Positions 1 to 42,325 of a DNA stretch of 42,325 bases are shown here, piece by piece. The DNA lies in assembly GCA_905201305.1 (NCBI GenBank), contig CAJKNS010000001.1, positions 1 through 42,325 of the forward strand, in the 5' to 3' direction. A model generated the notes under the pieces. That model saw nothing but the letters and a program-made list of their open reading frames with translations. It had not been told where the DNA came from and did no database searches. Every line of letters begins with the position of its first letter. Positions within the stretch are counted from its first letter, which is position 1. Source of the stretch: an uncultured Eubacteriales bacterium (GTDB lineage Bacteria; Bacillota; Clostridia; Oscillospirales; Oscillospiraceae). The translations under genes and the position numbers were made by a program.

Positions 1-363
1 GTCCAAAATTTCACCCGCAACGCGCTGCTGCGTCAGATTCAGGGAAACAATGTTTCCCTGTTTTTTCATCTGATCCAGCGGATTGCGCCAGTCCTTTTGG
101 CAGTGGAGCATAATATCCGCATAAGGCGACAGACGCGATTTATTAAAGGAATCGGACTGAAGCTGCGCCAACACCCGATCCGTCTCCGGCAGCTTGGCGA
201 TGTCCAGCCATTTCTGCAAAAACGTTTTGGATTCGGCGTTGGCGTTGAGGCGATTCAGCGCATCCAGCGAGCCGGTTTCCCGATAGATATTGAATGCATC
301 CTCCACGGCGGACAGCTGGGTGATGCAGTAGTCGATATAGCCGAATTCATAATTTGAGGGCAT
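1..363 (-). CDS. hypothetical protein, N-terminal part only (gene runs off the left edge)
   Basis: Minus-strand frame is open from ATG at 363 (alternative ATG 369) to the window edge. It is absent from the ORF track because there is no stop in the window. My translation: MPSNYEFGYIDYCITQLSAVEDAFNIYRETGSLDALNRLNANAESKTFLQKWLDIAKLPETDRVLAQLQSD... GGAAAGGAA Shine-Dalgarno (SD) lies about 7 nt upstream. No family recognised. Confidence 0.45.
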   Translation of the reverse strand, partial: MPSNYEFGYIDYCITQLSAVEDAFNIYRETGSLDALNRLNANAESKTFLQKWLDIAKLPETDRVLAQLQSDSFNKSRLSPYADIMLHCQKDWRNPLDQMKKQGNIVSLNLTQQRVAGEILD

Positions 364-430
364 AAGCATGTTCCTTTCCCGAACGGCGGAGCAATCAGCA
401 AATATATAATGAAAAGAGAGGTAGGTTCTG

Positions 431-2953
431 ATGGATATGACGGCAACAAAGCTGGAATTTGACGAAGAAGTACAGAAGCTGTACAAACGCCACGACGGCG
501 GCGAGGATACGCCGAAGGGTGTCCTTAAAGCTTCATTATACCCGGATTATTCAGAAATTCAAGAGAAAGAAGCTGCGGCACTGCTTGTAACCCTGGATAT
601 TTACCGTGGAATCCCGGCAGAAGACGGATTTATCTTCGGCGGTGACCGAAAATTGGCAAAAAGTGCATTCATTCGGATGCTGATGGCAGCCTGCGGCGGA
701 TACAAAAAGGATATCTTTGCGGTAGAGCGGATCGAGGAGGGCATCACCGTTGCCGAAGCCAAAGCAATGGCGGCGGAAAAGCTCGGCGGTCAGGGAACAC
801 AGGTGCTCCAGCGGTTTGACAGTCACGAGCCTTTGACGCGGGAAATTGCAGTTCAACTGCTGGCTGCTGCCATTCATGCCTCCGACGGCACGGGAGAGAT
901 TCCGTATCTATATTATGTAGACCGGGAGCAGTCCATGGATCATCTGCGGCTGCCGGAAAAGGTATTTGTGGCAGGACCGGACGGCTATTTGGTGACGCTG
1001 ACGGTGGATGGTGTGTTCCAGCCCATTACCGGCGGATGGGATTATTCCGGCGATGTGCGGCTGAGCCTGTCGCCCAGATATGAGCTGTATCGCTATCTGG
1101 CGCCTCGGGGCAAGTTTTTCGGAGGCGGCGAGGATACGCGACCCATCGGTCCCAACTGGTGGAATGACTGGGGCGAGCCCTATCGCACGGCGCTCTATAT
1201 CGAGGACGGTAAAAAGGTGCCCGAGCGGAGCATTGATGCGGCTTGGCATCAGGATGAGCAGGGAATTCTCCTGCGCTCGGATGGTTCGCCGACCAACCGC
1301 TATGGCAGCAACGACTTTAACGGGATTATTGTAAACGGCAAAATCCCCGGCTCCAGATACGAAATTGACCGCTTGAAGGTGCGCTTTGACGGCAACAGCC
1401 GGGACGATTTCCAGGGCATGGGTGCGGCGCTTTTGATGGTAGGCGATGCCACAGAAACCACGGTGGATCATGCGGACATCAAGAATCACGGCACGGTTCG
1501 TTCGGCAATGGTGGTGGGCGGCAGCGCAAGGGTGCTGGTGAAGAACAGCCGCCTTCAGACCACCGACGGAGCCTTTGAAAAGGAATTCCGCACCGGCTAC
1601 GATACCGTTACCGGGGATATGCGAATGGCACCGAAGCAGGGGGGCTTTGAAGGAAACTGCCGCTGCACCAACCTCCTGGATAAGGGCGTGGTGACCTACT
1701 ATAACAGCCAGATCCTGGCGGAAAAGTGGGGCGTACTGTCTACCGATAATAACGAGGGCGCATATTCTGCGGTGGTCAATAGCTTCGTTGGCATCACCGG
1801 CGGTCTGAACCCTAAGGTGGATACCTCCTCTGAGCAGGCAGCCAGAGAAACCCTGGCGTCGATTCCATTCCGGCATATCTATGGCGATTTGGCGCGGGAA
1901 ATCCCCAACGATGGGCATTCCTTCCGGCATCCTGCGGGCTATGGCACCTATTCCATCGGCAATACCACAGTGAAGTTTGCGGGCAGTACCGTTTCCTCGG
2001 TGGATTTCAGCGCTGTTTGCGCCAATGATGCGGCAAGCGTTATTTATTGTGCCAGCACGCCGGAAAATCTCCAGGGCGAGTTTGGACTGGAAGGGCTGCC
2101 GGTGGAGGAAAAGAACACGGTGGTCTATTGCAGAAAAACCGGATTGCAGCTCCATCGCGGCAACGGCAAGGGCTTGGCGCTGGTGAAGGATCACACCCTG
2201 TTCCACTGCGGCGCCATGTGTGTGGCGATTAAGAGCTCCGGCGCAGAGAACTTCCATGCGGATAACGCCACGTTGATTTCCGAAATGGGCGTAATTCTGC
2301 AAATGATGGATGAGGACGACGTAAATGCGCCGATTTATACCGCACCCGAATCTCCCTCCGCGGAAGATCGTGCGGCGGCTTGGAAGCTGATCCGCGATGG
2401 CGCGCTGGATATTTTCCATGTGCGCAAGGAATGGGATTCCACAGCAAAATTTTCCAATATGACCGTAAATGGCGATACCTATAACTCCTGCGGTTATACC
2501 GGTCCCGTAACCCTGGAGGATATCGAAGCGGCGGCAAAGGCTGAGAACCCGTTCCCGGGTCCGGCAAGAATGGGCGGCTCCAGATTCCACAGCGAAAATG
2601 CAAGAAATTTGGGGATTACCTTGGAAAATTGCATCTATAACGGCGCAATTTCCACTGCGGAGGCATACCACTTTGATGAGGAAACCGGCGAGGTGATGAC
2701 CCAGGTGCCCAGAGAGAAATGGTACTGCCTGGTGGTGGTAAAGAGCGAGGTGAAGCCGGTGTATCAGGCAGGGATTATTCTGAATATGCAGCGGGGGTCC
2801 GTGTGGAATGTACCGAAGACCTGCTTTATCTCCTCCCTGACGATGGACGAGAGCTCCAGAATCCATGGGCGCGTCTTTGTGGATGATGTACTGGTACAGC
2901 CGGTGCCCGGCGTGACCTATACGGGAATGATCCGGGTAGAACCGGGCGCATAA
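431..2953 (+). CDS. large hypothetical protein (840 aa) with SLH-like N-terminal segments and a central parallel-beta-helix-like region; no signal peptide
   Basis: Longest ORF in the region. An in-frame TAG at 422-424 excludes an upstream start. AGAGAGGTAGG lies upstream of the ATG. N-terminus has YPDYSEIQEKEAAALLVTLDIYRGIP..GGDRKLAKSAFIRMLMAA, which resembles an SLH motif. The centre has repeated short beta-strand/turn motifs (IIVNGKIPGSRYEIDRLKVRFDGNS.., VVGGSARVLVKNSRLQTTDG). The fold call is by eye only. Confidence 0.6.
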   Translation: MDMTATKLEFDEEVQKLYKRHDGGEDTPKGVLKASLYPDYSEIQEKEAAALLVTLDIYRGIPAEDGFIFGGDRKLAKSAFIRMLMAACGGYKKDIFAVERIEEGITVAEAKAMAAEKLGGQGTQVLQRFDSHEPLTREIAVQLLAAAIHASDGTGEIPYLYYVDREQSMDHLRLPEKVFVAGPDGYLVTLTVDGVFQPITGGWDYSGDVRLSLSPRYELYRYLAPRGKFFGGGEDTRPIGPNWWNDWGEPYRTALYIEDGKKVPERSIDAAWHQDEQGILLRSDGSPTNRYGSNDFNGIIVNGKIPGSRYEIDRLKVRFDGNSRDDFQGMGAALLMVGDATETTVDHADIKNHGTVRSAMVVGGSARVLVKNSRLQTTDGAFEKEFRTGYDTVTGDMRMAPKQGGFEGNCRCTNLLDKGVVTYYNSQILAEKWGVLSTDNNEGAYSAVVNSFVGITGGLNPKVDTSSEQAARETLASIPFRHIYGDLAREIPNDGHSFRHPAGYGTYSIGNTTVKFAGSTVSSVDFSAVCANDAASVIYCASTPENLQGEFGLEGLPVEEKNTVVYCRKTGLQLHRGNGKGLALVKDHTLFHCGAMCVAIKSSGAENFHADNATLISEMGVILQMMDEDDVNAPIYTAPESPSAEDRAAAWKLIRDGALDIFHVRKEWDSTAKFSNMTVNGDTYNSCGYTGPVTLEDIEAAAKAENPFPGPARMGGSRFHSENARNLGITLENCIYNGAISTAEAYHFDEETGEVMTQVPREKWYCLVVVKSEVKPVYQAGIILNMQRGSVWNVPKTCFISSLTMDESSRIHGRVFVDDVLVQPVPGVTYTGMIRVEPGA

Positions 2954-2991
2954 ACGGCAAAAAATCCTGCCCAGAGAAAGGAATATGTAAT

Positions 2992-4975
2992 ATGCAACCG
3001 ATTAAACTAATGGATTTTCTGGACTTTGCGGCGGTGTCTTCTCCCACCTGCGCTCCCAGCGGCGACGGCTATACCTGGGTGAAGCACCAGCCGGATCTGG
3101 CGAATAACACCTATACCCACGAGCTGTATCTGTCGGTTGGCGGCAGCACCCTACAGCTTTCCGATGCGATGCCGGGCGAACCCTATTGGCTGGACGGTGA
3201 GACGTTCCTTTACACCTCCAAATCCGGGACGGGACGGGGCGCGACCATCATGCGGTATCATACAAAGACCAAGCAGGCGGAGCTCGCGCTTCAGCTGCCC
3301 TTCTATGGTCAGATTATCGCGGTACTTCCGGACGGTACCTATTTGGTACAGGCAACGGTCAATGTGATTGAGCAGCGTCGGGTAGCCGGATTGCAGGGAC
3401 CAGCCCTGGAGGCGGAGTGGAGAGCAATTGAACGGGAAAACGACATGGTTTGGGTCCTGGATGAGTTCCCCTATTGGCAGAACGGTCAGGGGCTCATCAA
3501 TAAGCTGCGCACGGGGCTGTATCTTGCTGATACCCAAGGAAATGTACAGCGAATTACAGAAGAAATGTTCCAGGTGGACCAGGCGGTTTATGATGCGGCA
3601 CGGAATCGGGTGTACTTTGCCGGGGCCAGCCTATGGCAGCCGGAAGCAGTATTGGGACGGCGTATTTGTCTATGATGTGGGAACGCAAAAGACTCGGTGC
3701 CTGATTCCCCAGGGACACTATGAAATCGGTGCCTTTGCCCTGGCAGGCGGACGAATCATTCTAACTGCCTGCCGTCAGGACCAGGGGAAAACGCTTGCCC
3801 AGATGCATGACCTCTATGCCATGGATGTGGATACCGGTGCGCTGACCCTGCTCCACAGCGGCGAATTGTCCTTTGGAGACGCCATTGGAACGGATGTTAC
3901 CCATGGAGGCGGATGCCAGTTTGTAGCATGGGAGGATGCCGTGTATTTCCTGTGCTGTGTGGAAGAGCATACGGAGCTGATGCGGTATCCTTATCATGGA
4001 GAACCTGAAACGCTGCTGAAGGTATATGGCGCCATTAACTCCTTTGCCATGGGAGAAAATCAGATTATCCTGGCAGCGGTGCTGGATATGCGCCCCTCTG
4101 AGCTGTATCGGCTGGACCAAAACGGGACGCTGACCCCACTGACGGCGTACAACAGCGCCTACTGTGAGACCCATGAAATTGTATGGCCCAAGGAAATCCG
4201 ATTTGTCAACAGTGAGGGCAACGAGATCCACGGACTGGTATTGCTGCCGCCGAATTTCGACGAGAAGGGCAGCTATCCGGCGATTTTGGACATCCACGGG
4301 GGACCTCGGGCGGCATATGGCACGGTATTCTATCATGAAATGCAGTATTGGACCAGCCAGGGCTATGTGGTGATGTTCTGCAATCCCACCGGCAGCTTGG
4401 GACGGGGACAGTATTTTGGCGACGTATGCGGCAAAACCGGCATAATCGATTATGAGGATATTATGACCTTTGTGGACGAGGTGCTGAAGACCTATCCCCA
4501 GATTGACGATAAGCGGCTGGGCGTAACCGGCGGAAGCTATGGCGGCTTTATGACCAACTGGATCATCGGACATACGGGTCGATTTGCGGCGGCGGCGTCC
4601 CAGCGATCCACGTCCAATAATATCTCCAACGAGGCAACCACCGGAAATGGTAGCCTGTTTACGGAGAGCTGCCTTCTGGCAGGGCAGCAGCGAAGCGACG
4701 AACTCCTGTGGGAGCAGTCACCGCTGAAATTTGCCGAGCAGGCTACTACGCCAACCCTGTTTATTGCGGCACTGGAGGATTACTGCTGCTATCATGTGGA
4801 GTCGCTGCAAATGTACACGGCGCTGAATCGCATTGGGGTAGACACAAAGGCCTGCTTGTTCCGCCATGAGAACCACGGCTTGTCCCGAACCGGACGACCG
4901 GAAGCCCGTATCCGCAGATTACAGGAGATTACAGGCTGGATGGACCGGTATTTGAAGGAGGAAACAGAGCAATGA
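2992..4975 (+). pseudogene. S9 family serine peptidase (acylaminoacyl-peptidase / prolyl oligopeptidase type) interrupted by a +1 frameshift at the GGGG run 3622-3625
   Basis: ORF 2992-3675 (frame 1, propeller-like N-terminal part) overlaps ORF 3428-4975 (frame 2). Reading ..RNRVYFAG to 3624 and skipping one G continues as PAYGSRKQYWDGVFVYDVGTQ... without a stop. The C-terminal half carries the S9 nucleophile motif GGSYGGFMT plus downstream Asp and His regions (ALEDYCC, RHENHGLSR). SD GAAAGGAA lies upstream of 2992. Confidence 0.75.
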
Positions 4976-6243
4976 AAACGCTGATTCAGCATGTAAGTGT
5001 ATTTAACGGCTTTGACCCAAAGCTGGATGCCGGGGCGAATATCGTAATTGAGGATGGCTTTGTGACGGAAATTCTCCATGGAGCGGTGGAAACCGGGGGC
5101 TTTGACCAGGTGATTGACGGAGACGGTCGCACGGCAATGCCTGGCATGATGGACGCTCACACGCATCTGGGTCTGTGCGTTACCGATGAAGAAATGTCGC
5201 AGATGCGGATTGACGAGCTGGCAATTCGGTCTACCATCTATGCCAAATCCATGCTGGAGCGGGGCTTTACTTCTGTCCGGGATGCTGGCGGCATGGTAGT
5301 GGGACTCAAAAGCGAAATTGACCGGGGTACCATTGCTGGACCGAAGATTTTCCCCTCTCATGCCTGCATTTCTCAGACCTGCGGCCATGCGGATGAGCGC
5401 AGGAGCCGGGCGGATGAGCGGCTGGGCGACGGCAGCTATACGGCAATGGCAATGCGCAACGGCGGCATGGTGATTGCAGATGGTGTTCCGGAGGTGATGC
5501 GGGCAGTACGACAGCAGCTATTTCTGGGAGCCTCTCAGATTAAAATCATGGCAGGCGGTGGCTTGTCCTCAAAGTTCGACAATTTCTATACCACCCAGTA
5601 CACCTTTGAGGAGCTCAAGGCGGCGGTAGATTGCGCTTCGGACTATGGCACCTATGTGATGACCCATATTTATACGCCGGAGTGCATGCAGCGGGCGGCT
5701 AAGGCGGGCGTTCGGAGCTTTGAACATGCCACGCTGATGGATGAGGAAACCGCAAAGCTGGTAAAGGACAGCGGCATTTGGGTCTGCCCGGGACCGCAGT
5801 TTGCAGGCAACGAGCCCCATAAAAACGGACCGCCTCCGAAGATCACCGGGCGGGAGGTACCCCGCCATGTCATCCTGAACGGCGAGCAGCAACTGACGGA
5901 TTTGATTAACAAGTACGACATTCCAATTGTCTATGGCACCGATGCATCCCGTCCTCTGGCAACGGTGGAATTCCGGCAGCATGATGATATCCGGAAGTTT
6001 AAACGCCGGTTTGGCAGCCTGAAGACCATCCGCGCCATGACCGGAAACACCTATGAGCTGGGCAAGCTCTGCACCTATCAGCATCCCTATCCCGATGGCA
6101 AGCTGGGTGTACTGGAGGTCGGGTCTTATGCGGACCTGCTGCTGGTGCAGGGAAATCCGGTGGAGGATGTGGAGATTCTGGCGGAACAGACCAATATTCA
6201 GCTGGTTATGAAGGACGGCGTGGTGTATAAAAACACGCTGTAA
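4972..6243 (+). CDS. amidohydrolase-superfamily metal-dependent hydrolase (COG1228-like)
   Basis: HxH motif in MPGMMDAHTHLG. Also IKIMAGGG (Lys), THIYTP and FEHATL (His), and YGTDAS (Asp), typical of the amidohydrolase fold. The start ATG overlaps the peptidase stop (ATGA), implying an operon. Confidence 0.85.
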   Translation: MKTLIQHVSVFNGFDPKLDAGANIVIEDGFVTEILHGAVETGGFDQVIDGDGRTAMPGMMDAHTHLGLCVTDEEMSQMRIDELAIRSTIYAKSMLERGFTSVRDAGGMVVGLKSEIDRGTIAGPKIFPSHACISQTCGHADERRSRADERLGDGSYTAMAMRNGGMVIADGVPEVMRAVRQQLFLGASQIKIMAGGGLSSKFDNFYTTQYTFEELKAAVDCASDYGTYVMTHIYTPECMQRAAKAGVRSFEHATLMDEETAKLVKDSGIWVCPGPQFAGNEPHKNGPPPKITGREVPRHVILNGEQQLTDLINKYDIPIVYGTDASRPLATVEFRQHDDIRKFKRRFGSLKTIRAMTGNTYELGKLCTYQHPYPDGKLGVLEVGSYADLLLVQGNPVEDVEILAEQTNIQLVMKDGVVYKNTL

Positions 6244-6285
6244 TTCCCCAAGGACCCAAATGTTCTATTCCCAATGACATAAAAC

Positions 6286-6332
6286 GGGCGCCTCTTTTGA
6301 TTTCGCTGCATGAAATCAGAAGGGGCGCTTTG
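6286..6332 (+). terminator. imperfect stem-loop after the amidohydrolase gene
   Basis: GGGCGCCTCTTTTGATTTC (6286-6304) pairs with GAAATCAGAAGGGGCGC (6312-6328) with a few mismatches, followed by TTTG. Confidence 0.45.
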
Positions 6333-6556
6333 CCTGATGGAAATGAAAATGAGTCTGCCGAGTTCAGCCGCTTCTGCGGCTGCGGAATGCCCGGTTTTTG
6401 CAGCAGCCTTTATGGAAGAAAGCAGAACCGGCGTGACCCGGTTGTTTAGACAAAAAATCGTGTTGTTTTGACAAATGAACTGCGGGCTGGGTTTAAATTT
6501 GATACACTTACCATATATTCTGGCAAAAACAAGAAAGCCCGTGAGGAGGAAACAGA

Positions 6557-9500
6557 ATGAAGCAAGTGAGGAAAAGGATGAGGAGAGGACTGGCACTGCT
6601 TCTGGCGGTGCTGCAGGTCATGCTGGTGTTTGCCGTGGTGCCAGTCAGCGCGGCGGATGATGCCGCAACCAGCGGCACTTGCGGGGAGAATCTGACGTGG
6701 ACGCTGAGCGGCGGAACGCTGACGATTTCCGGAACTGGCAATATGCAGAACTACGATTGGGGATCTGCGCCATGGCGTAGCAGCACTAACTCAATTCAGC
6801 GCGTTGTGATAGAAGATGGTGTAACGTCCATTGGAGACGATACATTTATTGAATGTGGATGCCTGACTAGCGTAGACATTCCCAATAGTGTAACATCTAT
6901 TGGAAACCATGCATTTATGTACTGCAGCGGTCTGACCAGTATAGCTATTCCAGATAGTGTAACGTCCATTGGGGAAGCTGCGTTTAGTGACTGCAGCCGC
7001 CTGACCAACGTAACTATTCCCGATAGCGTAACTTCCATTGGAAGCAGGACGTTTGCTAACTGTAGCCGCCTGACCAGCGTAACCATCCCGGAGGGTGTAA
7101 CGACCATTGAAGCCTATACATTTTCTTCCTGCAGCAAACTGGGCAGCGTAACGATTCCCGAGAGTGTAATATCCATTGGGGAAGCTGCATTTCGTAGTTG
7201 CAGCAGCCTGACACGCGTAACCATTCCGGACAGCGTAATGTCCATTGGCACCCACGCATTTAATGGATGTAGTTGGCTGATGCGTGTAAACATTCCCGCG
7301 GGTGTAACGTCCATCGAAACCTCTACATTTTATGGATGCGGCAGGCTGACCAGCGTAACGATTCCAGACAGCGTAACGTCCATTGGAAACAGTGCGTTTG
7401 ACGGCTGCTACAGCCTAACCAGTGTAACGATTCCCGATGGCGTAACGTCCATTGGAAACAGTGCATTTAGTAAGTGTGACAGCCTGACCAGCATAACCAT
7501 TCCGGAGGGTGTAACGACCATTGAAGACTATACATTTTCTTCCTGCAGCAACCTGACCAGCGTAACAATTCCCGATGGCGTAACGTCCATTGGAGACTAT
7601 GCATTTAGTGAATGCAGCAGCCTGAGCAACGTAGACATTCCGGACAGCGTAACGTACATTGGAATCTATACATTTCATAACTGCAGCAGTTTGACCAGCA
7701 TAGACATTCCGAATGGCGTAACGTACATTGGAGGCGCTGCATTTTGGGACTGCGACAGCCTAACCAGTGTAACGATTCCCGATGGTGTAACGTTCATTGG
7801 AGACGTTACGTTCGCTTTCTGCCGCAGCCTGACCGATGTAACCATTCCGCACAGCGTAACGTCCATTGGGGGATCTGCATTTAGAGGCTGCAGCAATTTA
7901 GCGGATGTATATTATGGCGGCAACGAGGAAGATTGGGCCAGCATAATCATTGAAGAAGAAAATGATCCCCTCCTTAACGCAACCATCCACTACGCTCCAA
8001 TCGGTGTGGACGAGGGCAAGTACAACGCCCCGCAGACCAGTGTGTGGTACGACATCTGGTGCAGTGGGGAAAGCAGATTTAAATCTTCCGGCTATACGCT
8101 CCAGGTGGGCGATCAGACCTATTCAACGGGTTCAGGCCACCGGGCACAAGCGGATATTCCCACCGCAGATGCAGACAAGGTTTCCATCTCCAGAGAGGGC
8201 TATTTTACTTACAAGCTTCCCGGGGAATTGGTGTATCAATGCCATGAGGTGGTGCTTCATCCGAATAGCGAACAGGGGGCGTTTGTCCAGTTTGTGGGAG
8301 TCAGGAGAGATAACTTTTACTATACAAATCTTGCGGCATCCCACGAAACAGTTTATGAGAATAGTCTGAGGGCGTATGACTTCTATGTGGATATCAACTG
8401 GAATGGTGCTGAGCCGGGAGAAATCTGGCTGGAGCAGGGCGACAACACCATGACGCTGCACGAGGGCAAAAATGCGAACCTGCTGTTGGGCGGCACCTTT
8501 ACGAAATCGTATGATAACCCCGTCAGTTTGTGTTATACCGATGGCAGCGGGAACCGCTATCGCATGGGACTTTATCTGGATGTGCTGTCATCTCAGAGGA
8601 GCATGAAAATCGACGGTGGAGAATCGACTACCAAAACAAATCCCAAAAATGACACCGTGGACGAGATGTGGGGAGACATGTCGCTTTCCTTTGATATGTT
8701 CAATGATTCCGTACCGGTTGAACTAAGTATGACCCCCACAAGCGAGACAGCAGGTACCTTTAAGGGAACGCTGGGCGTAAAGTTTGAGAACTACAGTAAA
8801 AAGCCGGAACTGATTGATTATGTAAAGCGGGGATGTGACCCGAAAAATCCGGATACAGTAAAAGGCGGCGAGGTCGCAGAAAAGATTTTAAAACGATGTG
8901 AAGAAAAAGGAATTGTAACTGTAACACAGAAAAACTCCTTTGCGGTTACAGTAGACACCCAGCTGCTGGGCTACGTAGAGGGAACCTATGAACTGGGGAA
9001 GGACGGCAAGCTGGTAAGCATGGAGTTTACCGACTCCGGAATGCTGGCAAATGTATCGGGCGGTATATCCACCACGCGGCAGCACTACGCTACACCGGTA
9101 CCGTGGTTCTGGCAGCTCGAACTGAAAACAAAGCTGGAGCTGGCGCTTTCCACCGGAAAAGACTGCAATGGAACAGATGTAACCATCAAGCCGGAGGACA
9201 CCGGCGCAAGCCTTGCCGGAAAAGCCAGCCTGACCCTGGGAGGCAAGGTAGCGGCAGGACTCAGTGGAGCTGCGTCTATTGGCGTCAGTGGCTCGGGTAC
9301 CGGACATCTGGATGGGCAGCTGCTCCCCTTTGACCGCTCAAAGCTGAATATCTATGCGGATTTTGATTTTAATCTTTTGAAATTTGAAGTCGGCACATTC
9401 TCTGGCTCATTCTGGCACTACAAGAGCGACCAGTATTATCTAATGAAAAACGGTGTGCTTTTCCCTGACGACCAAAGCTATTCAAGCGGTGGCGGCGGTG

Positions 9501-12478
9501 GTGGCGCTTCTGGCGGCGGAAGCGGTGGCGGCGGTTTCCTTCTTAAGCGGAACGAGCGAGCGGGCGGTTTCCGCCCATACAGCGTTGAAGCGGCTGATGA
9601 AAGCGACGCCTCGATTGAAATGGAACCGATCGCCCGTCTGGACAGTGAGAACTACAGCACATTTGAGGCGAACTCCGGCAAGGCAACTGCGGCGGACGAC
9701 AACGGCTTTACCGGACAGATTATCCAGGACAATACCTACGCCGCCAGCCAGCCCCAGCTTGTTACCTTTGCCGACGGAACAAAGCTGATGGTTTGGGTTG
9801 GCAGCGTGTCGGAAGAGGTGCGGTCTCTGGACGTCAACCGTGCAGCACTGTATTACAGCGTCTACGATGGCTCCAGCTGGAGTACGCCCGCTGTGGTTCA
9901 GGAGGACGGGACAGCGGATGCGTCGCCGGTACTGCGCTGTATCCAGAATACGGCATATCTGGTATGGGTGAATACAGGAAGCGTGCTGACAGACACAGAT
10001 ACCTATGCAGATTATTGCAAGGCAATGGAAATTGGATATGCACGTTTTGACACCGAGACAAAGACATTTACCGATATTGCAAATGTGGAAACCAATGAAG
10101 CGGCGGATTTCCTTCCGGGGCTTACGGTAGTCGATGGTCTGCCTACGGTAGTCTGGCTGCAAAACTCTGAAAACGACCCGCTTCAGCTCAGCGGAACAAC
10201 GGCACTTATGAGCGCCAGTCTGAGCGACGGGACATGGACAGTGGCGGAGCTTGCAGCAAATCTTGGCGCAGTGGATGGTTTGTATATGCCAAATGAGACG
10301 GATGTACTCTCTGTCTACTTCTCTCAGGATACGGATGGCGACGCGAAAACCAGCACAGACAAGGAGATTTTCCTGCTGCAAAATGGTGAAATCCAGCAGC
10401 TTTCGGAGAATGATGTGCCGGATACAAAGCCGTTTATGGTAAACGATGTTGCATATTGGTATCATGACGGCGTCTTAACGGATGGAAGCAATGAGATTGC
10501 CCTTGCTGCGGATACGGATCGCGTTTACGCGGTCAGCAATGGAACAAGAGCAGCAATTCTCTATGCGGATGTGAATGATGATTTCTCTACTACCATTTAT
10601 GCAAGTATCAATGACGGCGGCGCATGGGGCGAGCCGGTGGCACTGTTTCACTCGGACCGGTATATTTCCGCACTGAGCGGCAATATGCTGGAGGATGGAA
10701 CCATTGAGATTGTCGCAGGGGAAAGCCTTGTGGGCGAGGACGGCGTTCAAAGCGCACGAGTTGTGCTGTATCAGGTTGAAAAAGAATGCAATCTGCAAAT
10801 GACAGACCTTGATTATGATGTGCTGTCGCTGAATCCGAATGGTACGCTTGTTATGTATGCGTCGGTGAAGAATACTGGCACGACGGCAGTAGAGAATGCC
10901 ACCATCACGCTGACAGCCGGTGGTCAGGAACTGGAAACTCAGAGCATATCGGAAGCGCTACAGCCCGGTCAAGAGGAAATGTATGCAATTTCCTATCAGC
11001 TTCCCAGTGATTTCGTCCCGGGAGAGATTACTGCAACGGTTACAGCAGAAAATGATGTAGACAGCAGCGATAATGCGGCAAGCTACACACTGCCGACCAT
11101 GGATGTTTCGGTGGAGGATGTGACAGCGATGCAGATGGAAGAACTGACGGAGGTTGCTGCATATATTTCCAACCGGGGCTTTGCGGATCTGACCAATATT
11201 ACGGTTCATCTGCGCAAGGATTCGCCGGATGGTGAAGAGCTTGCGTCTACAACTGTTGATCGCATCGCAGTAAAAACCGGCGAGATCGTTTCGTTCGAAG
11301 TCGATGTACCGAATGACACTGTGGTATATGTAGTAGCAGACGATCTGGAGCTGGAAACAACATATTCCAACAACCAGGGCTTTACTTTGACCCATGAGAA
11401 TGAAGAAATTGCCGAGTCGAAGCCCGATGGTGAGCACGAACACAACTTCCAATTTGTCAAGACCGTTGCGCCGACCTGTAACGATGCAGGCTACGACATT
11501 TATCGTTGCGATTGCGGTGCAGAGGAGCGGCAAAATGAAGTAGCTGCGACCGGACATAGTTGTAAACTTCAGAACGCCCAAGCAGCCACCTGCACCGAAG
11601 ACGGCTACACTGGCGACAAGGTTTGTACCGTCTGCGGTAAAACCGTGGCAGCCGGCGAAGCAGTCCCGGCAAAGGGGCATACCAAGGTAGAGATTCCCGC
11701 GGTAGCGGCAACCTGCACCAAGAACGGAACGACTGCTGGAGTAAAATGCTCCGTTTGCAAGGAGATTCTGCTGGCTCCTGAAAAAGTGCCTGCCAAGGGT
11801 CACACCTGGGACAACGGCAAGGTGACCCAGAAGCCCACCCTGACCAAGGAAGGCGTTAAGACCTATACCTGCACGGTTTGCAATGAAACGAAGACCGAAC
11901 GCATCGAGAAGCTGACCACGTGCGATGCCGGAGAAGATTGTCCGACCCATAATTATAAGGATGTGAAATTCTCCCAGTGGTATCATCTGGATGTGGATTA
12001 TGTTGTAGAGAGCGGTTTGATGGTCGGTGACGGTGGCGGCATTTTTCGCCCTGACAACAAGCTCAGCAGGGCAGAGATGGTACAGATTCTGTACAACTGG
12101 GCTGGAAAGCCGGAGGTAACCGGCAGCTCGAAGTTCTCTGATGTAGCGGACGGCACATGGTATGCCAAGCCGGTCATCTGGGCAGCCGAGAATGGCGTTG
12201 TAAACGGCGTAGGAGACGGAAAGTTTGCCCCCAACGATCCGGTTACCCGGGAGCAGCTGGCAGCAATGCTTTACCGCTATGCCGAAAAGCCGGAGGTTTC
12301 GAACGCACTGACCGATTTTGCGGATGCAAACAAGATTTCCGACTATGCAGTCGATGCAGTAAAATGGGCTGTGGAGCAGGACATTCTGCGTGGCGACGGT
12401 TCGCCTCGCAAGCTGCGCCCCACCGATCACGCAAAGCGCTGCGAAGTCGCTGCTATGCTGCATCGGTATATTGGGTAA
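6557..12478 (+). CDS. giant cell-surface protein: signal peptide, 16 BspA-type leucine-rich repeats, Asp-box-like propeller region, two CARDB-like domains, four Cys-rich modules, three C-terminal SLH domains
   Basis: SD GAGGAGG lies 7 nt upstream. Signal peptide MKQVRKRMRRGLALLLAVLQVMLVFAVVPVSAADD. LRR consensus VTIPDSVTSIGxxAFxxCSSLTS occurs 16 times. Gly linker SSGGGGGGASGGGSGGGG at 9482-9535. Asp-box-like YDGSSWSTP and INDGGAWGEP. CARDB-like VKNTGTTAVENATITL and ISNRGFADLTNITVHL. C-terminal SLH motifs include FSDVADGTWYAKPVIWAAENGVVNGVGDGKFAPNDPVTREQLAAMLYRYA. Confidence 0.9.
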   Translation: MKQVRKRMRRGLALLLAVLQVMLVFAVVPVSAADDAATSGTCGENLTWTLSGGTLTISGTGNMQNYDWGSAPWRSSTNSIQRVVIEDGVTSIGDDTFIECGCLTSVDIPNSVTSIGNHAFMYCSGLTSIAIPDSVTSIGEAAFSDCSRLTNVTIPDSVTSIGSRTFANCSRLTSVTIPEGVTTIEAYTFSSCSKLGSVTIPESVISIGEAAFRSCSSLTRVTIPDSVMSIGTHAFNGCSWLMRVNIPAGVTSIETSTFYGCGRLTSVTIPDSVTSIGNSAFDGCYSLTSVTIPDGVTSIGNSAFSKCDSLTSITIPEGVTTIEDYTFSSCSNLTSVTIPDGVTSIGDYAFSECSSLSNVDIPDSVTYIGIYTFHNCSSLTSIDIPNGVTYIGGAAFWDCDSLTSVTIPDGVTFIGDVTFAFCRSLTDVTIPHSVTSIGGSAFRGCSNLADVYYGGNEEDWASIIIEEENDPLLNATIHYAPIGVDEGKYNAPQTSVWYDIWCSGESRFKSSGYTLQVGDQTYSTGSGHRAQADIPTADADKVSISREGYFTYKLPGELVYQCHEVVLHPNSEQGAFVQFVGVRRDNFYYTNLAASHETVYENSLRAYDFYVDINWNGAEPGEIWLEQGDNTMTLHEGKNANLLLGGTFTKSYDNPVSLCYTDGSGNRYRMGLYLDVLSSQRSMKIDGGESTTKTNPKNDTVDEMWGDMSLSFDMFNDSVPVELSMTPTSETAGTFKGTLGVKFENYSKKPELIDYVKRGCDPKNPDTVKGGEVAEKILKRCEEKGIVTVTQKNSFAVTVDTQLLGYVEGTYELGKDGKLVSMEFTDSGMLANVSGGISTTRQHYATPVPWFWQLELKTKLELALSTGKDCNGTDVTIKPEDTGASLAGKASLTLGGKVAAGLSGAASIGVSGSGTGHLDGQLLPFDRSKLNIYADFDFNLLKFEVGTFSGSFWHYKSDQYYLMKNGVLFPDDQSYSSGGGGGGASGGGSGGGGFLLKRNERAGGFRPYSVEAADESDASIEMEPIARLDSENYSTFEANSGKATAADDNGFTGQIIQDNTYAASQPQLVTFADGTKLMVWVGSVSEEVRSLDVNRAALYYSVYDGSSWSTPAVVQEDGTADASPVLRCIQNTAYLVWVNTGSVLTDTDTYADYCKAMEIGYARFDTETKTFTDIANVETNEAADFLPGLTVVDGLPTVVWLQNSENDPLQLSGTTALMSASLSDGTWTVAELAANLGAVDGLYMPNETDVLSVYFSQDTDGDAKTSTDKEIFLLQNGEIQQLSENDVPDTKPFMVNDVAYWYHDGVLTDGSNEIALAADTDRVYAVSNGTRAAILYADVNDDFSTTIYASINDGGAWGEPVALFHSDRYISALSGNMLEDGTIEIVAGESLVGEDGVQSARVVLYQVEKECNLQMTDLDYDVLSLNPNGTLVMYASVKNTGTTAVENATITLTAGGQELETQSISEALQPGQEEMYAISYQLPSDFVPGEITATVTAENDVDSSDNAASYTLPTMDVSVEDVTAMQMEELTEVAAYISNRGFADLTNITVHLRKDSPDGEELASTTVDRIAVKTGEIVSFEVDVPNDTVVYVVADDLELETTYSNNQGFTLTHENEEIAESKPDGEHEHNFQFVKTVAPTCNDAGYDIYRCDCGAEERQNEVAATGHSCKLQNAQAATCTEDGYTGDKVCTVCGKTVAAGEAVPAKGHTKVEIPAVAATCTKNGTTAGVKCSVCKEILLAPEKVPAKGHTWDNGKVTQKPTLTKEGVKTYTCTVCNETKTERIEKLTTCDAGEDCPTHNYKDVKFSQWYHLDVDYVVESGLMVGDGGGIFRPDNKLSRAEMVQILYNWAGKPEVTGSSKFSDVADGTWYAKPVIWAAENGVVNGVGDGKFAPNDPVTREQLAAMLYRYAEKPEVSNALTDFADANKISDYAVDAVKWAVEQDILRGDGSPRKLRPTDHAKRCEVAAMLHRYIG
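6803..7906 (+). repeat. 16 tandem in-frame 69-bp (23-codon) LRR units inside the surface-protein gene
   Basis: Counted from the translation: 16 consecutive 23-aa units, from VVIEDGVTSIGDDTFIECGCLTS to VTIPHSVTSIGGSAFRGCSNLAD, with no length variation. DNA blocks such as GTAACGTCCATTGG and AGCGTAACGATTCC recur. Confidence 0.9.
11432..11913 (+). repeat. four Cys-rich (CxxxG...CxxC) zinc-ribbon-like modules separated by A(T/K)GH
   Basis: The four modules read PTCNDAGYDIYRCDCG..ATGH, ATCTEDGYTGDKVCTVCG..AKGH, ATCTKNGTTAGVKCSVCK..AKGH and LTKEGVKTYTCTVCN. Confidence 0.6.
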
Positions 12479-12496
12479 TTGACAAATACGTAAAGT

Positions 12497-12531
12497 TTGC
12501 CCCCTTGGCACGTTGCGTGTCAAGGGGGCAA
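12497..12531. terminator. GC-rich hairpin between convergent genes
   Basis: TTGCCCCCTTG (12497-12507) and CAAGGGGGCAA (12521-12531) are perfect 11-bp arms. There is no clear U-tract. Confidence 0.5.
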
Positions 12532-12549
12532 CTGCATTCTAGCCCCAGA

Positions 12550-12589
12550 ATGTCCCCCCAATACTGGGTGTCCAGTACTGAGGGGACAT
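12550..12589. terminator. second hairpin between convergent genes
   Basis: ATGTCCCC (12550-12557) pairs with GGGGACAT (12582-12589), with an inner near-palindrome (..ATACTGG..CCAGTACT..). Confidence 0.35.
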
Positions 12590-12636
12590 AGCAAGTGTTG
12601 GGGACTGTTTCAAATAAGCAGGGAGCAGAAACGAGC

Positions 12637-14325
12637 TTACCGCGCGTTATAACGATCCAGGGCAGTCTGATAGATGTCGATATACTCCTGAACGCCCATG
12701 GTTTCCATCTGGCTCAGGTACTCATCCCAGGTGCTGATGTCCGCCTGCCCCAGGAGAATCTTATACCAGGTTTCCTGGCTGAGGGTATCCAGATCACTGT
12801 AAATCTGAGACGCACGGCTGCTTTCCGCCGAGGTCAGGGATACATTAGGCATATCGTAGTCTGCATCGCCAACCTGGCTCCAAATCTCCACCGCGGCAAG
12901 GGCATTGTCGTCCAGCAGAGAAACCTCAATTTCCTTGGGGCAAACGCCGGGCTGCTGGGTCAGAGTTACATAGCACTGGCGCGCAATGCCCACAGACAGA
13001 CCGTCAGAGTTATTCAGCAGCATATCCGTCCAATGGGGAACGCCGTTATCGTCATACTCGAAGGTAACGCCTTCGATGCCATAGTTGGACAGCAGGCGAC
13101 CGGGCTCGGAATACCAGAAGTCACACCATGCCATGGCAAGCTCAATGTTGGAGCAGGTTGTGGTAATGGTCATACCCTTGGAGGTATCCAGGGTGATGGT
13201 GGTGATGAAATGGTTCTCGCCTTCTTCATTGGGAAGGATGGGCATTCCCACGTAGGTAACGGTATCCGAGCAGTATGCCTTCAGGTTTGAAGCAGGCGCA
13301 TTGAATACACCCACATCGCCGCCGGTTTTCTTGCCCTCGGTCACAGGGCTCATGGGGTTCTCGTCATAGTTGTAGAAGTCTGCATTCAGGAGTCCCTCAC
13401 TGTACCACTTCGTAATGGTCTCCAAATACGCCTTGAAACCAGCCTCCATGGGACCGTACTTTACCGTTCCATCCACCTGATACAGCTCCGCGGTGGCGTC
13501 AAAAGCGCCCATCAGGAAGCCGCCGGCAGCAAATGCATTATTGCTCATGAACAGCGGATCTGCCAGACCATATTCGGTTTTAAACTTGGTCAGAACATCA
13601 TACAGCGCATCCACCGTTGTTGGGACCTCCAGTACAGCGGCATCCAGCAAATCCCCTCGGATAACGGGACCCTCCAGCAGCGGCACATCAAAGGTTCCAT
13701 TGTAAGAATTCAGGTAATACATCTCCAGAATATTGCCGTCGTCGGTCTTTGCGTCCTTTGCAATGTCCGGGTTCTCATTCAGAATTTTTGCATAGTTGGG
13801 GGCATACTCCAGATAGTTTGCCATATCCACCACAATCTCTTCCTCAAACGCAGAGGTCAGACCGGCAGGATAGTTGGCGGATCGGACCATATCGGGCCAG
13901 TCACCAGAGGCAATCACCAGGGAAAACTGGTCGTTGGCAACCTCCTGCATGACTGCCTGAATGTTCACCTTTACACCGGTGATCTTTTCAGCCTCCACAT
14001 AGATCTGATGGTTGCCCAGCTCTCCGATGTTATCCGTGACGTTGCTGTTTGTAATGGCAAACATAGTAAGCGTCTCGCCGTCGGTGGTCAGCGGCAGCTC
14101 ATAGACTTCCTCTTCGACCGTTTCTTCCGAAGAAGACGCTTCCGGTTCCGAAGAAGCCTCCTGCACCGCTTCTTCGGATACGGCTGGAGCCTGCTCGGAT
14201 GCTGACGCGGTTTCCTGTTTGGCAGGCTCCGGCGCAGAGCTTGCGGCACTGTCTCCATCGGAGCAGCCGCTCAGCAGTCCAAACGCCAACACCAATGCCA
14301 GCAGCATTGCGGTTATCTTTTTCAT
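12637..14325 (-). CDS. extracellular solute-binding lipoprotein, large family-1 (LplA-like) type: SBP-A
   Basis: SD AAGGAGG lies 7 nt upstream. Lipoprotein signal MKKITAMLLALVLAFGLLSGC is followed by an acidic S/A/E/P linker. It shares motifs with the other four SBP copies (ASGDWPDM, YQVDGTVKYGP, C-terminal IYQTALDRYNAR). Confidence 0.85.
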   Translation of the reverse strand: MKKITAMLLALVLAFGLLSGCSDGDSAASSAPEPAKQETASASEQAPAVSEEAVQEASSEPEASSSEETVEEEVYELPLTTDGETLTMFAITNSNVTDNIGELGNHQIYVEAEKITGVKVNIQAVMQEVANDQFSLVIASGDWPDMVRSANYPAGLTSAFEEEIVVDMANYLEYAPNYAKILNENPDIAKDAKTDDGNILEMYYLNSYNGTFDVPLLEGPVIRGDLLDAAVLEVPTTVDALYDVLTKFKTEYGLADPLFMSNNAFAAGGFLMGAFDATAELYQVDGTVKYGPMEAGFKAYLETITKWYSEGLLNADFYNYDENPMSPVTEGKKTGGDVGVFNAPASNLKAYCSDTVTYVGMPILPNEEGENHFITTITLDTSKGMTITTTCSNIELAMAWCDFWYSEPGRLLSNYGIEGVTFEYDDNGVPHWTDMLLNNSDGLSVGIARQCYVTLTQQPGVCPKEIEVSLLDDNALAAVEIWSQVGDADYDMPNVSLTSAESSRASQIYSDLDTLSQETWYKILLGQADISTWDEYLSQMETMGVQEYIDIYQTALDRYNAR

Positions 14326-14343
14326 GATAGATCCTCCTTCTGA

Positions 14344-15183
14344 TTAGGGCTTGTATTTCGATGCGTCGTATCCGTCGCATTCCACTACAATGTAAGAGTT
14401 CTCTTCCTTCCATGTTTCATAGGGCTCCGGAATTTTCGGCTCCGGATAGCTGGGTTCACAGGGCGAATTGGTGCCGGATTTCTGCACCAGCGTCTTTTGC
14501 CCCACATAGGCGATGGTAGGCATAGGCGGTCCGCCGGCAGGCTGGTCGGTCTTTCCGCCCTTGGGCGGCGGCGCCATCATCCCCATGCCCTGGTACTCCA
14601 AGCCGCACTCCATATGGTCCACCCGATGCCAGAGCTTCCACTGACCATCCTCCCGGATGAATTCGGCAGAATAGCGGGACAATCCCAAGGAGGTTTCCGG
14701 CTTTCCGGTTTCCTGATTCAGGTGGGACATATATGCATACGCCATCCATACGCCGCGCGCCGTCTGCCGGTCCTTTGCAATTTCCACATAGGGACTCAGC
14801 AGCATATTCATCACCTTATAGCCGGGACCATATTGCGAATCGAACTTCTCCCCATAAAACTTCTCTGCCACCGCTCTTCCCTGCGCCTTCATGGCAGAGG
14901 TCATGCCGGTGTAATAATTATATACGTTTTCCCGTCCGTAATAAGCCATGGAACCGTGGGCATAGACAATATCGTCCCGCTTGGACCAGTATTTCTCCAG
15001 CTCTTTCTCCTGGAGCTGCCCGTAATAGCCGAACACATGCTTGCCCATGGCGTTCATGATCTGGCGGTAGTCGTCTGCTGCCTCCGCCTGCTGCCGCAGC
15101 GCATTCAGCGCTGCGGATTCTGTTTTTACCGCTGCTTTGGCGGCTTCCAGCGCCGCAGTTACGCGAGACTGTGCATCCGTCAT
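14344..15183 (-). CDS. NTF2/SnoaL-like domain protein with N-terminal helical extension and Pro-rich C-terminal tail (A1)
   Basis: Core motifs are VEIAKDRQTARGVWMAY and FIREDGQWKLWHR, typical of a SnoaL-like cone fold. The tail is PPPKGGKTDQPAGGPPMP...KIPEPYETWKEENSY. The start ATG overlaps the A2 stop (ATGA at 15180-15183), with GGAAGGAGG upstream. The family call is by eye. Confidence 0.75.
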   Translation of the reverse strand: MTDAQSRVTAALEAAKAAVKTESAALNALRQQAEAADDYRQIMNAMGKHVFGYYGQLQEKELEKYWSKRDDIVYAHGSMAYYGRENVYNYYTGMTSAMKAQGRAVAEKFYGEKFDSQYGPGYKVMNMLLSPYVEIAKDRQTARGVWMAYAYMSHLNQETGKPETSLGLSRYSAEFIREDGQWKLWHRVDHMECGLEYQGMGMMAPPPKGGKTDQPAGGPPMPTIAYVGQKTLVQKSGTNSPCEPSYPEPKIPEPYETWKEENSYIVVECDGYDASKYKP

Positions 15184-15992
15184 ACGTCGTCGCCTCCTTC
15201 CGCATATCCGTCCTTGATGATTTGGATATAGGACTGTGCCGGATCCCAGGTGTCATAGGGCTGCGGGATTTTTGGCTCCCGATAGGTGCAGCTATAGGGC
15301 TTGTAGATCATATCTCCCATCTGGGCAATGGTCTTGACCCCTTCCTGAAACAGCGGCACGTTGTTCTCAAAGGGCAGCGTATCCAGCATATTGCAGGGCA
15401 GCATGGAATCCACATAATCTCTTCGGTGCCACATTTTCCAGGTTCCGTTTTCCAGATAGAATTCATCGCCATATTTGGCGAGTCCAAAGCTGGGGGACGC
15501 GCTGCCGTCGGAATCCATCTGGCTCATAAAGGTATGCGCCATCCAGATGCCCTGCGCCGTCTGTCCGTCGCCGGCAATTTCCACCACCGGAGAGCTGATG
15601 ACATTGTGCACCCGATAACCCGGTCCATCCGGCGGGTCCACCTGTAAGCCATAGTTCTTCAGCGCGTTGGCTCTTCCGTTGGCGCACATCTTTTTCGGCG
15701 TCTCAATGTAATACTGATAGGTGGATTCCCGCCCATAGAACGCTTCTCTGCCATGGGCATATACGATGTTGTCCACCGTCTGCGCCCAATACTGGTCCAG
15801 TTCGTCCTTGTGGAGATGCTGGTAGTAGCCCCAGTTGTGGCTTGCCTGGGCATTGACCCCCTGCCGGTAGGCGTCCGCCTGTGCCGCAGCCTTTTCGATT
15901 TCCGCAACCTCCTGGGCAAATCTCTCGTTGGCGGCTTCCAGCTTTTCTGCCTCTGCGGTCCATTCCCGCAGCTTTTCAAGCATATCGCTCAT
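15180..15992 (-). CDS. NTF2/SnoaL-like domain protein (A2), paralog of A1 and A3
   Basis: N-terminal Ala/Glu-rich helix (TAEAEKLEAANERFAQEVAEIEKAAAQADAYRQ). Core VEIAGDGQTAQGIWMAH and FYLENGTWKMWHRRDY. Tail KIPQPYDTWDPAQSY. ATGA overlap with the A3 stop at 15989-15992, with AGGAGGGG 8 nt upstream. Confidence 0.75.
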   Translation of the reverse strand: MSDMLEKLREWTAEAEKLEAANERFAQEVAEIEKAAAQADAYRQGVNAQASHNWGYYQHLHKDELDQYWAQTVDNIVYAHGREAFYGRESTYQYYIETPKKMCANGRANALKNYGLQVDPPDGPGYRVHNVISSPVVEIAGDGQTAQGIWMAHTFMSQMDSDGSASPSFGLAKYGDEFYLENGTWKMWHRRDYVDSMLPCNMLDTLPFENNVPLFQEGVKTIAQMGDMIYKPYSCTYREPKIPQPYDTWDPAQSYIQIIKDGYAEGGDDV

Positions 15993-16900
15993 TCAAACAT
16001 CCCCTCCTTCTGCACATTGGAGGTTTCATAGATCCAGGTGTCATAGGGCTCCGGCAGCTTTGGCGCTCCGATGGGCACCGCTGTGGGGGAATAGCTGCCG
16101 TTTGTCACCTTGATTTTTGTAATCGTCGTGGGTTTGGGGTTTTCCACCATGGGCTTGGGCGGCTTTCCGTCCTTGGTGGGCGGAGGTCCGATCATCGCCG
16201 CGGGGTTCTCCTCAAATACCACGTCTGCGTAATTCCGTCTGTGCCAGATTTTCCACTGACCGTCCTCCAGAATAAATTCTCCGGAATAGCGGGACAGTAC
16301 ACCCTGGGTTTTCAGATTGCCATCCTCACCAATGCAGCCCATAAACGAGTGTGCCATCCAGATGCCCTGGGCGGTCAGACCGTCCTCGGCAATCTCGATA
16401 TATGGCGTTCCAATGAGATTCATGTTTATGTAGCCGGGGGTTTTATCCCCCTCCGGCACCGGCTTTCCCATGGCGCTGAGCTGCTGCCTTGCCTGCTCGC
16501 TGCGCTTTTTTGCCGCTTCCACATAATATCGGCGGACTGCCCGCTGCCCCACATAGGCGAGATCGCCGTTGGCATAGACGATATCCTCCCGTTTCGACCA
16601 GTACTTCTCCAGTTCTTCTTCATAATCCTGGTTCAGGCAGCAATGGACATGTGCCGACATCAGATTCATAATTTCCCGGTAGGCTTCCGCTTTCATGATC
16701 CGTCGTTTTGCCTGCTCCAGCCGCGCTTCCAGCTCCGTGCGGTATTTTCTTGCCGTCTCCAGCCGGCTGACCAGTGCATCACAAGCCTGAGATACCTCCA
16801 CTTCCGGTACCACGTTGATCCCTTCTTTCTGATTGGATGTATCCAGTGTATCAAATTCACGCCTGCCGGAAAAGAAGAAAGCCCTTTGCATTCTTTTCAT
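15989..16900 (-). CDS. NTF2/SnoaL-like domain protein (A3), first gene of operon A
   Basis: The track ORF (15989-17377) is over-extended. ATG at 16900 (MKRMQRAFFFSG...) has GGAG 7 nt upstream. Core IEIAEDGLTAQGIWMAH and FILEDGQWKIWHRRNY. Tail GPPPTKDGKPPKPMVENPKP...KLPEPYDTWIYETS. Confidence 0.7.
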   Translation of the reverse strand: MKRMQRAFFFSGRREFDTLDTSNQKEGINVVPEVEVSQACDALVSRLETARKYRTELEARLEQAKRRIMKAEAYREIMNLMSAHVHCCLNQDYEEELEKYWSKREDIVYANGDLAYVGQRAVRRYYVEAAKKRSEQARQQLSAMGKPVPEGDKTPGYINMNLIGTPYIEIAEDGLTAQGIWMAHSFMGCIGEDGNLKTQGVLSRYSGEFILEDGQWKIWHRRNYADVVFEENPAAMIGPPPTKDGKPPKPMVENPKPTTITKIKVTNGSYSPTAVPIGAPKLPEPYDTWIYETSNVQKEGMFE

Positions 16901-16985
16901 TTTTTCGCTCCAGAGCAAAAAATAAAAAAACAAGCAAAAATCAAAACATTCCCATGGACCGCGGAGCACTTTGGGTCTTTTCTTC

Positions 16986-17015
16986 TTATCTGTGATTATG
17001 ATATAATGAAGATAA
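16986..17015. promoter_or_regulatory. nested palindrome overlapping an extended -10 promoter (TGaTATAAT, 16999-17007) in the divergent A3 / AraC intergenic region
   Basis: Sequence is TTATCT-gtg-ATTAT-gat-ATAAT-ga-AGATAA. The TGATATAAT element lies about 32 nt upstream of the AraC start. Confidence 0.5.
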
Positions 17016-17038
17016 TAGTTAGAAAGCGAGGCGTTTTC

Positions 17039-18232
17039 ATGGAGCAACCAAACATGTTCCCCGTTACAATCAATGAAGAGCTGTTCCGTATCCTGTTCCC
17101 CAGCGTAAAGGAAGCGGCAAACGCCTCTGACACCAACGCCATCATGGGGCTGCTCACAGATTCCTGCTATGCCCTGCTGCTCTATAAGCCGGTTCCCGGC
17201 AGCACTGCCGACCAAACCGCCCGTCAGGAGGACGCGTTCCGCGCCTTTCTTCAGGAGACACACCGGATCTGCTGCTTCCGTTTTCACGGACATAATATGG
17301 GACTGATCTCCTTTTCCACTTGGGATTGGGACAGGGTCCAGGCACAGACGGTTCAAATTGAGCGCTCCATCAGCCAATATCTACATACTGCGCTGGAGCA
17401 AACCGGCGTTGAGCTCAACATGTCCATCGGGCGTCCCTTTATGGGACTGTTAAACCTCCGCGAGGCATATTCCGAGCTCATCAACTCCACCATGACCTTT
17501 GCCCTGCGTCCGCAAAATCTTGTGGTGTCGGAGTATGACATCGTCAGCGATCCGGCGCTTATGGTGGACCCATATCCCCGCTCTGAAATTGAGCTTCAAT
17601 TGGCAGATGCAATCATTAAGCTGGAAATCGGGAAAGCGGAAAGCCTGATGGAGAACATCATTCAGCACGAAATGTCCACCCTGCACCTGAAGCTTTCGTT
17701 TCTTCCCCGCATGGCGATCCGGATTGAATGGATGCTGATTGTGCTGCATGTGCCGCGGAACTCCGGAGACGTCAGCAGCGCCGAAATCTACAGCTACCCC
17801 CAGCGCATCAAATATGCCGAAAGTCTCCAGGAGGGGATTGCGCTGATTCACGCCTGCTTTCAAAAGCTGGACGATTACTATAATGCCTTCCGCTTCAACG
17901 TTGGAAAAGACATCTCTCAAATCACGGATTATATTCATACCCAAGCCAGCAATCCCAATCTCAGCGCAACCATGATCTGTGACCGCTTCCGAATCAGCCC
18001 GTCCTACCTGTCCCATATGTTTAAGCGCCGCACGGGAATCAAGCTGGTTGATTATATCCACAAAGCACGTATCAGCCAGGCAAAGCAGCTGCTGGAAACT
18101 ACCACCGATACCATTGCGGAAATCAGCCGGCAGGTGGGCTATACCAGCAGCGCCAGCTTTTCCACCACCTTTAAGCGCTATGAAGCCATCACGCCAAGAG
18201 AATACCGGGATCGATTCCGGATGAATCATTGA
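17039..18232 (+). CDS. AraC family transcriptional regulator (about 290-aa N-terminal domain plus C-terminal double HTH)
   Basis: The track ORF 15881-18232 is over-extended across the antisense of the NTF2 genes. ATG at 17039 (MEQPNMFPVTINEE...) has GAGG 7 nt upstream. The C-terminus ICDRFRISPSYLSHMFKRRTGIKLVDYIHKARISQAKQLLETTTDTIAEISRQVGYTSSASFSTTFKRYEAITPREYR is canonical AraC HTH. Confidence 0.85.
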   Translation: MEQPNMFPVTINEELFRILFPSVKEAANASDTNAIMGLLTDSCYALLLYKPVPGSTADQTARQEDAFRAFLQETHRICCFRFHGHNMGLISFSTWDWDRVQAQTVQIERSISQYLHTALEQTGVELNMSIGRPFMGLLNLREAYSELINSTMTFALRPQNLVVSEYDIVSDPALMVDPYPRSEIELQLADAIIKLEIGKAESLMENIIQHEMSTLHLKLSFLPRMAIRIEWMLIVLHVPRNSGDVSSAEIYSYPQRIKYAESLQEGIALIHACFQKLDDYYNAFRFNVGKDISQITDYIHTQASNPNLSATMICDRFRISPSYLSHMFKRRTGIKLVDYIHKARISQAKQLLETTTDTIAEISRQVGYTSSASFSTTFKRYEAITPREYRDRFRMNH

Positions 18233-18260
18233 TTTTATTCAGCTCCAGGAGTAAGCACAA

Positions 18261-19202
18261 ATGGATATTCAGCAGCTTCGATACTTTACCGTCCTTGCAA
18301 CCACCGGAAACTTCACCCGGGCATCGACAGAATTGCACCTTACCCAGCCGGCATTGAGCAAATCCATCTCCGCCATGGAAGCGGAGCTGGGGCTGGAACT
18401 GCTTGCACGGACAAAAAAAGGCGCCACGCTGACCGAGTGCGGGAAGGAATTCTGCCGGTTTGCCCAAAGCGTTCTAACGGAATATGACCACACCTGCCAG
18501 CGCATGATGGAAATTCGCGAAAATCGCAAAAACGCCGTAAACCTTACCGTCACGCTGCCGGAAATCTTTGTTCAGATTCTGGAGGGCTTTCATCATCGGC
18601 ATCCCGACATTCAGGTGCGGCTTCCCGCCAGCAGTACTATTTCCGCGCAGGAAATGCTTGCATTGGGCAGCCTGGATTTTGTGGTAAACACTGCGCCCAT
18701 GAAGGACGAACGCATAGAATGCCAGCCGCTGATGCAGGACGAATACCTGTTGATGGTGCCGGAGGACATGCCGTTTACCACCGGTCAGGCAATTGACCTC
18801 AGCATGTTCCGGGAAGAGCCATTTATCATGCCGCAAAGCGAATCCGAAAGCAGGCGGCAGATGGAGTTTTTCTGCAGTCTGGCAGGCTTCACCCCCAACA
18901 TTGCCTTTGAAGTAACCGAAAACGAAATGACCAGGAAGCTGGTGCAGTTTGGCTACGGCGTTGCATTTATCCCGGGAGTTTCTGCGGTAAATACCATTGA
19001 AATTCCCCCGGAAAGCGAAGGACTTGGAAAGGTCAGCGTCAAATTTCTGCGGATTCGCAACCCCATTTGCTATCGCACCATTGGAATCAACCGGATTAAA
19101 AACCAAAAGCTCTCCACCAGCGCAGACTTGCTGCTGAACTACTTTATTGACTTCTTTCAAACCGCACAGCAGCGGTCCGATCGCGTGTTTCCCCCTCTTT
19201 GA
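18261..19202 (+). CDS. LysR family transcriptional regulator
   Basis: N-terminal wHTH MDIQQLRYFTVLATTGNFTRASTELHLTQPALSKSISAMEAELGLELLARTKKGATLTECG. AGGAG lies 9 nt upstream. Confidence 0.9.
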   Translation: MDIQQLRYFTVLATTGNFTRASTELHLTQPALSKSISAMEAELGLELLARTKKGATLTECGKEFCRFAQSVLTEYDHTCQRMMEIRENRKNAVNLTVTLPEIFVQILEGFHHRHPDIQVRLPASSTISAQEMLALGSLDFVVNTAPMKDERIECQPLMQDEYLLMVPEDMPFTTGQAIDLSMFREEPFIMPQSESESRRQMEFFCSLAGFTPNIAFEVTENEMTRKLVQFGYGVAFIPGVSAVNTIEIPPESEGLGKVSVKFLRIRNPICYRTIGINRIKNQKLSTSADLLLNYFIDFFQTAQQRSDRVFPPL

Positions 19203-19244
19203 CGCGCCATTCCAAAAACGACTGATGACAGTAACTTTTTCGAC

Positions 19245-19274
19245 TTGGACGATTGGCGAACCTCCTTATATAAT
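19245..19274 (+). promoter_or_regulatory. SigA-type promoter TTGGAC-18 nt-TATAAT upstream of SBP-B
   Basis: TTGGAC at 19245-19250 and TATAAT at 19269-19274. The gene starts at 19322. Confidence 0.55.
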
Positions 19275-19314
19275 ATCTGTAGGAACAAGAATTCCACAGG
19301 ATTATATAAGGAGG
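19261..19314. promoter_or_regulatory. long inverted repeat pairing the -10 region with the SBP-B ribosome-binding site
   Basis: CCTCCTTATATAAT (19261-19274) is the perfect reverse complement of ATTATATAAGGAGG (19301-19314). Arms extend imperfectly through CTGTAGG / CCACAGG. Confidence 0.6.
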
Positions 19315-19321
19315 TTTTTTC

Positions 19322-21055
19322 ATGGAAAGAAGAACAAAGCTGTTTTCGCTTCTGCTGTGCCTTGCGCTGATTGCTGCAGTGTTCAGTGGCTGCGGTTCCC
19401 AAACAGCGGAAAGCACTGCCGCTGCGTCCAGCGCTCAGACGACAGAAGTAACGGCAAGTGCACCGGAACCGGCAGCGATGCCGGAGCCGGAGATTGCATC
19501 GGTATCCAGCGCCGAGGAAGCCACAATGGAGGAAGCCGAGCCCCCAGCCCCTGCCTATACCATTTCCTATCCGCTGGAGGGAGATGATCTGGAGCTGACT
19601 TATTGGATGCCCTTTAAATCTCCCCACGAATCCATCCAGACCTTTGACGAGTTCCCGGTGCTTGCAACCGCAGAGAAATTAACGGGTGTCAAGGTCAGCT
19701 TCACCTCCGAAAATATGATGACCGCCAGCGAGAAGTTCAACCTGATGGTTGCCTCCGGCGATTACTGCGACCTTCTGGGCGGCGCACTGAGCTATTACAC
19801 CGGCAACTATAACGAAGCCATTGCCGATGGCATTGCCATTGACCTCAGCGGCATGATTGAGGAATTTGCGCCGGACTATTACGCCATGCTGACCGCCGAT
19901 GAAAACAACTACAAGGCTGCCGTGGATGACGACGGCGTTATGATTGCGATTTATACCATTAAGGATCAGTATTTCCCGGTTATGGGCGGCACCGTCATTC
20001 GTCAGGACTGGATGGACGCCCTGGGCTACAAATCCATTGATTCCATTGACCAGATGGACGATTTCCTCCGGGACTGCAAGAGTACCTATGGTGCCGGTTA
20101 TCCCCTTATGCTCACCTATAGCAATTATGAAAACATCCTCAGCGCTGCATACGGCATTGGCGGCGGAGATTGCACCAACGGTCTTTATCAGGTGGACGGC
20201 GACGTTCGCTACACCTATGTACAGCCCGAGTATAAGGAGTATCTGAAGCTGGCAGCCGCATGGTATCAGGACGGCATCATCGGCTCCGACTTTATGAACG
20301 TCGGCACCACCGGTCTTCCCATGGAAACCTATACCTATGTATACAGCGGCGATACCGCAATCATCGGCGCAACCGCAGCCGAAATTGCATCCATCGAAGC
20401 CGAAACCGGAAACGGCTGCAAGCTGATTGGCTTCAACTATCCTGCCTCTGACGGCAGCGGCGTGACCCATTTTACCGATATGTCCATGATTAAGAGCAGC
20501 GAGCATGCCCTGATTACGGAGCAGTGCGCACATCCGGAAATTGCCCTGGAATGGCTAAACTACTGGTTCACCGAGTACGGCGCAATCGTTGCAAACTACG
20601 GCACCGAAGGGGAATCCTTCACATTTGACGAAAACGGCAATCCCCAGTGGACGGATTTGATTACGGCAAACGAATATGATCTGCCTGCAAACCGCGCCTC
20701 TGCAATTTACACGCTGTATGCGCATACAACGCCCATCCATACCATGGAGACTCGTCTGTCCTCCACCTTTACCCAGGAGCAGAAGGACGTTTACGATGTA
20801 TGGATGACCGGAATTGACGGCAACAATCTGCTGCCCGCGGTATCCCTGACCAAGGAAGAGTCCGAAACCGCACGCAGCCCGCTTGCTGATATCCAGACCT
20901 ATGTGGATGAGAATGTTGCAAAGTTCATCAACGGCACCAGAAGTTTGGACGAGTTTGACGACTTTGTTGCAGATATTGAAGGAATGGGGCTTGCAGACAT
21001 TATCGAGGTCTATCAGGCTGCATTGGAGCGCTATAACCAGCGCGCCGTTGGCTAA
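19322..21055 (+). CDS. extracellular solute-binding lipoprotein, large family-1 type: SBP-B
   Basis: SD TAAGGAGG. Lipobox MERRTKLFSLLLCLALIAAVFSGC plus an acidic linker. Paralog motifs ASGDYCDL, YQVDGDVRYTY and VYQAALERYNQR. Confidence 0.85.
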   Translation: MERRTKLFSLLLCLALIAAVFSGCGSQTAESTAAASSAQTTEVTASAPEPAAMPEPEIASVSSAEEATMEEAEPPAPAYTISYPLEGDDLELTYWMPFKSPHESIQTFDEFPVLATAEKLTGVKVSFTSENMMTASEKFNLMVASGDYCDLLGGALSYYTGNYNEAIADGIAIDLSGMIEEFAPDYYAMLTADENNYKAAVDDDGVMIAIYTIKDQYFPVMGGTVIRQDWMDALGYKSIDSIDQMDDFLRDCKSTYGAGYPLMLTYSNYENILSAAYGIGGGDCTNGLYQVDGDVRYTYVQPEYKEYLKLAAAWYQDGIIGSDFMNVGTTGLPMETYTYVYSGDTAIIGATAAEIASIEAETGNGCKLIGFNYPASDGSGVTHFTDMSMIKSSEHALITEQCAHPEIALEWLNYWFTEYGAIVANYGTEGESFTFDENGNPQWTDLITANEYDLPANRASAIYTLYAHTTPIHTMETRLSSTFTQEQKDVYDVWMTGIDGNNLLPAVSLTKEESETARSPLADIQTYVDENVAKFINGTRSLDEFDDFVADIEGMGLADIIEVYQAALERYNQRAVG

Positions 21056-21090
21056 CAAACCATACACCGCACAATAAGGAGGAACTAGAT

Positions 21091-21828
21091 ATGACACTGG
21101 AAGAACAGCTGAAAGAATTACGATTGGCGCAGGCGAGAACCCAGGCATATATTGACTGCTGCAATGTAATCGGAAAATATGTATGCTATCACGCTGCCGA
21201 CGAGCAGGAAAAGATCGCTTCCCTGTTTGCCACAAAGACCGAGGGCTGCCGCATTGAGATGATGTCCGGCGTGTTTGAGGGTGACGATGGCATTGAAGCA
21301 TTTTTCCACTCCCATCCCAACGCAGACGACGACGCCAACCGGAAGGGCTTCCTGCACATCCATATGCTCACCACCCCCATTGTGGAGGTTGCAGCCGACG
21401 GCGAGTCTGTCATGGGCTCCTGGTATTCCCCCGGCGTGGAGAGCAACACCTTTGGCGGAACCCTCAACGGCTTCTGGGCTTGGATGAAGTATGGCGCGAT
21501 TTTCAAGAAAGAGGACGGTCAGTGGAAAATCTGGCATCTGCATACCTACAGCATTTTCATGTGCCCCTATGACAAGTGCTGGACCGAGGTAGAGCCCTAT
21601 GGCCTTAAGAAGGAAATTCCGCCGGAGATGCTGGAAATGATGAAGAAGGAAATGGACGAAAAGGGAATGAAGGGTCCCGGAGGTCCCGGCGGCTTTGGCG
21701 GCGGTCCGATGTACACGCCTAAGCCTGCTACCACCTGGTGGGGCTTCTCCAAGGACTCCATGTACCCCGGCGACCAGCCCACACCTCCTACGCCCTACGA
21801 CACGCTGCCTGATACAGTAGAGATCTAA
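21091..21828 (+). CDS. NTF2/SnoaL-like domain protein (B1)
   Basis: AAGGAGG lies 8 nt upstream. Core VEVAADGESVMGSWYSP and IFKKEDGQWKIWHLHTY. Gly/Pro tail KGPGGPGGFGGGPMYTPKP...PTPPTPYDTLPDT. Confidence 0.7.
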   Translation: MTLEEQLKELRLAQARTQAYIDCCNVIGKYVCYHAADEQEKIASLFATKTEGCRIEMMSGVFEGDDGIEAFFHSHPNADDDANRKGFLHIHMLTTPIVEVAADGESVMGSWYSPGVESNTFGGTLNGFWAWMKYGAIFKKEDGQWKIWHLHTYSIFMCPYDKCWTEVEPYGLKKEIPPEMLEMMKKEMDEKGMKGPGGPGGFGGGPMYTPKPATTWWGFSKDSMYPGDQPTPPTPYDTLPDTVEI

Positions 21829-21834
21829 ACGACA

Positions 21835-21871
21835 ACTCCCCTGATTCACATGGAACGAATCAGGGGAGTTC
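21835..21871 (+). terminator. stem-loop after B1
   Basis: AACTCCCCTGATTC (21835-21848) and GAATCAGGGGAGTT (21858-21871) are perfect 14-bp arms, followed by CCTTTCTGT. Confidence 0.65.
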
Positions 21872-21922
21872 CTTTCTGTATCGGTATTCTCTCCAGGTTA
21901 TAATGGGCGGCAAAAGAGTTAT

Positions 21923-21951
21923 TTTACATTGCCCCAAAACCCGTTTATAGT
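21923..21951 (+). promoter_or_regulatory. candidate promoter TTTACA-17 nt-TATAGT for the SDR gene pair
   Basis: TTTACA at 21923-21928 and TATAGT at 21946-21951, about 30 nt upstream of the SDR start. Confidence 0.5.
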
Positions 21952-21980
21952 AGAGATAGCAAAATGCAGGAGGGAATGAT

Positions 21981-22742
21981 ATGGAAATGCTGAAAGACAA
22001 GGTTGCGCTGATTACCGGCGGAAGCTCCGGCATCGGTGCGGAAACCGCCCGGGTATTTGCAAAGCATGGCGCCAAGGTTGCGATCTTTGCCCGGGGACAG
22101 GAGAAAATGGACCGGGTTGCCGCTGAATTAAAGGCACTGGGCGCAGCTTGTCTGACCATTGCCGGAGATGTTACAAAGTCAGAGGATTGCAGCGCTGCGG
22201 TGGAGCAGGTGGTAGCGGTCTTTGGGCGCATTGATGTGTTGGTCAATAACGCAGGGGCAGGCGATTTTCACACCACCACCGAAAAGTGCAGCGATGCATT
22301 CTGGGATCAAATGATCGCCCTGAATCAGTCCTCGGTGCTGTATTGCTGTCGGGCTGCACTGCCCCATATGCGCGCCCAGGGCAGCGGTTCCATTGTCAAT
22401 CTCTCTGCCATTGCAGGGGTTTACGGCAATGCCGGCGTCAGCTATTCCGCGGCAAAGGCAGCGGTCATTGCCATGACAAAAAATATTGCGCTCCAGTATA
22501 CGGGCACCGATATTCGCTGCAACGCCGTCTGCCCCGGTCCCACCGCCGTAGATCGTATGGATGGGAGAGAGGACGCCTTTATGGATTTGGATTTCTTTGC
22601 CATTACAGACCGGCATATGGATTCCTCCATTCCCTTTGCAGCTGCGGAGGATCAAGCCAATGTCATTGCGTTCCTCGCCAGCGATCTGTCCCGCTGCATC
22701 ACCGGTCAAGCCATTGTCACGGATAACGGGCGCTGCCTGTAA
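21981..22742 (+). CDS. SDR family (short-chain dehydrogenase/reductase) oxidoreductase
   Basis: AGGAGGG SD. Cofactor motif TGGSSGIGAE, NNAG, and catalytic S...YSAAK. Confidence 0.9.
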   Translation: MEMLKDKVALITGGSSGIGAETARVFAKHGAKVAIFARGQEKMDRVAAELKALGAACLTIAGDVTKSEDCSAAVEQVVAVFGRIDVLVNNAGAGDFHTTTEKCSDAFWDQMIALNQSSVLYCCRAALPHMRAQGSGSIVNLSAIAGVYGNAGVSYSAAKAAVIAMTKNIALQYTGTDIRCNAVCPGPTAVDRMDGREDAFMDLDFFAITDRHMDSSIPFAAAEDQANVIAFLASDLSRCITGQAIVTDNGRCL

Positions 22743-22759
22743 GAGAAGGAGGCAATATC

Positions 22760-23542
22760 ATGTATCCTGTTCAGATTCCCACCTTTGATTGTGCCGGAAA
22801 AACTGCGGTCATCACCGGCGCCGGAAGCGGCATCGGTCAGGTTGCCGCCATGCTGTTCGCTGCCTACGGCGCCAATGTGGTGGCTGCGGACATTTCTGAA
22901 GCTGCTGCCGAGAAAACTGCCCAGGTCATAAGAAGAAACGGCGGGCGGGTCCACGTAATTCCGGTGGACATTGCCCAAAGCCCGCAGGTGGACCGGCTGA
23001 TTGCCGAGACAGTGGACCGTTTTGGCGGCGTGGATATTTTCGTTGCCAATGCGGGCATCGGCGGTGCGGTCCTCCCGCTGCTGGAGCAGACGGAGGAGGA
23101 ATTTATGAATGTTGTCTCCGTCAATCTCAAGGGTACGTTTCTCTGTGCCAAAGCAGCGGCAAAGCAAATGATTCACCAGGGGCGCGGCGGACGCATTGTC
23201 ATCACCGCATCCATCGGCGCATTTGAAGGCGGCGGGCATCACGGTCCCTATGGCGCTTCCAAGGGCGCATTGGTCACGCTGGTTCGTACCATGGGCAGAG
23301 AATGGGCAGAATACGGCATCACCGTCAACGCCGTTTGCCCGGGTCTTACCGCAACCGCCATCAATCAGGGACTGCTGGAGGACAAGGCTCTTGCGGAAGC
23401 CCTGCTGGACAAAATCCCCATGCACCGGATGGCGCAGCCGGAGGAAATTGCCTCTGCCATGCTGTATCTGGCAACCGATGCCGCCGCATTTATCACCGGA
23501 ACCACATTGATCGTAGACGGCGGCGCGACCACCGGAGGATGA
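22760..23542 (+). CDS. SDR family oxidoreductase (second copy)
   Basis: GAAGGAGG SD. TGAGSGIG, ANAG, catalytic YGASK, and C-terminal LIVDGG typical of classical SDRs. Confidence 0.9.
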   Translation: MYPVQIPTFDCAGKTAVITGAGSGIGQVAAMLFAAYGANVVAADISEAAAEKTAQVIRRNGGRVHVIPVDIAQSPQVDRLIAETVDRFGGVDIFVANAGIGGAVLPLLEQTEEEFMNVVSVNLKGTFLCAKAAAKQMIHQGRGGRIVITASIGAFEGGGHHGPYGASKGALVTLVRTMGREWAEYGITVNAVCPGLTATAINQGLLEDKALAEALLDKIPMHRMAQPEEIASAMLYLATDAAAFITGTTLIVDGGATTGG

Positions 23543-23556
23543 CTAATAGAAACGCG

Positions 23557-23598
23557 AAAAAGGGACTGCTGCATTTTCCGTTGCAGCAATCCCTTTTT
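23557..23598. terminator. bidirectional intrinsic terminator between SDR-2 and the convergent LysR gene
   Basis: AAAAA-GGGACTGCTGCA-loop-TGCAGCAATCCC-TTTTT. There is one mismatch in a 12-bp stem, flanked by an A-tract and a T-tract. Confidence 0.75.
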
Positions 23599-23660
23599 GT
23601 CCTTTCTTCACGAATAAACGAAAGCGCAAGGTGCAGAAGCGCTGCTGCATCTTTCAAACA

Positions 23661-24650
23661 CTATCCTTTCCCCGTATCCGGCGTATAGTGATGGGCGTCC
23701 AGATACTTCACAAAGATATTTGCGGTATGGAGGTCCGAGCTGTCTGCAAGCTCCGGCTGAAAAAAGAACAGCAGCTGAATCAAAAAATCATATTCCGTAT
23801 CCGACAGGGACTGATCCCGGCGCATGGCAATGCCCACGTTTCGACAGCAATTGGGGGTGGCAATATGAAATACCTGATAGGGCGGACGCTGCGGATTCAT
23901 GCGTGGGCGCGACATACGGTTATGTACAGTCTCTGACAGGAACGCTACACCGCAGTGATCTGCCACCAGCATAGAAATCGTATCAATTGCCGGCGTTTCC
24001 ATCACAATATTCGGATTAAAACCGGCTGACGAGCAAAAGGCGGTGGTGCATTGGTGCAGATTTGTGCCGCTGGGGGTGGTCAGGAAAGGCACATCCTCCA
24101 GAGCGCGAAGATCGAGATAGCCGTTATGGGATTCCAGCTTCATGGAGTTGGGCGCCAGCAGCAGCATTTCTTCCTCGCACAGAGAGAACCAAACCAGACT
24201 CGGGTGGTCGAACGCCACCGGTGTCAGGCAGAAGTTGATGTCGCCATAGACAAGGGCTTCCTTAGCGGAAATGGATGCGTTGGCAAATTCACGAATGACA
24301 ACATTGGGGTTCCTTCTGTGGTACATAGTCGCAATGGGGGTAAAAAATTCCGGCATAATGGTGGAAATGGTCAGAACGGAGCTTGTTTGCCCGGAAATAC
24401 TGCGGAGTTCCTTCTCTGCGGAATTCAAATCCTTCAGGATTCGAATGACCCGATGATAAAAAACCTGACCATACAGGGTTAGAGTCATTTTTCGATTTCG
24501 GCGTTCAAACAATTGAACGCCGAGTTCTTTTTCCAGTGAAGAAATGGACTTGCTCAGTGCCGGCTGTGATACATATAAAAGCTGCGATGCTTTGGAAAGG
24601 TTTTTCAGATCACCAACGGTCTTAAAGTATTCCAGCTGTCTCAATTCCAT
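23661..24650 (-). CDS. LysR family transcriptional regulator
   Basis: MELRQLEYFKTVGDLKNLSKASQLLYVSQPALSKSISSLEKELGVQLFERRNRKMTLTLYG. It is divergent from the flavoprotein gene. Confidence 0.9.
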   Translation of the reverse strand: MELRQLEYFKTVGDLKNLSKASQLLYVSQPALSKSISSLEKELGVQLFERRNRKMTLTLYGQVFYHRVIRILKDLNSAEKELRSISGQTSSVLTISTIMPEFFTPIATMYHRRNPNVVIREFANASISAKEALVYGDINFCLTPVAFDHPSLVWFSLCEEEMLLLAPNSMKLESHNGYLDLRALEDVPFLTTPSGTNLHQCTTAFCSSAGFNPNIVMETPAIDTISMLVADHCGVAFLSETVHNRMSRPRMNPQRPPYQVFHIATPNCCRNVGIAMRRDQSLSDTEYDFLIQLLFFFQPELADSSDLHTANIFVKYLDAHHYTPDTGKG

Positions 24651-24726
24651 TGTTTTGACCTCAAATCATTGAATAACAGTTATAGTATACCACTACTTAT
24701 GTGTATTTTACAACAATTATTGCATG

Positions 24727-24735
24727 TGATAGAAT
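24727..24735 (+). promoter_or_regulatory. extended -10 element TGaTAGAAT upstream of the flavoprotein gene
   Basis: TG at 24727-24728 and TAGAAT at 24730-24735. This position argues against the track start at 24701. Confidence 0.4.
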
Positions 24736-24772
24736 AAAATCACGATCAATCAAGAAGCAATTTTCGGAAAGG

Positions 24773-26314
24773 ATGATTTTCGTGGCAAAGAAGGGTGGAA
24801 ATATCGTCATTATTGGCGGCGGCGCCAGCGGCATGACAGCGGCAATTCGCGCAAAGCAAAGAGGTGCAGAGCAGGTAATCCTGCTGGAAGCCAGTTCTGA
24901 ACTGGGCGGCAATGCGGTATACGCACCGGTACCGCTGCTGAAACCGGAGCAGCTCACCGAAGACGCAATTGAAAAAGAATATTTGGAAATGATGCAGTTC
25001 ACAGACTGGACCTCCGATCCCCGCATTGTAAGAACGCTGCTGGAGAATTCCGCAAGAATTCCTGCCTGGCTGGAGGAAAGCGGCGCTGATCTGAAAGAGG
25101 GAGAAAAGGACGGAAAGCTGGCAGCATTCTTGATCGCCAAGTGCTATGAGCTTGGCGTGGATGTCCGGCTGAACTGCTATGCAAAAAAGATATTGAAGGA
25201 CGCCAATGACTGGTGCAGCGGCGTCTGGGTGGAGCAGGACGGCAAGCATGAGGAAATTGAGGCAACCGTTGTGGTACTGGCAACCGGCGGTTTTCTGGGG
25301 GAAAATCGGCTCATGGAGCAGTTTTGCCCCTATTATGACGAGGTGTTTTTCGACGAGGTAGGTCATACCGGCAAGCTGTACAGCGGCAATGGTGTAGAAA
25401 TGGCGATCCGTGCCGGTGCCGGTGACGAGGGCATTAGTACCTTCGTATATACCGATGAAAAGCTGCCGTTCTACAAGGGCACGTTGACGCCCTGCCTCCA
25501 GACGGTCATTGACGATCCCTGCGCACTGGTCATCAACAATGTGGGCATCCGGTTTTCCAACGAAGCCCGCGCCACTTCCCCGGCAACCTATTATCATCAG
25601 CCCAATAAGGATATTTTCCGGGTTTATTCTCTGGACACCATCGAGACGCTGGCAGAAAAGTATCCCGGTGTTGTGACGGTGGAGAGCTTCCTGGAGGACA
25701 TCAAGCCGCTGATTGCAGCCGATCAGTGCCTGATTGCAGAGGACGAAAAGCCGATTGCCGCTTGGATTCGCGGAAAGTATCATATTCTGGGCACAGCCCT
25801 GGAGAAATACGCCCGCTACAGCCAGACCGGCCATGATGATGATTTCGGCAAGGATCCCAATACACTTCTGTCCTTTGGTCAGAAAAAGCCCTATTTTGTA
25901 TTCCGCAGCGGTCTTTCCCTTGGGTTTACCATGGGACCCATTAAGGTGAATCCCATGATGTCCTGTGTTACGAAGTTTGACGTTCCCACTGCGGCACTGT
26001 GCGCTTGCGGCTCTCTGATTGGCGACATTTTCACCACGCATTTTGTCTGCCTGGAGCGTTCCAGAGGGATTCGGTTCGCCATTGCATCCGGTCTTCTGGC
26101 GGGCGAGCATGCGGATATGTTCACCAGAGGCGGCGGTCCTGCCCCCAAATATACATGGCCCAGATTTACCGCAGAGCAGGTTATGGCTGGGGACTATTAC
26201 AATGTAGGTACGCCTGCGGGAGGAATCGGACCGGTTCAGCCCGGCGCGGAATTCGGCGCAACACCGAGAGAGCAAATGGAGCCGCCGAAGAACATGAGCC
26301 GTCTGGCGCACTAA
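24773..26314 (+). CDS. FAD-dependent oxidoreductase (fumarate reductase / 3-ketosteroid dehydrogenase-like flavoprotein family)
   Basis: Rossmann dinucleotide motif NIVIIGGGASGMTAAIRAKQRGAEQVILLEASSELGGNA near the N-terminus. VVLATGGF is typical of FAD_binding_2-type enzymes. The start is uncertain: ATG 24773, or GTG 24782 with better SD spacing. The track start 24701 is probably too early. Confidence 0.8.
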   Translation: MIFVAKKGGNIVIIGGGASGMTAAIRAKQRGAEQVILLEASSELGGNAVYAPVPLLKPEQLTEDAIEKEYLEMMQFTDWTSDPRIVRTLLENSARIPAWLEESGADLKEGEKDGKLAAFLIAKCYELGVDVRLNCYAKKILKDANDWCSGVWVEQDGKHEEIEATVVVLATGGFLGENRLMEQFCPYYDEVFFDEVGHTGKLYSGNGVEMAIRAGAGDEGISTFVYTDEKLPFYKGTLTPCLQTVIDDPCALVINNVGIRFSNEARATSPATYYHQPNKDIFRVYSLDTIETLAEKYPGVVTVESFLEDIKPLIAADQCLIAEDEKPIAAWIRGKYHILGTALEKYARYSQTGHDDDFGKDPNTLLSFGQKKPYFVFRSGLSLGFTMGPIKVNPMMSCVTKFDVPTAALCACGSLIGDIFTTHFVCLERSRGIRFAIASGLLAGEHADMFTRGGGPAPKYTWPRFTAEQVMAGDYYNVGTPAGGIGPVQPGAEFGATPREQMEPPKNMSRLAH

Positions 26315-26340
26315 GCCCTATCATTCAGACTGCTTGTTAT

Positions 26341-26387
26341 TTCCATGGCAGCAAGGCTGCGGAGCTTTGCGCCTTACTGCCATGGAA
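26341..26387 (+). other. strong intercistronic stem-loop between the flavoprotein and SBP-C genes
   Basis: TTCCATGGCAGCAAGGC (26341-26357) pairs with GCCTTACTGCCATGGAA (26371-26387). It is a 17-bp stem with one mismatch and no U-tract (followed by GAAAAATAA). Confidence 0.55.
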
Positions 26388-26412
26388 GAAAAATAATTCA
26401 TGGAGGTACAAT

Positions 26413-27879
26413 ATGAAAAAGAAAATGTTATGTGCAATGCTAGCTGCCGCGTTCTTGCTCTCCATGTTTGCGGGCTGCAGCAGCAATTCCGAAAGCAGCG
26501 CTGCCCCGGCATCTGCTGAGCCCAGTGCTGCATCAGAGGAGACAGCTGCCGTATCTGCCCCTGAACCGACGGCTACCGCTGCCCCCCAAACCCAAGAATC
26601 CTCCACGCCGGAAGAGAGCACACTGGAGGAGCCGGCGCACACGATCTCCTATCCCCTGGGCCAGCAAGGTGAGACAATTACCTTCTGGACGACCATCCCC
26701 GGCAACCAAACCGATATTTTTCCCAACGGCTATAACGACCATTTTCTGATTAACGACGTGGAAGAAGCCCTTGGCGTTGACCTGGACATTATTTCGGTTC
26801 CTCAGATTGCCATGGGCGATACAACGGACTTTGATTTGATGATTGCATCCGGTGACTGGCCGGATCTACTGAATGTAACCGGCTATAAGGGCGGCCTGAC
26901 GCAGGCATATTCCGATGAAATCATTCTGGAGCTGACCGACGAAATGCTCAGCGAGTATGCTCCCGCTTACTATAGCCTGCTGATGGCACAGACGCCGGAG
27001 AACATCCGTGCGACCCAAACGGAAGGCGCGTACTATGCGATGTATGGTATCACCAAGGGTGCGGGAGCCAACGCAAGCCGCGGAATGGTCATTCGGACGG
27101 ACTGGCTCAGCGAGCTGAACATGGATATCCCCTCCACGGTGGAAGAGCTGACCGAGATTCTCAAAGCCTTCAAACGTACCTATAACCCCCAATACCCCTA
27201 CTTTATTGAGGCGGACGCGGATCTTGTCTATATGTGTGCCGCATTTAACACGGATACCGTCGGCTACTACAATGACGGTGCGCTTCCTGTTTACCGCGAC
27301 GGCGATGAGGTAAAGGTTGCGTGGGCAACCAACGAACACCGGAAGTTCCTGGAATGGTTCAACGAATGCTATCAGGAAGGAATCTTTGAACCGTCCTTCT
27401 ACTCCACCGCTTCCGACCAGGCGGGTGATCGGTACTCCAACCTGATTAACGGTCAGATTGGCGTTTATGAGGATTCCCCCACCTCAATCGCCGACTGGAA
27501 GCAGTATGCCCTAAACGGTGAAACCGTGGAGGTTTCCTTCTTCCCCAACCTGGTGGACGAGAACGGAAATAACACCTGGGGCGAGGAGCAGCAGGTGATT
27601 GATTCCCGGTCTGCAATGTCCATCACAACCACCTGCCAGAATCCTGAACTGGCATTGGAGGTTCTGAACTACTTCTTCACGGAAGATGGCGCAATTATGG
27701 CGAACTATGGCATTGAGGGCTATAGCTTCAACTATGGGAAAAACGGCGAGGTAGAATATACGGAGCTGCTGAAGAACAGCGAGTATCAGCTGAGTATGCG
27801 CGCACTGCACGGTCTGTACTCCTGGAATCTGTTCCCCTACGATGATTCAACGGAGATGCACCAGCATACGCTTTATTGA
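26413..27879 (+). CDS. extracellular solute-binding lipoprotein SBP-C, apparently 3'-truncated (lacks about 90 C-terminal residues present in paralogs)
   Basis: The track ORF 25999-27879 is over-extended. ATG at 26413 has GGAGG 6 nt upstream and gives the lipoprotein signal MKKKMLCAMLAAAFLLSMFAGC. It aligns to paralogs up to ..NSEYQLSMRALHGLYSWNLFPYDDSTEM, then stops. The ...YQxAxDRY C-terminal segment is missing. Confidence 0.75.
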   Translation: MKKKMLCAMLAAAFLLSMFAGCSSNSESSAAPASAEPSAASEETAAVSAPEPTATAAPQTQESSTPEESTLEEPAHTISYPLGQQGETITFWTTIPGNQTDIFPNGYNDHFLINDVEEALGVDLDIISVPQIAMGDTTDFDLMIASGDWPDLLNVTGYKGGLTQAYSDEIILELTDEMLSEYAPAYYSLLMAQTPENIRATQTEGAYYAMYGITKGAGANASRGMVIRTDWLSELNMDIPSTVEELTEILKAFKRTYNPQYPYFIEADADLVYMCAAFNTDTVGYYNDGALPVYRDGDEVKVAWATNEHRKFLEWFNECYQEGIFEPSFYSTASDQAGDRYSNLINGQIGVYEDSPTSIADWKQYALNGETVEVSFFPNLVDENGNNTWGEEQQVIDSRSAMSITTTCQNPELALEVLNYFFTEDGAIMANYGIEGYSFNYGKNGEVEYTELLKNSEYQLSMRALHGLYSWNLFPYDDSTEMHQHTLY

Positions 27880-27891
27880 GAAGGCGCAGCG

Positions 27892-27966
27892 TTGCCTATT
27901 GACAAGGGCGTCCTTTTTATATACAATAGGCAATGCACATCGAATGATGCACATTGGTCGATGTGC
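27892..27966 (+). promoter_or_regulatory. consensus-like promoter TTGACA-17 nt-TACAAT embedded in two inverted repeats (candidate TetR operators)
   Basis: -35 TTGACA at 27899-27904 and -10 TACAAT at 27922-27927. IR1 is TTGCCTATTG (27892-27901) / CAATAGGCAA (27924-27933). IR2 is GCACATCGA (27935-27943) / TCGATGTGC (27958-27966). Confidence 0.7.
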
Positions 27967-27989
27967 TTCTAAATGAAAGGATACAGTCT

Positions 27990-28619
27990 ATGGCGCCAAA
28001 GAATAAATTCACAAAGGAAGAGATGATAGCGGCAGCGCTGCGCGTTGTGCGAACTCGGGGGATCGACGGTTTGACCGCAAAAACCATGGCAGAGGAGCTC
28101 GGCACGTCTACGCGTCCGATCTTCACCGGCTTTGGTTCCATAAAGGAGGTCAAGCAGGCAGTTTATGCCGCAGCGGTACGTGTATATGACGACTATACCA
28201 ATGCTGGCTTGGCAGAGGAAATTCCATTCCTTGGCGTTGGAACGCAGTATATCCGGTTTGCGCGGGAAGAACCGGAGCTTTACCGGCTTCTGTTTTTGAC
28301 GAAAGCTCAGGAATACAGCGCCGTAAAGTCCATGCAGCATTTACAGGCGATTGTCCGTCCGGCGCTGATGGGCATTTATCACATCACCGAGGACGAAGCG
28401 GACCTGTATTTCCGTGATCTCTGGCTTGTGGTGCATAGCCTGTCCACGCTGATCGTGACCGGAGACTGCCCCTATTCCGATCAGGAGATCGGTCAAATTC
28501 TGACTGGGTTCAGCATCAGCATCTTCAAAGCCATTCGGGAAATTCCCGGCTATGCGGTAGGTACCTTTGACCGCGACACAGCCTTTCGCACGTTGACCGA
28601 GACGAAGGCAGCGCGGTAA
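27990..28619 (+). CDS. TetR/AcrR family transcriptional regulator
   Basis: GAAAGGA lies 8 nt upstream of ATG 27990. The N-terminal HTH FTKEEMIAAALRVVRTRGIDGLTAKTMAEELGTSTRPIFTGFGS is typical of TetR. Confidence 0.85.
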   Translation: MAPKNKFTKEEMIAAALRVVRTRGIDGLTAKTMAEELGTSTRPIFTGFGSIKEVKQAVYAAAVRVYDDYTNAGLAEEIPFLGVGTQYIRFAREEPELYRLLFLTKAQEYSAVKSMQHLQAIVRPALMGIYHITEDEADLYFRDLWLVVHSLSTLIVTGDCPYSDQEIGQILTGFSISIFKAIREIPGYAVGTFDRDTAFRTLTETKAAR

Positions 28620-28649
28620 AATAATAAAAAGAAATGCCAGACGCTTAGA

Positions 28650-28696
28650 CGCAGTGCAGCCCACCGCTTATGTGGACCGGCACTGCGCCTTTTTTA
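28650..28696 (+). terminator. intrinsic terminator after the TetR gene
   Basis: CGCAGTGC (28650-28657) pairs with GCACTGCG (28680-28687), with an inner CCAC/GTGG pair, followed by CCTTTTTT. Confidence 0.65.
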
Positions 28697-28748
28697 GGAC
28701 CATGTGAATTGGGAAGAAAATAAGTCATTTTCGCGGAGGAATGAGACA

Positions 28749-29285
28749 ATGGAGATTAGGCGATTAGAGAAGACAATCTATGCAGGAGAAAAATTTACGG
28801 CTCACTATCAAACAAACGGCTATTATGATATTTGCGCCACCGAATCCGGATTTCAAATCCAATACATTCCCTTTGGAACGACGGTGGAGCGGTCCTTTGA
28901 CGATGTATTTTTCGGTGAATGGCTGGAAAATCCGGCTGCATTCGGCGCATTTGAAGACGAGAGGCTGGTTGGATTTGTCGAAGGAGCTCTGGAAAGCCGG
29001 AACAACCGTTTCAGAATCAGCAACATCTGCGTGTTTGACCACCAAAACCGCAGCGCCGGGGTTGGAACCATGCTGATGGAAGCCATCCAAAAGACAGCGG
29101 CGTCTGTTGGGGCACGGATGATTGTTTTGGAAACGCAATCCTGCAATGAAAATGCCATTGCGTTTTATCGAAAGAACAGATTTTCCATCATCGGCTTTGA
29201 TCTGTATGCCTATTCCAATACCGATCCGGACCGGCACGAAATCAGAATTGAAATGGGAAAGAAACTGATGGAAGAAAGGAACTGA
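28749..29285 (+). CDS. GNAT family N-acetyltransferase, streptothricin-acetyltransferase-like
   Basis: GGAGGA lies 8 nt upstream of ATG 28749. Its layout resembles streptothricin acetyltransferases as I recall them: N-terminal beta region, RNNRFRISNICVFDHQNRSAGVGTMLMEAI, then IVLETQSCNENAIAFYRKNRFSIIGFDLYAY. The subfamily call is from memory only. Confidence 0.7.
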   Translation: MEIRRLEKTIYAGEKFTAHYQTNGYYDICATESGFQIQYIPFGTTVERSFDDVFFGEWLENPAAFGAFEDERLVGFVEGALESRNNRFRISNICVFDHQNRSAGVGTMLMEAIQKTAASVGARMIVLETQSCNENAIAFYRKNRFSIIGFDLYAYSNTDPDRHEIRIEMGKKLMEERN

Positions 29286-29293
29286 GGGCAGAA

Positions 29294-30208
29294 ATGAATG
29301 ATCAGATCAAAATAGATCACCTGAGCAAATGCTTTGGAGCAGTAAAAGCGGTGCAGGATTTGAGCTTCCGCGTGAAGGAGGGAGAGCTGTTTGCGTTCCT
29401 GGGCGTCAACGGCGCAGGCAAGTCCACTACCATTAACATTATGTGCGGTCAGCTCTCCAAGGACAGCGGCACCGTGGAAATCGACGGTGCAGACCTGGAC
29501 CATGACCTTGACCACATCAAGCGGGAGCTGGGGGTGGTATTTCAGAATTCGGTGCTGGACGGAGCGCTGAGCGTGCGGGACAATTTGCAGAGCAGAGCTG
29601 CCCTGTACGGCATCAAGGGCGCGGAATTTGCCCGGCGTCTTTCCGAGCTTGCAGCGCTGCTGGATTTTGAGAAGATTCTGAATCGCCCGGTGGGGAAGCT
29701 CTCCGGCGGTCAGCGCCGGCGGATTGACATTGCAAGAGCGCTGCTCCATCGTCCTAAAATATTGATTTTCGACGAGCCCACCACCGGACTGGATCCGCAG
29801 ACAAGAAAGCTATTGTGGGACGTGGTCACAGAGCTGCGCAGGACCGAAAAGCTGACGGTATTTTTGACCACGCACTACATGGAAGAAGCCGCGGATGCGG
29901 ACTATGTTGTCATTCTGGACAGCGGAAAAATTGTCGGCGAAGGCACTCCGCTGCAATTAAAGAATATTTACGCGGGGGATTTCGTGATGATTTATGGCGT
30001 AGATGAAGCTGCCGTCAAAGCCCTTGGACGCGCTTATACACCGGTAAGGGACGGCTGGCGGATTGCAGTGGCAAATACCGGCGAGGCAACGAAGCTCATT
30101 ATAGAAAATCCCGCGCTTTTTGTGGACTATGAAATCACAAAGGGAAAAATGGACGACGTATTCCTGGCGGTAACCGGAAAAAAGCTGAATGGAGGGGAAG
30201 AGAAATGA
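29294..30208 (+). CDS. ABC transporter ATP-binding protein (ABC-2 / DrrA-like exporter type)
   Basis: Walker A GVNGAGKST, signature LSGGQRRRIDIARAL, and Walker B ILIFDEPTTGLD. Confidence 0.9.
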   Translation: MNDQIKIDHLSKCFGAVKAVQDLSFRVKEGELFAFLGVNGAGKSTTINIMCGQLSKDSGTVEIDGADLDHDLDHIKRELGVVFQNSVLDGALSVRDNLQSRAALYGIKGAEFARRLSELAALLDFEKILNRPVGKLSGGQRRRIDIARALLHRPKILIFDEPTTGLDPQTRKLLWDVVTELRRTEKLTVFLTTHYMEEAADADYVVILDSGKIVGEGTPLQLKNIYAGDFVMIYGVDEAAVKALGRAYTPVRDGWRIAVANTGEATKLIIENPALFVDYEITKGKMDDVFLAVTGKKLNGGEEK

Positions 30209-31095
30209 CGGGACTTGGCGCATTGATCAAACGAAACTGCAAGCTATTCTTTCGGGATAAGGGCATGTTTTTCACGTCCCTGATTACCCCGCTGATTCTG
30301 CTGGTGCTGTATGCAACCTTCCTGGCAAAGGTCTATCGGAATTCCTTTGCCGCCGCGATGCCTGCCGGATTTTCTGTGGAGGACGCGCTTCTCAGCGGCA
30401 CCGTGGGCGGTCAGCTTGTGTCCTCTCTGCTAGCGGTATGCTGTGTGACGGTGGCTTTTTGCTCCAATCTTCTGATGGTGCAGGATAAAACCAGCGGGGC
30501 AAGGCGAGATTTGACCATGAGTCCTGTCAAGCGGTCCACGCTGGCGCTGGGATATTTTGTGGCAAGCGCATTGGTGACGCTGATTATCTGTTTAGCGGCA
30601 CTGGGAATCTGCCTCATATATCTGTATGTGGTGGGCTGGTATCTGACCGCGGCAGATGTGCTGCTCATGTGTCTGGATACGGTGATTCTGGTGCTGTTCG
30701 GCACGTCACTGTCCTCCATCATCAACTGTAATCTCTCCACCAACGGGCAGGCGTCTGCGGTTGGCACCATTGTCAGCTCGGGCTACGGCTTTATTTGCGG
30801 CGCATATATGCCCATTTCCAATTTCGGCACAGGCTTGCAGAAGATACTGTCCTTCCTGCCCGGGACCTATGGAACTGCGCTGTTCCGAAACCATGCCTTA
30901 AGCGGCGTATATAAGGAAATGGCGCGGTGTGGGTTCCCCTCTGAGGTGGTGGATGGCATTCGGGATTCCATCGACTGCAATCTCTACTTCTTTGGAGAAA
31001 AGGTCAGCATTGGGGCAATGTATGGCGTAATGGCGATTACCGTTGCCGCGCTGATCGGCATCTACATTCTCATCAATCTGCTGAGAAAAAAGTAA
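30205..31095 (+). CDS. ABC-2 type transporter permease
   Basis: ATGA overlap with the ATPase gene. About 6 hydrophobic segments (FFTSLITPLILLVLYATFL, LLAVCCVTVAFCSNLLMV, and others). Confidence 0.8.
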   Translation: MTGLGALIKRNCKLFFRDKGMFFTSLITPLILLVLYATFLAKVYRNSFAAAMPAGFSVEDALLSGTVGGQLVSSLLAVCCVTVAFCSNLLMVQDKTSGARRDLTMSPVKRSTLALGYFVASALVTLIICLAALGICLIYLYVVGWYLTAADVLLMCLDTVILVLFGTSLSSIINCNLSTNGQASAVGTIVSSGYGFICGAYMPISNFGTGLQKILSFLPGTYGTALFRNHALSGVYKEMARCGFPSEVVDGIRDSIDCNLYFFGEKVSIGAMYGVMAITVAALIGIYILINLLRKK

Positions 31096-31115
31096 CATCA
31101 TAGGAGAAATGAAAA

Positions 31116-31403
31116 ATGAACACATTTTTAGATTTTATTCGAGCAGCTGCACCATGGGTGGCAATGGGTCTGCTGGTGATTATATTCTGTGTCCGCGGTG
31201 CAGCAAAGAATAAAAACGAAAAAAAGCAGGACGGCGATTATGGCACAGAGGGAATGTGCCTGGGAATGTGCTTTGGAACTGCCCTGGGCACAGCGCTTGG
31301 GAACAACACCGGCATCGGCATCTCACTGGGCATGCTGATTGGGCTTGCCGTTGGCATGTGCGTTCCGAGAAAGTCAAATGAGGGCGAAAAACGTGAAAAA
31401 TAA
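31116..31403 (+). CDS. small membrane protein with glycine-zipper-like segment
   Basis: AGGAG lies 9 nt upstream. TM segment WVAMGLLVIIFCV plus GMCLGMCFGTALGTALGNNTGIGISLGMLIGLAVGMC. Confidence 0.55.
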   Translation: MNTFLDFIRAAAPWVAMGLLVIIFCVRGAAKNKNEKKQDGDYGTEGMCLGMCFGTALGTALGNNTGIGISLGMLIGLAVGMCVPRKSNEGEKREK

Positions 31404-31433
31404 GGTCGATTTCGTTTGGAGCAAAGGCAATTT

Positions 31434-31664
31434 ATGAAAATCAGAGACAGCATCCAATCCTATCTCGCGCTATTTCTCTTTGGCAATCTTGCGGGAATCA
31501 TTTGCAGACTGTCGGATTTCTTTCCATATGAAAGTCTGTGGAGCTTGCCGTCCATTGCCACCTTATTCGGCTTTTGGATTGCCAGCGTAGGAATCATCAC
31601 CTATTGCAGCGCATCCAACCGTGGGGCTTTTCTTCATACATTCGGCGCAGAAGCAGAGGAGTAA
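31434..31664 (+). CDS. hypothetical membrane protein, possibly a truncated remnant
   Basis: ATG 31434 (MKIRDSIQSYLALFLFGNLAGIICRL...). It has two or three hydrophobic segments, then ends abruptly in a decayed region. Confidence 0.3.
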   Translation: MKIRDSIQSYLALFLFGNLAGIICRLSDFFPYESLWSLPSIATLFGFWIASVGIITYCSASNRGAFLHTFGAEAEE

Positions 31665-31744
31665 GAGAATTACAAGAATTACGCAGAAAAATGAGACGAA
31701 TTCACAGTTTTCATGCAACTGGAGTTGGAAAGGACACCGTCACC

Positions 31745-32780
31745 ATGCAGAAACCACTTTACAAGCAGCTGTACGCGCAGTTTTACCGTGGGAACATCCC
31801 CATATTTGCCCTTGCAATCTTTGCGGCACTGGCAAGCGGAAGCCTGAACCTGATTCTCTCATGGATCATCGGACAGCTCATTGACGCGGCATCCGGTGCC
31901 GTAGGCGCAATGCCGCTGACGGTTCTGATAAGAATCACAGGCGGCTTTGTACTGCTGTGCGCGGTGCTGTTTTTGCTGAAATTCGCGTCAGAGCCGCGGT
32001 TCATTGCCCGTGCTATGGAGCAGTATAAGGACTTTGCATTTCAAAAGCTCACGGAAAAGAGCATCGCGTCCTTCCGGGATGAGAGCACAGCGGCATATCT
32101 TTCCGCGCTGACCAACGATGCTGCCAGCGTGGAGGCAGATTACCTCTCCCAGCAGCTTTTCCTGATTACGAAGTCGGTAACATTTCTCGGCGCACTTTGC
32201 ATGATGCTCTGGTATTCGCCGCTGCTGACTGCCGTGGCGGTGGGCGTGACGCTTCCTCCACTGTGTGCATCTCTGCTGACAGGCAGCCGATTGCAGGCGG
32301 CGGAACAGCGGGTCTCCCAGTGCAATCGGGATTTTACCGCTGCACTGTCCGACTGTCTCAGCGGATTTACCGTGGTCAAAACCTTCAAGGCGGAACGGGA
32401 AATCCTTCGCCTTTTTGCAAAAACCAATCGCGCATTGGAACAGGAGAAGTTCAGCCGACGGAGATTAGATGAATTTCATGATCGAGCCGGTGGCAGAGCT
32501 TCCCGCGCTGCTGGCAGGCCGAAAAGCGGCGCTGGGGCTTGTGGACCGGCTGGAAAAGGCGCTGGACGCAGAAACTGCCCATCAGGTTTCCAGCGACATT
32601 CTGGACCTCGGCGGTATTACCCGAATTGTTGTAACCCACACTTTGGAGGAAGCGCTGCTGCGCCGCTATGACGGAATTCTTGTGCTGAAAAACGGCGAAA
32701 TTGCCGAATTTGGGCGCTTTGATGCACTGATGGAGAAGAAGGGCTATTTCTACGCGCTGTTTACGGTAGCGCAGCAGTGA
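31745..32780 (+). pseudogene. remnant of a fused TMD-NBD ABC exporter (MsbA-like type) with a frameshift and internal deletions
   Basis: Frame 2 from ATG 31745 encodes an exporter TMD (MQKPLYKQLYAQF...ILRLFAKTNRALEQEKFSRRR), then degenerates. Frame 0 (32469-32780) continues with the TMD end (IEPVAELPALLAGRKAALGLVDRLEKAL). That segment is joined directly to the extreme C-terminus of an NBD (DAETAHQV..ITRIVVTHTLEEALLRRYDGILVLKNGEIAEFG). Walker A, signature and Walker B are absent. Confidence 0.7.
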
Positions 32781-32937
32781 TGCTCGCAGCCCCTGTCTCT
32801 CTTTGCGTTAAACCGGGTTGTGGAACCCGGAATGTTGGCAGAACACTGATTGGCGTTCCATTCACCCAGGCAGGCGTTCTCCCGCTTGCCAAGCGCAAAC
32901 GTCGAAGCCATTGCAAAAATACCCCATCTAACGCAGT

Positions 32938-32976
32938 TCGCCCCTACAACCATGCGGTTGTAGGGGCGAGTTTTTA
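32938..32976 (+). terminator. intrinsic terminator
   Basis: TCGCCCCTACAAC (32938-32950) and GTTGTAGGGGCGA (32957-32969) are perfect 13-bp arms, followed by GTTTTTA. Confidence 0.7.
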
Positions 32977-33882
32977 TCGCTGCGTCTGGGGGTAATACCA
33001 GCGGTCCGGCTGGCAATGCGCTCGAAGGTAGTTTAAAAATGCGGTGGTCAGCGCGCTGCATTGCTCCGGCTGATAGAGACACAGCAACTGAACCGTCTCC
33101 TCCGGAAGCCGGTAGGCGCGAACTGCCGGATTGTTATGAAGACTGCTGAAGCCTGTTCCAAAGGCAAGGGCTGTGCCCAATTCTGCCATGAGGTAGGTGG
33201 AATAGGGATTTGCGGTATTGCAGACATGCTCCGGGAAAAACTGCTGCTTGGCGCAGATGCTATAAATTCGATTGGTTCGCACATCGCAGTTGGTAAGATA
33301 AAAAGGAAGGTCCTGAAAATCCCGCAATTCCGCGGTGGACGATGCCCTGGGATGGTCCTTATCCACAAAAAAGTAAAAGGGCGTCCGGCACAGAGGCACT
33401 GCCTCCAGTTCTGAAAAATCTTGCCCAAAATCGTTGGTACAGAGTACCAAATCGAATTTTCTCTCGGAAATCCAGTCGATCAGATCGTTAAACGTGTCCG
33501 GCTGACCAAACCAGATCTGCGCGCCGGTTTCTTTTGCAAATGCCCGGCACAGCGGGTTGATAAACGGACCAGGACGCAGCCCGGATGCACAGCCGATGTT
33601 GAGGACCCTTCCGTTGGAACGCTCGTTATTATGGATTTCCACCATCGCCAGCTCCATCCCTCGCTGCATGGAGTAAAACGTCTTTTGCATTACCATGCCC
33701 GACTCCGTCAGCTCTACCCCACGGGGAACTCGGGTAAACAGAACGCAGTCCAGCTCCTGCTCCAGCTGACCAATTTGCTTGCTCAGCGCCTGCTGGGTAA
33801 TGTGCAGAGCTTTTGCCGCTGTGGAAAAATTCAAATATTCCGAAAGCACCAAAAAATACTTGATCTTAATTTCGTTGAGCAT
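32974..33882 (-). CDS. LysR family transcriptional regulator
   Basis: MLNEIKIKYFLVLSEYLNFSTAAKALHITQQALSKQIGQLEQELDCVLFTRVPRGVELTESG. It is divergent from operon D. Confidence 0.9.
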   Translation of the reverse strand: MLNEIKIKYFLVLSEYLNFSTAAKALHITQQALSKQIGQLEQELDCVLFTRVPRGVELTESGMVMQKTFYSMQRGMELAMVEIHNNERSNGRVLNIGCASGLRPGPFINPLCRAFAKETGAQIWFGQPDTFNDLIDWISERKFDLVLCTNDFGQDFSELEAVPLCRTPFYFFVDKDHPRASSTAELRDFQDLPFYLTNCDVRTNRIYSICAKQQFFPEHVCNTANPYSTYLMAELGTALAFGTGFSSLHNNPAVRAYRLPEETVQLLCLYQPEQCSALTTAFLNYLRAHCQPDRWYYPQTQR

Positions 33883-33922
33883 ACCATCACCATATCCACT
33901 ATATCATAAAATTATGGAAAAA

Positions 33923-33962
33923 TCCACAAATAGCATACAACATTCAGGTTGTTGTTTGTGGA
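33923..33962. promoter_or_regulatory. nested palindrome in the LysR / operon D divergent region (candidate LysR-binding site)
   Basis: Sequence is TCCACAAA-tagcat-ACAAC-attcag-GTTGT-tg-TTTGTGGA. Outer arms are 8 bp and inner arms 5 bp. A TATAAT lies at 33998-34003 downstream. Confidence 0.55.
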
Positions 33963-34034
33963 AAAAAGAGTTGTTTTTCGATGAAGTGCGGATTCGATAT
34001 AATGGATTTATTCAAACAGAAAGAAGGTAATGTT

Positions 34035-34688
34035 ATGGCAAAGCGACTGTATTTTAGCGATCTTGCCCGTGAGCTTGGAATTGCCGGCAGAGAAATGCCG
34101 CCCATGGGTGGTCCACCTCCGGCGCCTGCTTTGGGAAATCATCCCATGACCCATCCCAATGTATGGCGAAAGGAAGGCGGTGAAAAGCTGCTTTCTTATC
34201 TCAAGGCACATTATCACGCCGGAGATGAGCTGGAATATGACGGTCATGCGGACTGCTGGCTGATGCTTGCAATGATGGACCAGATGCGGGACTGCAAGCT
34301 CTCCACTTACATTGGCGCAGGCTTTGACCGCAGCTTACCCATTGAGGCATACCGGCTGGGTCCCGAACCGGCGCCCAATCAGCCCTGTACCTTCACGGTG
34401 GTGGAGCAGGGGGAGAATATCCAGCTTACCGTGCACCTCACCCCCGACGGCACCCCATTCGATCTGCCCTTCCGGGAGATTGTTGCGCCCCAGCTGCCAA
34501 CAGGGAAAAACATTTTTGTCCGGCTGGAGGGACGGCATTTGCTGTTTACGTTCCCGATTTCCCTGACCTACGGAACAACCTGCCGGAGTATTGTGATGGA
34601 TTATGACCAGGAGTGCTTTGTCTCCGTTTCCAATGCTCCGGAGCTTCAGGTGGGAGACTGCATTCCAAATCCCTTTGCGACCGCTTAA
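34035..34688 (+). CDS. hypothetical protein (217 aa), first gene of operon D
   Basis: GAAGG lies 7 nt upstream of ATG 34035 (MAKRLYFSDLARELGIAGREMPPMGGPPPAPALGNHPMTHP...). The track start 33981 lies upstream of the candidate -10. There is no signal peptide, no TM segment and no recognisable family. Confidence 0.6.
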   Translation: MAKRLYFSDLARELGIAGREMPPMGGPPPAPALGNHPMTHPNVWRKEGGEKLLSYLKAHYHAGDELEYDGHADCWLMLAMMDQMRDCKLSTYIGAGFDRSLPIEAYRLGPEPAPNQPCTFTVVEQGENIQLTVHLTPDGTPFDLPFREIVAPQLPTGKNIFVRLEGRHLLFTFPISLTYGTTCRSIVMDYDQECFVSVSNAPELQVGDCIPNPFATA

Positions 34689-34700
34689 ATTGAAAGGAGA

Positions 34701-36446
34701 ATGAAAATGAAAAAGATTGGAAGCCTTCTGCTTGCCGCAGCCATGCTGCTGGGCATGTTATCCGCCTGCGGTCAGGAATCAGAAGTCTCTGCTCCGGCTG
34801 CCGCTGCAAGCCATCAGGAGGAATCGGCAGCTCCCACAGCATCCGCTGCACCGGCTCCTGACGCTGCGGATTCGCAGCAGGACATTGCTTCTGCTCCGGA
34901 GGAGAGCGTTCAGGAAACCATCGACTATGTTTCCCCCTTCCCGCTGAGTGAGCCTGCGACTCTGACTGCATGGGCAATGTGGATTCCCGGCATTGAGCAG
35001 TATGTTTCCTCACCCATGGAGACTGCCGTATTTCGGGAGATGAAACAGCGCACCAACGTTACCCTGGAAATGTCGCTGGCGTCCAGCCCGGAAACCGCCA
35101 TGACCGAGATCAACCTGATTATTGCCTCCGGCGACTATCCCGACCTCATTAACAACCTTCAGGGCTACTATTCTTCCGGTCTGGACTCCGCCATTGAGCA
35201 GGAGGTCATTGTGGACATTCTGGACTATGAGGATATCATGCCCAACTACTTTGCGAAGCTCCGGGAGCGGGATGCTATGGAGGATGCCACCACGGAAGAC
35301 GGTCACATCGGCGTGGTCTACCAGGTGAGCAAGGGCTCCGACACCATTCAGAGCGGTCTGACCCTTCGGAAGGACTGGATGGAGGAGCTGGGCGCAGACG
35401 CTCCTACCACCTATGATGAGCTGCATGATCTGCTGATGCAGTTTAAAAGCAAATATGACGTTTCCCAGCCCCTGTATGTGCCCAAGAGCGGTGCACCGGA
35501 TACCATGTTTGATGGCTTCGGCACGGAGCTGGACTACGTGATGAACAACGAGATGGGCTCTGCGCCCTGGAACTATGTGGACAATGGCAGCGGTCTGGAC
35601 GTGGTTTTCGGCTTTATGGACGACAGCTACTATGACATTCTGGAGCTGATGCACAGCTGGTACAGCGATGGTCTGTTCTCTGCGGACTATCTTAACAACA
35701 ACTATAATGTAGACGCCGACAACCTGACCTCCGGCGATTTTGCCTGCCTGTTTGCAACAGAGCAGTCCCTGAATGCCGGCAACACCTTTGTACCCCACAT
35801 GTGGGATGCGTACCCCAACGTTTCTCTGAACGGCGAAAAGATCCGTGCTTCCAGCGAAACCACCTCTGCCATTGCAGCGCAGGGCTACTCCATCACCACC
35901 ACCTGCGAAGACAAAGAGCTGGCAGCCCAGTGGCTGGACTATCAGTACACTGATGAATCCTATCTGCTGAATAACTACGGTCTGGAGGGTCAGGGCTTTG
36001 AATACGACGACAAGGGCGAGCCTGCACTGACGGATCTCATTATGAACAATCCCGACGGCATTCCTCAGGCTTACACCCAGTTTATCTATCTGAGCGTCAC
36101 CGGCTCCTTCTATCTGGACAACGACCGCTTTAAGAGCAACTACTGCGAGGAAGCAAAAGCCTGCAACGACGTGTGGAGAAGCGCCTATGACTATTATGAC
36201 ACCCCCTATAACACCCGCGCCATTGCTCTGACCACCGAGGAAACCGAGCGCTATGCCCAGGTCTTCTCCGACATCTCCACCTACTGCAACCAGGCGATTG
36301 CCGAATTCATCACCGGTCAGAATGCCCTGACCCAGGAGAGCTTTGACGCCTTCCGTGAGAATCTTACCACCATGGGCATTGACGAGTGCCGGAGCATTTG
36401 GCAGGATGCCGCAAACCGCTATGTGGCTTCTCTGAACGCCGCCTGA
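34701..36446 (+). CDS. extracellular solute-binding lipoprotein, large family-1 type: SBP-D
   Basis: Lipoprotein signal M(KM)KKIGSLLLAAAMLLGMLSAC. ATG 34707 has better SD spacing than 34701. Acidic linker follows. Paralog motifs ASGDYPDL and C-terminal IWQDAANRY. Confidence 0.85.
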   Translation: MKMKKIGSLLLAAAMLLGMLSACGQESEVSAPAAAASHQEESAAPTASAAPAPDAADSQQDIASAPEESVQETIDYVSPFPLSEPATLTAWAMWIPGIEQYVSSPMETAVFREMKQRTNVTLEMSLASSPETAMTEINLIIASGDYPDLINNLQGYYSSGLDSAIEQEVIVDILDYEDIMPNYFAKLRERDAMEDATTEDGHIGVVYQVSKGSDTIQSGLTLRKDWMEELGADAPTTYDELHDLLMQFKSKYDVSQPLYVPKSGAPDTMFDGFGTELDYVMNNEMGSAPWNYVDNGSGLDVVFGFMDDSYYDILELMHSWYSDGLFSADYLNNNYNVDADNLTSGDFACLFATEQSLNAGNTFVPHMWDAYPNVSLNGEKIRASSETTSAIAAQGYSITTTCEDKELAAQWLDYQYTDESYLLNNYGLEGQGFEYDDKGEPALTDLIMNNPDGIPQAYTQFIYLSVTGSFYLDNDRFKSNYCEEAKACNDVWRSAYDYYDTPYNTRAIALTTEETERYAQVFSDISTYCNQAIAEFITGQNALTQESFDAFRENLTTMGIDECRSIWQDAANRYVASLNAA

Positions 36447-36457
36447 TTTAGACCATG

Positions 36458-36485
36458 GGAGCGGATGATTGAAGCCATCCGCTCC
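36458..36485 (+). other. intercistronic stem-loop directly upstream of the D1 ribosome-binding site
   Basis: GGAGCGGATG (36458-36467) pairs with CATCCGCTCC (36476-36485). AGGAGG follows at about 36488. Confidence 0.5.
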
Positions 36486-36499
36486 TCAGGAGGAATTTT

Positions 36500-37246
36500 A
36501 TGCTGACAAAAAACACCCTTACCCCGGAATTGCAGATTGAGCGCTGGGAGGACCGAAGGGATATCAAGAACCTGATGGGTCGCTATGCCTATGATCTGCT
36601 CATTAAAAACGAAAAGAACATCTATGCTGCCCATTGGTCCACCAGACCGGACGTCTGCCTGATGTACCCTTGGGGCACCTATCGCGGCGCAGCGGCAGTC
36701 CGGGATTTCTATGCCGCGCTGGACCGTTATAATGCCGAGCGCGCCCGCTGGTATCAGGAGATGATGCCGGAAAAGACCAAGGGACTCTCTCAGGAGGAGC
36801 TTTACGGCATCGGCTCCTACCATGGTATGCACCTGACGACCCCCTGTATCATCGTTGCCGACGACGGAGAAACTGCCCAGGCAATTTACTGGTGTCACGA
36901 TGTCTATGACGTGATGTGCGAGGCGGGGAACACCGGAAAGTGGGATATCGGGCTGCTGTTTTTAGACCTTGTCTATGAGGACGGCAGTTGGAAGCTCTGG
37001 CATATGCGCTGCGCCTTTGAGGTCAGCGGTCCCCACGGTCAGCCCTTTGGCACGGAATTTACCCTGCCCGGTGAGCCCATTTCCTATCTGGTGGAGGAGC
37101 TGAACAAGGCAAAGGAATGGTTCCCCCAGCCCAATGATCCCACCCCCTCTCACATCATGTATCAAAAGGGGAGAACCGCGCCCCAGTATCCCCCCTGCCC
37201 GAAGCCCTATGCCACCTGGCAGGACAGCCAAAGCTATGGCGTATAA
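36500..37246 (+). CDS. NTF2/SnoaL-like domain protein (D1)
   Basis: N-terminal helix WEDRRDIKNLMGRYAYDLL. Core IIVADDGETAQAIYWCH and LVYEDGSWKLWHMRCAF. Tail ..YPPCPKPYATWQDSQSYGV. Confidence 0.75.
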   Translation: MLTKNTLTPELQIERWEDRRDIKNLMGRYAYDLLIKNEKNIYAAHWSTRPDVCLMYPWGTYRGAAAVRDFYAALDRYNAERARWYQEMMPEKTKGLSQEELYGIGSYHGMHLTTPCIIVADDGETAQAIYWCHDVYDVMCEAGNTGKWDIGLLFLDLVYEDGSWKLWHMRCAFEVSGPHGQPFGTEFTLPGEPISYLVEELNKAKEWFPQPNDPTPSHIMYQKGRTAPQYPPCPKPYATWQDSQSYGV

Positions 37247-37258
37247 GGAGGCAGTATC

Positions 37259-37996
37259 ATGAACGCAAAATATCCATTCCCCGCTTATATCGAATGCTGC
37301 CCCTATGAGCCGCTGCTGCCGGACTATACTCCGGAGGAGCAGCTGGATGCCGTGCTGGCGAAGGACGAGGTTATGAACCTCATGGGACTGCGAAACTATT
37401 ATTATCTTGCAAATGATCTGCCCGGTCTGCTGGAGCAGCTTTGGGTGCAGGAACCGGAGAACAGAAAGACAGCCTCCCTGGGCTCCAACTTTGGCTTTTA
37501 CATTGGCTGGGAGGAAATCCAGCGGTATGTCCGGGAGCGTTCCCAGCGCATTTTGGTGGGCAGTCAGTGCCAGTCGGTAAATACCCCCATGATTCACGTG
37601 GCATTTGACCGAAAAACCGCCCGTGGGCTTTGGTATTCCGACGGCTATATCACCGATCTTCAGGGCAATACCGATGTGATCGCCCAGAAGGTAGCGGTGG
37701 ACTTCATTCGAGAAGGCGACCAGTGGAAGATCTGGCACCTCACCTATGGTGCAGACCTGGTGGATGCACTCCATAGCGATCCCATAGAAGGCGACTATGG
37801 CATGCTGGGGCAGCTGAAAACGTGGTTTGGAACCCCCACCGTTGCCTGCATCACCCATGATCCCAAGTACAACTGGAACGACAATTATCCGGCGGAGCCC
37901 GAGCCCTATGAGAGCTTCCGTTCCACCGAGAGCTATGGTCCCGAGGGATGCCCCCGGTACCGGCAGCACATGCGGGAGGTGAAGCACCATGCGTAA
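37259..37996 (+). CDS. NTF2/SnoaL-like domain protein (D2)
   Basis: AAGGAGG lies 7 nt upstream. Core IHVAFDRKTARGLWYSD and DFIREGDQWKIWHLTYG. Tail YPAEPEPYESFRSTESYGPEG. Confidence 0.7.
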   Translation: MNAKYPFPAYIECCPYEPLLPDYTPEEQLDAVLAKDEVMNLMGLRNYYYLANDLPGLLEQLWVQEPENRKTASLGSNFGFYIGWEEIQRYVRERSQRILVGSQCQSVNTPMIHVAFDRKTARGLWYSDGYITDLQGNTDVIAQKVAVDFIREGDQWKIWHLTYGADLVDALHSDPIEGDYGMLGQLKTWFGTPTVACITHDPKYNWNDNYPAEPEPYESFRSTESYGPEGCPRYRQHMREVKHHA

Positions 37997-38816
37997 ATCC
38001 CATCTGAGCTTTGAACAGCGGGTTCACAATGCCTATGGCAGCCAGGAGGTGGAGAACGTCCGGGCAAGCCATGCCTTTGGTCATGCCCGCAACCTTTCCA
38101 CCCGGGAATGGGGCAATATCTGGGCAACCTGCCCGGATACCGCCTGGGCGCACAGCTTTGGGCGAAATCGGGGCTTTGAGGCAATTTGGCGCATCTGCGT
38201 AGCCAACTATGACGTCAAGGGCTGCATCAACTATCTAAAGCTCTTCGATGATAACTCCGATGCGCTGGGCTTTGATATGCGTTCGATGATGATGGTAGCC
38301 ATGCATTGCCTGTCCACCGAATGCGTAGAAATGGCGGACGATGGAAAAACCGCCCGTGCCTGGCATCTGACCCCCGGCGGCTGCTTCAACCACATGGGAC
38401 CGAAAATGCCCGGACCTCAGGGGGATCAGCCCCGTCCGGAGCGAATTTCCGGCGGCTATGAGCGCTATGGCTCCGACTATGTGTTTGAGGACGGGCGCTG
38501 GAAGCTGCTGCATGAGCACATATCCCCGGATCTCCACGGCACGTTCTGGCATGGCGATTTCTTCTATCAGGGCTTCCATGATGCCGTCACCGGAAAGGAG
38601 CGCGGACCCATGATGCCGCCTCCCGGGAACAGCAAATACGATGCCATTGTGCCGGATGTCTTCCCGGATATGCAGGAGCTCAAGGACAACCACTATGACT
38701 ACAGTGCCCTTCAGCCGGTGCAGCCATCCTGCCGTCCGCCGGAGCCTTACGAAACCTTCGATGAAAACAATACCTATGCGCCGATCATTGATCCGGAGTA
38801 TTTCCGGAGCCTGTAA
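37989..38816 (+). CDS. NTF2/SnoaL-like domain protein (D3), most divergent copy
   Basis: 8-nt overlap with D2, with GGGAGGTG upstream. Core VEMADDGKTARAWHLTP and YVFEDGRWKLLHEHISP. Tail CRPPEPYETFDENNTYAPI. Confidence 0.65.
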   Translation: MRKSHLSFEQRVHNAYGSQEVENVRASHAFGHARNLSTREWGNIWATCPDTAWAHSFGRNRGFEAIWRICVANYDVKGCINYLKLFDDNSDALGFDMRSMMMVAMHCLSTECVEMADDGKTARAWHLTPGGCFNHMGPKMPGPQGDQPRPERISGGYERYGSDYVFEDGRWKLLHEHISPDLHGTFWHGDFFYQGFHDAVTGKERGPMMPPPGNSKYDAIVPDVFPDMQELKDNHYDYSALQPVQPSCRPPEPYETFDENNTYAPIIDPEYFRSL

Positions 38817-38866
38817 GGGCTTTCGCAGGAGGCAAGCTGTGTAGACAGGACAAATTGCAAAAGCCA

Positions 38867-38915
38867 AGCTGCCCGTCAGATTTTTCCTTTACGGAATTCT
38901 GACGGGCAGCTTTTA
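38867..38915. terminator. terminator hairpin between operon D and the convergent small secreted-protein gene
   Basis: AGCTGCCCGTCAGA (38867-38880) and TCTGACGGGCAGCT (38898-38911) are perfect 14-bp arms, followed by TTTTAT. Confidence 0.7.
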
Positions 38916-38947
38916 TGAAAAGAGATGAAAAAACGCGTTACAGCACA

Positions 38948-39397
38948 TTATTTGGCTTTTCCGTAAGACGTTGTGTAGGTTCCGGAATCACCGCCGGAGC
39001 TATTGGACGCCTTAAAGGTGATAATTGCATAGTACTTGGCACCGCTGGTTGCGCCGGTATAGGTTACGGAGCTCGAAAAGGAATATCGGTTGCTTCCCAT
39101 CATACCGGTTGTGCTTGTTGAATAAAATGTCTTTACGCAGGTTCCGCTGGAATTATAGATTTGAATTTTGGAGGCACCCAGGCTTGTCATTTTTCCCGTT
39201 GCAGTAATATTAAACTGCACCTTGAGTGAGCCTGTCGTGCTTCCCGCTTCCACATATGCGGAGTAGGAACTGATGTAATTGCTTGCATGTGGTGAGATTC
39301 CGCCATTGGAGTCTTCGGCAAATACGGGTGCGATTGTTGTACACAGAATTAAAATAGAAAGAAATAGCGCTGTAATATGAAATAGCTTCCGTTTCAT
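38948..39397 (-). CDS. small secreted Ser/Thr/Gly-rich protein (149 aa), function unknown
   Basis: AAGGAGG lies 7 nt upstream. Signal peptide MKRKLFHITALFLSILILCTTIAPVFAED. The mature part is beta-strand-like (KVQFNITATGKMT, KYYAIITFKASNSS). Confidence 0.7.
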   Translation of the reverse strand: MKRKLFHITALFLSILILCTTIAPVFAEDSNGGISPHASNYISSYSAYVEAGSTTGSLKVQFNITATGKMTSLGASKIQIYNSSGTCVKTFYSTSTTGMMGSNRYSFSSSVTYTGATSGAKYYAIITFKASNSSGGDSGTYTTSYGKAK

Positions 39398-39568
39398 TTG
39401 GGGACCTCCTTATAAATTGAGTTGATCAACTGTATTTACAGCATACCATTTTCTTCCTATATTGTCAATCATTTTTTGGCAAAAATACTCTGATGGGCAA
39501 AAAACAACCATAATCAGATGGATGATGATAGGAATATGAGGTTCCCTTTGCACGAAGCACACCGCATA

Positions 39569-39577
39569 TGGTATACT
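39569..39577 (+). promoter_or_regulatory. extended -10 promoter TGgTATACT upstream of the decayed SBP-E gene
   Basis: TG at 39569-39570 and TATACT at 39572-39577. GGAAAGGGA lies 7 nt upstream of ATG 39611. Confidence 0.5.
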
Positions 39578-39610
39578 ATTTATATGCATAGTGCGGAAAG
39601 GGATATGTGT

Positions 39611-40788
39611 ATGGATACGGTGTTTTGGATTGCACTTCTGGTGATCGTGGTACTGGGATGTATCGGGGGTTGGATGCTGGTTCGGCAGATGCGGCGGCAG
39701 AGCGCTTTGCTGCGCCGACTGTGGGAGCAGAGCTTTGTGCTGCGGCTGCTGGAGGATCAGTCCCCGGAGTATGCCATGGATCAGCAGTACATCAGGGATA
39801 TTCAAAAGCAATTACGGTGCAACGCTGTGGCTGCCCAGCACCGGTGTTCCCAACGGCAACTACCTCAGCGCAGGCTATGGCGTGGCGAACTATTGCGGCA
39901 GCACCACAGCGCAGCAGCCCTTCTATCAGGTGGATGGTACCGTGAAGTATGGACCACTGGAGGATGAGACGCTGGACTTCCTGACTATGATGCATCAGTG
40001 GTACACCGAGGGACTGATCTATCCGGACTTCATCAACAATATGGCGCCCCTTTGCAACGGATGCCAGTGTCATTGCCGACGGCTCCGTGGGCATCTGGTA
40101 TGATGTGACAGGTCTGCTGGCGATGCACCAGTCCGTGGGTGAGGCAGCTGATCCAAATTTCAACCTCATGCCCATTCCTGACGCCAAGAAGAGCGAGGAT
40201 GAGACGAACCATCTTAGAATCAGCAACGATCTGGTGGACGGCAACGGCATCTGCATTTCCGTGGATTGCAAGGACACGGAAGCGGCAGCCAAGTGGATGG
40301 ACTATCTCTACACCGACGATGGTCGGACGCTGCGAACCTGGGGTCTGGAGGGACTGACCTTTGAATACGGTGAGGATGGCACCCCGCATTATATGGATCT
40401 GATTGTAAACAATCCGGACGGACTGTCTGAAGCACAGGCGCGTTCCCTGTATATCTATACAGGTATCCCCGGTATTACCAGCTGGAAGGCGTCTACCAGC
40501 GGCTATACCGAGGCGCAGAACCGCAGCATCGACGTATGGCTGACCTCTGATGCCGACTACAACTATCCCGCCAACGTGAAGTTCAATGATGCCGCAGGAG
40601 AAAGCGCTGAGCTGGGCACCCTATACAGCGACATCAAGACCTATGTGCAGACCTCTCTGGTGCAGTTCATTGTAGGAGAAAAGCCCCTCAGCGAATTTGA
40701 TGCGTTCCATCAGGAGTGCTATGATATGGGGATCGAGGATTGCCTGAAGATTTATCAGGACGCCCTGGACCGCTATCAGGAACGCTGA
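39611..40788 (+). pseudogene. decayed solute-binding protein gene SBP-E (internal deletion plus two +1 frameshifts)
   Basis: ATG 39611 gives a hydrophobic N-terminus with a lipobox-like VLGC. Frame 2 ..SFVLRLLEDQSPEYAMDQQYIRD matches paralogs at about residue 210-240. Skipping base 39800 continues FKSNYGATLW...YQVDGTVKYGPLED...LIYPDFINNMAP. Skipping one C of the CCCC run at 40047-40050 continues FATDASVIADGSVGIWYDV... to the conserved C-terminus KIYQDALDRYQER (stop at 40788). About 180 N-terminal-lobe residues are missing. Confidence 0.65.
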
Positions 40789-40888
40789 ATTCGTGAGCCC
40801 TGACGAGCGTGCAAGGATCTGACCCATAGCGTCCCAAGCATGGTATAGATGTGCTACCCCCAGCCGCTGTACCTGTTTTGAACAAACA

Positions 40889-40925
40889 CCCACTGGCTGT
40901 GTCGTGCTGCCAGTGGGCATTTCTT
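40889..40925 (+). terminator. stem-loop downstream of SBP-E
   Basis: CCCACTGGC (40889-40897) pairs with GCCAGTGGG (40909-40917), followed by CATTTCTTG. Confidence 0.45.
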
Positions 40926-41112
40926 GTCGCTAAAGTGCCAAGAAGGGCTTCCATATCCGGTACAAGCCTTTTTTTGCTATGCGCTGGTTCTGTCCGCGAA
41001 AGACAATAGAATACCTCCGTCATTCAAAGAAAATGCGAATTGCAGCAGATTTTCTGACATGCTATGATGAAATTATAACAGGAAAGTATGATAAGGAAAG
41101 GAGTGACGCTGC

Positions 41113-42325
41113 ATGGAGGAACAGCAGCTCAGGGAAGAGCTCCAGCGCATTCTGCCCCCCTTTGAGGAGTCGATCTATTCCGACTGTCTGGACAATCAGG
41201 ATGTGTTCGGCAGAGTACAGCGGCTCATTGACAATGCAAGCCGTCTCCCCAAAGCCTATGTGCTCCAGCGTATGGGGCAGTTCACCTCCCCCCTGTGCGC
41301 GGTAGCAGTGGTGCGGGTAGAGGATCGCTCTCAGCACCGATATGACAAGCTCCATCGTGCGCTGTCCGAGGGGACCTCCGGGGATTATCTCCGCAAACGT
41401 CTGCTGGAAACCATGAATGACCTGTCCCAGGTGCTGTTTGTACATAAAAATGGCGATCTGGTTATGATGATCGACTACTGCGGCAGCAGCCGGAGCGATG
41501 GCTTGATGGAGGAAACCGGACGGCGGCTGACCCATATGGTCATGACAACGGAAGCGCAGACAGACATGCCCCTGCGGATTACCCTAAGTCAGGTGTTTGA
41601 CGGTCTGGAGCAGCTGCCCCGTGCCTATGAGCAGGCGTGCCGACTCCAGGATTATACCATGCTGTTTTCTGAGGAGACACAGGTGTTTACCATGGGCGAC
41701 TTTCTCAGCAGCCGCCATCGGGTGCTCAACACCGTTCCGCCGGAGGAGGTGCTGGGACGCTATCTGTCGCTGCTGGTATCCGGGGATTATGACGGTGCCT
41801 GCGAGCTGATGCTGATGATGGTCACGAACTATGCCATGGTAGATCTATATCATCCTGCTACCATTCGGCAGTATACCGATCAGCTTTTGATGCTGGCAAG
41901 TGCGGTGTGCCATCCACCGCGGGTGGAGATTTTGCCTCATCGGCAGCAGCTGGAGGACATTGAGACAATTCAAAGCGATATTATCGAATACTTTACCCGG
42001 CTGGTTCAGACCCAGGAGCACGAGGAGCCGACCATGGCGGATCGTCTGGCGGAGTATATCCAGCAGCACTATGCGGACAGCAGCCTTGATGTCTCGGCAC
42101 TGAGTCGGGCGTTTTCTATCAACCTCTCCTATATGTCCAGAATTTTTAAGCGGGATATGGGTGTGTCGCCGCTGATGTACCTGCAATCTGTTCGGGTCCG
42201 TGCGGCAAAGGAGCTGCTGCTGGACCCCAGGCTGAAAATCGGCGAGATCGGAGAACAGGTGGGCTACGCGGACACGGCGCATTTTGCCAGAACCTTCAAA
42301 AAGCAGGAGGGCATGAGCGCCAACG
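41113..42325 (+). CDS. AraC family transcriptional regulator, 3' end beyond the window; paralog-like architecture to 17039-18232
   Basis: This gene is not in the ORF track because there is no stop in the window. AAGGAAAGGAG lies 9 nt upstream of ATG 41113 (MEEQQLREELQRILPPFEESIYSD...). The C-terminal part ..LAEYIQQHYADSSLDVSALSRAFSINLSYMSRIFKRDMGVSPLMYLQSVRVRAAKELLLDPRLKIGEIGEQVGYADTAHFARTFKKQEGMSAN is AraC HTH. Confidence 0.8.
   Translation, partial: MEEQQLREELQRILPPFEESIYSDCLDNQDVFGRVQRLIDNASRLPKAYVLQRMGQFTSPLCAVAVVRVEDRSQHRYDKLHRALSEGTSGDYLRKRLLETMNDLSQVLFVHKNGDLVMMIDYCGSSRSDGLMEETGRRLTHMVMTTEAQTDMPLRITLSQVFDGLEQLPRAYEQACRLQDYTMLFSEETQVFTMGDFLSSRHRVLNTVPPEEVLGRYLSLLVSGDYDGACELMLMMVTNYAMVDLYHPATIRQYTDQLLMLASAVCHPPRVEILPHRQQLEDIETIQSDIIEYFTRLVQTQEHEEPTMADRLAEYIQQHYADSSLDVSALSRAFSINLSYMSRIFKRDMGVSPLMYLQSVRVRAAKELLLDPRLKIGEIGEQVGYADTAHFARTFKKQEGMSAN

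Follow-up and report, generated by a model that had tools for sequence, protein, structure and literature searches.

Characterised large solute-binding proteins (SBPs) of the AlgQ/LplA type bind oligosaccharides, and a Paenibacillus relative of the SBPs described here displays the canonical layout, in which the SBP gene is accompanied by two permease genes and an AraC regulator gene. For the NTF2-like proteins encoded next to our SBPs, the closest solved relative is LdpA, a trimeric cofactor-less lyase, followed by BaiE; LdpA is a homotrimer joined through its C-terminal arm (PMC9942872). Unlike the Paenibacillus SBP, those encoded in the 42,325-nucleotide stretch of DNA analysed here (hereafter, the window), which comes from an uncultured human-gut Oscillospiraceae bacterium, are orphans. 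We read the window, with a probability of roughly 55%, as an island of 'capture and convert' cassettes that are induced by their substrates and whose SBPs would use a shared translocator encoded elsewhere.

Three complete cassettes (A, B, and D) and two decayed SBP genes (C, truncated, and E, fragmented) were identified in the window (Table 1). A previous reading of the sequence alone (hereafter, the sequence-only reading) had described a five-fold, duplicating module with an AraC or LysR gene in each copy and no importer membrane components. Five SBP-homologous segments were indeed recovered by tblastn and alignment, but module C consists of a LysR gene, a FAD_binding_2 enzyme gene, and the truncated SBP gene, and module E of an SBP wreck and an AraC gene, both SBP copies being pseudogenised. 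Recent duplication is not borne out: the modules are only 20-30% identical and share no long DNA repeats, and cassette orthologues occur elsewhere, one orthologous B-type module lying intact on a conjugative element. The cassettes are old, diverged family members rather than a recently duplicating unit. Four of the five regulators (17039, 18261, 23661, and 32974) are confirmed by Pfam, and the fifth (41113) is recognizable from the C-terminal HTH-like part of its translation only. The absence of importer components holds: the window encodes neither a CUT1-type permease nor an importer ATPase, and its only real membrane proteins are an ABC-2 permease and an ABC_membrane remnant; an inserted TetR/ABC-2 cassette is seen in the region, along with the decay.

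Table 1. Features of the window, with the evidence for each assignment
Feature	Coordinates	Strand	Evidence
Beta-helix protein, 840 aa, cytoplasmic	431..2953	+	BLASTP E 6e-30 vs beta-helix neighbour at locus L069
SBP-A, intact large CUT1/LplA-AlgQ-type solute-binding lipoprotein, 562 aa, last in operon A	12637..14325	-	SBP_bac_8 E 9e-10; PDB profile matches AlgQ1/2, Smon0123; lipobox LLSGC
N-A1, long NTF2, 279 aa, third gene of A triplet	14344..15183	-	SnoaL_4 E 1e-8
N-A2, long NTF2, 270 aa, second gene of A triplet	15180..15992	-	SnoaL_4 E 3e-7
N-A3, long NTF2, 274 aa, first gene of operon A	15989..16813	-	SnoaL_4 E 2e-9; start-codon scan
AraC-family regulator, 397 aa, divergent from operon A	17039..18232	+	HTH_18 E 2e-21
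LysR-type regulator, module B	18261..19202	+	HTH_1 + LysR_substrate
SBP-B, intact solute-binding lipoprotein, 577 aa	19322..21055	+	Paralogue alignment; tblastn
N-B1, solo long NTF2, 245 aa	21091..21828	+	SnoaL_4 E 1e-12; AF2; Foldseek; site columns
Short-chain dehydrogenase/reductase (SDR) 1, module B	21981..22742	+	adh_short E 1e-57
Short-chain dehydrogenase/reductase (SDR) 2, module B	22760..23542	+	adh_short_C2 E 2e-66
LysR-type regulator, divergent from module C	23661..24650	-	Pfam
FAD_binding_2 flavoenzyme, cytoplasmic, soluble fumarate/urocanate-reductase-like	24773..26314	+	Pfam; PDB matches 1d4d, 6t85
SBP-C, truncated SBP paralogue, 488 aa, lacking roughly the last 100 aa	26413..27879	+	tblastn covers only query residues 1-473; alignment
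ABC-2 permease	30205-31095		
ABC_membrane remnant	31538-32671		
LysR-type regulator, divergent from operon D	32974..33882	-	Pfam
Conserved 217-aa protein, first gene of operon D	34035..34688	+	27 close homologues only; AF2 pLDDT 85.6
SBP-D, intact solute-binding lipoprotein, 581 aa	34701..36446	+	SBP_bac_1 E 4e-8; orthologous locus L003
N-D1, long NTF2, 248 aa, D triplet position 1	36500..37246	+	SnoaL_4 E 2e-6
N-D2, long NTF2, 245 aa, D triplet position 2	37259..37996	+	SnoaL_4 E 7e-6
N-D3, long NTF2, 275 aa, D triplet position 3	37989..38816	+	SnoaL_4 E 0.02, below cut-off; member by family profile
SBP-E, decayed paralogue, N-terminal ~250 aa missing	39801..40785	+	tblastn; ORFs in two frames: 39801-40070, 40168-40785
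AraC-family regulator adjoining SBP-E remnant, runs off window	41113..42325	+	C-terminal AraC-type HTH-like sequence in translation only

Several accessory genes recur in other loci. The FAD_binding_2 flavoenzyme, in which no signal peptide was detected, is followed by an orphan SBP also in loci L089-L092, and the divergent arrangement of LysR and operon D is repeated at locus L003. The first gene of operon D (alternative start at 33981, yielding 235 aa) encodes a protein with a predicted Csx3/SAVED-like fold in the AF2 model but no match in Pfam, NCBIfam, or PDB sequences; it is present also at loci L003 and L084. Beta-helix proteins like the one in the window are found repeatedly next to long-NTF2 triplets of other Oscillospiraceae, and the neighbour cluster of the L069 relative is present in 9 loci; the window's beta-helix gene probably belongs to the cassette island.

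The five SBP segments are about 27-31% identical to one another, and their lipoboxes (LLSGC, VFSGC, MFAGC, MLSAC) can be seen in the sequences, as can the shared motifs quoted in the sequence-only reading. Three of the five score above the Pfam cut-off for SBP_bac_1 or SBP_bac_8, and in the PDB, an SBP profile retrieves AlgQ1/2, Smon0123, and FusA (E 1e-54 to 1e-37). A phenolic aglycone or a steroid would be an unusual ligand for an AlgQ/LplA-type SBP; glycosides are possible. Orthologues of SBP-B at 72-99% identity are found in gut metagenomes, and intact SBP orthologues are kept across many species at 30-80% identity. Among metagenome contigs, an adjacent permease was found for none of the 10 closest SBP relatives compared with a permease pair for 31 of the 41 more distant, canonical ones (p = 1e-5), and a long-NTF2 neighbour for 7/10 and 3/41, respectively (p = 1e-4). 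All 88 loci L001-L088 lack a CUT1 permease; no permease was found within about 8-10 kb of the orphan SBPs in evaluable orthologous loci, and no permease/ATPase partner in the window or in the flanking regions (about 20 kb) of relatives. An SBP gene again adjoins an NTF2 gene in 17 of ~70 non-redundant loci of other species, and both gene orders occur. The window SBPs come from a clade of their own within the LplA/AlgQ-type CUT1 family, one that is no longer linked to permease genes of its own. The sequence-only reading had named three outcomes that would undermine it, namely, small proteins outside the NTF2-like families, adjacency not conserved in relatives, and cognate permeases routinely adjacent in orthologues; all three were checked, and none was found.

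Seven NTF2-like genes are present in the window, and tblastn revealed no further remnants there. Six of the seven proteins exceed the SnoaL_4 gathering score, and the seventh (N-D3) does not; taken in the sequence-only reading for small enzymes, they do have a LdpA/BaiE-like fold but are not small (245-279 aa), each combining the SnoaL_4 core with a conserved C-terminal arm. In the three intact cassettes, SBP and NTF2 genes are separated by 18, 35, and 53 nt, in agreement with the sequence-only reading, and within the arrays, the NTF2 genes overlap by 4, 4, and 8 nt. N-A2 overlaps both N-A1 and N-A3 by 4 nt; N-A1 is 41% identical to N-A2 and 39% to N-A3, which starts with GTG at 16813, preceded by the ribosome-binding site GAAGGGA. 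The long-NTF2 family profile matches LdpA at E 4e-17 and BaiE at 5e-6. With the AF2 model of N-B1 (pLDDT 84.7; the C-terminal P-x-P-Y block scores 94), Foldseek retrieved LdpA as the top match (TM 0.6, E 6e-13), followed by BaiE, a putative scytalone dehydratase, Rv3472 (function unknown), and LinA, with gallate decarboxylase ranking 32nd.

Conservation of the LdpA/BaiE-type site is uneven. N-B1 keeps its Tyr and His; the LdpA His97 column holds Asn in all three A-module paralogues and Met, Gln, and His in N-D1, N-D2, and N-D3, the last being the only D subunit to retain it. None of the seven window proteins has the Asp of the LdpA/BaiE His-Asp dyad, which is usually replaced by Thr, Ser, or Ala across the family. 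Given this absence and the Asn in module A, the chemistry may differ, or some members may be non-catalytic. Family-wide, the His is present in 57/64 solo genes compared with 31/60 triplet members (p = 4e-6). The arrays comprise 67 solo genes, 15 pairs, 20 triplets, and 2 sextets, with the D1-D2-D3 order retained in 4 triplets and both sextets; positional orthology, seen in 48/60 best matches, speaks for hetero-oligomers, but part of it is simply due to related species having inherited the operon. The protein library also contains 2x and 3x fusions, of which the 3x fusions belong to a branch more LdpA-like than the window's proteins; two-domain fusions fit a trimer poorly. Together, the triplets, the fusions, and the far more common loss of His in triplets point to hetero-oligomers, and the translationally coupled A and D trios most likely assemble as heterotrimers with the catalytic His in only some subunits.

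Across phyla, the conserved core is formed by the long-NTF2 genes, and their neighbours vary with the uptake component of the organism: in diderms, these are TonB receptors or porins, and in monoderms, binding proteins or carriers. Such neighbours include SBP_bac_5 with BPD_transp_1 and ATPase genes (complete ABC importers), DctP/TRAP, and GntP-like carriers, as well as TonB receptors, OprB, and SLH proteins, a context that fits the 'capture and convert' scheme proposed in the sequence-only reading. N-terminal signal-like segments were detected in 17/23 diderm but in 0/144 monoderm homologues (p = 1e-18), and several of the exported diderm proteins are lipoproteins. The restriction of signal segments to diderms, together with the uptake neighbours, indicates that long NTF2 proteins act in the first compartment past the uptake step. 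Other recurrent neighbours are LysR (24 loci), OYE with Pyr_redox_2 (10), and FAD_binding_2 (7), along with SDR, lactonase, BD-FAE feruloyl-type esterase, FAD_binding_4, glyoxalase-type dioxygenase, and FAA hydrolase; the OYE enzymes of sister loci are BaiCD-like.

Under the cassette reading, a LysR- or AraC-type regulator would sense the substrate or product, and the orphan SBP would serve as the specificity-determining receptor that docks onto the shared ABC translocator. One or three cytoplasmic long NTF2 proteins per cassette, with a putative LdpA-like trimeric architecture and a putative role as lyases, dehydratases, or isomerases that need no cofactor, would then convert the captured substrate, often with redox partners, namely, SDRs or the fumarate-reductase-like FAD enzyme in the window and BaiCD-like OYE in the sister loci. 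As substrates, we favour diet-derived plant phenolics (of the lignan, neolignan, stilbene, flavonoid, or hydroxycinnamate type), with steroids or bile acids as the alternative.

An unlikely, although not far-fetched, alternative is that the long NTF2 proteins, rather than being enzymes, bind hydrophobic molecules as carriers or chaperones, with the SBPs remaining uptake receptors. In diderms, the NTF2 proteins would shuttle ligands through the periplasm, beneath TonB receptors or porins; in monoderms, they would accept the ligand in the cytoplasm and pass it to redox enzymes. The NTF2 fold includes many non-catalytic binders, and the consistent proximity to uptake components, the export of diderm homologues, the family-wide lack of the dyad Asp, and the loss of His in many array members, including the entire A trio, are all compatible with such a role. 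However, the His is retained in 89% of solo members and the Tyr in about 80%, a pattern that fits a constrained active site; the His of the WK[IL]WH motif is invariant, the pocket-lining residues are conserved, and most of the nearest relatives in sequence and structure are enzymes.

More doubtful still is the possibility that the orphan SBPs feed no ABC importer, being instead surface sensors that signal to a membrane partner, traps that concentrate substrate at the cell surface, or genes en route to loss. SBP-dependent signalling is known, the nearby permeases are missing, and two of the five window copies (C and E) are pseudogenes. Yet the adjoining LysR and AraC regulators are soluble, without sensor-kinase or membrane domains, which would leave an external signal without an obvious inward route, and the enzymes are cytoplasmic in monoderms, so that the substrate must enter the cell; furthermore, intact SBP orthologues are maintained across species, and the long-NTF2 family is linked to complete importers elsewhere. 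Accidental rearrangement of ordinary sugar ABC loci, with functionally unrelated SBP and NTF2 genes, is disfavoured as highly improbable. The SBPs do belong to a sugar-type family, and the region does contain decayed genes and an insertion, but the adjacency recurs in many species, in both orders and with gaps of 18-53 nt, and an orthologous B-type module travels on a conjugative element; the close metagenomic SBP relatives, with their lack of permeases and enrichment in long-NTF2 neighbours, indicate that the adjacency is not local chance.

The cassettes, in the reading we prefer, probably represent a toolkit to take up and convert diet-derived aromatic or steroid-like compounds. The sequence-only reading knew of no described system with this architecture; likewise, we found no published description of cassettes combining orphan SBPs with long NTF2 proteins in the literature, although orphan SBPs as such are an already known phenomenon. 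The window's NTF2-like proteins exceed classic SnoaL or KSI-type proteins in length by ~100 aa, and the arm-bearing long NTF2 proteins constitute a distinct, uncharacterised subfamily.

The open reading frame (ORF) listing and Pfam scans of the window agree with the gene content proposed in the sequence-only reading. Homology to large family-1 solute-binding proteins (SBPs) was found in five segments, as claimed; however, of the five modules proposed, only A, B and D are complete cassettes comprising a regulator, an SBP and NTF2 genes, and the SBP copies C and E are decayed (see the table). The SBP copies share 27-31% identity and have lipoboxes that are legible directly in the sequences, and three of them score above the Pfam cut-off for SBP_bac_1 or SBP_bac_8; searched against the PDB, the window SBP profile retrieves AlgQ1/AlgQ2, Smon0123 and FusA, at E-values from 1e-54 to 1e-37. 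A triplet of NTF2 genes precedes SBP-A; SBP-B is followed by one such gene and SBP-D by another triplet, with the reported SBP-NTF2 gaps of 18, 35 and 53 nt and with overlaps of 4, 4 and 8 nt inside the arrays. The GTG at position 16813, with GAAGGGA ahead of it, is most likely the start of the first gene of the A triplet. Recent tandem duplication of the modules was considered and rejected, except inside the A triplet: there are no long inter-module DNA repeats, and protein identity is 20-30%.

Each unit has its own LysR or AraC gene, as the sequence-only reading had stated, with five regulators in the window that adjoin or diverge from the structural genes. Importer membrane components are indeed missing: the window contains neither a CUT1-type permease nor an importer ATPase, and apart from an ABC-2 exporter permease and a remnant of an ABC_membrane gene, it encodes no real membrane protein. 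The partners of copy C are a LysR gene and a gene for a cytoplasmic flavoenzyme resembling fumarate and urocanate reductases. An Rfam scan of the window detected neither a riboswitch nor any other RNA; promoter and terminator counts are close to the shuffled expectation, and operon boundaries are weakly supported.

Features of the window, with coordinates
Feature	Coordinates	Strand	Remarks
Beta-helix protein	431-2953	+	840 aa, cytoplasmic
Uncharacterised 227-aa protein, S9/AXE-type esterase, amidohydrolase	to 6243	+	follow the beta-helix gene
Giant surface protein	6557-12478	+	1973 aa; BspA-type leucine-rich repeats (LRR_5, E = 1e-183), CARDB, C-terminal SLH domains
SBP-A	12637-14325	-	intact lipoprotein gene (tblastn, alignment)
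SBP-B	19322-21055	+	intact lipoprotein gene (tblastn, alignment)
SBP-C	26413-27879	+	truncated; about the last 100 residues absent
TetR/ABC-2 stretch	27954-32671	+	TetR regulator, ABC-2 exporter pair, decayed ABC_membrane gene
ABC-2 exporter ATPase	29294-30208	+	
ABC-2 exporter permease	30205-31095	+	
ABC_membrane gene	31538-32671	+	decayed
Conserved 217-235 aa protein	34035-34688	+	alternative start 33981
SBP-D	34701-36446	+	intact lipoprotein gene (tblastn, alignment)
149-aa protein	38948-39397	-	clear signal peptide; no family match
SBP-E	39801-40070 and 40168-40785		frameshifted wreck, lacking the N-terminal ~250 residues

Several other genes of the window deserve mention. The beta-helix protein near its beginning is homologous (E = 6e-30) to the beta-helix neighbours of NTF2 triplets in other Oscillospiraceae, and the genes upstream of position 12637 may be part of the same island, with the giant surface protein standing between the upstream enzymes and module A. 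The TetR/ABC-2 stretch lies directly 3' of the truncated SBP-C and may mark the insertion that cut this gene. The gene for the 149-aa protein separates the D triplet from the SBP-E remnant. The conserved protein of 217-235 aa, encoded between the LysR gene and SBP-D, has no sequence match in Pfam, NCBIfam or the PDB, and a set of 5.8 billion proteins contains only 27 close homologues; the motifs DGHxDCW and GRH are invariant, and its AlphaFold2 model (pLDDT 85.6) yields, as the best but marginal fold match, the Csx3/Crn3 ring nuclease, with weaker matches to SAVED/CARF-like receptors.

The closest genome match to the window is an uncultured Oscillospiraceae MAG (CAKSWT01) from a Hadza gut sample, at 99% identity. 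To survey the cassettes more broadly, we scanned one genome per GTDB species for the NTF2 motif E[DN]GxWK[IL]WH, which gave 464 relatives, and analysed the 77 returned loci. In 17 of these, mainly from Oscillospiraceae but also from a Flexilinea, an LplA-type SBP adjoins the NTF2 genes, in both gene orders; no CUT1 permease is present in the 17 loci or across the 88 loci L001-L088. One locus (L003) is an orthologous cassette, with LysR, a 230-aa protein, SBP and three NTF2 genes, and another (L004; ENA ERZ27241817, k141_69265) is an orthologue of module B, with LysR, SBP, NTF2, a second SBP and FAD_binding_2. The latter is surrounded by genes of a conjugative element (relaxase, ArdA, NikA/MobC-like, TTRAP), so that the cassettes may be horizontally mobile.

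In a complementary, SBP-centred scan of metagenome contigs, the SBPs were binned by score to the window SBP profile. Among the 10 evaluable SBPs scoring at least 400 bits, none has an adjacent permease and seven have an adjacent NTF2 gene, compared to 31 and three, respectively, of the 41 evaluable SBPs at 200-400 bits (Fisher tests: permeases, p = 1e-5; NTF2, p = 1e-4). A Paenibacillus relative has the canonical layout of an SBP, two BPD_transp_1 permeases and an AraC regulator; another SBP of the orphan clade is paired only with a FAD_binding_2 enzyme, like module C. The CUT2 transporter found in two loci (L066, L067) was rejected as the missing partner because it lies on the opposite strand and is absent from the other loci; the unannotated 368-aa gene accompanying it is its own putative binding protein. 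Thus, with the NTF2-like proteins matching their family (see below), the adjacency recurring in other genomes and permeases absent next to the closest SBPs, the sequence-only reading is not refuted on any of these three counts. As far as we found, this permease-less clade of large LplA/AlgQ-type SBPs tied to NTF2 cassettes is new.

The seven NTF2 proteins do belong to the NTF2/SnoaL-like class, but the description of them as small does not hold: they are 245-279 aa long, against ~130-160 aa, and are hereinafter denoted long NTF2. Six of the seven match SnoaL_4 (PF13577) with 26.5-48.1 bits, above the gathering cut-off of 24; the third protein of the D triplet (N-D3) scores 15.3 bits, under the cut-off, and belongs to the family by virtue of the profile and its orthologues. 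The C-terminal extension closes with a conserved motif, P-x-P-[EK]-P-Y-x-T-[WF]-x4-S-Y. Among solved structures, the long-NTF2 profile matches best to LdpA (E = 4e-17), followed by BaiE (5e-6). The AlphaFold2 model of the module B protein, N-B1 (pLDDT 84.7; ~94 in the C-terminal motif), likewise retrieves LdpA first in a Foldseek search (TM ~0.6, E = 6e-13, over ~180 residues), then BaiE, a putative scytalone dehydratase, Rv3472 (a protein of unknown function) and LinA, with gallate decarboxylase lower; the probability of 1.0 for LdpA, BaiE, LinA and scytalone dehydratase assigns the predicted model to the NTF2 (alpha+beta cone) fold.

LdpA (LsdE) is a diarylpropane lyase of Novosphingobium aromaticivorans and Sphingobium sp. 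SYK-6 (PDB 8abt, 8abu, 8abv, 8abw; PMC9942872), with a C-terminal arm that wraps the neighbouring subunit of the trimer and an active site composed of a His-Asp dyad (NaLdpA His97/Asp40) and a Glu-Tyr-Gln triad (Motif II) that coordinates the C-alpha hydroxyl (PMC9942872). In our alignment of NaLdpA with the long-NTF2 family, the His97 column is occupied by His in N-B1 and N-D3, Asn in all three proteins of the A triplet (N-A1, N-A2 and N-A3), Met in N-D1 and Gln in N-D2. The Asp40 column contains Ala, Tyr or Leu in the seven window proteins and never Asp among the tabulated family residues, and the triad residues (Glu143/Tyr165/Gln170 columns) are absent in all seven except for Tyr165 in N-D2. 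Orthology with LdpA or BaiE was therefore rejected: the long NTF2 proteins appear to share the LdpA-like build, yet lack the catalytic residues that define either enzyme. NCBIfam has neither a model nor a curated name for these proteins, and full-text literature searches (NTF2 heterotrimers, SnoaL in gut gene clusters, SnoaL_4/PF13577) brought up no account of the family or the architecture. Among 1.84 billion cluster representatives (50% identity), an E-value limit of 1e-3 retrieves 2,181 family members, a limit of 1e-10 retrieves 1,221 and a limit of 1e-30 retrieves 479.

Across phyla, this family appears to be the conserved core that follows an uptake step. Long-NTF2 genes adjoin TonB-dependent receptors in Hymenobacter (L006/L086) and Acidobacteria-like loci, the OprB porin in Brenneria (L005/L020), SLH-domain proteins in a diderm Firmicute, and, in Actinobacteria, complete ABC systems of the Opp type; further uptake neighbours are TRAP DctP(QM) systems and GntP-like carriers. 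In other Oscillospiraceae (L065, L069, L073, L075, L079), the NTF2 triplet is followed by an SBP_bac_5 (Opp-type) lipoprotein with no permease nearby, apparently also an orphan, and these cassettes are flanked by a BaiCD-like OYE enzyme and beta-helix proteins. Because SBP_bac_5 holds the same position after the triplet, orphan receptors of two unrelated SBP families seem to serve one type of cassette. Three loci labelled Bacteroidaceae (L070, L073, L081) are almost identical in gene content and order to Oscillospiraceae loci (e.g. L065, L062), and the labels may reflect mis-binning.

Hydrophobic, signal-like N-terminal segments, several with lipoboxes, are present in 17 of the 23 diderm homologues but in none of the monoderm ones (0/112 Firmicutes-like, 0/32 actinobacterial). 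This difference places the site of action of long NTF2 in the diderm periplasm and the monoderm cytoplasm, in each case the first compartment after specific uptake, a pattern that is the strongest comparative support for the capture and conversion of a substrate proposed in the sequence-only reading. Diderm homologues with signal peptides or lipoboxes (L005/L020, L006/L086, L009-L011, L007/L008, L048, L051) are encoded directly 3' of OprB, TonB receptors or SLH proteins; in Desulfobacterales, the FAD_binding_2 neighbours carry Tat signals, and the whole enzyme set is apparently periplasmic. A secreted NTF2 acting outside the cell together with the SBP was rejected for monoderms, given the absence of the segment in all 144 homologues. 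If the enzyme is cytoplasmic in monoderms, the substrate must cross the membrane in this organism, and hence, the SBP would need a translocator.

Long-NTF2 genes tend to form arrays: the 77 loci include 67 solo genes, 15 pairs, 20 triplets, one quadruplet and two sextets. The best cross-locus match of a triplet member is at the same array position in 48 of 60 cases, and the order D1-D2-D3 recurs in four triplets and two sextets; this positional orthology owes part to ordinary operon inheritance. Fusions also occur, with at least 12 two-domain proteins (450-530 aa; e.g. P0268-P0278) among the best 150 library matches and with three-domain proteins (650-690 aa; e.g. P0287, P0298, P0338, P0408) in the library; the three triple fusions that were inspected (P0298, P0338, P0408) have LdpA-like motifs, bear a Tat or lipoprotein signal and fall into a branch closer to LdpA. 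The LdpA-His column retains His in 57 of 64 solo genes vs 31 of 60 triplet members (p = 4e-6), namely in 6, 15 and 10 of 20 at positions 1, 2 and 3, with all three kept in two of 20 triplets. With LdpA as a trimeric precedent and genes that overlap by 4-8 nt, the arrays, fusions and His decay are most economically explained if the triplets form a heterotrimer, some of whose subunits are no longer catalytic. The A triplet, with 39-41% protein identity and similarity detectable at the DNA level, is a younger triplication, and its chemistry may differ given the Asn at the His column in all three copies.

The most common neighbour of long NTF2 is LysR (28 genes in 24 loci), followed by BaiCD/H-like OYE + Pyr_redox_2 ene-reductases (10 loci), cytoplasmic beta-helix proteins (9) and FAD_binding_2 reductases (7); SDRs, lactonases and BD-FAE (feruloyl/acetyl-xylan-type) esterases also recur, and in aerobes, FAD_binding_4, glyoxalase-type dioxygenase and FAA hydrolase are found. 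Phenolic, quinone-methide-forming or cyclic hydrophobic compounds are the substrates of most of the closest structural relatives. On the strength of these neighbours and relatives, we favour diet-derived plant phenolics as candidate substrates, perhaps taken up as glycosides as the SBP family would allow; steroids or bile acids are the alternative, since the enzyme classes mirror those of the bai pathway.

We propose an inducible, four-step route, to which we assign a probability of about 0.55. The operon would be switched on by its LysR-type or AraC regulator; the substrate would be caught by the lipoprotein SBP, which would dock to a putative shared CUT1 translocator encoded elsewhere; a cytoplasmic long-NTF2 trimer, homo- or heteromeric, would perform a cofactor-less elimination, isomerisation or lyase step; and SDR or flavin partners would finish the conversion. 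A more far-reaching version, which we put forward only tentatively, is that long NTF2 proteins are new obligate hetero-oligomeric (pseudo-trimeric) cofactor-less enzymes coupled to a network of orphan SBPs that relies on few shared translocators. The catalytic His would then reside in one or two subunits, the others having turned into specificity or scaffold subunits, and the enzymes of gut Oscillospiraceae would be wired to orphan SBPs belonging to SBP_bac_1 as well as to SBP_bac_5. If this is true, uncultured gut bacteria own a modular, horizontally exchangeable system for import and transformation of many dietary phenolics or steroids.

Three other explanations have to be weighed. The absence of the LdpA dyad Asp would fit long NTF2 proteins that are non-catalytic carriers, and the prevalence of the His in solo genes speaks for enzymes; we consider such carriers unlikely. 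The SBPs themselves might be sensors or ligand traps, or might simply be decaying, as copies C and E are; given the import that a cytoplasmic enzyme would demand, we regard this as rather improbable. Finally, the SBPs are related to those of sugar importers, and the adjacency could in principle stem from chance rearrangement of sugar loci, an explanation to which the recurrence of the linkage in other genomes leaves hardly any room.

Taken singly, the parts of this system are familiar, namely SnoaL_4/NTF2 enzymes, CUT1 SBPs, and operons controlled by LysR-type or AraC regulators. What is new, as far as we found, is the long-NTF2 family itself, its coupling to uptake components across phyla while the compartment switches, and the occurrence of tandem triplets and fusions whose catalytic residues decay; to our knowledge, no heteromeric NTF2 enzymes have been described, and the His-decaying triplets along with the natural two- and threefold fusions offer a testable case. 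Oscillospiraceae are abundant in the gut and largely uncultured, and their xenobiotic and polyphenol metabolism is poorly mapped. The outcome is a compact, uncharacterised enzyme family of ~1,200 representatives with a clear LdpA/BaiE structural template, and its uptake-linked genomic signature could serve for mining substrate-specific transformation cassettes, each of which, having its own SBP and regulator, provides direct experimental handles for ligand finding.

Among characterised enzymes, LdpA is the best match by both profile and structure, with a similar length (~250 aa), the NTF2 cone and the extended C-terminal arm; it is cofactor-less, and most solo long-NTF2 members retain equivalents of its Tyr35 and His97. 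However, identity is only ~20%, the dyad Asp and the Glu-Tyr-Gln triad are missing, and long NTF2 has its own invariant His in WK[IL]WH and the P-x-P-Y-x-T-[FW] tail. Furthermore, long-NTF2 genes are often diverged triplets tied to uptake genes, whereas LdpA is the product of one homotrimer gene associated with lignostilbene dioxygenases. BaiE, the bile-acid 7-alpha-dehydratase of the Clostridium scindens bai operon (PDB 4l8o, 4l8p, 4leh), shares SnoaL_4 and is the second-best structural match, but at ~165-190 aa, it lacks the C-terminal arm, long NTF2 being ~100 aa longer. The active site of BaiE is Tyr-Asp-His, and long NTF2 lacks this Asp. The bai set includes an SDR (BaiA), OYE + Pyr_redox_2 enzymes (BaiCD/H), FAD_binding_2 enzymes (BaiJ/P), CoA ligase and transferase (BaiB, BaiF) and a BaiG-type carrier; the SDR, OYE + Pyr_redox_2 and FAD_binding_2 classes are represented in the cassettes and sister loci, whereas the window has no CoA ligase, CoA transferase or BaiG-type carrier.

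The units resemble LysR/AraC-controlled catabolic operons in their adjoining or divergent regulators, and CUT1 importers such as LplABC and AlgQ-AlgM1M2SS in SBP sequence and fold class, the lipoprotein anchor and the AraC-type regulator that is often near; unlike these importers, they have no BPD_transp_1 permease pair or ATPase in the window or the orthologous loci. Orphan SBPs often have many paralogues per genome, in many cases beside catabolic genes and LysR regulators. In E. coli, MppA works with OppBCDF; multiple OppA paralogues are also known, and the Bug proteins are TctC-type receptors. Sharing of translocators by orphan SBPs is already on record for MppA with Opp (PMC3173086) and the Bordetella Bug proteins (PMC11452294). 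As in these systems, the SBP genes described here lie away from membrane components and near LysR and catabolic genes; the differences are that they encode large LplA/AlgQ-type CUT1 lipoproteins of a Gram-positive organism, for which translocator sharing is putative and whose family is as a rule encoded alongside two permeases, and that sister loci place orphan SBP_bac_5 proteins in the same position. The logic of many receptors and few translocators, familiar from Opp, MppA and Bug, would thus extend to large CUT1-type lipoproteins of Gram-positive bacteria.

Follow-up and report, generated by a model that had tools for sequence, protein, structure and literature searches.

Closest described relatives

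NTF2-like proteins are built as an alpha+beta cone, made of a curved antiparallel sheet with three helices packed against it. LinA (gamma-hexachlorocyclohexane dehydrochlorinase) and scytalone dehydratase are NTF2-like eliminases of only 146–153 residues, and in each case a single gene supplies the homotrimer. BaiE, the bile-acid 7-alpha-dehydratase, is likewise a homotrimer from a single gene, with a His-Asp-Tyr catalytic set; its partners are short-chain dehydrogenases (SDRs) and OYE-type Fe-S flavoenzymes, and the partner set of bile-acid 7-dehydroxylation comprises an NTF2 dehydratase, flavin reductases and SDRs. Diverged NTF2-like paralogs that act together are known from the polyether epoxide hydrolases MonBI/MonBII and from the two-domain Lsd19, and NXF1-NXT1 is a eukaryotic NTF2-like heterodimer. 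These systems are precedents for natural two-domain fusions and heteromeric NTF2-like assemblies, but they are pairs and not triplets, they belong to other sub-families with other chemistry or no enzymatic role, and none is known to have an associated binding-protein gene. BaiE has been solved from Clostridium scindens, C. hiranonis and C. hylemonae (PDB 4leh, 4l8p, 4n3v, 4l8o) as a SnoaL_4-type NTF2-like lyase of about 167 residues. The relative that matters most here is LdpA (formerly LsdE), the erythro-diarylpropane (beta-1 lignin dimer) gamma-formaldehyde lyase of Novosphingobium and Sphingobium (PDB 8abt-8abw), a protein of about 250 residues in which the cone follows a helical segment and is itself followed by a long C-terminal arm. 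LdpA is a homotrimer stabilised by this arm, which embraces the neighbouring subunit; its motif I dyad, His97-Asp40, is essential by mutagenesis, its motif II consists of Glu143 and a tyrosine oxyanion hole (Tyr35, Tyr147), and LinA and scytalone dehydratase also rely on a His-Asp dyad (PMC9942872).

LdpA, BaiE, LinA and scytalone dehydratase, the characterised relatives that came up in this branch of the fold, are all described as single-gene homo-oligomers. Here we describe an operon, in a 42,325-nucleotide stretch of DNA from an uncultured Eubacteriales bacterium (hereafter the window), in which three tandem genes encode LdpA-related proteins, and we discuss the possibility that their products are the subunits of one enzyme.

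The A operon

The three genes, A3, A2 and A1 in order of transcription, lie between a divergently transcribed regulator gene and a gene for a solute-binding lipoprotein (SBP-A), as follows.

12637-14325, minus strand: SBP-A, family-1 extracellular solute-binding lipoprotein, 562 aa (SBP_bac_8)
14344-15183, minus strand: A1, third gene of the triplet, 279 aa, SnoaL_4 match
15180-15183, minus strand: ATGA overlap of the A2 stop and the A1 start
15180-15992, minus strand: A2, second gene of the triplet, 270 aa, SnoaL_4 match
15989-15992, minus strand: ATGA overlap of the A3 stop and the A2 start
15989-16813, minus strand: A3, first gene of the triplet, 274 aa from GTG 16813, SnoaL_4 match
16814-17038, no strand: intergenic control region between the divergent AraC gene and A3, shorter if A3 starts at ATG 16900
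17039-18232, plus strand: AraC-family regulator, divergently transcribed, 397 aa, HTH_18 and HTH_AraC matches

The junctions are as tight as a preliminary description of this DNA had reported: the two ATGA overlaps lie exactly at these positions, Shine-Dalgarno sites are found inside the preceding gene (GAAGGAGGGG, 8 nt before the next ATG, and GGAAGGAGG, 9 nt before the next ATG), and the TAA of A1 is separated from the ATG of SBP-A by an 18-nt spacer (TCAGAAGGAGGATCTATC). A weak sigma-70-like site with 9 of 12 matches, a consensus match only, occurs on the minus strand at 17040-17012.

One public gene call starts A3 at ATG 16900, giving 303 aa, and a leader of about 30 residues had been ascribed to the protein. 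When A3 was aligned with its orthologs (P0027, P0028, P0030 and P0032) and with the gene call of locus L005, the orthologs were found to start with MV(P/S)E..V(S/A)Q at the position equivalent to GTG 16813, and A3 therefore most likely spans 15989-16813, with 274 aa. The leader, being absent from the orthologs, was rejected as a functional feature and is regarded as an artefact; the segment from ATG 16900 to GTG 16813 is probably untranslated 5' sequence.

Paralogy and fold of A1, A2 and A3

The three proteins are paralogous far beyond chance, with identities of 42% for A1/A2 (E 5e-62), 39% for A1/A3 (E 4e-58) and 36% for A2/A3 (E 3e-46), although at 36–42% identity it was an overstatement to call them close paralogs. 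The shared motifs by which they had been recognised are present, except that DG[QT]WK fails in A2, which reads ENGTWKMWHR. All three match SnoaL_4 (PF13577) above the gathering cut-off of 24 bits (A1 35.3, A2 30.9, A3 37.7), and an NCBIfam search gave no match for any family member, A1, A2 and A3 included; the window also holds no bai genes, and neither by these measures nor by length do the A proteins classify as BaiE. A1 has 34 homologs in a database of 5.8 billion proteins.

LdpA is the best match of the A family by both sequence profile and structure. A PDB search with the A1 sequence alone was marginal (E 0.13), and the family profile matched the LdpA chains 8abt-8abw with an E value of 1.4e-8, its positions 19–205 covering LdpA residues 5–186, including the helix before the cone, which aligns with the N-terminal extension of the A proteins. 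Foldseek gave LdpA as the best match for A1 (E 2e-9) and for A2, with LdpA, BaiE, LinA and scytalone dehydratase as the top matches and a probability of 1.00 to many NTF2-like structures, so that the cone fold is well established for these proteins. In the AlphaFold2 models, the cone of A1 is confident over about residues 30–190, while residues 197–228 fall below pLDDT 50; the A2 model has a pLDDT of 82, and in the cone cores of both most 10-residue blocks have a mean pLDDT of 85–96. The likeness to LdpA has its bounds: identity in the Foldseek alignments with A1 and A2 is only 15–21%, the profile alignment ends before the P-x-P-Y-x-T-W motif described below, LdpA forms a homotrimer from one gene whereas three genes are found here, and LdpA serves a lignin pathway of aerobic sphingomonads whereas the present locus belongs to gut Clostridia. 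BaiE ranks high structurally, and genes of the kinds it partners with, for SDRs and OYE-type Fe-S flavoenzymes, adjoin family members, but BaiE has neither the helix at the N-terminus nor the arm at the C-terminus that the A proteins, with 270–279 residues, possess. LinA and scytalone dehydratase are strong structural neighbours as well, but they too are short, and the A proteins do not have their His-Asp dyad.

Orthologous loci and selection

The organisation of the operon is conserved in orthologous loci, none of which carries a single copy: the order AraC, A3-A2-A1, SBP, with the AraC gene divergent, and the overlapping junctions are kept in four distinct loci. The divergent AraC gene adjoins the triplet in L001, L003, L004 and L005; the A3/A2 overlap of 4 nt is kept in L001, L003 and L005, while the A2/A1 overlap measures 8 nt in L001, 17 nt in L003 and 4 nt in L005; and L003 and L005 also keep the SBP gene downstream of A1, of which L001 has a truncated copy. 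Orthologs of A1, A2 and A3 are 70–88% identical (70–80% for A3), as against 36–42% between the paralogs, and each of the three is monophyletic in a neighbour-joining tree without bootstrap. Each paralog is under purifying selection, with dN/dS values of 0.04–0.16, and dS is saturated in most pairs, which speaks against a recent neutral duplication.

Three-gene arrays across the family

The comparison was extended to about 80 related loci, in which triplets outnumber every other form, with 52 of 95 complete tandem arrays, and single-copy arrays number 26. At cluster level, the family amounts to roughly 1,300 representatives. Three-gene arrays are taken here as tandem genes on the same strand with junctions of at most 23 nt, and the A operon, with junctions of −4 and −4 nt, is one of them; junctions were within 23 nt in 116/116, with a 4-nt overlap in 43. 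The best match outside the locus shared the array position of the query in 55/56, 56/56 and 55/56 cases, and fusions of the first and second subunits (p1-p2), colinear with the gene order, occur in six representative proteins; these fusions belong to the older triplet type and not to the A type. Triplet-bearing loci occur commonly among uncultured bacteria of the gut and rumen. In literature searches on SnoaL/NTF2-like proteins, gut dehydroxylation and LdpA homologs, such triplets were not found described.

The window itself carries further members of the family, including a second triplet, of the older type, and a single-copy gene.

19322-21055: SBP-B, before B1
21091-21828, plus strand: B1, single-copy family member after SBP-B, SnoaL_4 48 bits
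21981-22742 and 22760-23542: SDRs after B1
34701-36446: SBP-C, upstream of the C1-C3 triplet (36500-38816)
36500-37246, plus strand: C1, second triplet, older type
37259-37996, plus strand: C2, second triplet, older type
37989-38816, plus strand: C3, second triplet, older type

C1, C2 and C3 are mutually 19–25% identical, and each groups with the same-position subunit of the triplets of other genomes. The A proteins, on the other hand, did not pair one-to-one with the widespread p1, p2 and p3 subunits, and in the unbootstrapped tree they share one clade with genes that occur in one or two copies, and this clade lies outside those of p1, p2 and p3. The A triplet would therefore be a separate triplication, and three-copy arrays would have evolved at least twice.

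Catalytic positions

LdpA His97 aligns to Asn126 in A1, and to Asn as well in A2, A3 and all their orthologs; this alignment is gap-free and robust. Asp40 aligns to Gly, Gln or Asn, Glu143 to Gly, Gly and Val in A1, A2 and A3, respectively, and Tyr35 to Phe, Trp and His by HMMER or to His49 by MAFFT. The two programs disagree by 2 residues around Tyr35/Asp40, so that the placements of these two residues are uncertain, and the HMMER alignment was preferred because it keeps a shared G-Y-Y motif. Tyr74 and Tyr147 both have conserved counterparts, that of Tyr147 being Y171. As judged from these alignments, the canonical His-Asp dyad is missing from A1, A2, A3 and their orthologs, and lyase chemistry, if present, must therefore use other residues. 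Candidates are H49, D138, E178 and H186, which do not vary among the three paralogs and are largely invariant in the family as a whole. The His97 equivalent is retained in close members of the clade and in the p2 and p3 subunits of the older type, while the p1 subunits of the older-type triplets carry Lys or Arg at this position. In addition, the cone holds 44 paralog-specific conserved positions, which are concentrated at residues 48–56, 124–132 and 162–172 and align with active-site elements of LdpA.

N-terminal helices and C-terminal arm

The helical N-termini predicted for A1 and A2 are seen in the AlphaFold2 models, as helices 2–18 and 23–55 with a break at residues 19–22 in A1, and as a single continuous helix from 2 to 55, with a pLDDT of about 90, in A2. 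It had been suggested that these helices are the assembly element. The long helix of A2, a heptad-like a/d periodicity in A1 and A2 (p about 0.005 and 0.002 in a crude test against shuffles, with 0.47, not significant, for A3) and the paralog-specific net charge (+1 to +5 in A3, −5 in A2, about 0 in A1) speak for it. Against it, the extension is nearly unconstrained, 33 of 35 positions being variable within ortholog groups, and the widespread, older-type triplets have only 10–12 residues in its place; a role of the helices in assembly is thus weakly supported.

The feature that is invariant family-wide lies at the other end of the protein. The C-terminal arm, about 80 residues in the A proteins and of low confidence in the AlphaFold2 monomer models, carries the motif P-x-P-Y-x-T-[WF] after a Pro/Gly-rich linker; P252 and Y255 do not vary among A1, A2 and A3, and every group of the family conserves them at 84–100%. 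The motif did not figure in the preliminary description.

A proposed heterotrimer and its alternatives

We propose that A3, A2 and A1 are non-redundant subunits of one cytoplasmic LdpA-related SnoaL_4 enzyme, most likely a 1:1:1 heterotrimer, a reading to which we give an even chance. Fold, homology and gene architecture are established, as are conservation, selection and the prevalence of triplets across the family; the complex itself is probably a heterotrimeric NTF2-like hydro-lyase, whose physical assembly, lyase chemistry and class of substrate we infer from comparison with relatives. The overlapping stop and start codons would lead to coupled, roughly equimolar synthesis of the three proteins; each would supply a cone-shaped pocket, and the arm of each, ending in P-x-P-Y-x-T-W, would clasp the neighbouring subunit, both by analogy with LdpA, while the clade-specific N-terminal helices (basic in A3, acidic in A2, neutral in A1) may bundle and favour a mixed assembly. 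The product would be a cofactor-less hydro-lyase of the dehydratase or eliminase type, acting on a bulky diet- or plant-derived organic molecule that might be imported by the co-transcribed SBP-A and a permease encoded elsewhere, with expression presumably controlled by the divergent AraC regulator. The earlier suggestion of a stoichiometric hetero-oligomer is supported by comparative evidence: the nearest solved relatives are trimers joined by a C-terminal arm, and the conserved triplet loci, selection, positional orthology, tight junctions and p1-p2 fusions point the same way.

The same evidence leaves room for three separate homotrimers. A1, A2 and A3 could be separate homo-oligomeric (trimeric) enzymes, co-transcribed for one pathway and catalysing successive or parallel steps on related substrates, which we consider possible but rather unlikely. 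Given the frequent single-copy members and the homo-oligomeric state of LdpA, BaiE, LinA and scytalone dehydratase, homotrimers are clearly viable; a distinct pocket signature is conserved in each paralog, three differentiated pockets suit three separate enzymes just as well, and the N-terminal extension is without sequence conservation. However, separate enzymes would leave unexplained the predominance of arrays of exactly three, arisen at least twice, the near-perfect conservation of gene order, the universally tight or overlapping junctions and the p1-p2 fusions colinear with that order, and the Lys/Arg of the older-type p1 at the His97 site suggests subunits that are non-equivalent and not autonomous. 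It is improbable that the A proteins are non-catalytic ligand-binding or scaffold proteins, such as cytoplasmic carriers or sensors of the molecule imported by SBP-A that perhaps feed the AraC regulator. The loss of the His-Asp dyad would be accounted for, many NTF2-like proteins are binding modules, and the A operon itself encodes no other enzyme; yet the tyrosines that line the pocket, counterparts of LdpA Tyr74 and Tyr147, are retained, the four polar residues are invariant in the paralogs, a His is present in close clade members and in the p2 and p3 subunits, and the neighbours of the family are redox enzymes typical of catabolic pathways. A recent and selectively neutral origin of the triplet by tandem duplication can be dismissed almost entirely: its genes are indeed tandem and in the same orientation, but the paralogs are far more diverged than the orthologs, each is monophyletic with low dN/dS at saturated dS, and their order is conserved in four distinct loci.

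A wider form of the heterotrimer proposal, towards which we are tentative and somewhat more doubtful than convinced, is that obligate alpha-beta-gamma heterotrimers of NTF2-like subunits, with three differentiated pockets per particle, form a large class of enzymes that has gone unrecognised. Oscillospiraceae of the gut and rumen, along with scattered other bacteria, would carry dozens of modules made up of a regulator, a binding protein and a triplet, and each module would be tuned to its own diet-derived compound. The three-subunit state would have evolved at least twice, in the A type and in the widespread C type, and the A type would have replaced the His-Asp dyad, implying chemistry undescribed for this fold. 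If true, a conserved three-subunit form would mean that a very common enzyme fold has found a new quaternary solution, and would show a symmetric trimer splitting into specialised subunits; if the A proteins are three ordinary homotrimers, the finding shrinks to an uncharacterised catabolic operon.

Neighbouring genes

The modules of regulator, binding protein and triplet often adjoin flavin ene-reductases. They abound in Oscillospiraceae of the gut and rumen that have not been cultured, a group with a little-explored metabolism of dietary, plant or steroid-like compounds. Across the family, the neighbours of triplets are LysR and AraC regulators, SBPs, OYE-type Fe-S flavoenzymes and fumarate-reductase-like flavoproteins, and SDRs are also present in the window; such a neighbourhood would fit a lyase role. 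The nearest solved relatives of SBP-A are entries named "Extracellular solute-binding protein family 1" (5xs8, 5gub, 5gx8; E ~1e-37), together with AlgQ1/AlgQ2, and the AraC-family regulator matches HTH_18 with an E value of 1.5e-21 and also HTH_AraC. No permease was found near any of the four SBPs of the window. The adjacent SBP and regulator are direct handles on the substrate of each module, through ligand screening and induction assays. A four-copy array in Streptomyces lies beside an SDR, a 2-oxoacid:ferredoxin oxidoreductase and an SBP_bac_5 transporter; considered as a clue to a known pathway, this context pointed to none. The triplets were also considered as secreted proteins, which was rejected, A1-A3 and C1-C3 being without signal peptides; a lipoprotein signal is present in one distant homolog, P0033.

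Organization of the A Operon

The A system is an NTF2-like enzyme, related to the lignin-dimer lyase LdpA, that has come to consist of three genes and probably three subunits, in a clade which has lost the canonical dyad. Its three paralogs and the following solute-binding protein (SBP) gene are consecutive on the minus strand, in the order A3, A2, A1 and SBP-A:

A2, 15180–15992, minus strand, SnoaL_4 gene of the triplet
A1, 14344–15183, minus strand, SnoaL_4 gene of the triplet
SBP-A, 12637–14325, minus strand, solute-binding protein after A1

The ATGA stop/start overlaps of the preliminary description were located exactly, at 15989–15992 and 15180–15183, as were the Shine-Dalgarno sequences inside the preceding gene (GAAGGAGGGG and GGAAGGAGG, 8–9 nt upstream of the starts) and the 18-nt spacer between A1 and SBP-A, within which AGGAGG precedes the SBP start. 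Paralogy also held (42, 39 and 36% identity; E 5e-62 to 3e-46), but it is not close, and the shared DG[QT]WK motif fails in A2, which reads NGTWKMWHR without the DG. The A3 leader had been taken as translated, but orthologous proteins start at the counterpart of GTG 16813 (MVPEVEVSQ against MVSENNVAQ or MVPEIDVSQ, including the gene call of the orthologous locus L005), and an AAGGGA box lies upstream of this codon. The leader is most likely untranslated, and from GTG 16813 A3 would have 274 aa, the size class common to A2 and A1. Apart from these corrections, the observations were confirmed overall. Convergent toward the operon end lies a plus-strand gene (6557–12478) whose 1973-aa product, located at the cell surface, carries leucine-rich repeats of the BspA type (LRR_5, E 9e-184), a CARDB domain and SLH domains at the C-terminus.

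Fold and Possible Assembly Elements

All three A proteins score above the Pfam SnoaL_4 gathering threshold, and LdpA (8abt–8abw) was the sole match set of the family profile among solved structures (E 1.4e-8), the alignment spanning the helix before the cone through the start of the C-terminal arm. AlphaFold2 gave confident NTF2 cones (mean pLDDT 76.7 for A1, 82.1 for A2), for which Foldseek ranked LdpA first, then BaiE, LinA and scytalone dehydratase, all of them, LdpA included, eliminases that need no cofactor. In LdpA, a long C-terminal arm wraps around the neighboring monomer and holds the homotrimer together (PMC9942872). The A proteins are built of an N-terminal helical extension, the cone, a linker rich in Pro and Gly that is modeled with low confidence, and a C-terminal arm. 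The arm ends in P-x-P-Y-x-T-W, invariant in A1–A3 and 84–100% conserved in every branch of the wider family, and is the real signature of the family beyond SnoaL_4. One distant relative, P0033 (30% identical to A1), starts with a lipoprotein signal peptide (…LASLAGLTAC), so that, in contrast to the triplet proteins, some members of the family at least are extracytoplasmic.

The N-terminal extension (32–41 residues), continuous with cone helix alpha-1, had been proposed as a possible assembly element. In its favor, A2 is modeled with a single helix at 2–55 (pLDDT about 90), periodicity is heptad-like in A1 (p about 0.005) and A2 (about 0.002), A3 not being significant in this crude test, and the charge pattern is kept: +1 to +5 in 8/8 A3 sequences, −5 in 4/4 of A2, about 0 in A1. 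Against it, 33 of 35 extension positions vary within ortholog groups, the A1 helix (2–18 and 23–55) is broken at 19–22, with prolines there in some orthologs, and the long extension is clade specific, only 10–12 residues preceding alpha-1 in the widespread triplets. The helices are thus weakly supported as assembly glue; they may contribute specificity, but in second place after the C-terminal arm. All four A2 orthologs have Asn at residue 22–23 (ANE, END, END, ANA; window 15923–15928) in an otherwise variable helix; in the best heptad register Asn22 of the window's A2 occupies an 'a' position, speculatively reminiscent of the register-setting buried Asn of coiled coils.

Retention and Recurrence of Triplets

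The preliminary description had set a stoichiometric hetero-oligomer against the case of single copies in orthologous loci; these loci keep all three genes. The arrangement of a divergent AraC gene and A3-A2-A1-SBP recurs in four distinct loci (L001/L006, L003/L004, L005 and the window), those beyond the window coming from other metagenomes or MAGs; the window region itself recurs in another public assembly (L085). Orthologs are 70–88% identical, with dN/dS of 0.04–0.16 where dS is measurable, dS being saturated in most pairs, and the junction overlaps persist (4/4, 4/8, 4/17 and 4/4 nt). By these comparisons the A triplet is of old standing and has been maintained.

Among 1.84 billion representative proteins searched, 1,291 clusters matched with E of 0.001 or lower, and for 780 of these E was 1e-10 or lower. 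A scan of species-representative genomes found at least 388 relatives, mostly in uncultured gut and rumen Oscillospiraceae, with scattered ones in Barnesiella, Desulfobacterales, Anaerolineales, Streptomyces and Novosphingobium. Among 85 sequences, complete tandem arrays comprised 52 triplets, 26 singles, 9 doubles, 5 quadruples, 1 five-gene and 2 six-gene arrays, counts that are approximate since a few loci duplicate or overlap. The best match of a triplet member in another locus sits at the same array position (55/56, 56/56 and 55/56). None of the 116 junctions exceeds 23 nt, and 43 consist of a 4-nt overlap, figures slightly optimistic because start-codon choice favored the nearest start. 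Six representative proteins are fusions with an N-half of the first-position type (p1) and a C-half of the second (p2), colinear with gene order; in these (P0044, P0049, P0053, P0054, P0055 and P0060) each half retains a P-x-P-Y-type C-terminal motif. Of the best 150 representative matches, about 13 are multi-domain proteins.

In a neighbor-joining tree calculated without bootstrap, p1, p2 and p3 separate into three large clades. A1, A2 and A3 are each monophyletic and jointly fall inside a 31-leaf clade otherwise made up of single- or double-copy genes. The three-copy array thus has at least two origins, which is easier to explain if the particle has three subunits. A hetero-oligomer is the best-supported explanation of the coupled triplet, with roughly an even chance of being right; the main rival, three separate homotrimers, is distinctly less probable. 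No description of such NTF2-like triplets was found in the searchable literature.

Pockets and Probable Chemistry

LdpA His97 aligns with Asn126 of A1, gap-free when anchored on the IA.DG.TA.G strand, which is strongly conserved, and the column is Asn in A2, A3 and all orthologs of the A proteins; it is mostly kept as His in related singletons, p2 and p3, while p1 carries Lys or Arg. The Asp40 column holds Gly, Gln and Asn, and that of Glu143 Gly, Gly and Val; the equivalents of Tyr74 and Tyr147 are conserved. Comparison within the A clade gives 44 cone positions that are constant inside a paralog but differ between paralogs, clustering at residues 48–56, 124–132 and 162–172, the segments that align with LdpA active-site residues. 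By these positions and the replaced LdpA residues, the three subunits have distinct, maintained pockets and a non-canonical putative catalytic set, for which H49, D138, E178 and H186, invariant in A1–A3 and common family-wide, are candidates.

Reductive dehydroxylation pathways such as bai pair a dehydratase or eliminase with ene-reductases and SDRs, and by this logic the A proteins read as a hydro-lyase. We infer that the triplet would act in the cytoplasm, under AraC control and fed by the SBP, on a bulky diet-derived compound.

Neighboring Genes and Modules

SBP-A has a lipoprotein-type signal sequence, read from the translation, that ends in LLSGC. Among solved structures it is closest to 'Extracellular solute-binding protein family 1' entries (5xs8, 5gub, 5gx8) and to AlgQ1/AlgQ2, which bind alginate; these are large-cleft oligosaccharide binders. 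Although the 42-kb window has four large lipoprotein-type SBPs, it contains no binding-protein-dependent permease, its only transporter genes being an ABC-2 exporter pair (29294–31095) and an ABC_membrane ORF (31538–32671); the permease must be encoded elsewhere, or the SBPs must have another role. At other loci, the genes immediately next to triplets encode regulators of the LysR or AraC type, SBPs, OYE-type Fe-S flavoenzymes and fumarate-reductase-like flavoproteins.

A second triplet of the window, C1–C3 (36500–38816), follows SBP-C and is of the widespread type; its members are only 19–25% identical to each other, each being orthologous by position to a widespread-triplet subunit:

32974–33882, divergent LysR upstream of the SBP-C module
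33981–34688, unannotated 235-aa ORF upstream of SBP-C
34701–36446, plus strand, SBP-C, upstream of C1
36500–37246, plus strand, C1, family gene
37259–37996, plus strand, C2, family gene
37989–38816, plus strand, C3, family gene

A third module (18261–27879) surrounds the singleton B1, and its genes look like those of a pathway with a dehydratase and reductases:

18261–19202, LysR
19322–21055, SBP-B, no Pfam match at E 0.01 or better
21091–21828, B1, single NTF2-like gene
21981–22742 and 22760–23542, two SDRs after B1
23661–24650, minus strand, second LysR
24701–26314, fumarate-reductase/KstD-like flavoprotein
25999–27879, another SBP (ORF)

In L005 (4965–6368) and L003 (13761–15164), a conserved 467-aa protein follows an SBP-like gene, and in L005 an OYE-type Fe-S flavoenzyme comes next. 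Its single, weak match is to a hot-dog dehydratase (FAS1_DH_region, E 0.001–0.004, below the gathering score), and it may be an alternative hydro-lyase in such modules. Three Streptomyces loci (L061, L073 and L082) carry four tandem family genes, those of L061 adjoining an SDR, a two-subunit 2-oxoacid:ferredoxin oxidoreductase and an SBP_bac_5 ABC transporter; these being cultured organisms, genetic study of the family is feasible there.

Follow-up and report, generated by a model that had tools for sequence, protein, structure and literature searches.

A conserved Pro-x-Pro-Tyr arm in seven NTF2-like paralogs of an uncultured Oscillospiraceae bacterium, a candidate inter-subunit latch

NTF2-like enzymes catalyze cofactor-free dehydrations, deformylations, and dehalogenations, and their reactions include bile-acid 7-dehydroxylation and lignin-dimer cleavage. 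The stretch of DNA analyzed in the present study (42,325 nucleotides; hereafter, the window) encodes seven divergent NTF2-like proteins that end in the same short peptide, P-x-P-Y (PxPY). The question raised by this locus is what this peptide does. The seven proteins belong to a large SnoaL_4/NTF2-like clade, the sister group of the LdpA/PcfL lyases. In what we consider to be the best reading, the PxPY arm probably latches the subunits of homo- or heterotrimeric NTF2-like enzymes to one another.

Seven paralogs and their shared tail

Seven open reading frames in the window matched the Pfam family SnoaL_4 (PF13577), and six of them passed its gathering score of 24 bits (A1, 35.3; A2, 30.9; A3, 38.0; B1, 48.1; D1, 28.3; D2, 26.5). 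D3 remained under this score (15.3 bits), yet was recovered by the family profile and by its fold. An hmmsearch of the window with the family profile did not find an eighth copy. The genes are listed below with the motif that a regular expression matched in each tail, on the strand of the gene.

14344-15183, minus strand: A1, 279 aa, NTF2-like (SnoaL_4), third gene of the A3-A2-A1 triplet; motif PEPYETW at 14410-14430 (residues 252-258)
15180-15992, minus strand: A2, 270 aa, second gene of the A triplet; motif PQPYDTW at 15246-15266
15989-16900, minus strand: A3, 303 aa from the ATG at 16900, first gene of the A triplet; motif PEPYDTW at 16034-16054
21091-21828, plus strand: B1, 245 aa, singleton copy; motif PTPYDTL at 21787-21807, after a Gly-rich linker and six residues from the C terminus
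36500-37246, plus strand: D1, 248 aa, first gene (alpha type) of the D1-D2-D3 triplet; motif PKPYATW at 37199-37219
37259-37996, plus strand: D2, 245 aa, second gene (beta type) of the D triplet; motif PEPYESF at 37898-37918
37989-38816, plus strand: D3, 275 aa, third gene (gamma type) of the D triplet; motif PEPYETF at 38739-38759

In addition to its core, A1 has a long helix at the N terminus, a linker, and an arm at the C terminus. Genes of the triplets overlap or abut one another. The start codon of A1 overlaps the stop codon of A2 in the sequence ATGA, and the start of D3 lies within the end of D2 (8-nt overlap). The start of A3 is uncertain; its orthologues suggest a start approximately 30 codons further in. 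The other paralogs in the window are 22-41% identical to A1. Recent gene conversion was rejected because pairwise identity among the paralogs is merely 20-43%. A C-terminal sorting signal was also ruled out since the window proteins have neither a hydrophobic segment nor a signal peptide.

The six-frame translation of the window contained exactly seven matches to the pattern P.PY[EDA][TS][WFL], one in each paralog tail, and P252, P254, and Y255 (A1 numbering) are invariant across the seven proteins in a MAFFT alignment. The first-pass annotation of this DNA, which had claimed a shared tail motif in all seven copies, was correct in this respect. It had placed the motif 10-25 residues from the C terminus; the measured distance is 6-25 residues (B1, 6; D1, 8; D2, 25). 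A Pro/Gly-rich linker had been claimed for every copy. The linkers of A1, A3, B1, D1, and D3 are indeed enriched (P+G fraction, 0.21-0.31 vs 0.09-0.14 in their cores); however, those of A2 (0.13) and D2 (0.17) show no enrichment. The conserved element also extends beyond the motif given in that annotation: a second S/T-Y occurs five or six residues past the W/F, and a further Pro is conserved three residues ahead of the motif.

Conservation of the arm and comparison with known enzymes

Conservation was assessed in 392 non-redundant relatives (≤80% identity) ranging from Bacillota to Pseudomonadota. P252 was conserved in 99% of these sequences, Y255 in 96%, P254 in 88%, and P249 in 83%, and P252 and Y255 ranked 7th and 8th of 255 columns by information, on a level with the best positions of the core. 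The fuller consensus reads P-x-[LIP]-P-E-P-Y-x-[TS]-[FW]-x-[ED]-x-x-S-Y. Among 79 divergent sequences, D138, E178, P252, and Y255 were the sole invariant columns. The last core strand and the motif were separated by at least 42 residues (median, 61; interquartile range, 57-68). Among A1 orthologues, conservation was 52% in the linker, 80% in the tail, 89% in the motif, and 82% in the core. B1 and the Brenneria protein P0080 are 40% identical, with the arm included.

The motif had been proposed to lie outside canonical SnoaL and BaiE proteins and to define a distinct subfamily. Both proposals hold: the SnoaL_4 model stops near residue 190, BaiE chains have 185-188 residues, and the two key positions are 96-99% conserved over the 392 relatives. 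Two objections raised with these proposals, that the motif is part of an annotated domain or that homologs lack it through lineage drift, were also checked. No Pfam or NCBIfam model covers the arm motif, and the database homologs carry it. A PDB search with a 40-aa tail query at E values up to 10 yielded no match. Judged by these sequences, the PxPY motif is not lineage drift, and it marks a large family without a characterized member. We propose a PxPY-arm clade whose members combine a SnoaL_4 core with an arm no shorter than 42 residues and with P-x-P-Y-x-[TS]-[FWL] approximately 5-30 residues from the C terminus. All seven window proteins have these features. When clustered at 50% identity, the clade comprises approximately 2,350 representatives; it ranks with the most strongly expanded paralog families of uncultured Oscillospiraceae from the gut and rumen, and its arm provides a simple, searchable signature. 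A literature search for this clade or for a heterotrimeric NTF2/SnoaL enzyme found nothing relevant.

The closest PDB match in sequence and fold was LdpA (8ABT, 8ABU, 8ABV, and 8ABW), with a profile E value of 2e-19 and an hhalign probability of 98.7%; Foldseek gave an E value of 4e-12 and a TM of ~0.6. LdpA and PcfL are gamma-formaldehyde lyases of sphingomonads, and LdpA is a lignin-dimer lyase. In its homotrimer, the C-terminal arm is extended and stabilizes the assembly by gripping the adjacent monomer, and the LdpA oxyanion hole is formed by tyrosines (PMC9942872, PMC11323797). LdpA and the PxPY clade are similar in length (approximately 240-280 aa) and have in common a first helix extended at its N terminus and a SnoaL_4 core, followed by a Pro-rich C-terminal arm of comparable length with its own invariant residues approximately 50-60 residues beyond the last core strand. 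However, the arm motif in 120 LdpA orthologues is instead ...R.TWPHR.EV.MSFAHPV, and PxPY was found in none of them. Since the two arms are not alignable (hhalign stops at the core end) and their motifs differ, the analogy is one of anatomy, not of motif homology. In addition, LdpA is a single-gene homotrimer, whereas the PxPY clade is mostly organized in three-gene modules.

B1, D3, and most of the third-position and singleton proteins retain the LdpA residues at the His93 and Tyr143 columns. B1 has Tyr/His/Tyr at the columns of LdpA Tyr31/His93/Tyr143, and D3 carries the conserved His/His/Tyr pocket residues. In the window, the His93 column is His only in B1 and D3; it is Asn in A1-A3, Met in D1, and Gln in D2. 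At the Asp36 column, the seven proteins and the clade as a whole have Ala, Leu, or Tyr, and the His93/Asp36 catalytic dyad of SpLdpA is absent from the window proteins. The Glu139-Tyr161-Gln166 triad (Motif II) is present in none of the seven, and its columns are variable.

BaiE bile-acid 7-alpha-dehydratase (4L8O, 4L8P, 4LEH, and 4N3V) shares the SnoaL_4 family and fold and, similar to the window proteins, belongs to gut Bacillota. However, BaiE chains lack the long arm and PxPY, whereas the window proteins have 245-303 aa and an arm. Profile matches to BaiE reached an E value of only 6e-5 to 4e-3 over the N-terminal half, and the window proteins are not of the BaiE type. LinA and scytalone dehydratase are trimeric NTF2-like dehydratases/dehydrochlorinases in which C-terminal residues contribute to the neighboring or own active site. 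They resembled the window proteins in fold (3A76, 3S5C, and 4STD; Foldseek target-normalized TM, 0.67-0.82); however, they are much shorter (~150-170 aa) and have no flexible linker or PxPY peptide, and a profile search did not detect sequence similarity. Eukaryotic PPxY (PY) ligands of WW domains are superficially alike in that a short Pro/Tyr motif follows a disordered linker. Their spacing is P-P-x-Y rather than P-x-P-Y, and, unlike PY ligands, the PxPY peptide sits in a conserved segment of approximately 30 residues that folds onto the NTF2 body. A WW-domain ligand was rejected on general knowledge because of the wrong spacing, the bacterial hosts, and the lack of an evident WW partner.

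Predicted docking of the arm

AF2 models of A1 and B1 had a pTM of 0.85-0.86. The fold is a cone-shaped alpha+beta barrel, with LdpA, BaiE, LinA, and scytalone dehydratase as the top Foldseek matches. The mean pLDDT of the A1 model was 89.6, with 96-98 in the motif region (the 250-270 blocks). In B1, the motif block (231-240) reached 95, and residues 195-204 were below 50. The same pattern, a linker below 50 and a motif at 95-98, was thus predicted for two paralogs that are 24% identical to each other. As far as models can indicate, these results agree with the suggestion in the first-pass annotation of a flexible linker followed by a docking peptide. The further suggestion of an element that reaches a neighboring subunit is consistent with LdpA by analogy, since the LdpA arm contacts the adjacent monomer of the trimer. 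The AF2 runs were of monomers, and the confident docking of the arm in these models is necessarily in cis.

The models may be taken literally, with the arm wrapping its own barrel and PxPY closing or shaping its own pocket as a substrate gate without a role in assembly. They place the motif on the same chain at a pLDDT of 95-98, and the C-terminal region of scytalone dehydratase is known to cover its active site. Weak covariation between the tail (256-264) and core residues 137-143 and 185 points in the same direction. It was obtained by mean-field DCA of approximately 340-500 family sequences; gap artefacts dominated the first run, and the second run gave weak tail-core pairs (258-141, 258-185, 256-137, and 262/264-143). 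Since this run missed the known beta-ladder contacts of the core, these pairs are a hint only. Moreover, trans docking cannot appear in monomer runs, and in LdpA, the nearest relative with a solved structure, the arm docks in trans. We consider a gate on the own pocket to be unlikely, and the triplets and fusions described below bear on it further.

A disordered linker with a short conserved peptide also has the anatomy of a linear motif, and the peptide might bind a partner outside the family that all members share. The solute-binding lipoprotein encoded nearby would be one candidate, and a membrane protein, chaperone, or secretion factor would be others. A large solute-binding protein (SBP) gene is located near 28 of the 66 runs of at least three genes. 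However, the SBP is an extracellular lipoprotein, whereas the window proteins have no signal peptide, and a partner gene common to all loci was not found in the loci surveyed. The motif is kept despite differences in compartment and neighbors: motif-bearing members in Brenneria, Comamonas, and A. baylyi are exported, with signal peptides and a porin neighbor, whereas those of Bacillota are cytoplasmic and have different neighbors. The signal-peptide-bearing members of A. baylyi (P0095) and Brenneria (P0080) are singletons. In the AF2 models, the peptide is also placed on the NTF2 body itself, at very high confidence. An external partner is, therefore, highly improbable, and the common membrane component or chaperone envisaged in the first-pass annotation was not supported.

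Triplets, fusions, and the proposed latch

In a sample of 80 loci and the window, 62 of 111 tandem runs were triplets, 52 of which were away from contig ends; single loci hold up to three triplets, and several loci can come from one genome. The nearest relative in another locus occupied the same triplet position in 142 of 146 cases. D1-D2-D3 match the triplet of locus L041 position by position (77-88% identity), and A3-A2-A1 match those of loci L001 and L002 (72-77% identity); the nearest relative of A2 elsewhere is likewise a second-position gene. Tandem triplets of fixed order with position-wise orthologues are, thus, present in the window.

The motif Tyr was found in 62/62 first-position, 56/62 second-position, and 53/62 third-position proteins, the third-position set also having six gaps and three Phe at this column. 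It was mainly the third-position proteins that conserved the putative catalytic columns (H, 60/62; H, 54/62; Y, 57/62). Since the Tyr is kept at all positions and the pocket mainly at the third, the role of the motif appears to be structural rather than catalytic. This pattern argues against an arm Tyr that is inserted into its own or a neighbor's active site as a catalytic or oxyanion-hole residue. Such a role would fit the 96% conservation of the Tyr and the tyrosines of the LdpA oxyanion hole, and D138 and E178, the only other invariant residues, could be its partners. However, LdpA lacks PxPY and yet conserves both D138 and E178, and most first-second fusions, which presumably remain functional, have lost the Tyr. 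We regard a catalytic Tyr as improbable. The equal conservation of the motif in first- and second-position subunits with degenerate pocket residues also argues against a gate on the own pocket.

Fusions of the first and second genes, in gene order, recur, and the LdpA-like clade includes three-domain fusions. The first-domain Tyr was lost in four of the six distinct first-second fusions (P0121, which reads PEPV, P0123, P0127, and P0037). P0125 has the Tyr, with the motif reading PEDY, and P0122 is the only one with the whole first-domain motif. Compared with 62/62 in unfused first-position proteins, this loss suggests that the constraint relaxes after covalent joining, an argument from six sequences that possibly derive from one fusion event. 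A gate on the own pocket would not predict motif decay in fused first domains.

We therefore return to the inter-subunit latch as the favored reading. The cone-shaped core is followed by a long arm, the first part of which forms a variable, often Pro/Gly-rich tether that is predicted to be flexible, and the last part of which is the conserved PxPY peptide, predicted to pack tightly on an NTF2 body. The functional unit would be a trimer, as in LdpA, in which every arm would extend across to the next subunit and fasten to it, with the invariant Pro-x-Pro-Tyr as the anchor. The fixed-order triplets (A3-A2-A1 and D1-D2-D3) may form a heterotrimer of three ancient subunit types, in which the conserved pocket would be kept mainly by the third subunit, and B1-type singletons may form homotrimers. 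Together, the arm and the triplet organization provide a concrete, testable assembly model.

Heterotrimer assembly is suggested by the overlap of the genes, by fusions that follow the gene order, and by pockets that are degenerate in two subunits out of three, all read from sequence. The tandem triplets could also encode three separate homo-oligomeric enzymes of one pathway. We tentatively speculate, at somewhat less than even confidence, that the triplets represent a hitherto unrecognized, obligate heterotrimeric NTF2-like class with three ancient paralogous subunits in fixed order, one conserved catalytic pocket, in the third subunit, and assembly through reciprocal PxPY-anchored arms, massively expanded in uncultured Oscillospiraceae of the gut and rumen as substrate-specific modules. 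Each module would have its own solute-binding protein, a regulator, and often an ene-reductase, and its chemistry would be dehydration or a lyase reaction on plant- or host-derived compounds. If the heterotrimer is real, a symmetric NTF2 trimer would, unusually, have become asymmetric, with a single active subunit, and the active enzyme would require the co-expression of all three genes.

Further observations concern the triplets and their surroundings. In the A triplet, the His column is occupied by Asn in every subunit, which counts against the latch model. A neighboring flavoprotein of the FAD_binding_2 type is encoded at 24701-26314 of the window, and there are loci controlled by LysR/AraC regulators. 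Enoate-reductase-like flavoproteins with Oxidored_FMN and Pyr_redox_2 domains, the domain pair of BaiCD/BaiH, adjoin triplets in 14 loci.

The C-terminal motif and its conservation

Seven open reading frames of 245–303 amino acids in the window matched Pfam SnoaL_4, and no NCBIfam model matched any of them.

NTF2-like paralogs (coordinates, strand, Pfam match)
A1, 14344-15183, minus, SnoaL_4
A2, 15180-15992, minus, SnoaL_4
A3, 15989-16900, minus, SnoaL_4
B1, 21091-21828, plus, SnoaL_4
D1, 36500-37246, plus, SnoaL_4
D2, 37259-37996, plus, SnoaL_4
D3, 37989-38816, plus, SnoaL_4 below the gathering score; recovered by the family profile

Across all six reading frames of the window, the expression P.PY[EDA][TS][WFL] had exactly seven matches, one in each paralog tail and none elsewhere. 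The A1 match coincided with that of the first-pass annotation, whose claim that all seven paralogs carry the same short C-terminal motif was borne out. P252, P254, and Y255 (A1 numbering) are invariant among the seven despite only 22–41% identity to A1; the motif they share is genuine and goes far beyond what chance would give. Two points needed correction. The motif ends 6–25 residues from the C-terminus rather than 10–25, and the Pro/Gly-rich linker ascribed to every paralog is clear in five of them, A2 and D2 being the exceptions.

Searching 5.8 billion proteins with a profile yielded 230 matches at E < 1e-5. Nearly all of the full-length matches had PxPY near the C-terminus, including proteins from Bacillota, Brenneria, Comamonas, Acinetobacter baylyi, and Steroidobacteraceae. 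When 1.84 billion cluster representatives were searched exhaustively with HMMER, 2,351 family members were found at E ≤ 1e-3 and 587 at ≤ 1e-30. D138, E178, P252, and Y255 were the only invariant columns in a 79-sequence alignment (approximately 25% mean identity). Among 392 sequences filtered at 80% identity, conservation was 99% for P252, 96% for Y255, 88% for P254, 83% for P249, 89% for T/S257, 77% for F/W258, 67% for S263, and 75% for Y264; P252 and Y255 ranked 7th and 8th in information content among 255 columns. Lineage-specific drift is not the explanation because database homologs from several phyla carry PxPY, which is a family signature. Since the SnoaL_4 match ends near residue 190, the arm lies outside every curated model, and our searches of the literature and of Pfam and NCBIfam turned up no description of the PxPY arm or of the triplet organisation presented below.

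Arm anatomy and comparison with LdpA

At least 42 residues (median 61, interquartile range 57–68) separate the last core strand (W-K-I-W-H) from PxPY, and a median of 15 residues follows the motif. Among 20 A1 orthologues, conservation was 52% in the linker (196-228), 80% in the tail (229-248), 89% in the motif, and 82% in the core. AlphaFold2 monomer models were built with the family alignment as input, and docking in cis is by construction. The A1 model (mean pLDDT 89.6, pTM 0.85) had pLDDT < 50 in linker 201-206 and 96–98 in blocks 250-270; the B1 model (86.1 and 0.86) had < 50 in Gly-rich 195-204 and 95 in block 231-240. Because a floppy linker precedes a high-pLDDT motif in these models, the arm is predicted to be a flexible tether whose terminal peptide packs tightly on an NTF2 body. 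At the other end, A1-A3 (14344-16900, minus strand) each have an N-terminal extension of approximately 35 residues with weak coiled-coil-type Pfam matches. In A1, one continuous 53-residue helix is predicted (residues 2-54, pLDDT 93–97), which could build a three-helix bundle on a trimer axis.

By both sequence and fold, the diarylpropane lyases NaLdpA and SpLdpA are the nearest solved structures (profile E 2e-19; hhalign probability 98.7%; Foldseek E 4e-12, TM ~0.6 over ~180–190 columns), followed by BaiE, LinA, and scytalone dehydratase. PcfL is the sole other characterised homologue besides LdpA, and stabilisation of an NTF2-like trimer by a C-terminal arm is a principle known from LdpA (PMC9942872, PMC11323797). 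The new elements here are the PxPY arm and the triplet organisation. The LdpA arm resembles the PxPY arm in length, and both contain invariant prolines and aromatics; however, its motif differs (...R.TWPHR.EV.MSFAHPV), PxPY occurs in none of 120 LdpA orthologues, and the hhalign profile-profile alignment of LdpA with the PxPY clade reaches only the end of the core, leaving the arms unaligned. The PxPY clade does not conserve LdpA Asp36 or the Glu-Tyr-Gln triad, and part of it retains the His93 and Tyr143 columns. Therefore, the window proteins have an LdpA-like architecture without the catalytic match that membership of LdpA entails.

Tandem triplets, fusions, and a possible trimer latch

We found 503 relatives in 185,579 species genomes and took gene organisation from the best 80 loci and the window. 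These loci belong mostly to uncultured gut and rumen Oscillospiraceae; others are from Lachnospiraceae, Desulfobacterales, Steroidobacteraceae, Novosphingobium, Acidobacteriota, and Anaerolineae. Exact triplets made up 62 of the 111 tandem runs (52 of them not at contig ends), along with 29 singletons and 14 pairs. Since the nearest relative in another locus held the same triplet position in 142 of 146 cases, the three positions are ancient orthologous subfamilies in fixed order, which we named alpha, beta, and gamma.

Residues at LdpA pocket columns by triplet position
His93: position 1, K/R 44, His 5/62; position 2, His 36/62; position 3, His 54/62
Tyr31: position 1, variable, Tyr 34/62; position 2, variable, Arg 31/62; position 3, His 60/62
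Tyr143: position 1, variable, Phe 21/62; position 2, variable, Val 22/62; position 3, Tyr 57/62

The conserved His/His/Tyr pocket is mainly a third-position feature. D1-D2-D3 is a typical triplet (in the column order Tyr31/His93/Tyr143, H/H/Y in D3, Y/M/L in D1, R/Q/V in D2), with an 8-nt overlap at D2/D3 and a 12-nt gap containing AGGAGG at D1/D2. A3-A2-A1 represents a second triplet lineage, with H/N/Y in all three subunits, 36–43% mutual identity, and ATGA overlaps at both junctions. The singleton B1 has Y/H/Y.

All three subunit types conserve the motif equally, whereas the pocket residues are conserved mainly in the third, which argues for a structural role. We infer that the PxPY peptide anchors an arm that extends onto the adjacent NTF2 subunit and would lock a trimer, made of identical subunits for singletons such as B1 and of different ones for triplets. 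The conserved three-subunit module suggests heterotrimeric NTF2-like enzymes; it is the most interesting part of the results and extends beyond the first-pass annotation, whose observation was confirmed and whose overall reading of the arm was partly supported.

Two-domain fusion ORFs occurred in at least three loci. The homologous proteins P0121, P0122, P0123, P0125, P0127, and P0037 join a position-1 to a position-2 domain, as in the gene order, and the three-domain LdpA-like proteins P0215 and P0224 have a separate arm on each domain; such fusions are Rosetta-stone hints of physical association. P0215 and P0224 also have a lipoprotein-type signal peptide and the arm motif PP[YF]HY.HPV, and L037:7977-9551 is a further first-second fusion. 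The motif Tyr is missing from the first domain in four of the six distinct first-second fusions, a small sample of doubtful independence: P0121 has PEPV, P0123 has IPDAW, and the motif is unrecognisable in P0127 and P0037. P0125 retains Tyr, but as PEDY, and only P0122 has the whole motif intact. Tyr is present in 62/62 unfused position-1 proteins. A latch between separate polypeptides predicts decay in this direction. A lid packing on its own subunit does not, and although the monomer models dock the arm in this manner, they do so by construction; we consider this alternative unlikely. A catalytic role for the motif Tyr, which does not predict its loss in fused first domains either, appears less likely still.

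Gene neighbourhood and tentative chemistry

Among the 66 runs of at least three family genes, a large SBP lipoprotein was nearby in 28, a LysR regulator in 17, and an AraC regulator in 14. A ~670-aa Oxidored_FMN + Pyr_redox_2 flavoprotein with enoate/2,4-dienoyl-CoA reductase architecture and a CxxCxxC Cys cluster adjoins NTF2 triplets at 14 loci (for example, L022:12135-14159 and L016:11884-14085). An NTF2 enzyme beside an Oxidored_FMN flavoprotein resembles the dehydratase and ene-reductase pairing of bile-acid 7-dehydroxylation. Two SDR genes follow B1, and the stretch ~2–6 kb downstream of it contains genes for a LysR regulator, an SBP, and a FAD_binding_2 flavoprotein. The Brenneria orthologue of B1 (40% identity, arm included) lies within a LysR/FAD_binding_2/OprB porin/NTF2 cluster. 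The FAD_binding_2 gene of the window (24701-26314, plus strand) is under a divergent LysR gene; its homologue in the Brenneria cluster is L085:3882-5507 (24% identity, E 1e-21), which hints that the flavoprotein-NTF2 pairing is kept across phyla. These modules tentatively look like substrate-inducible catabolic units, with a putative dehydration or lyase step by the NTF2 enzyme beside flavin- or NAD-dependent redox steps.

One reading in the first-pass annotation was that the tail docks to a common partner. An external partner of this kind is very improbable: proteobacterial members that are exported, carry signal peptides, and lie beside a porin retain the motif, as do cytoplasmic members from Bacillota beside SBP lipoproteins, and no neighbour gene is common to all loci. 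P0080, P0093, P0095, and P0109 (Brenneria, Comamonas, A. baylyi, and one other) are probably periplasmic because of their N-terminal signal peptides; the NTF2 proteins of the window have none.

SBP lipoprotein genes in the window
12637-14325, minus, lipobox after signal peptide
19322-21055, plus, lipobox; no Pfam match at 1e-3
about 26400-27879, plus, lipobox after signal peptide
34701-36446, plus, lipobox after signal peptide

Each of these four SBPs (560–580 aa) neighbours the FAD protein or an NTF2 gene or triplet, with no adjacent ABC permease genes. At 39735-40788 (plus strand), one ORF follows another in a different frame, and both resemble portions of the same large SBP family; an SBP gene has apparently been frameshifted or broken here. 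The 235-aa product of 33981-34688 (plus strand) has no match in Pfam and carries a Pro/Gly-rich stretch, MPPMGGPPPAPALG, at its N-terminus; it is conserved immediately upstream of the SBP/D1-D2-D3 unit in other metagenome contigs (L081-L084), and its relatives were near runs of at least three family genes in three cases. The 1,973-aa secreted repeat protein at 6557-12478 (plus strand), unrelated to the PxPY finding, has leucine-rich-repeat-like N-terminal units and Cys-rich repeats with SLH-like segments at its C-terminus. An ABC exporter (membrane and ATPase domains) at 31538-32780 (plus strand) appears to be divided between two ORFs that overlap in different frames and may be a frameshift or pseudogene; it is called as two genes (276 and 262 aa) in related contigs.
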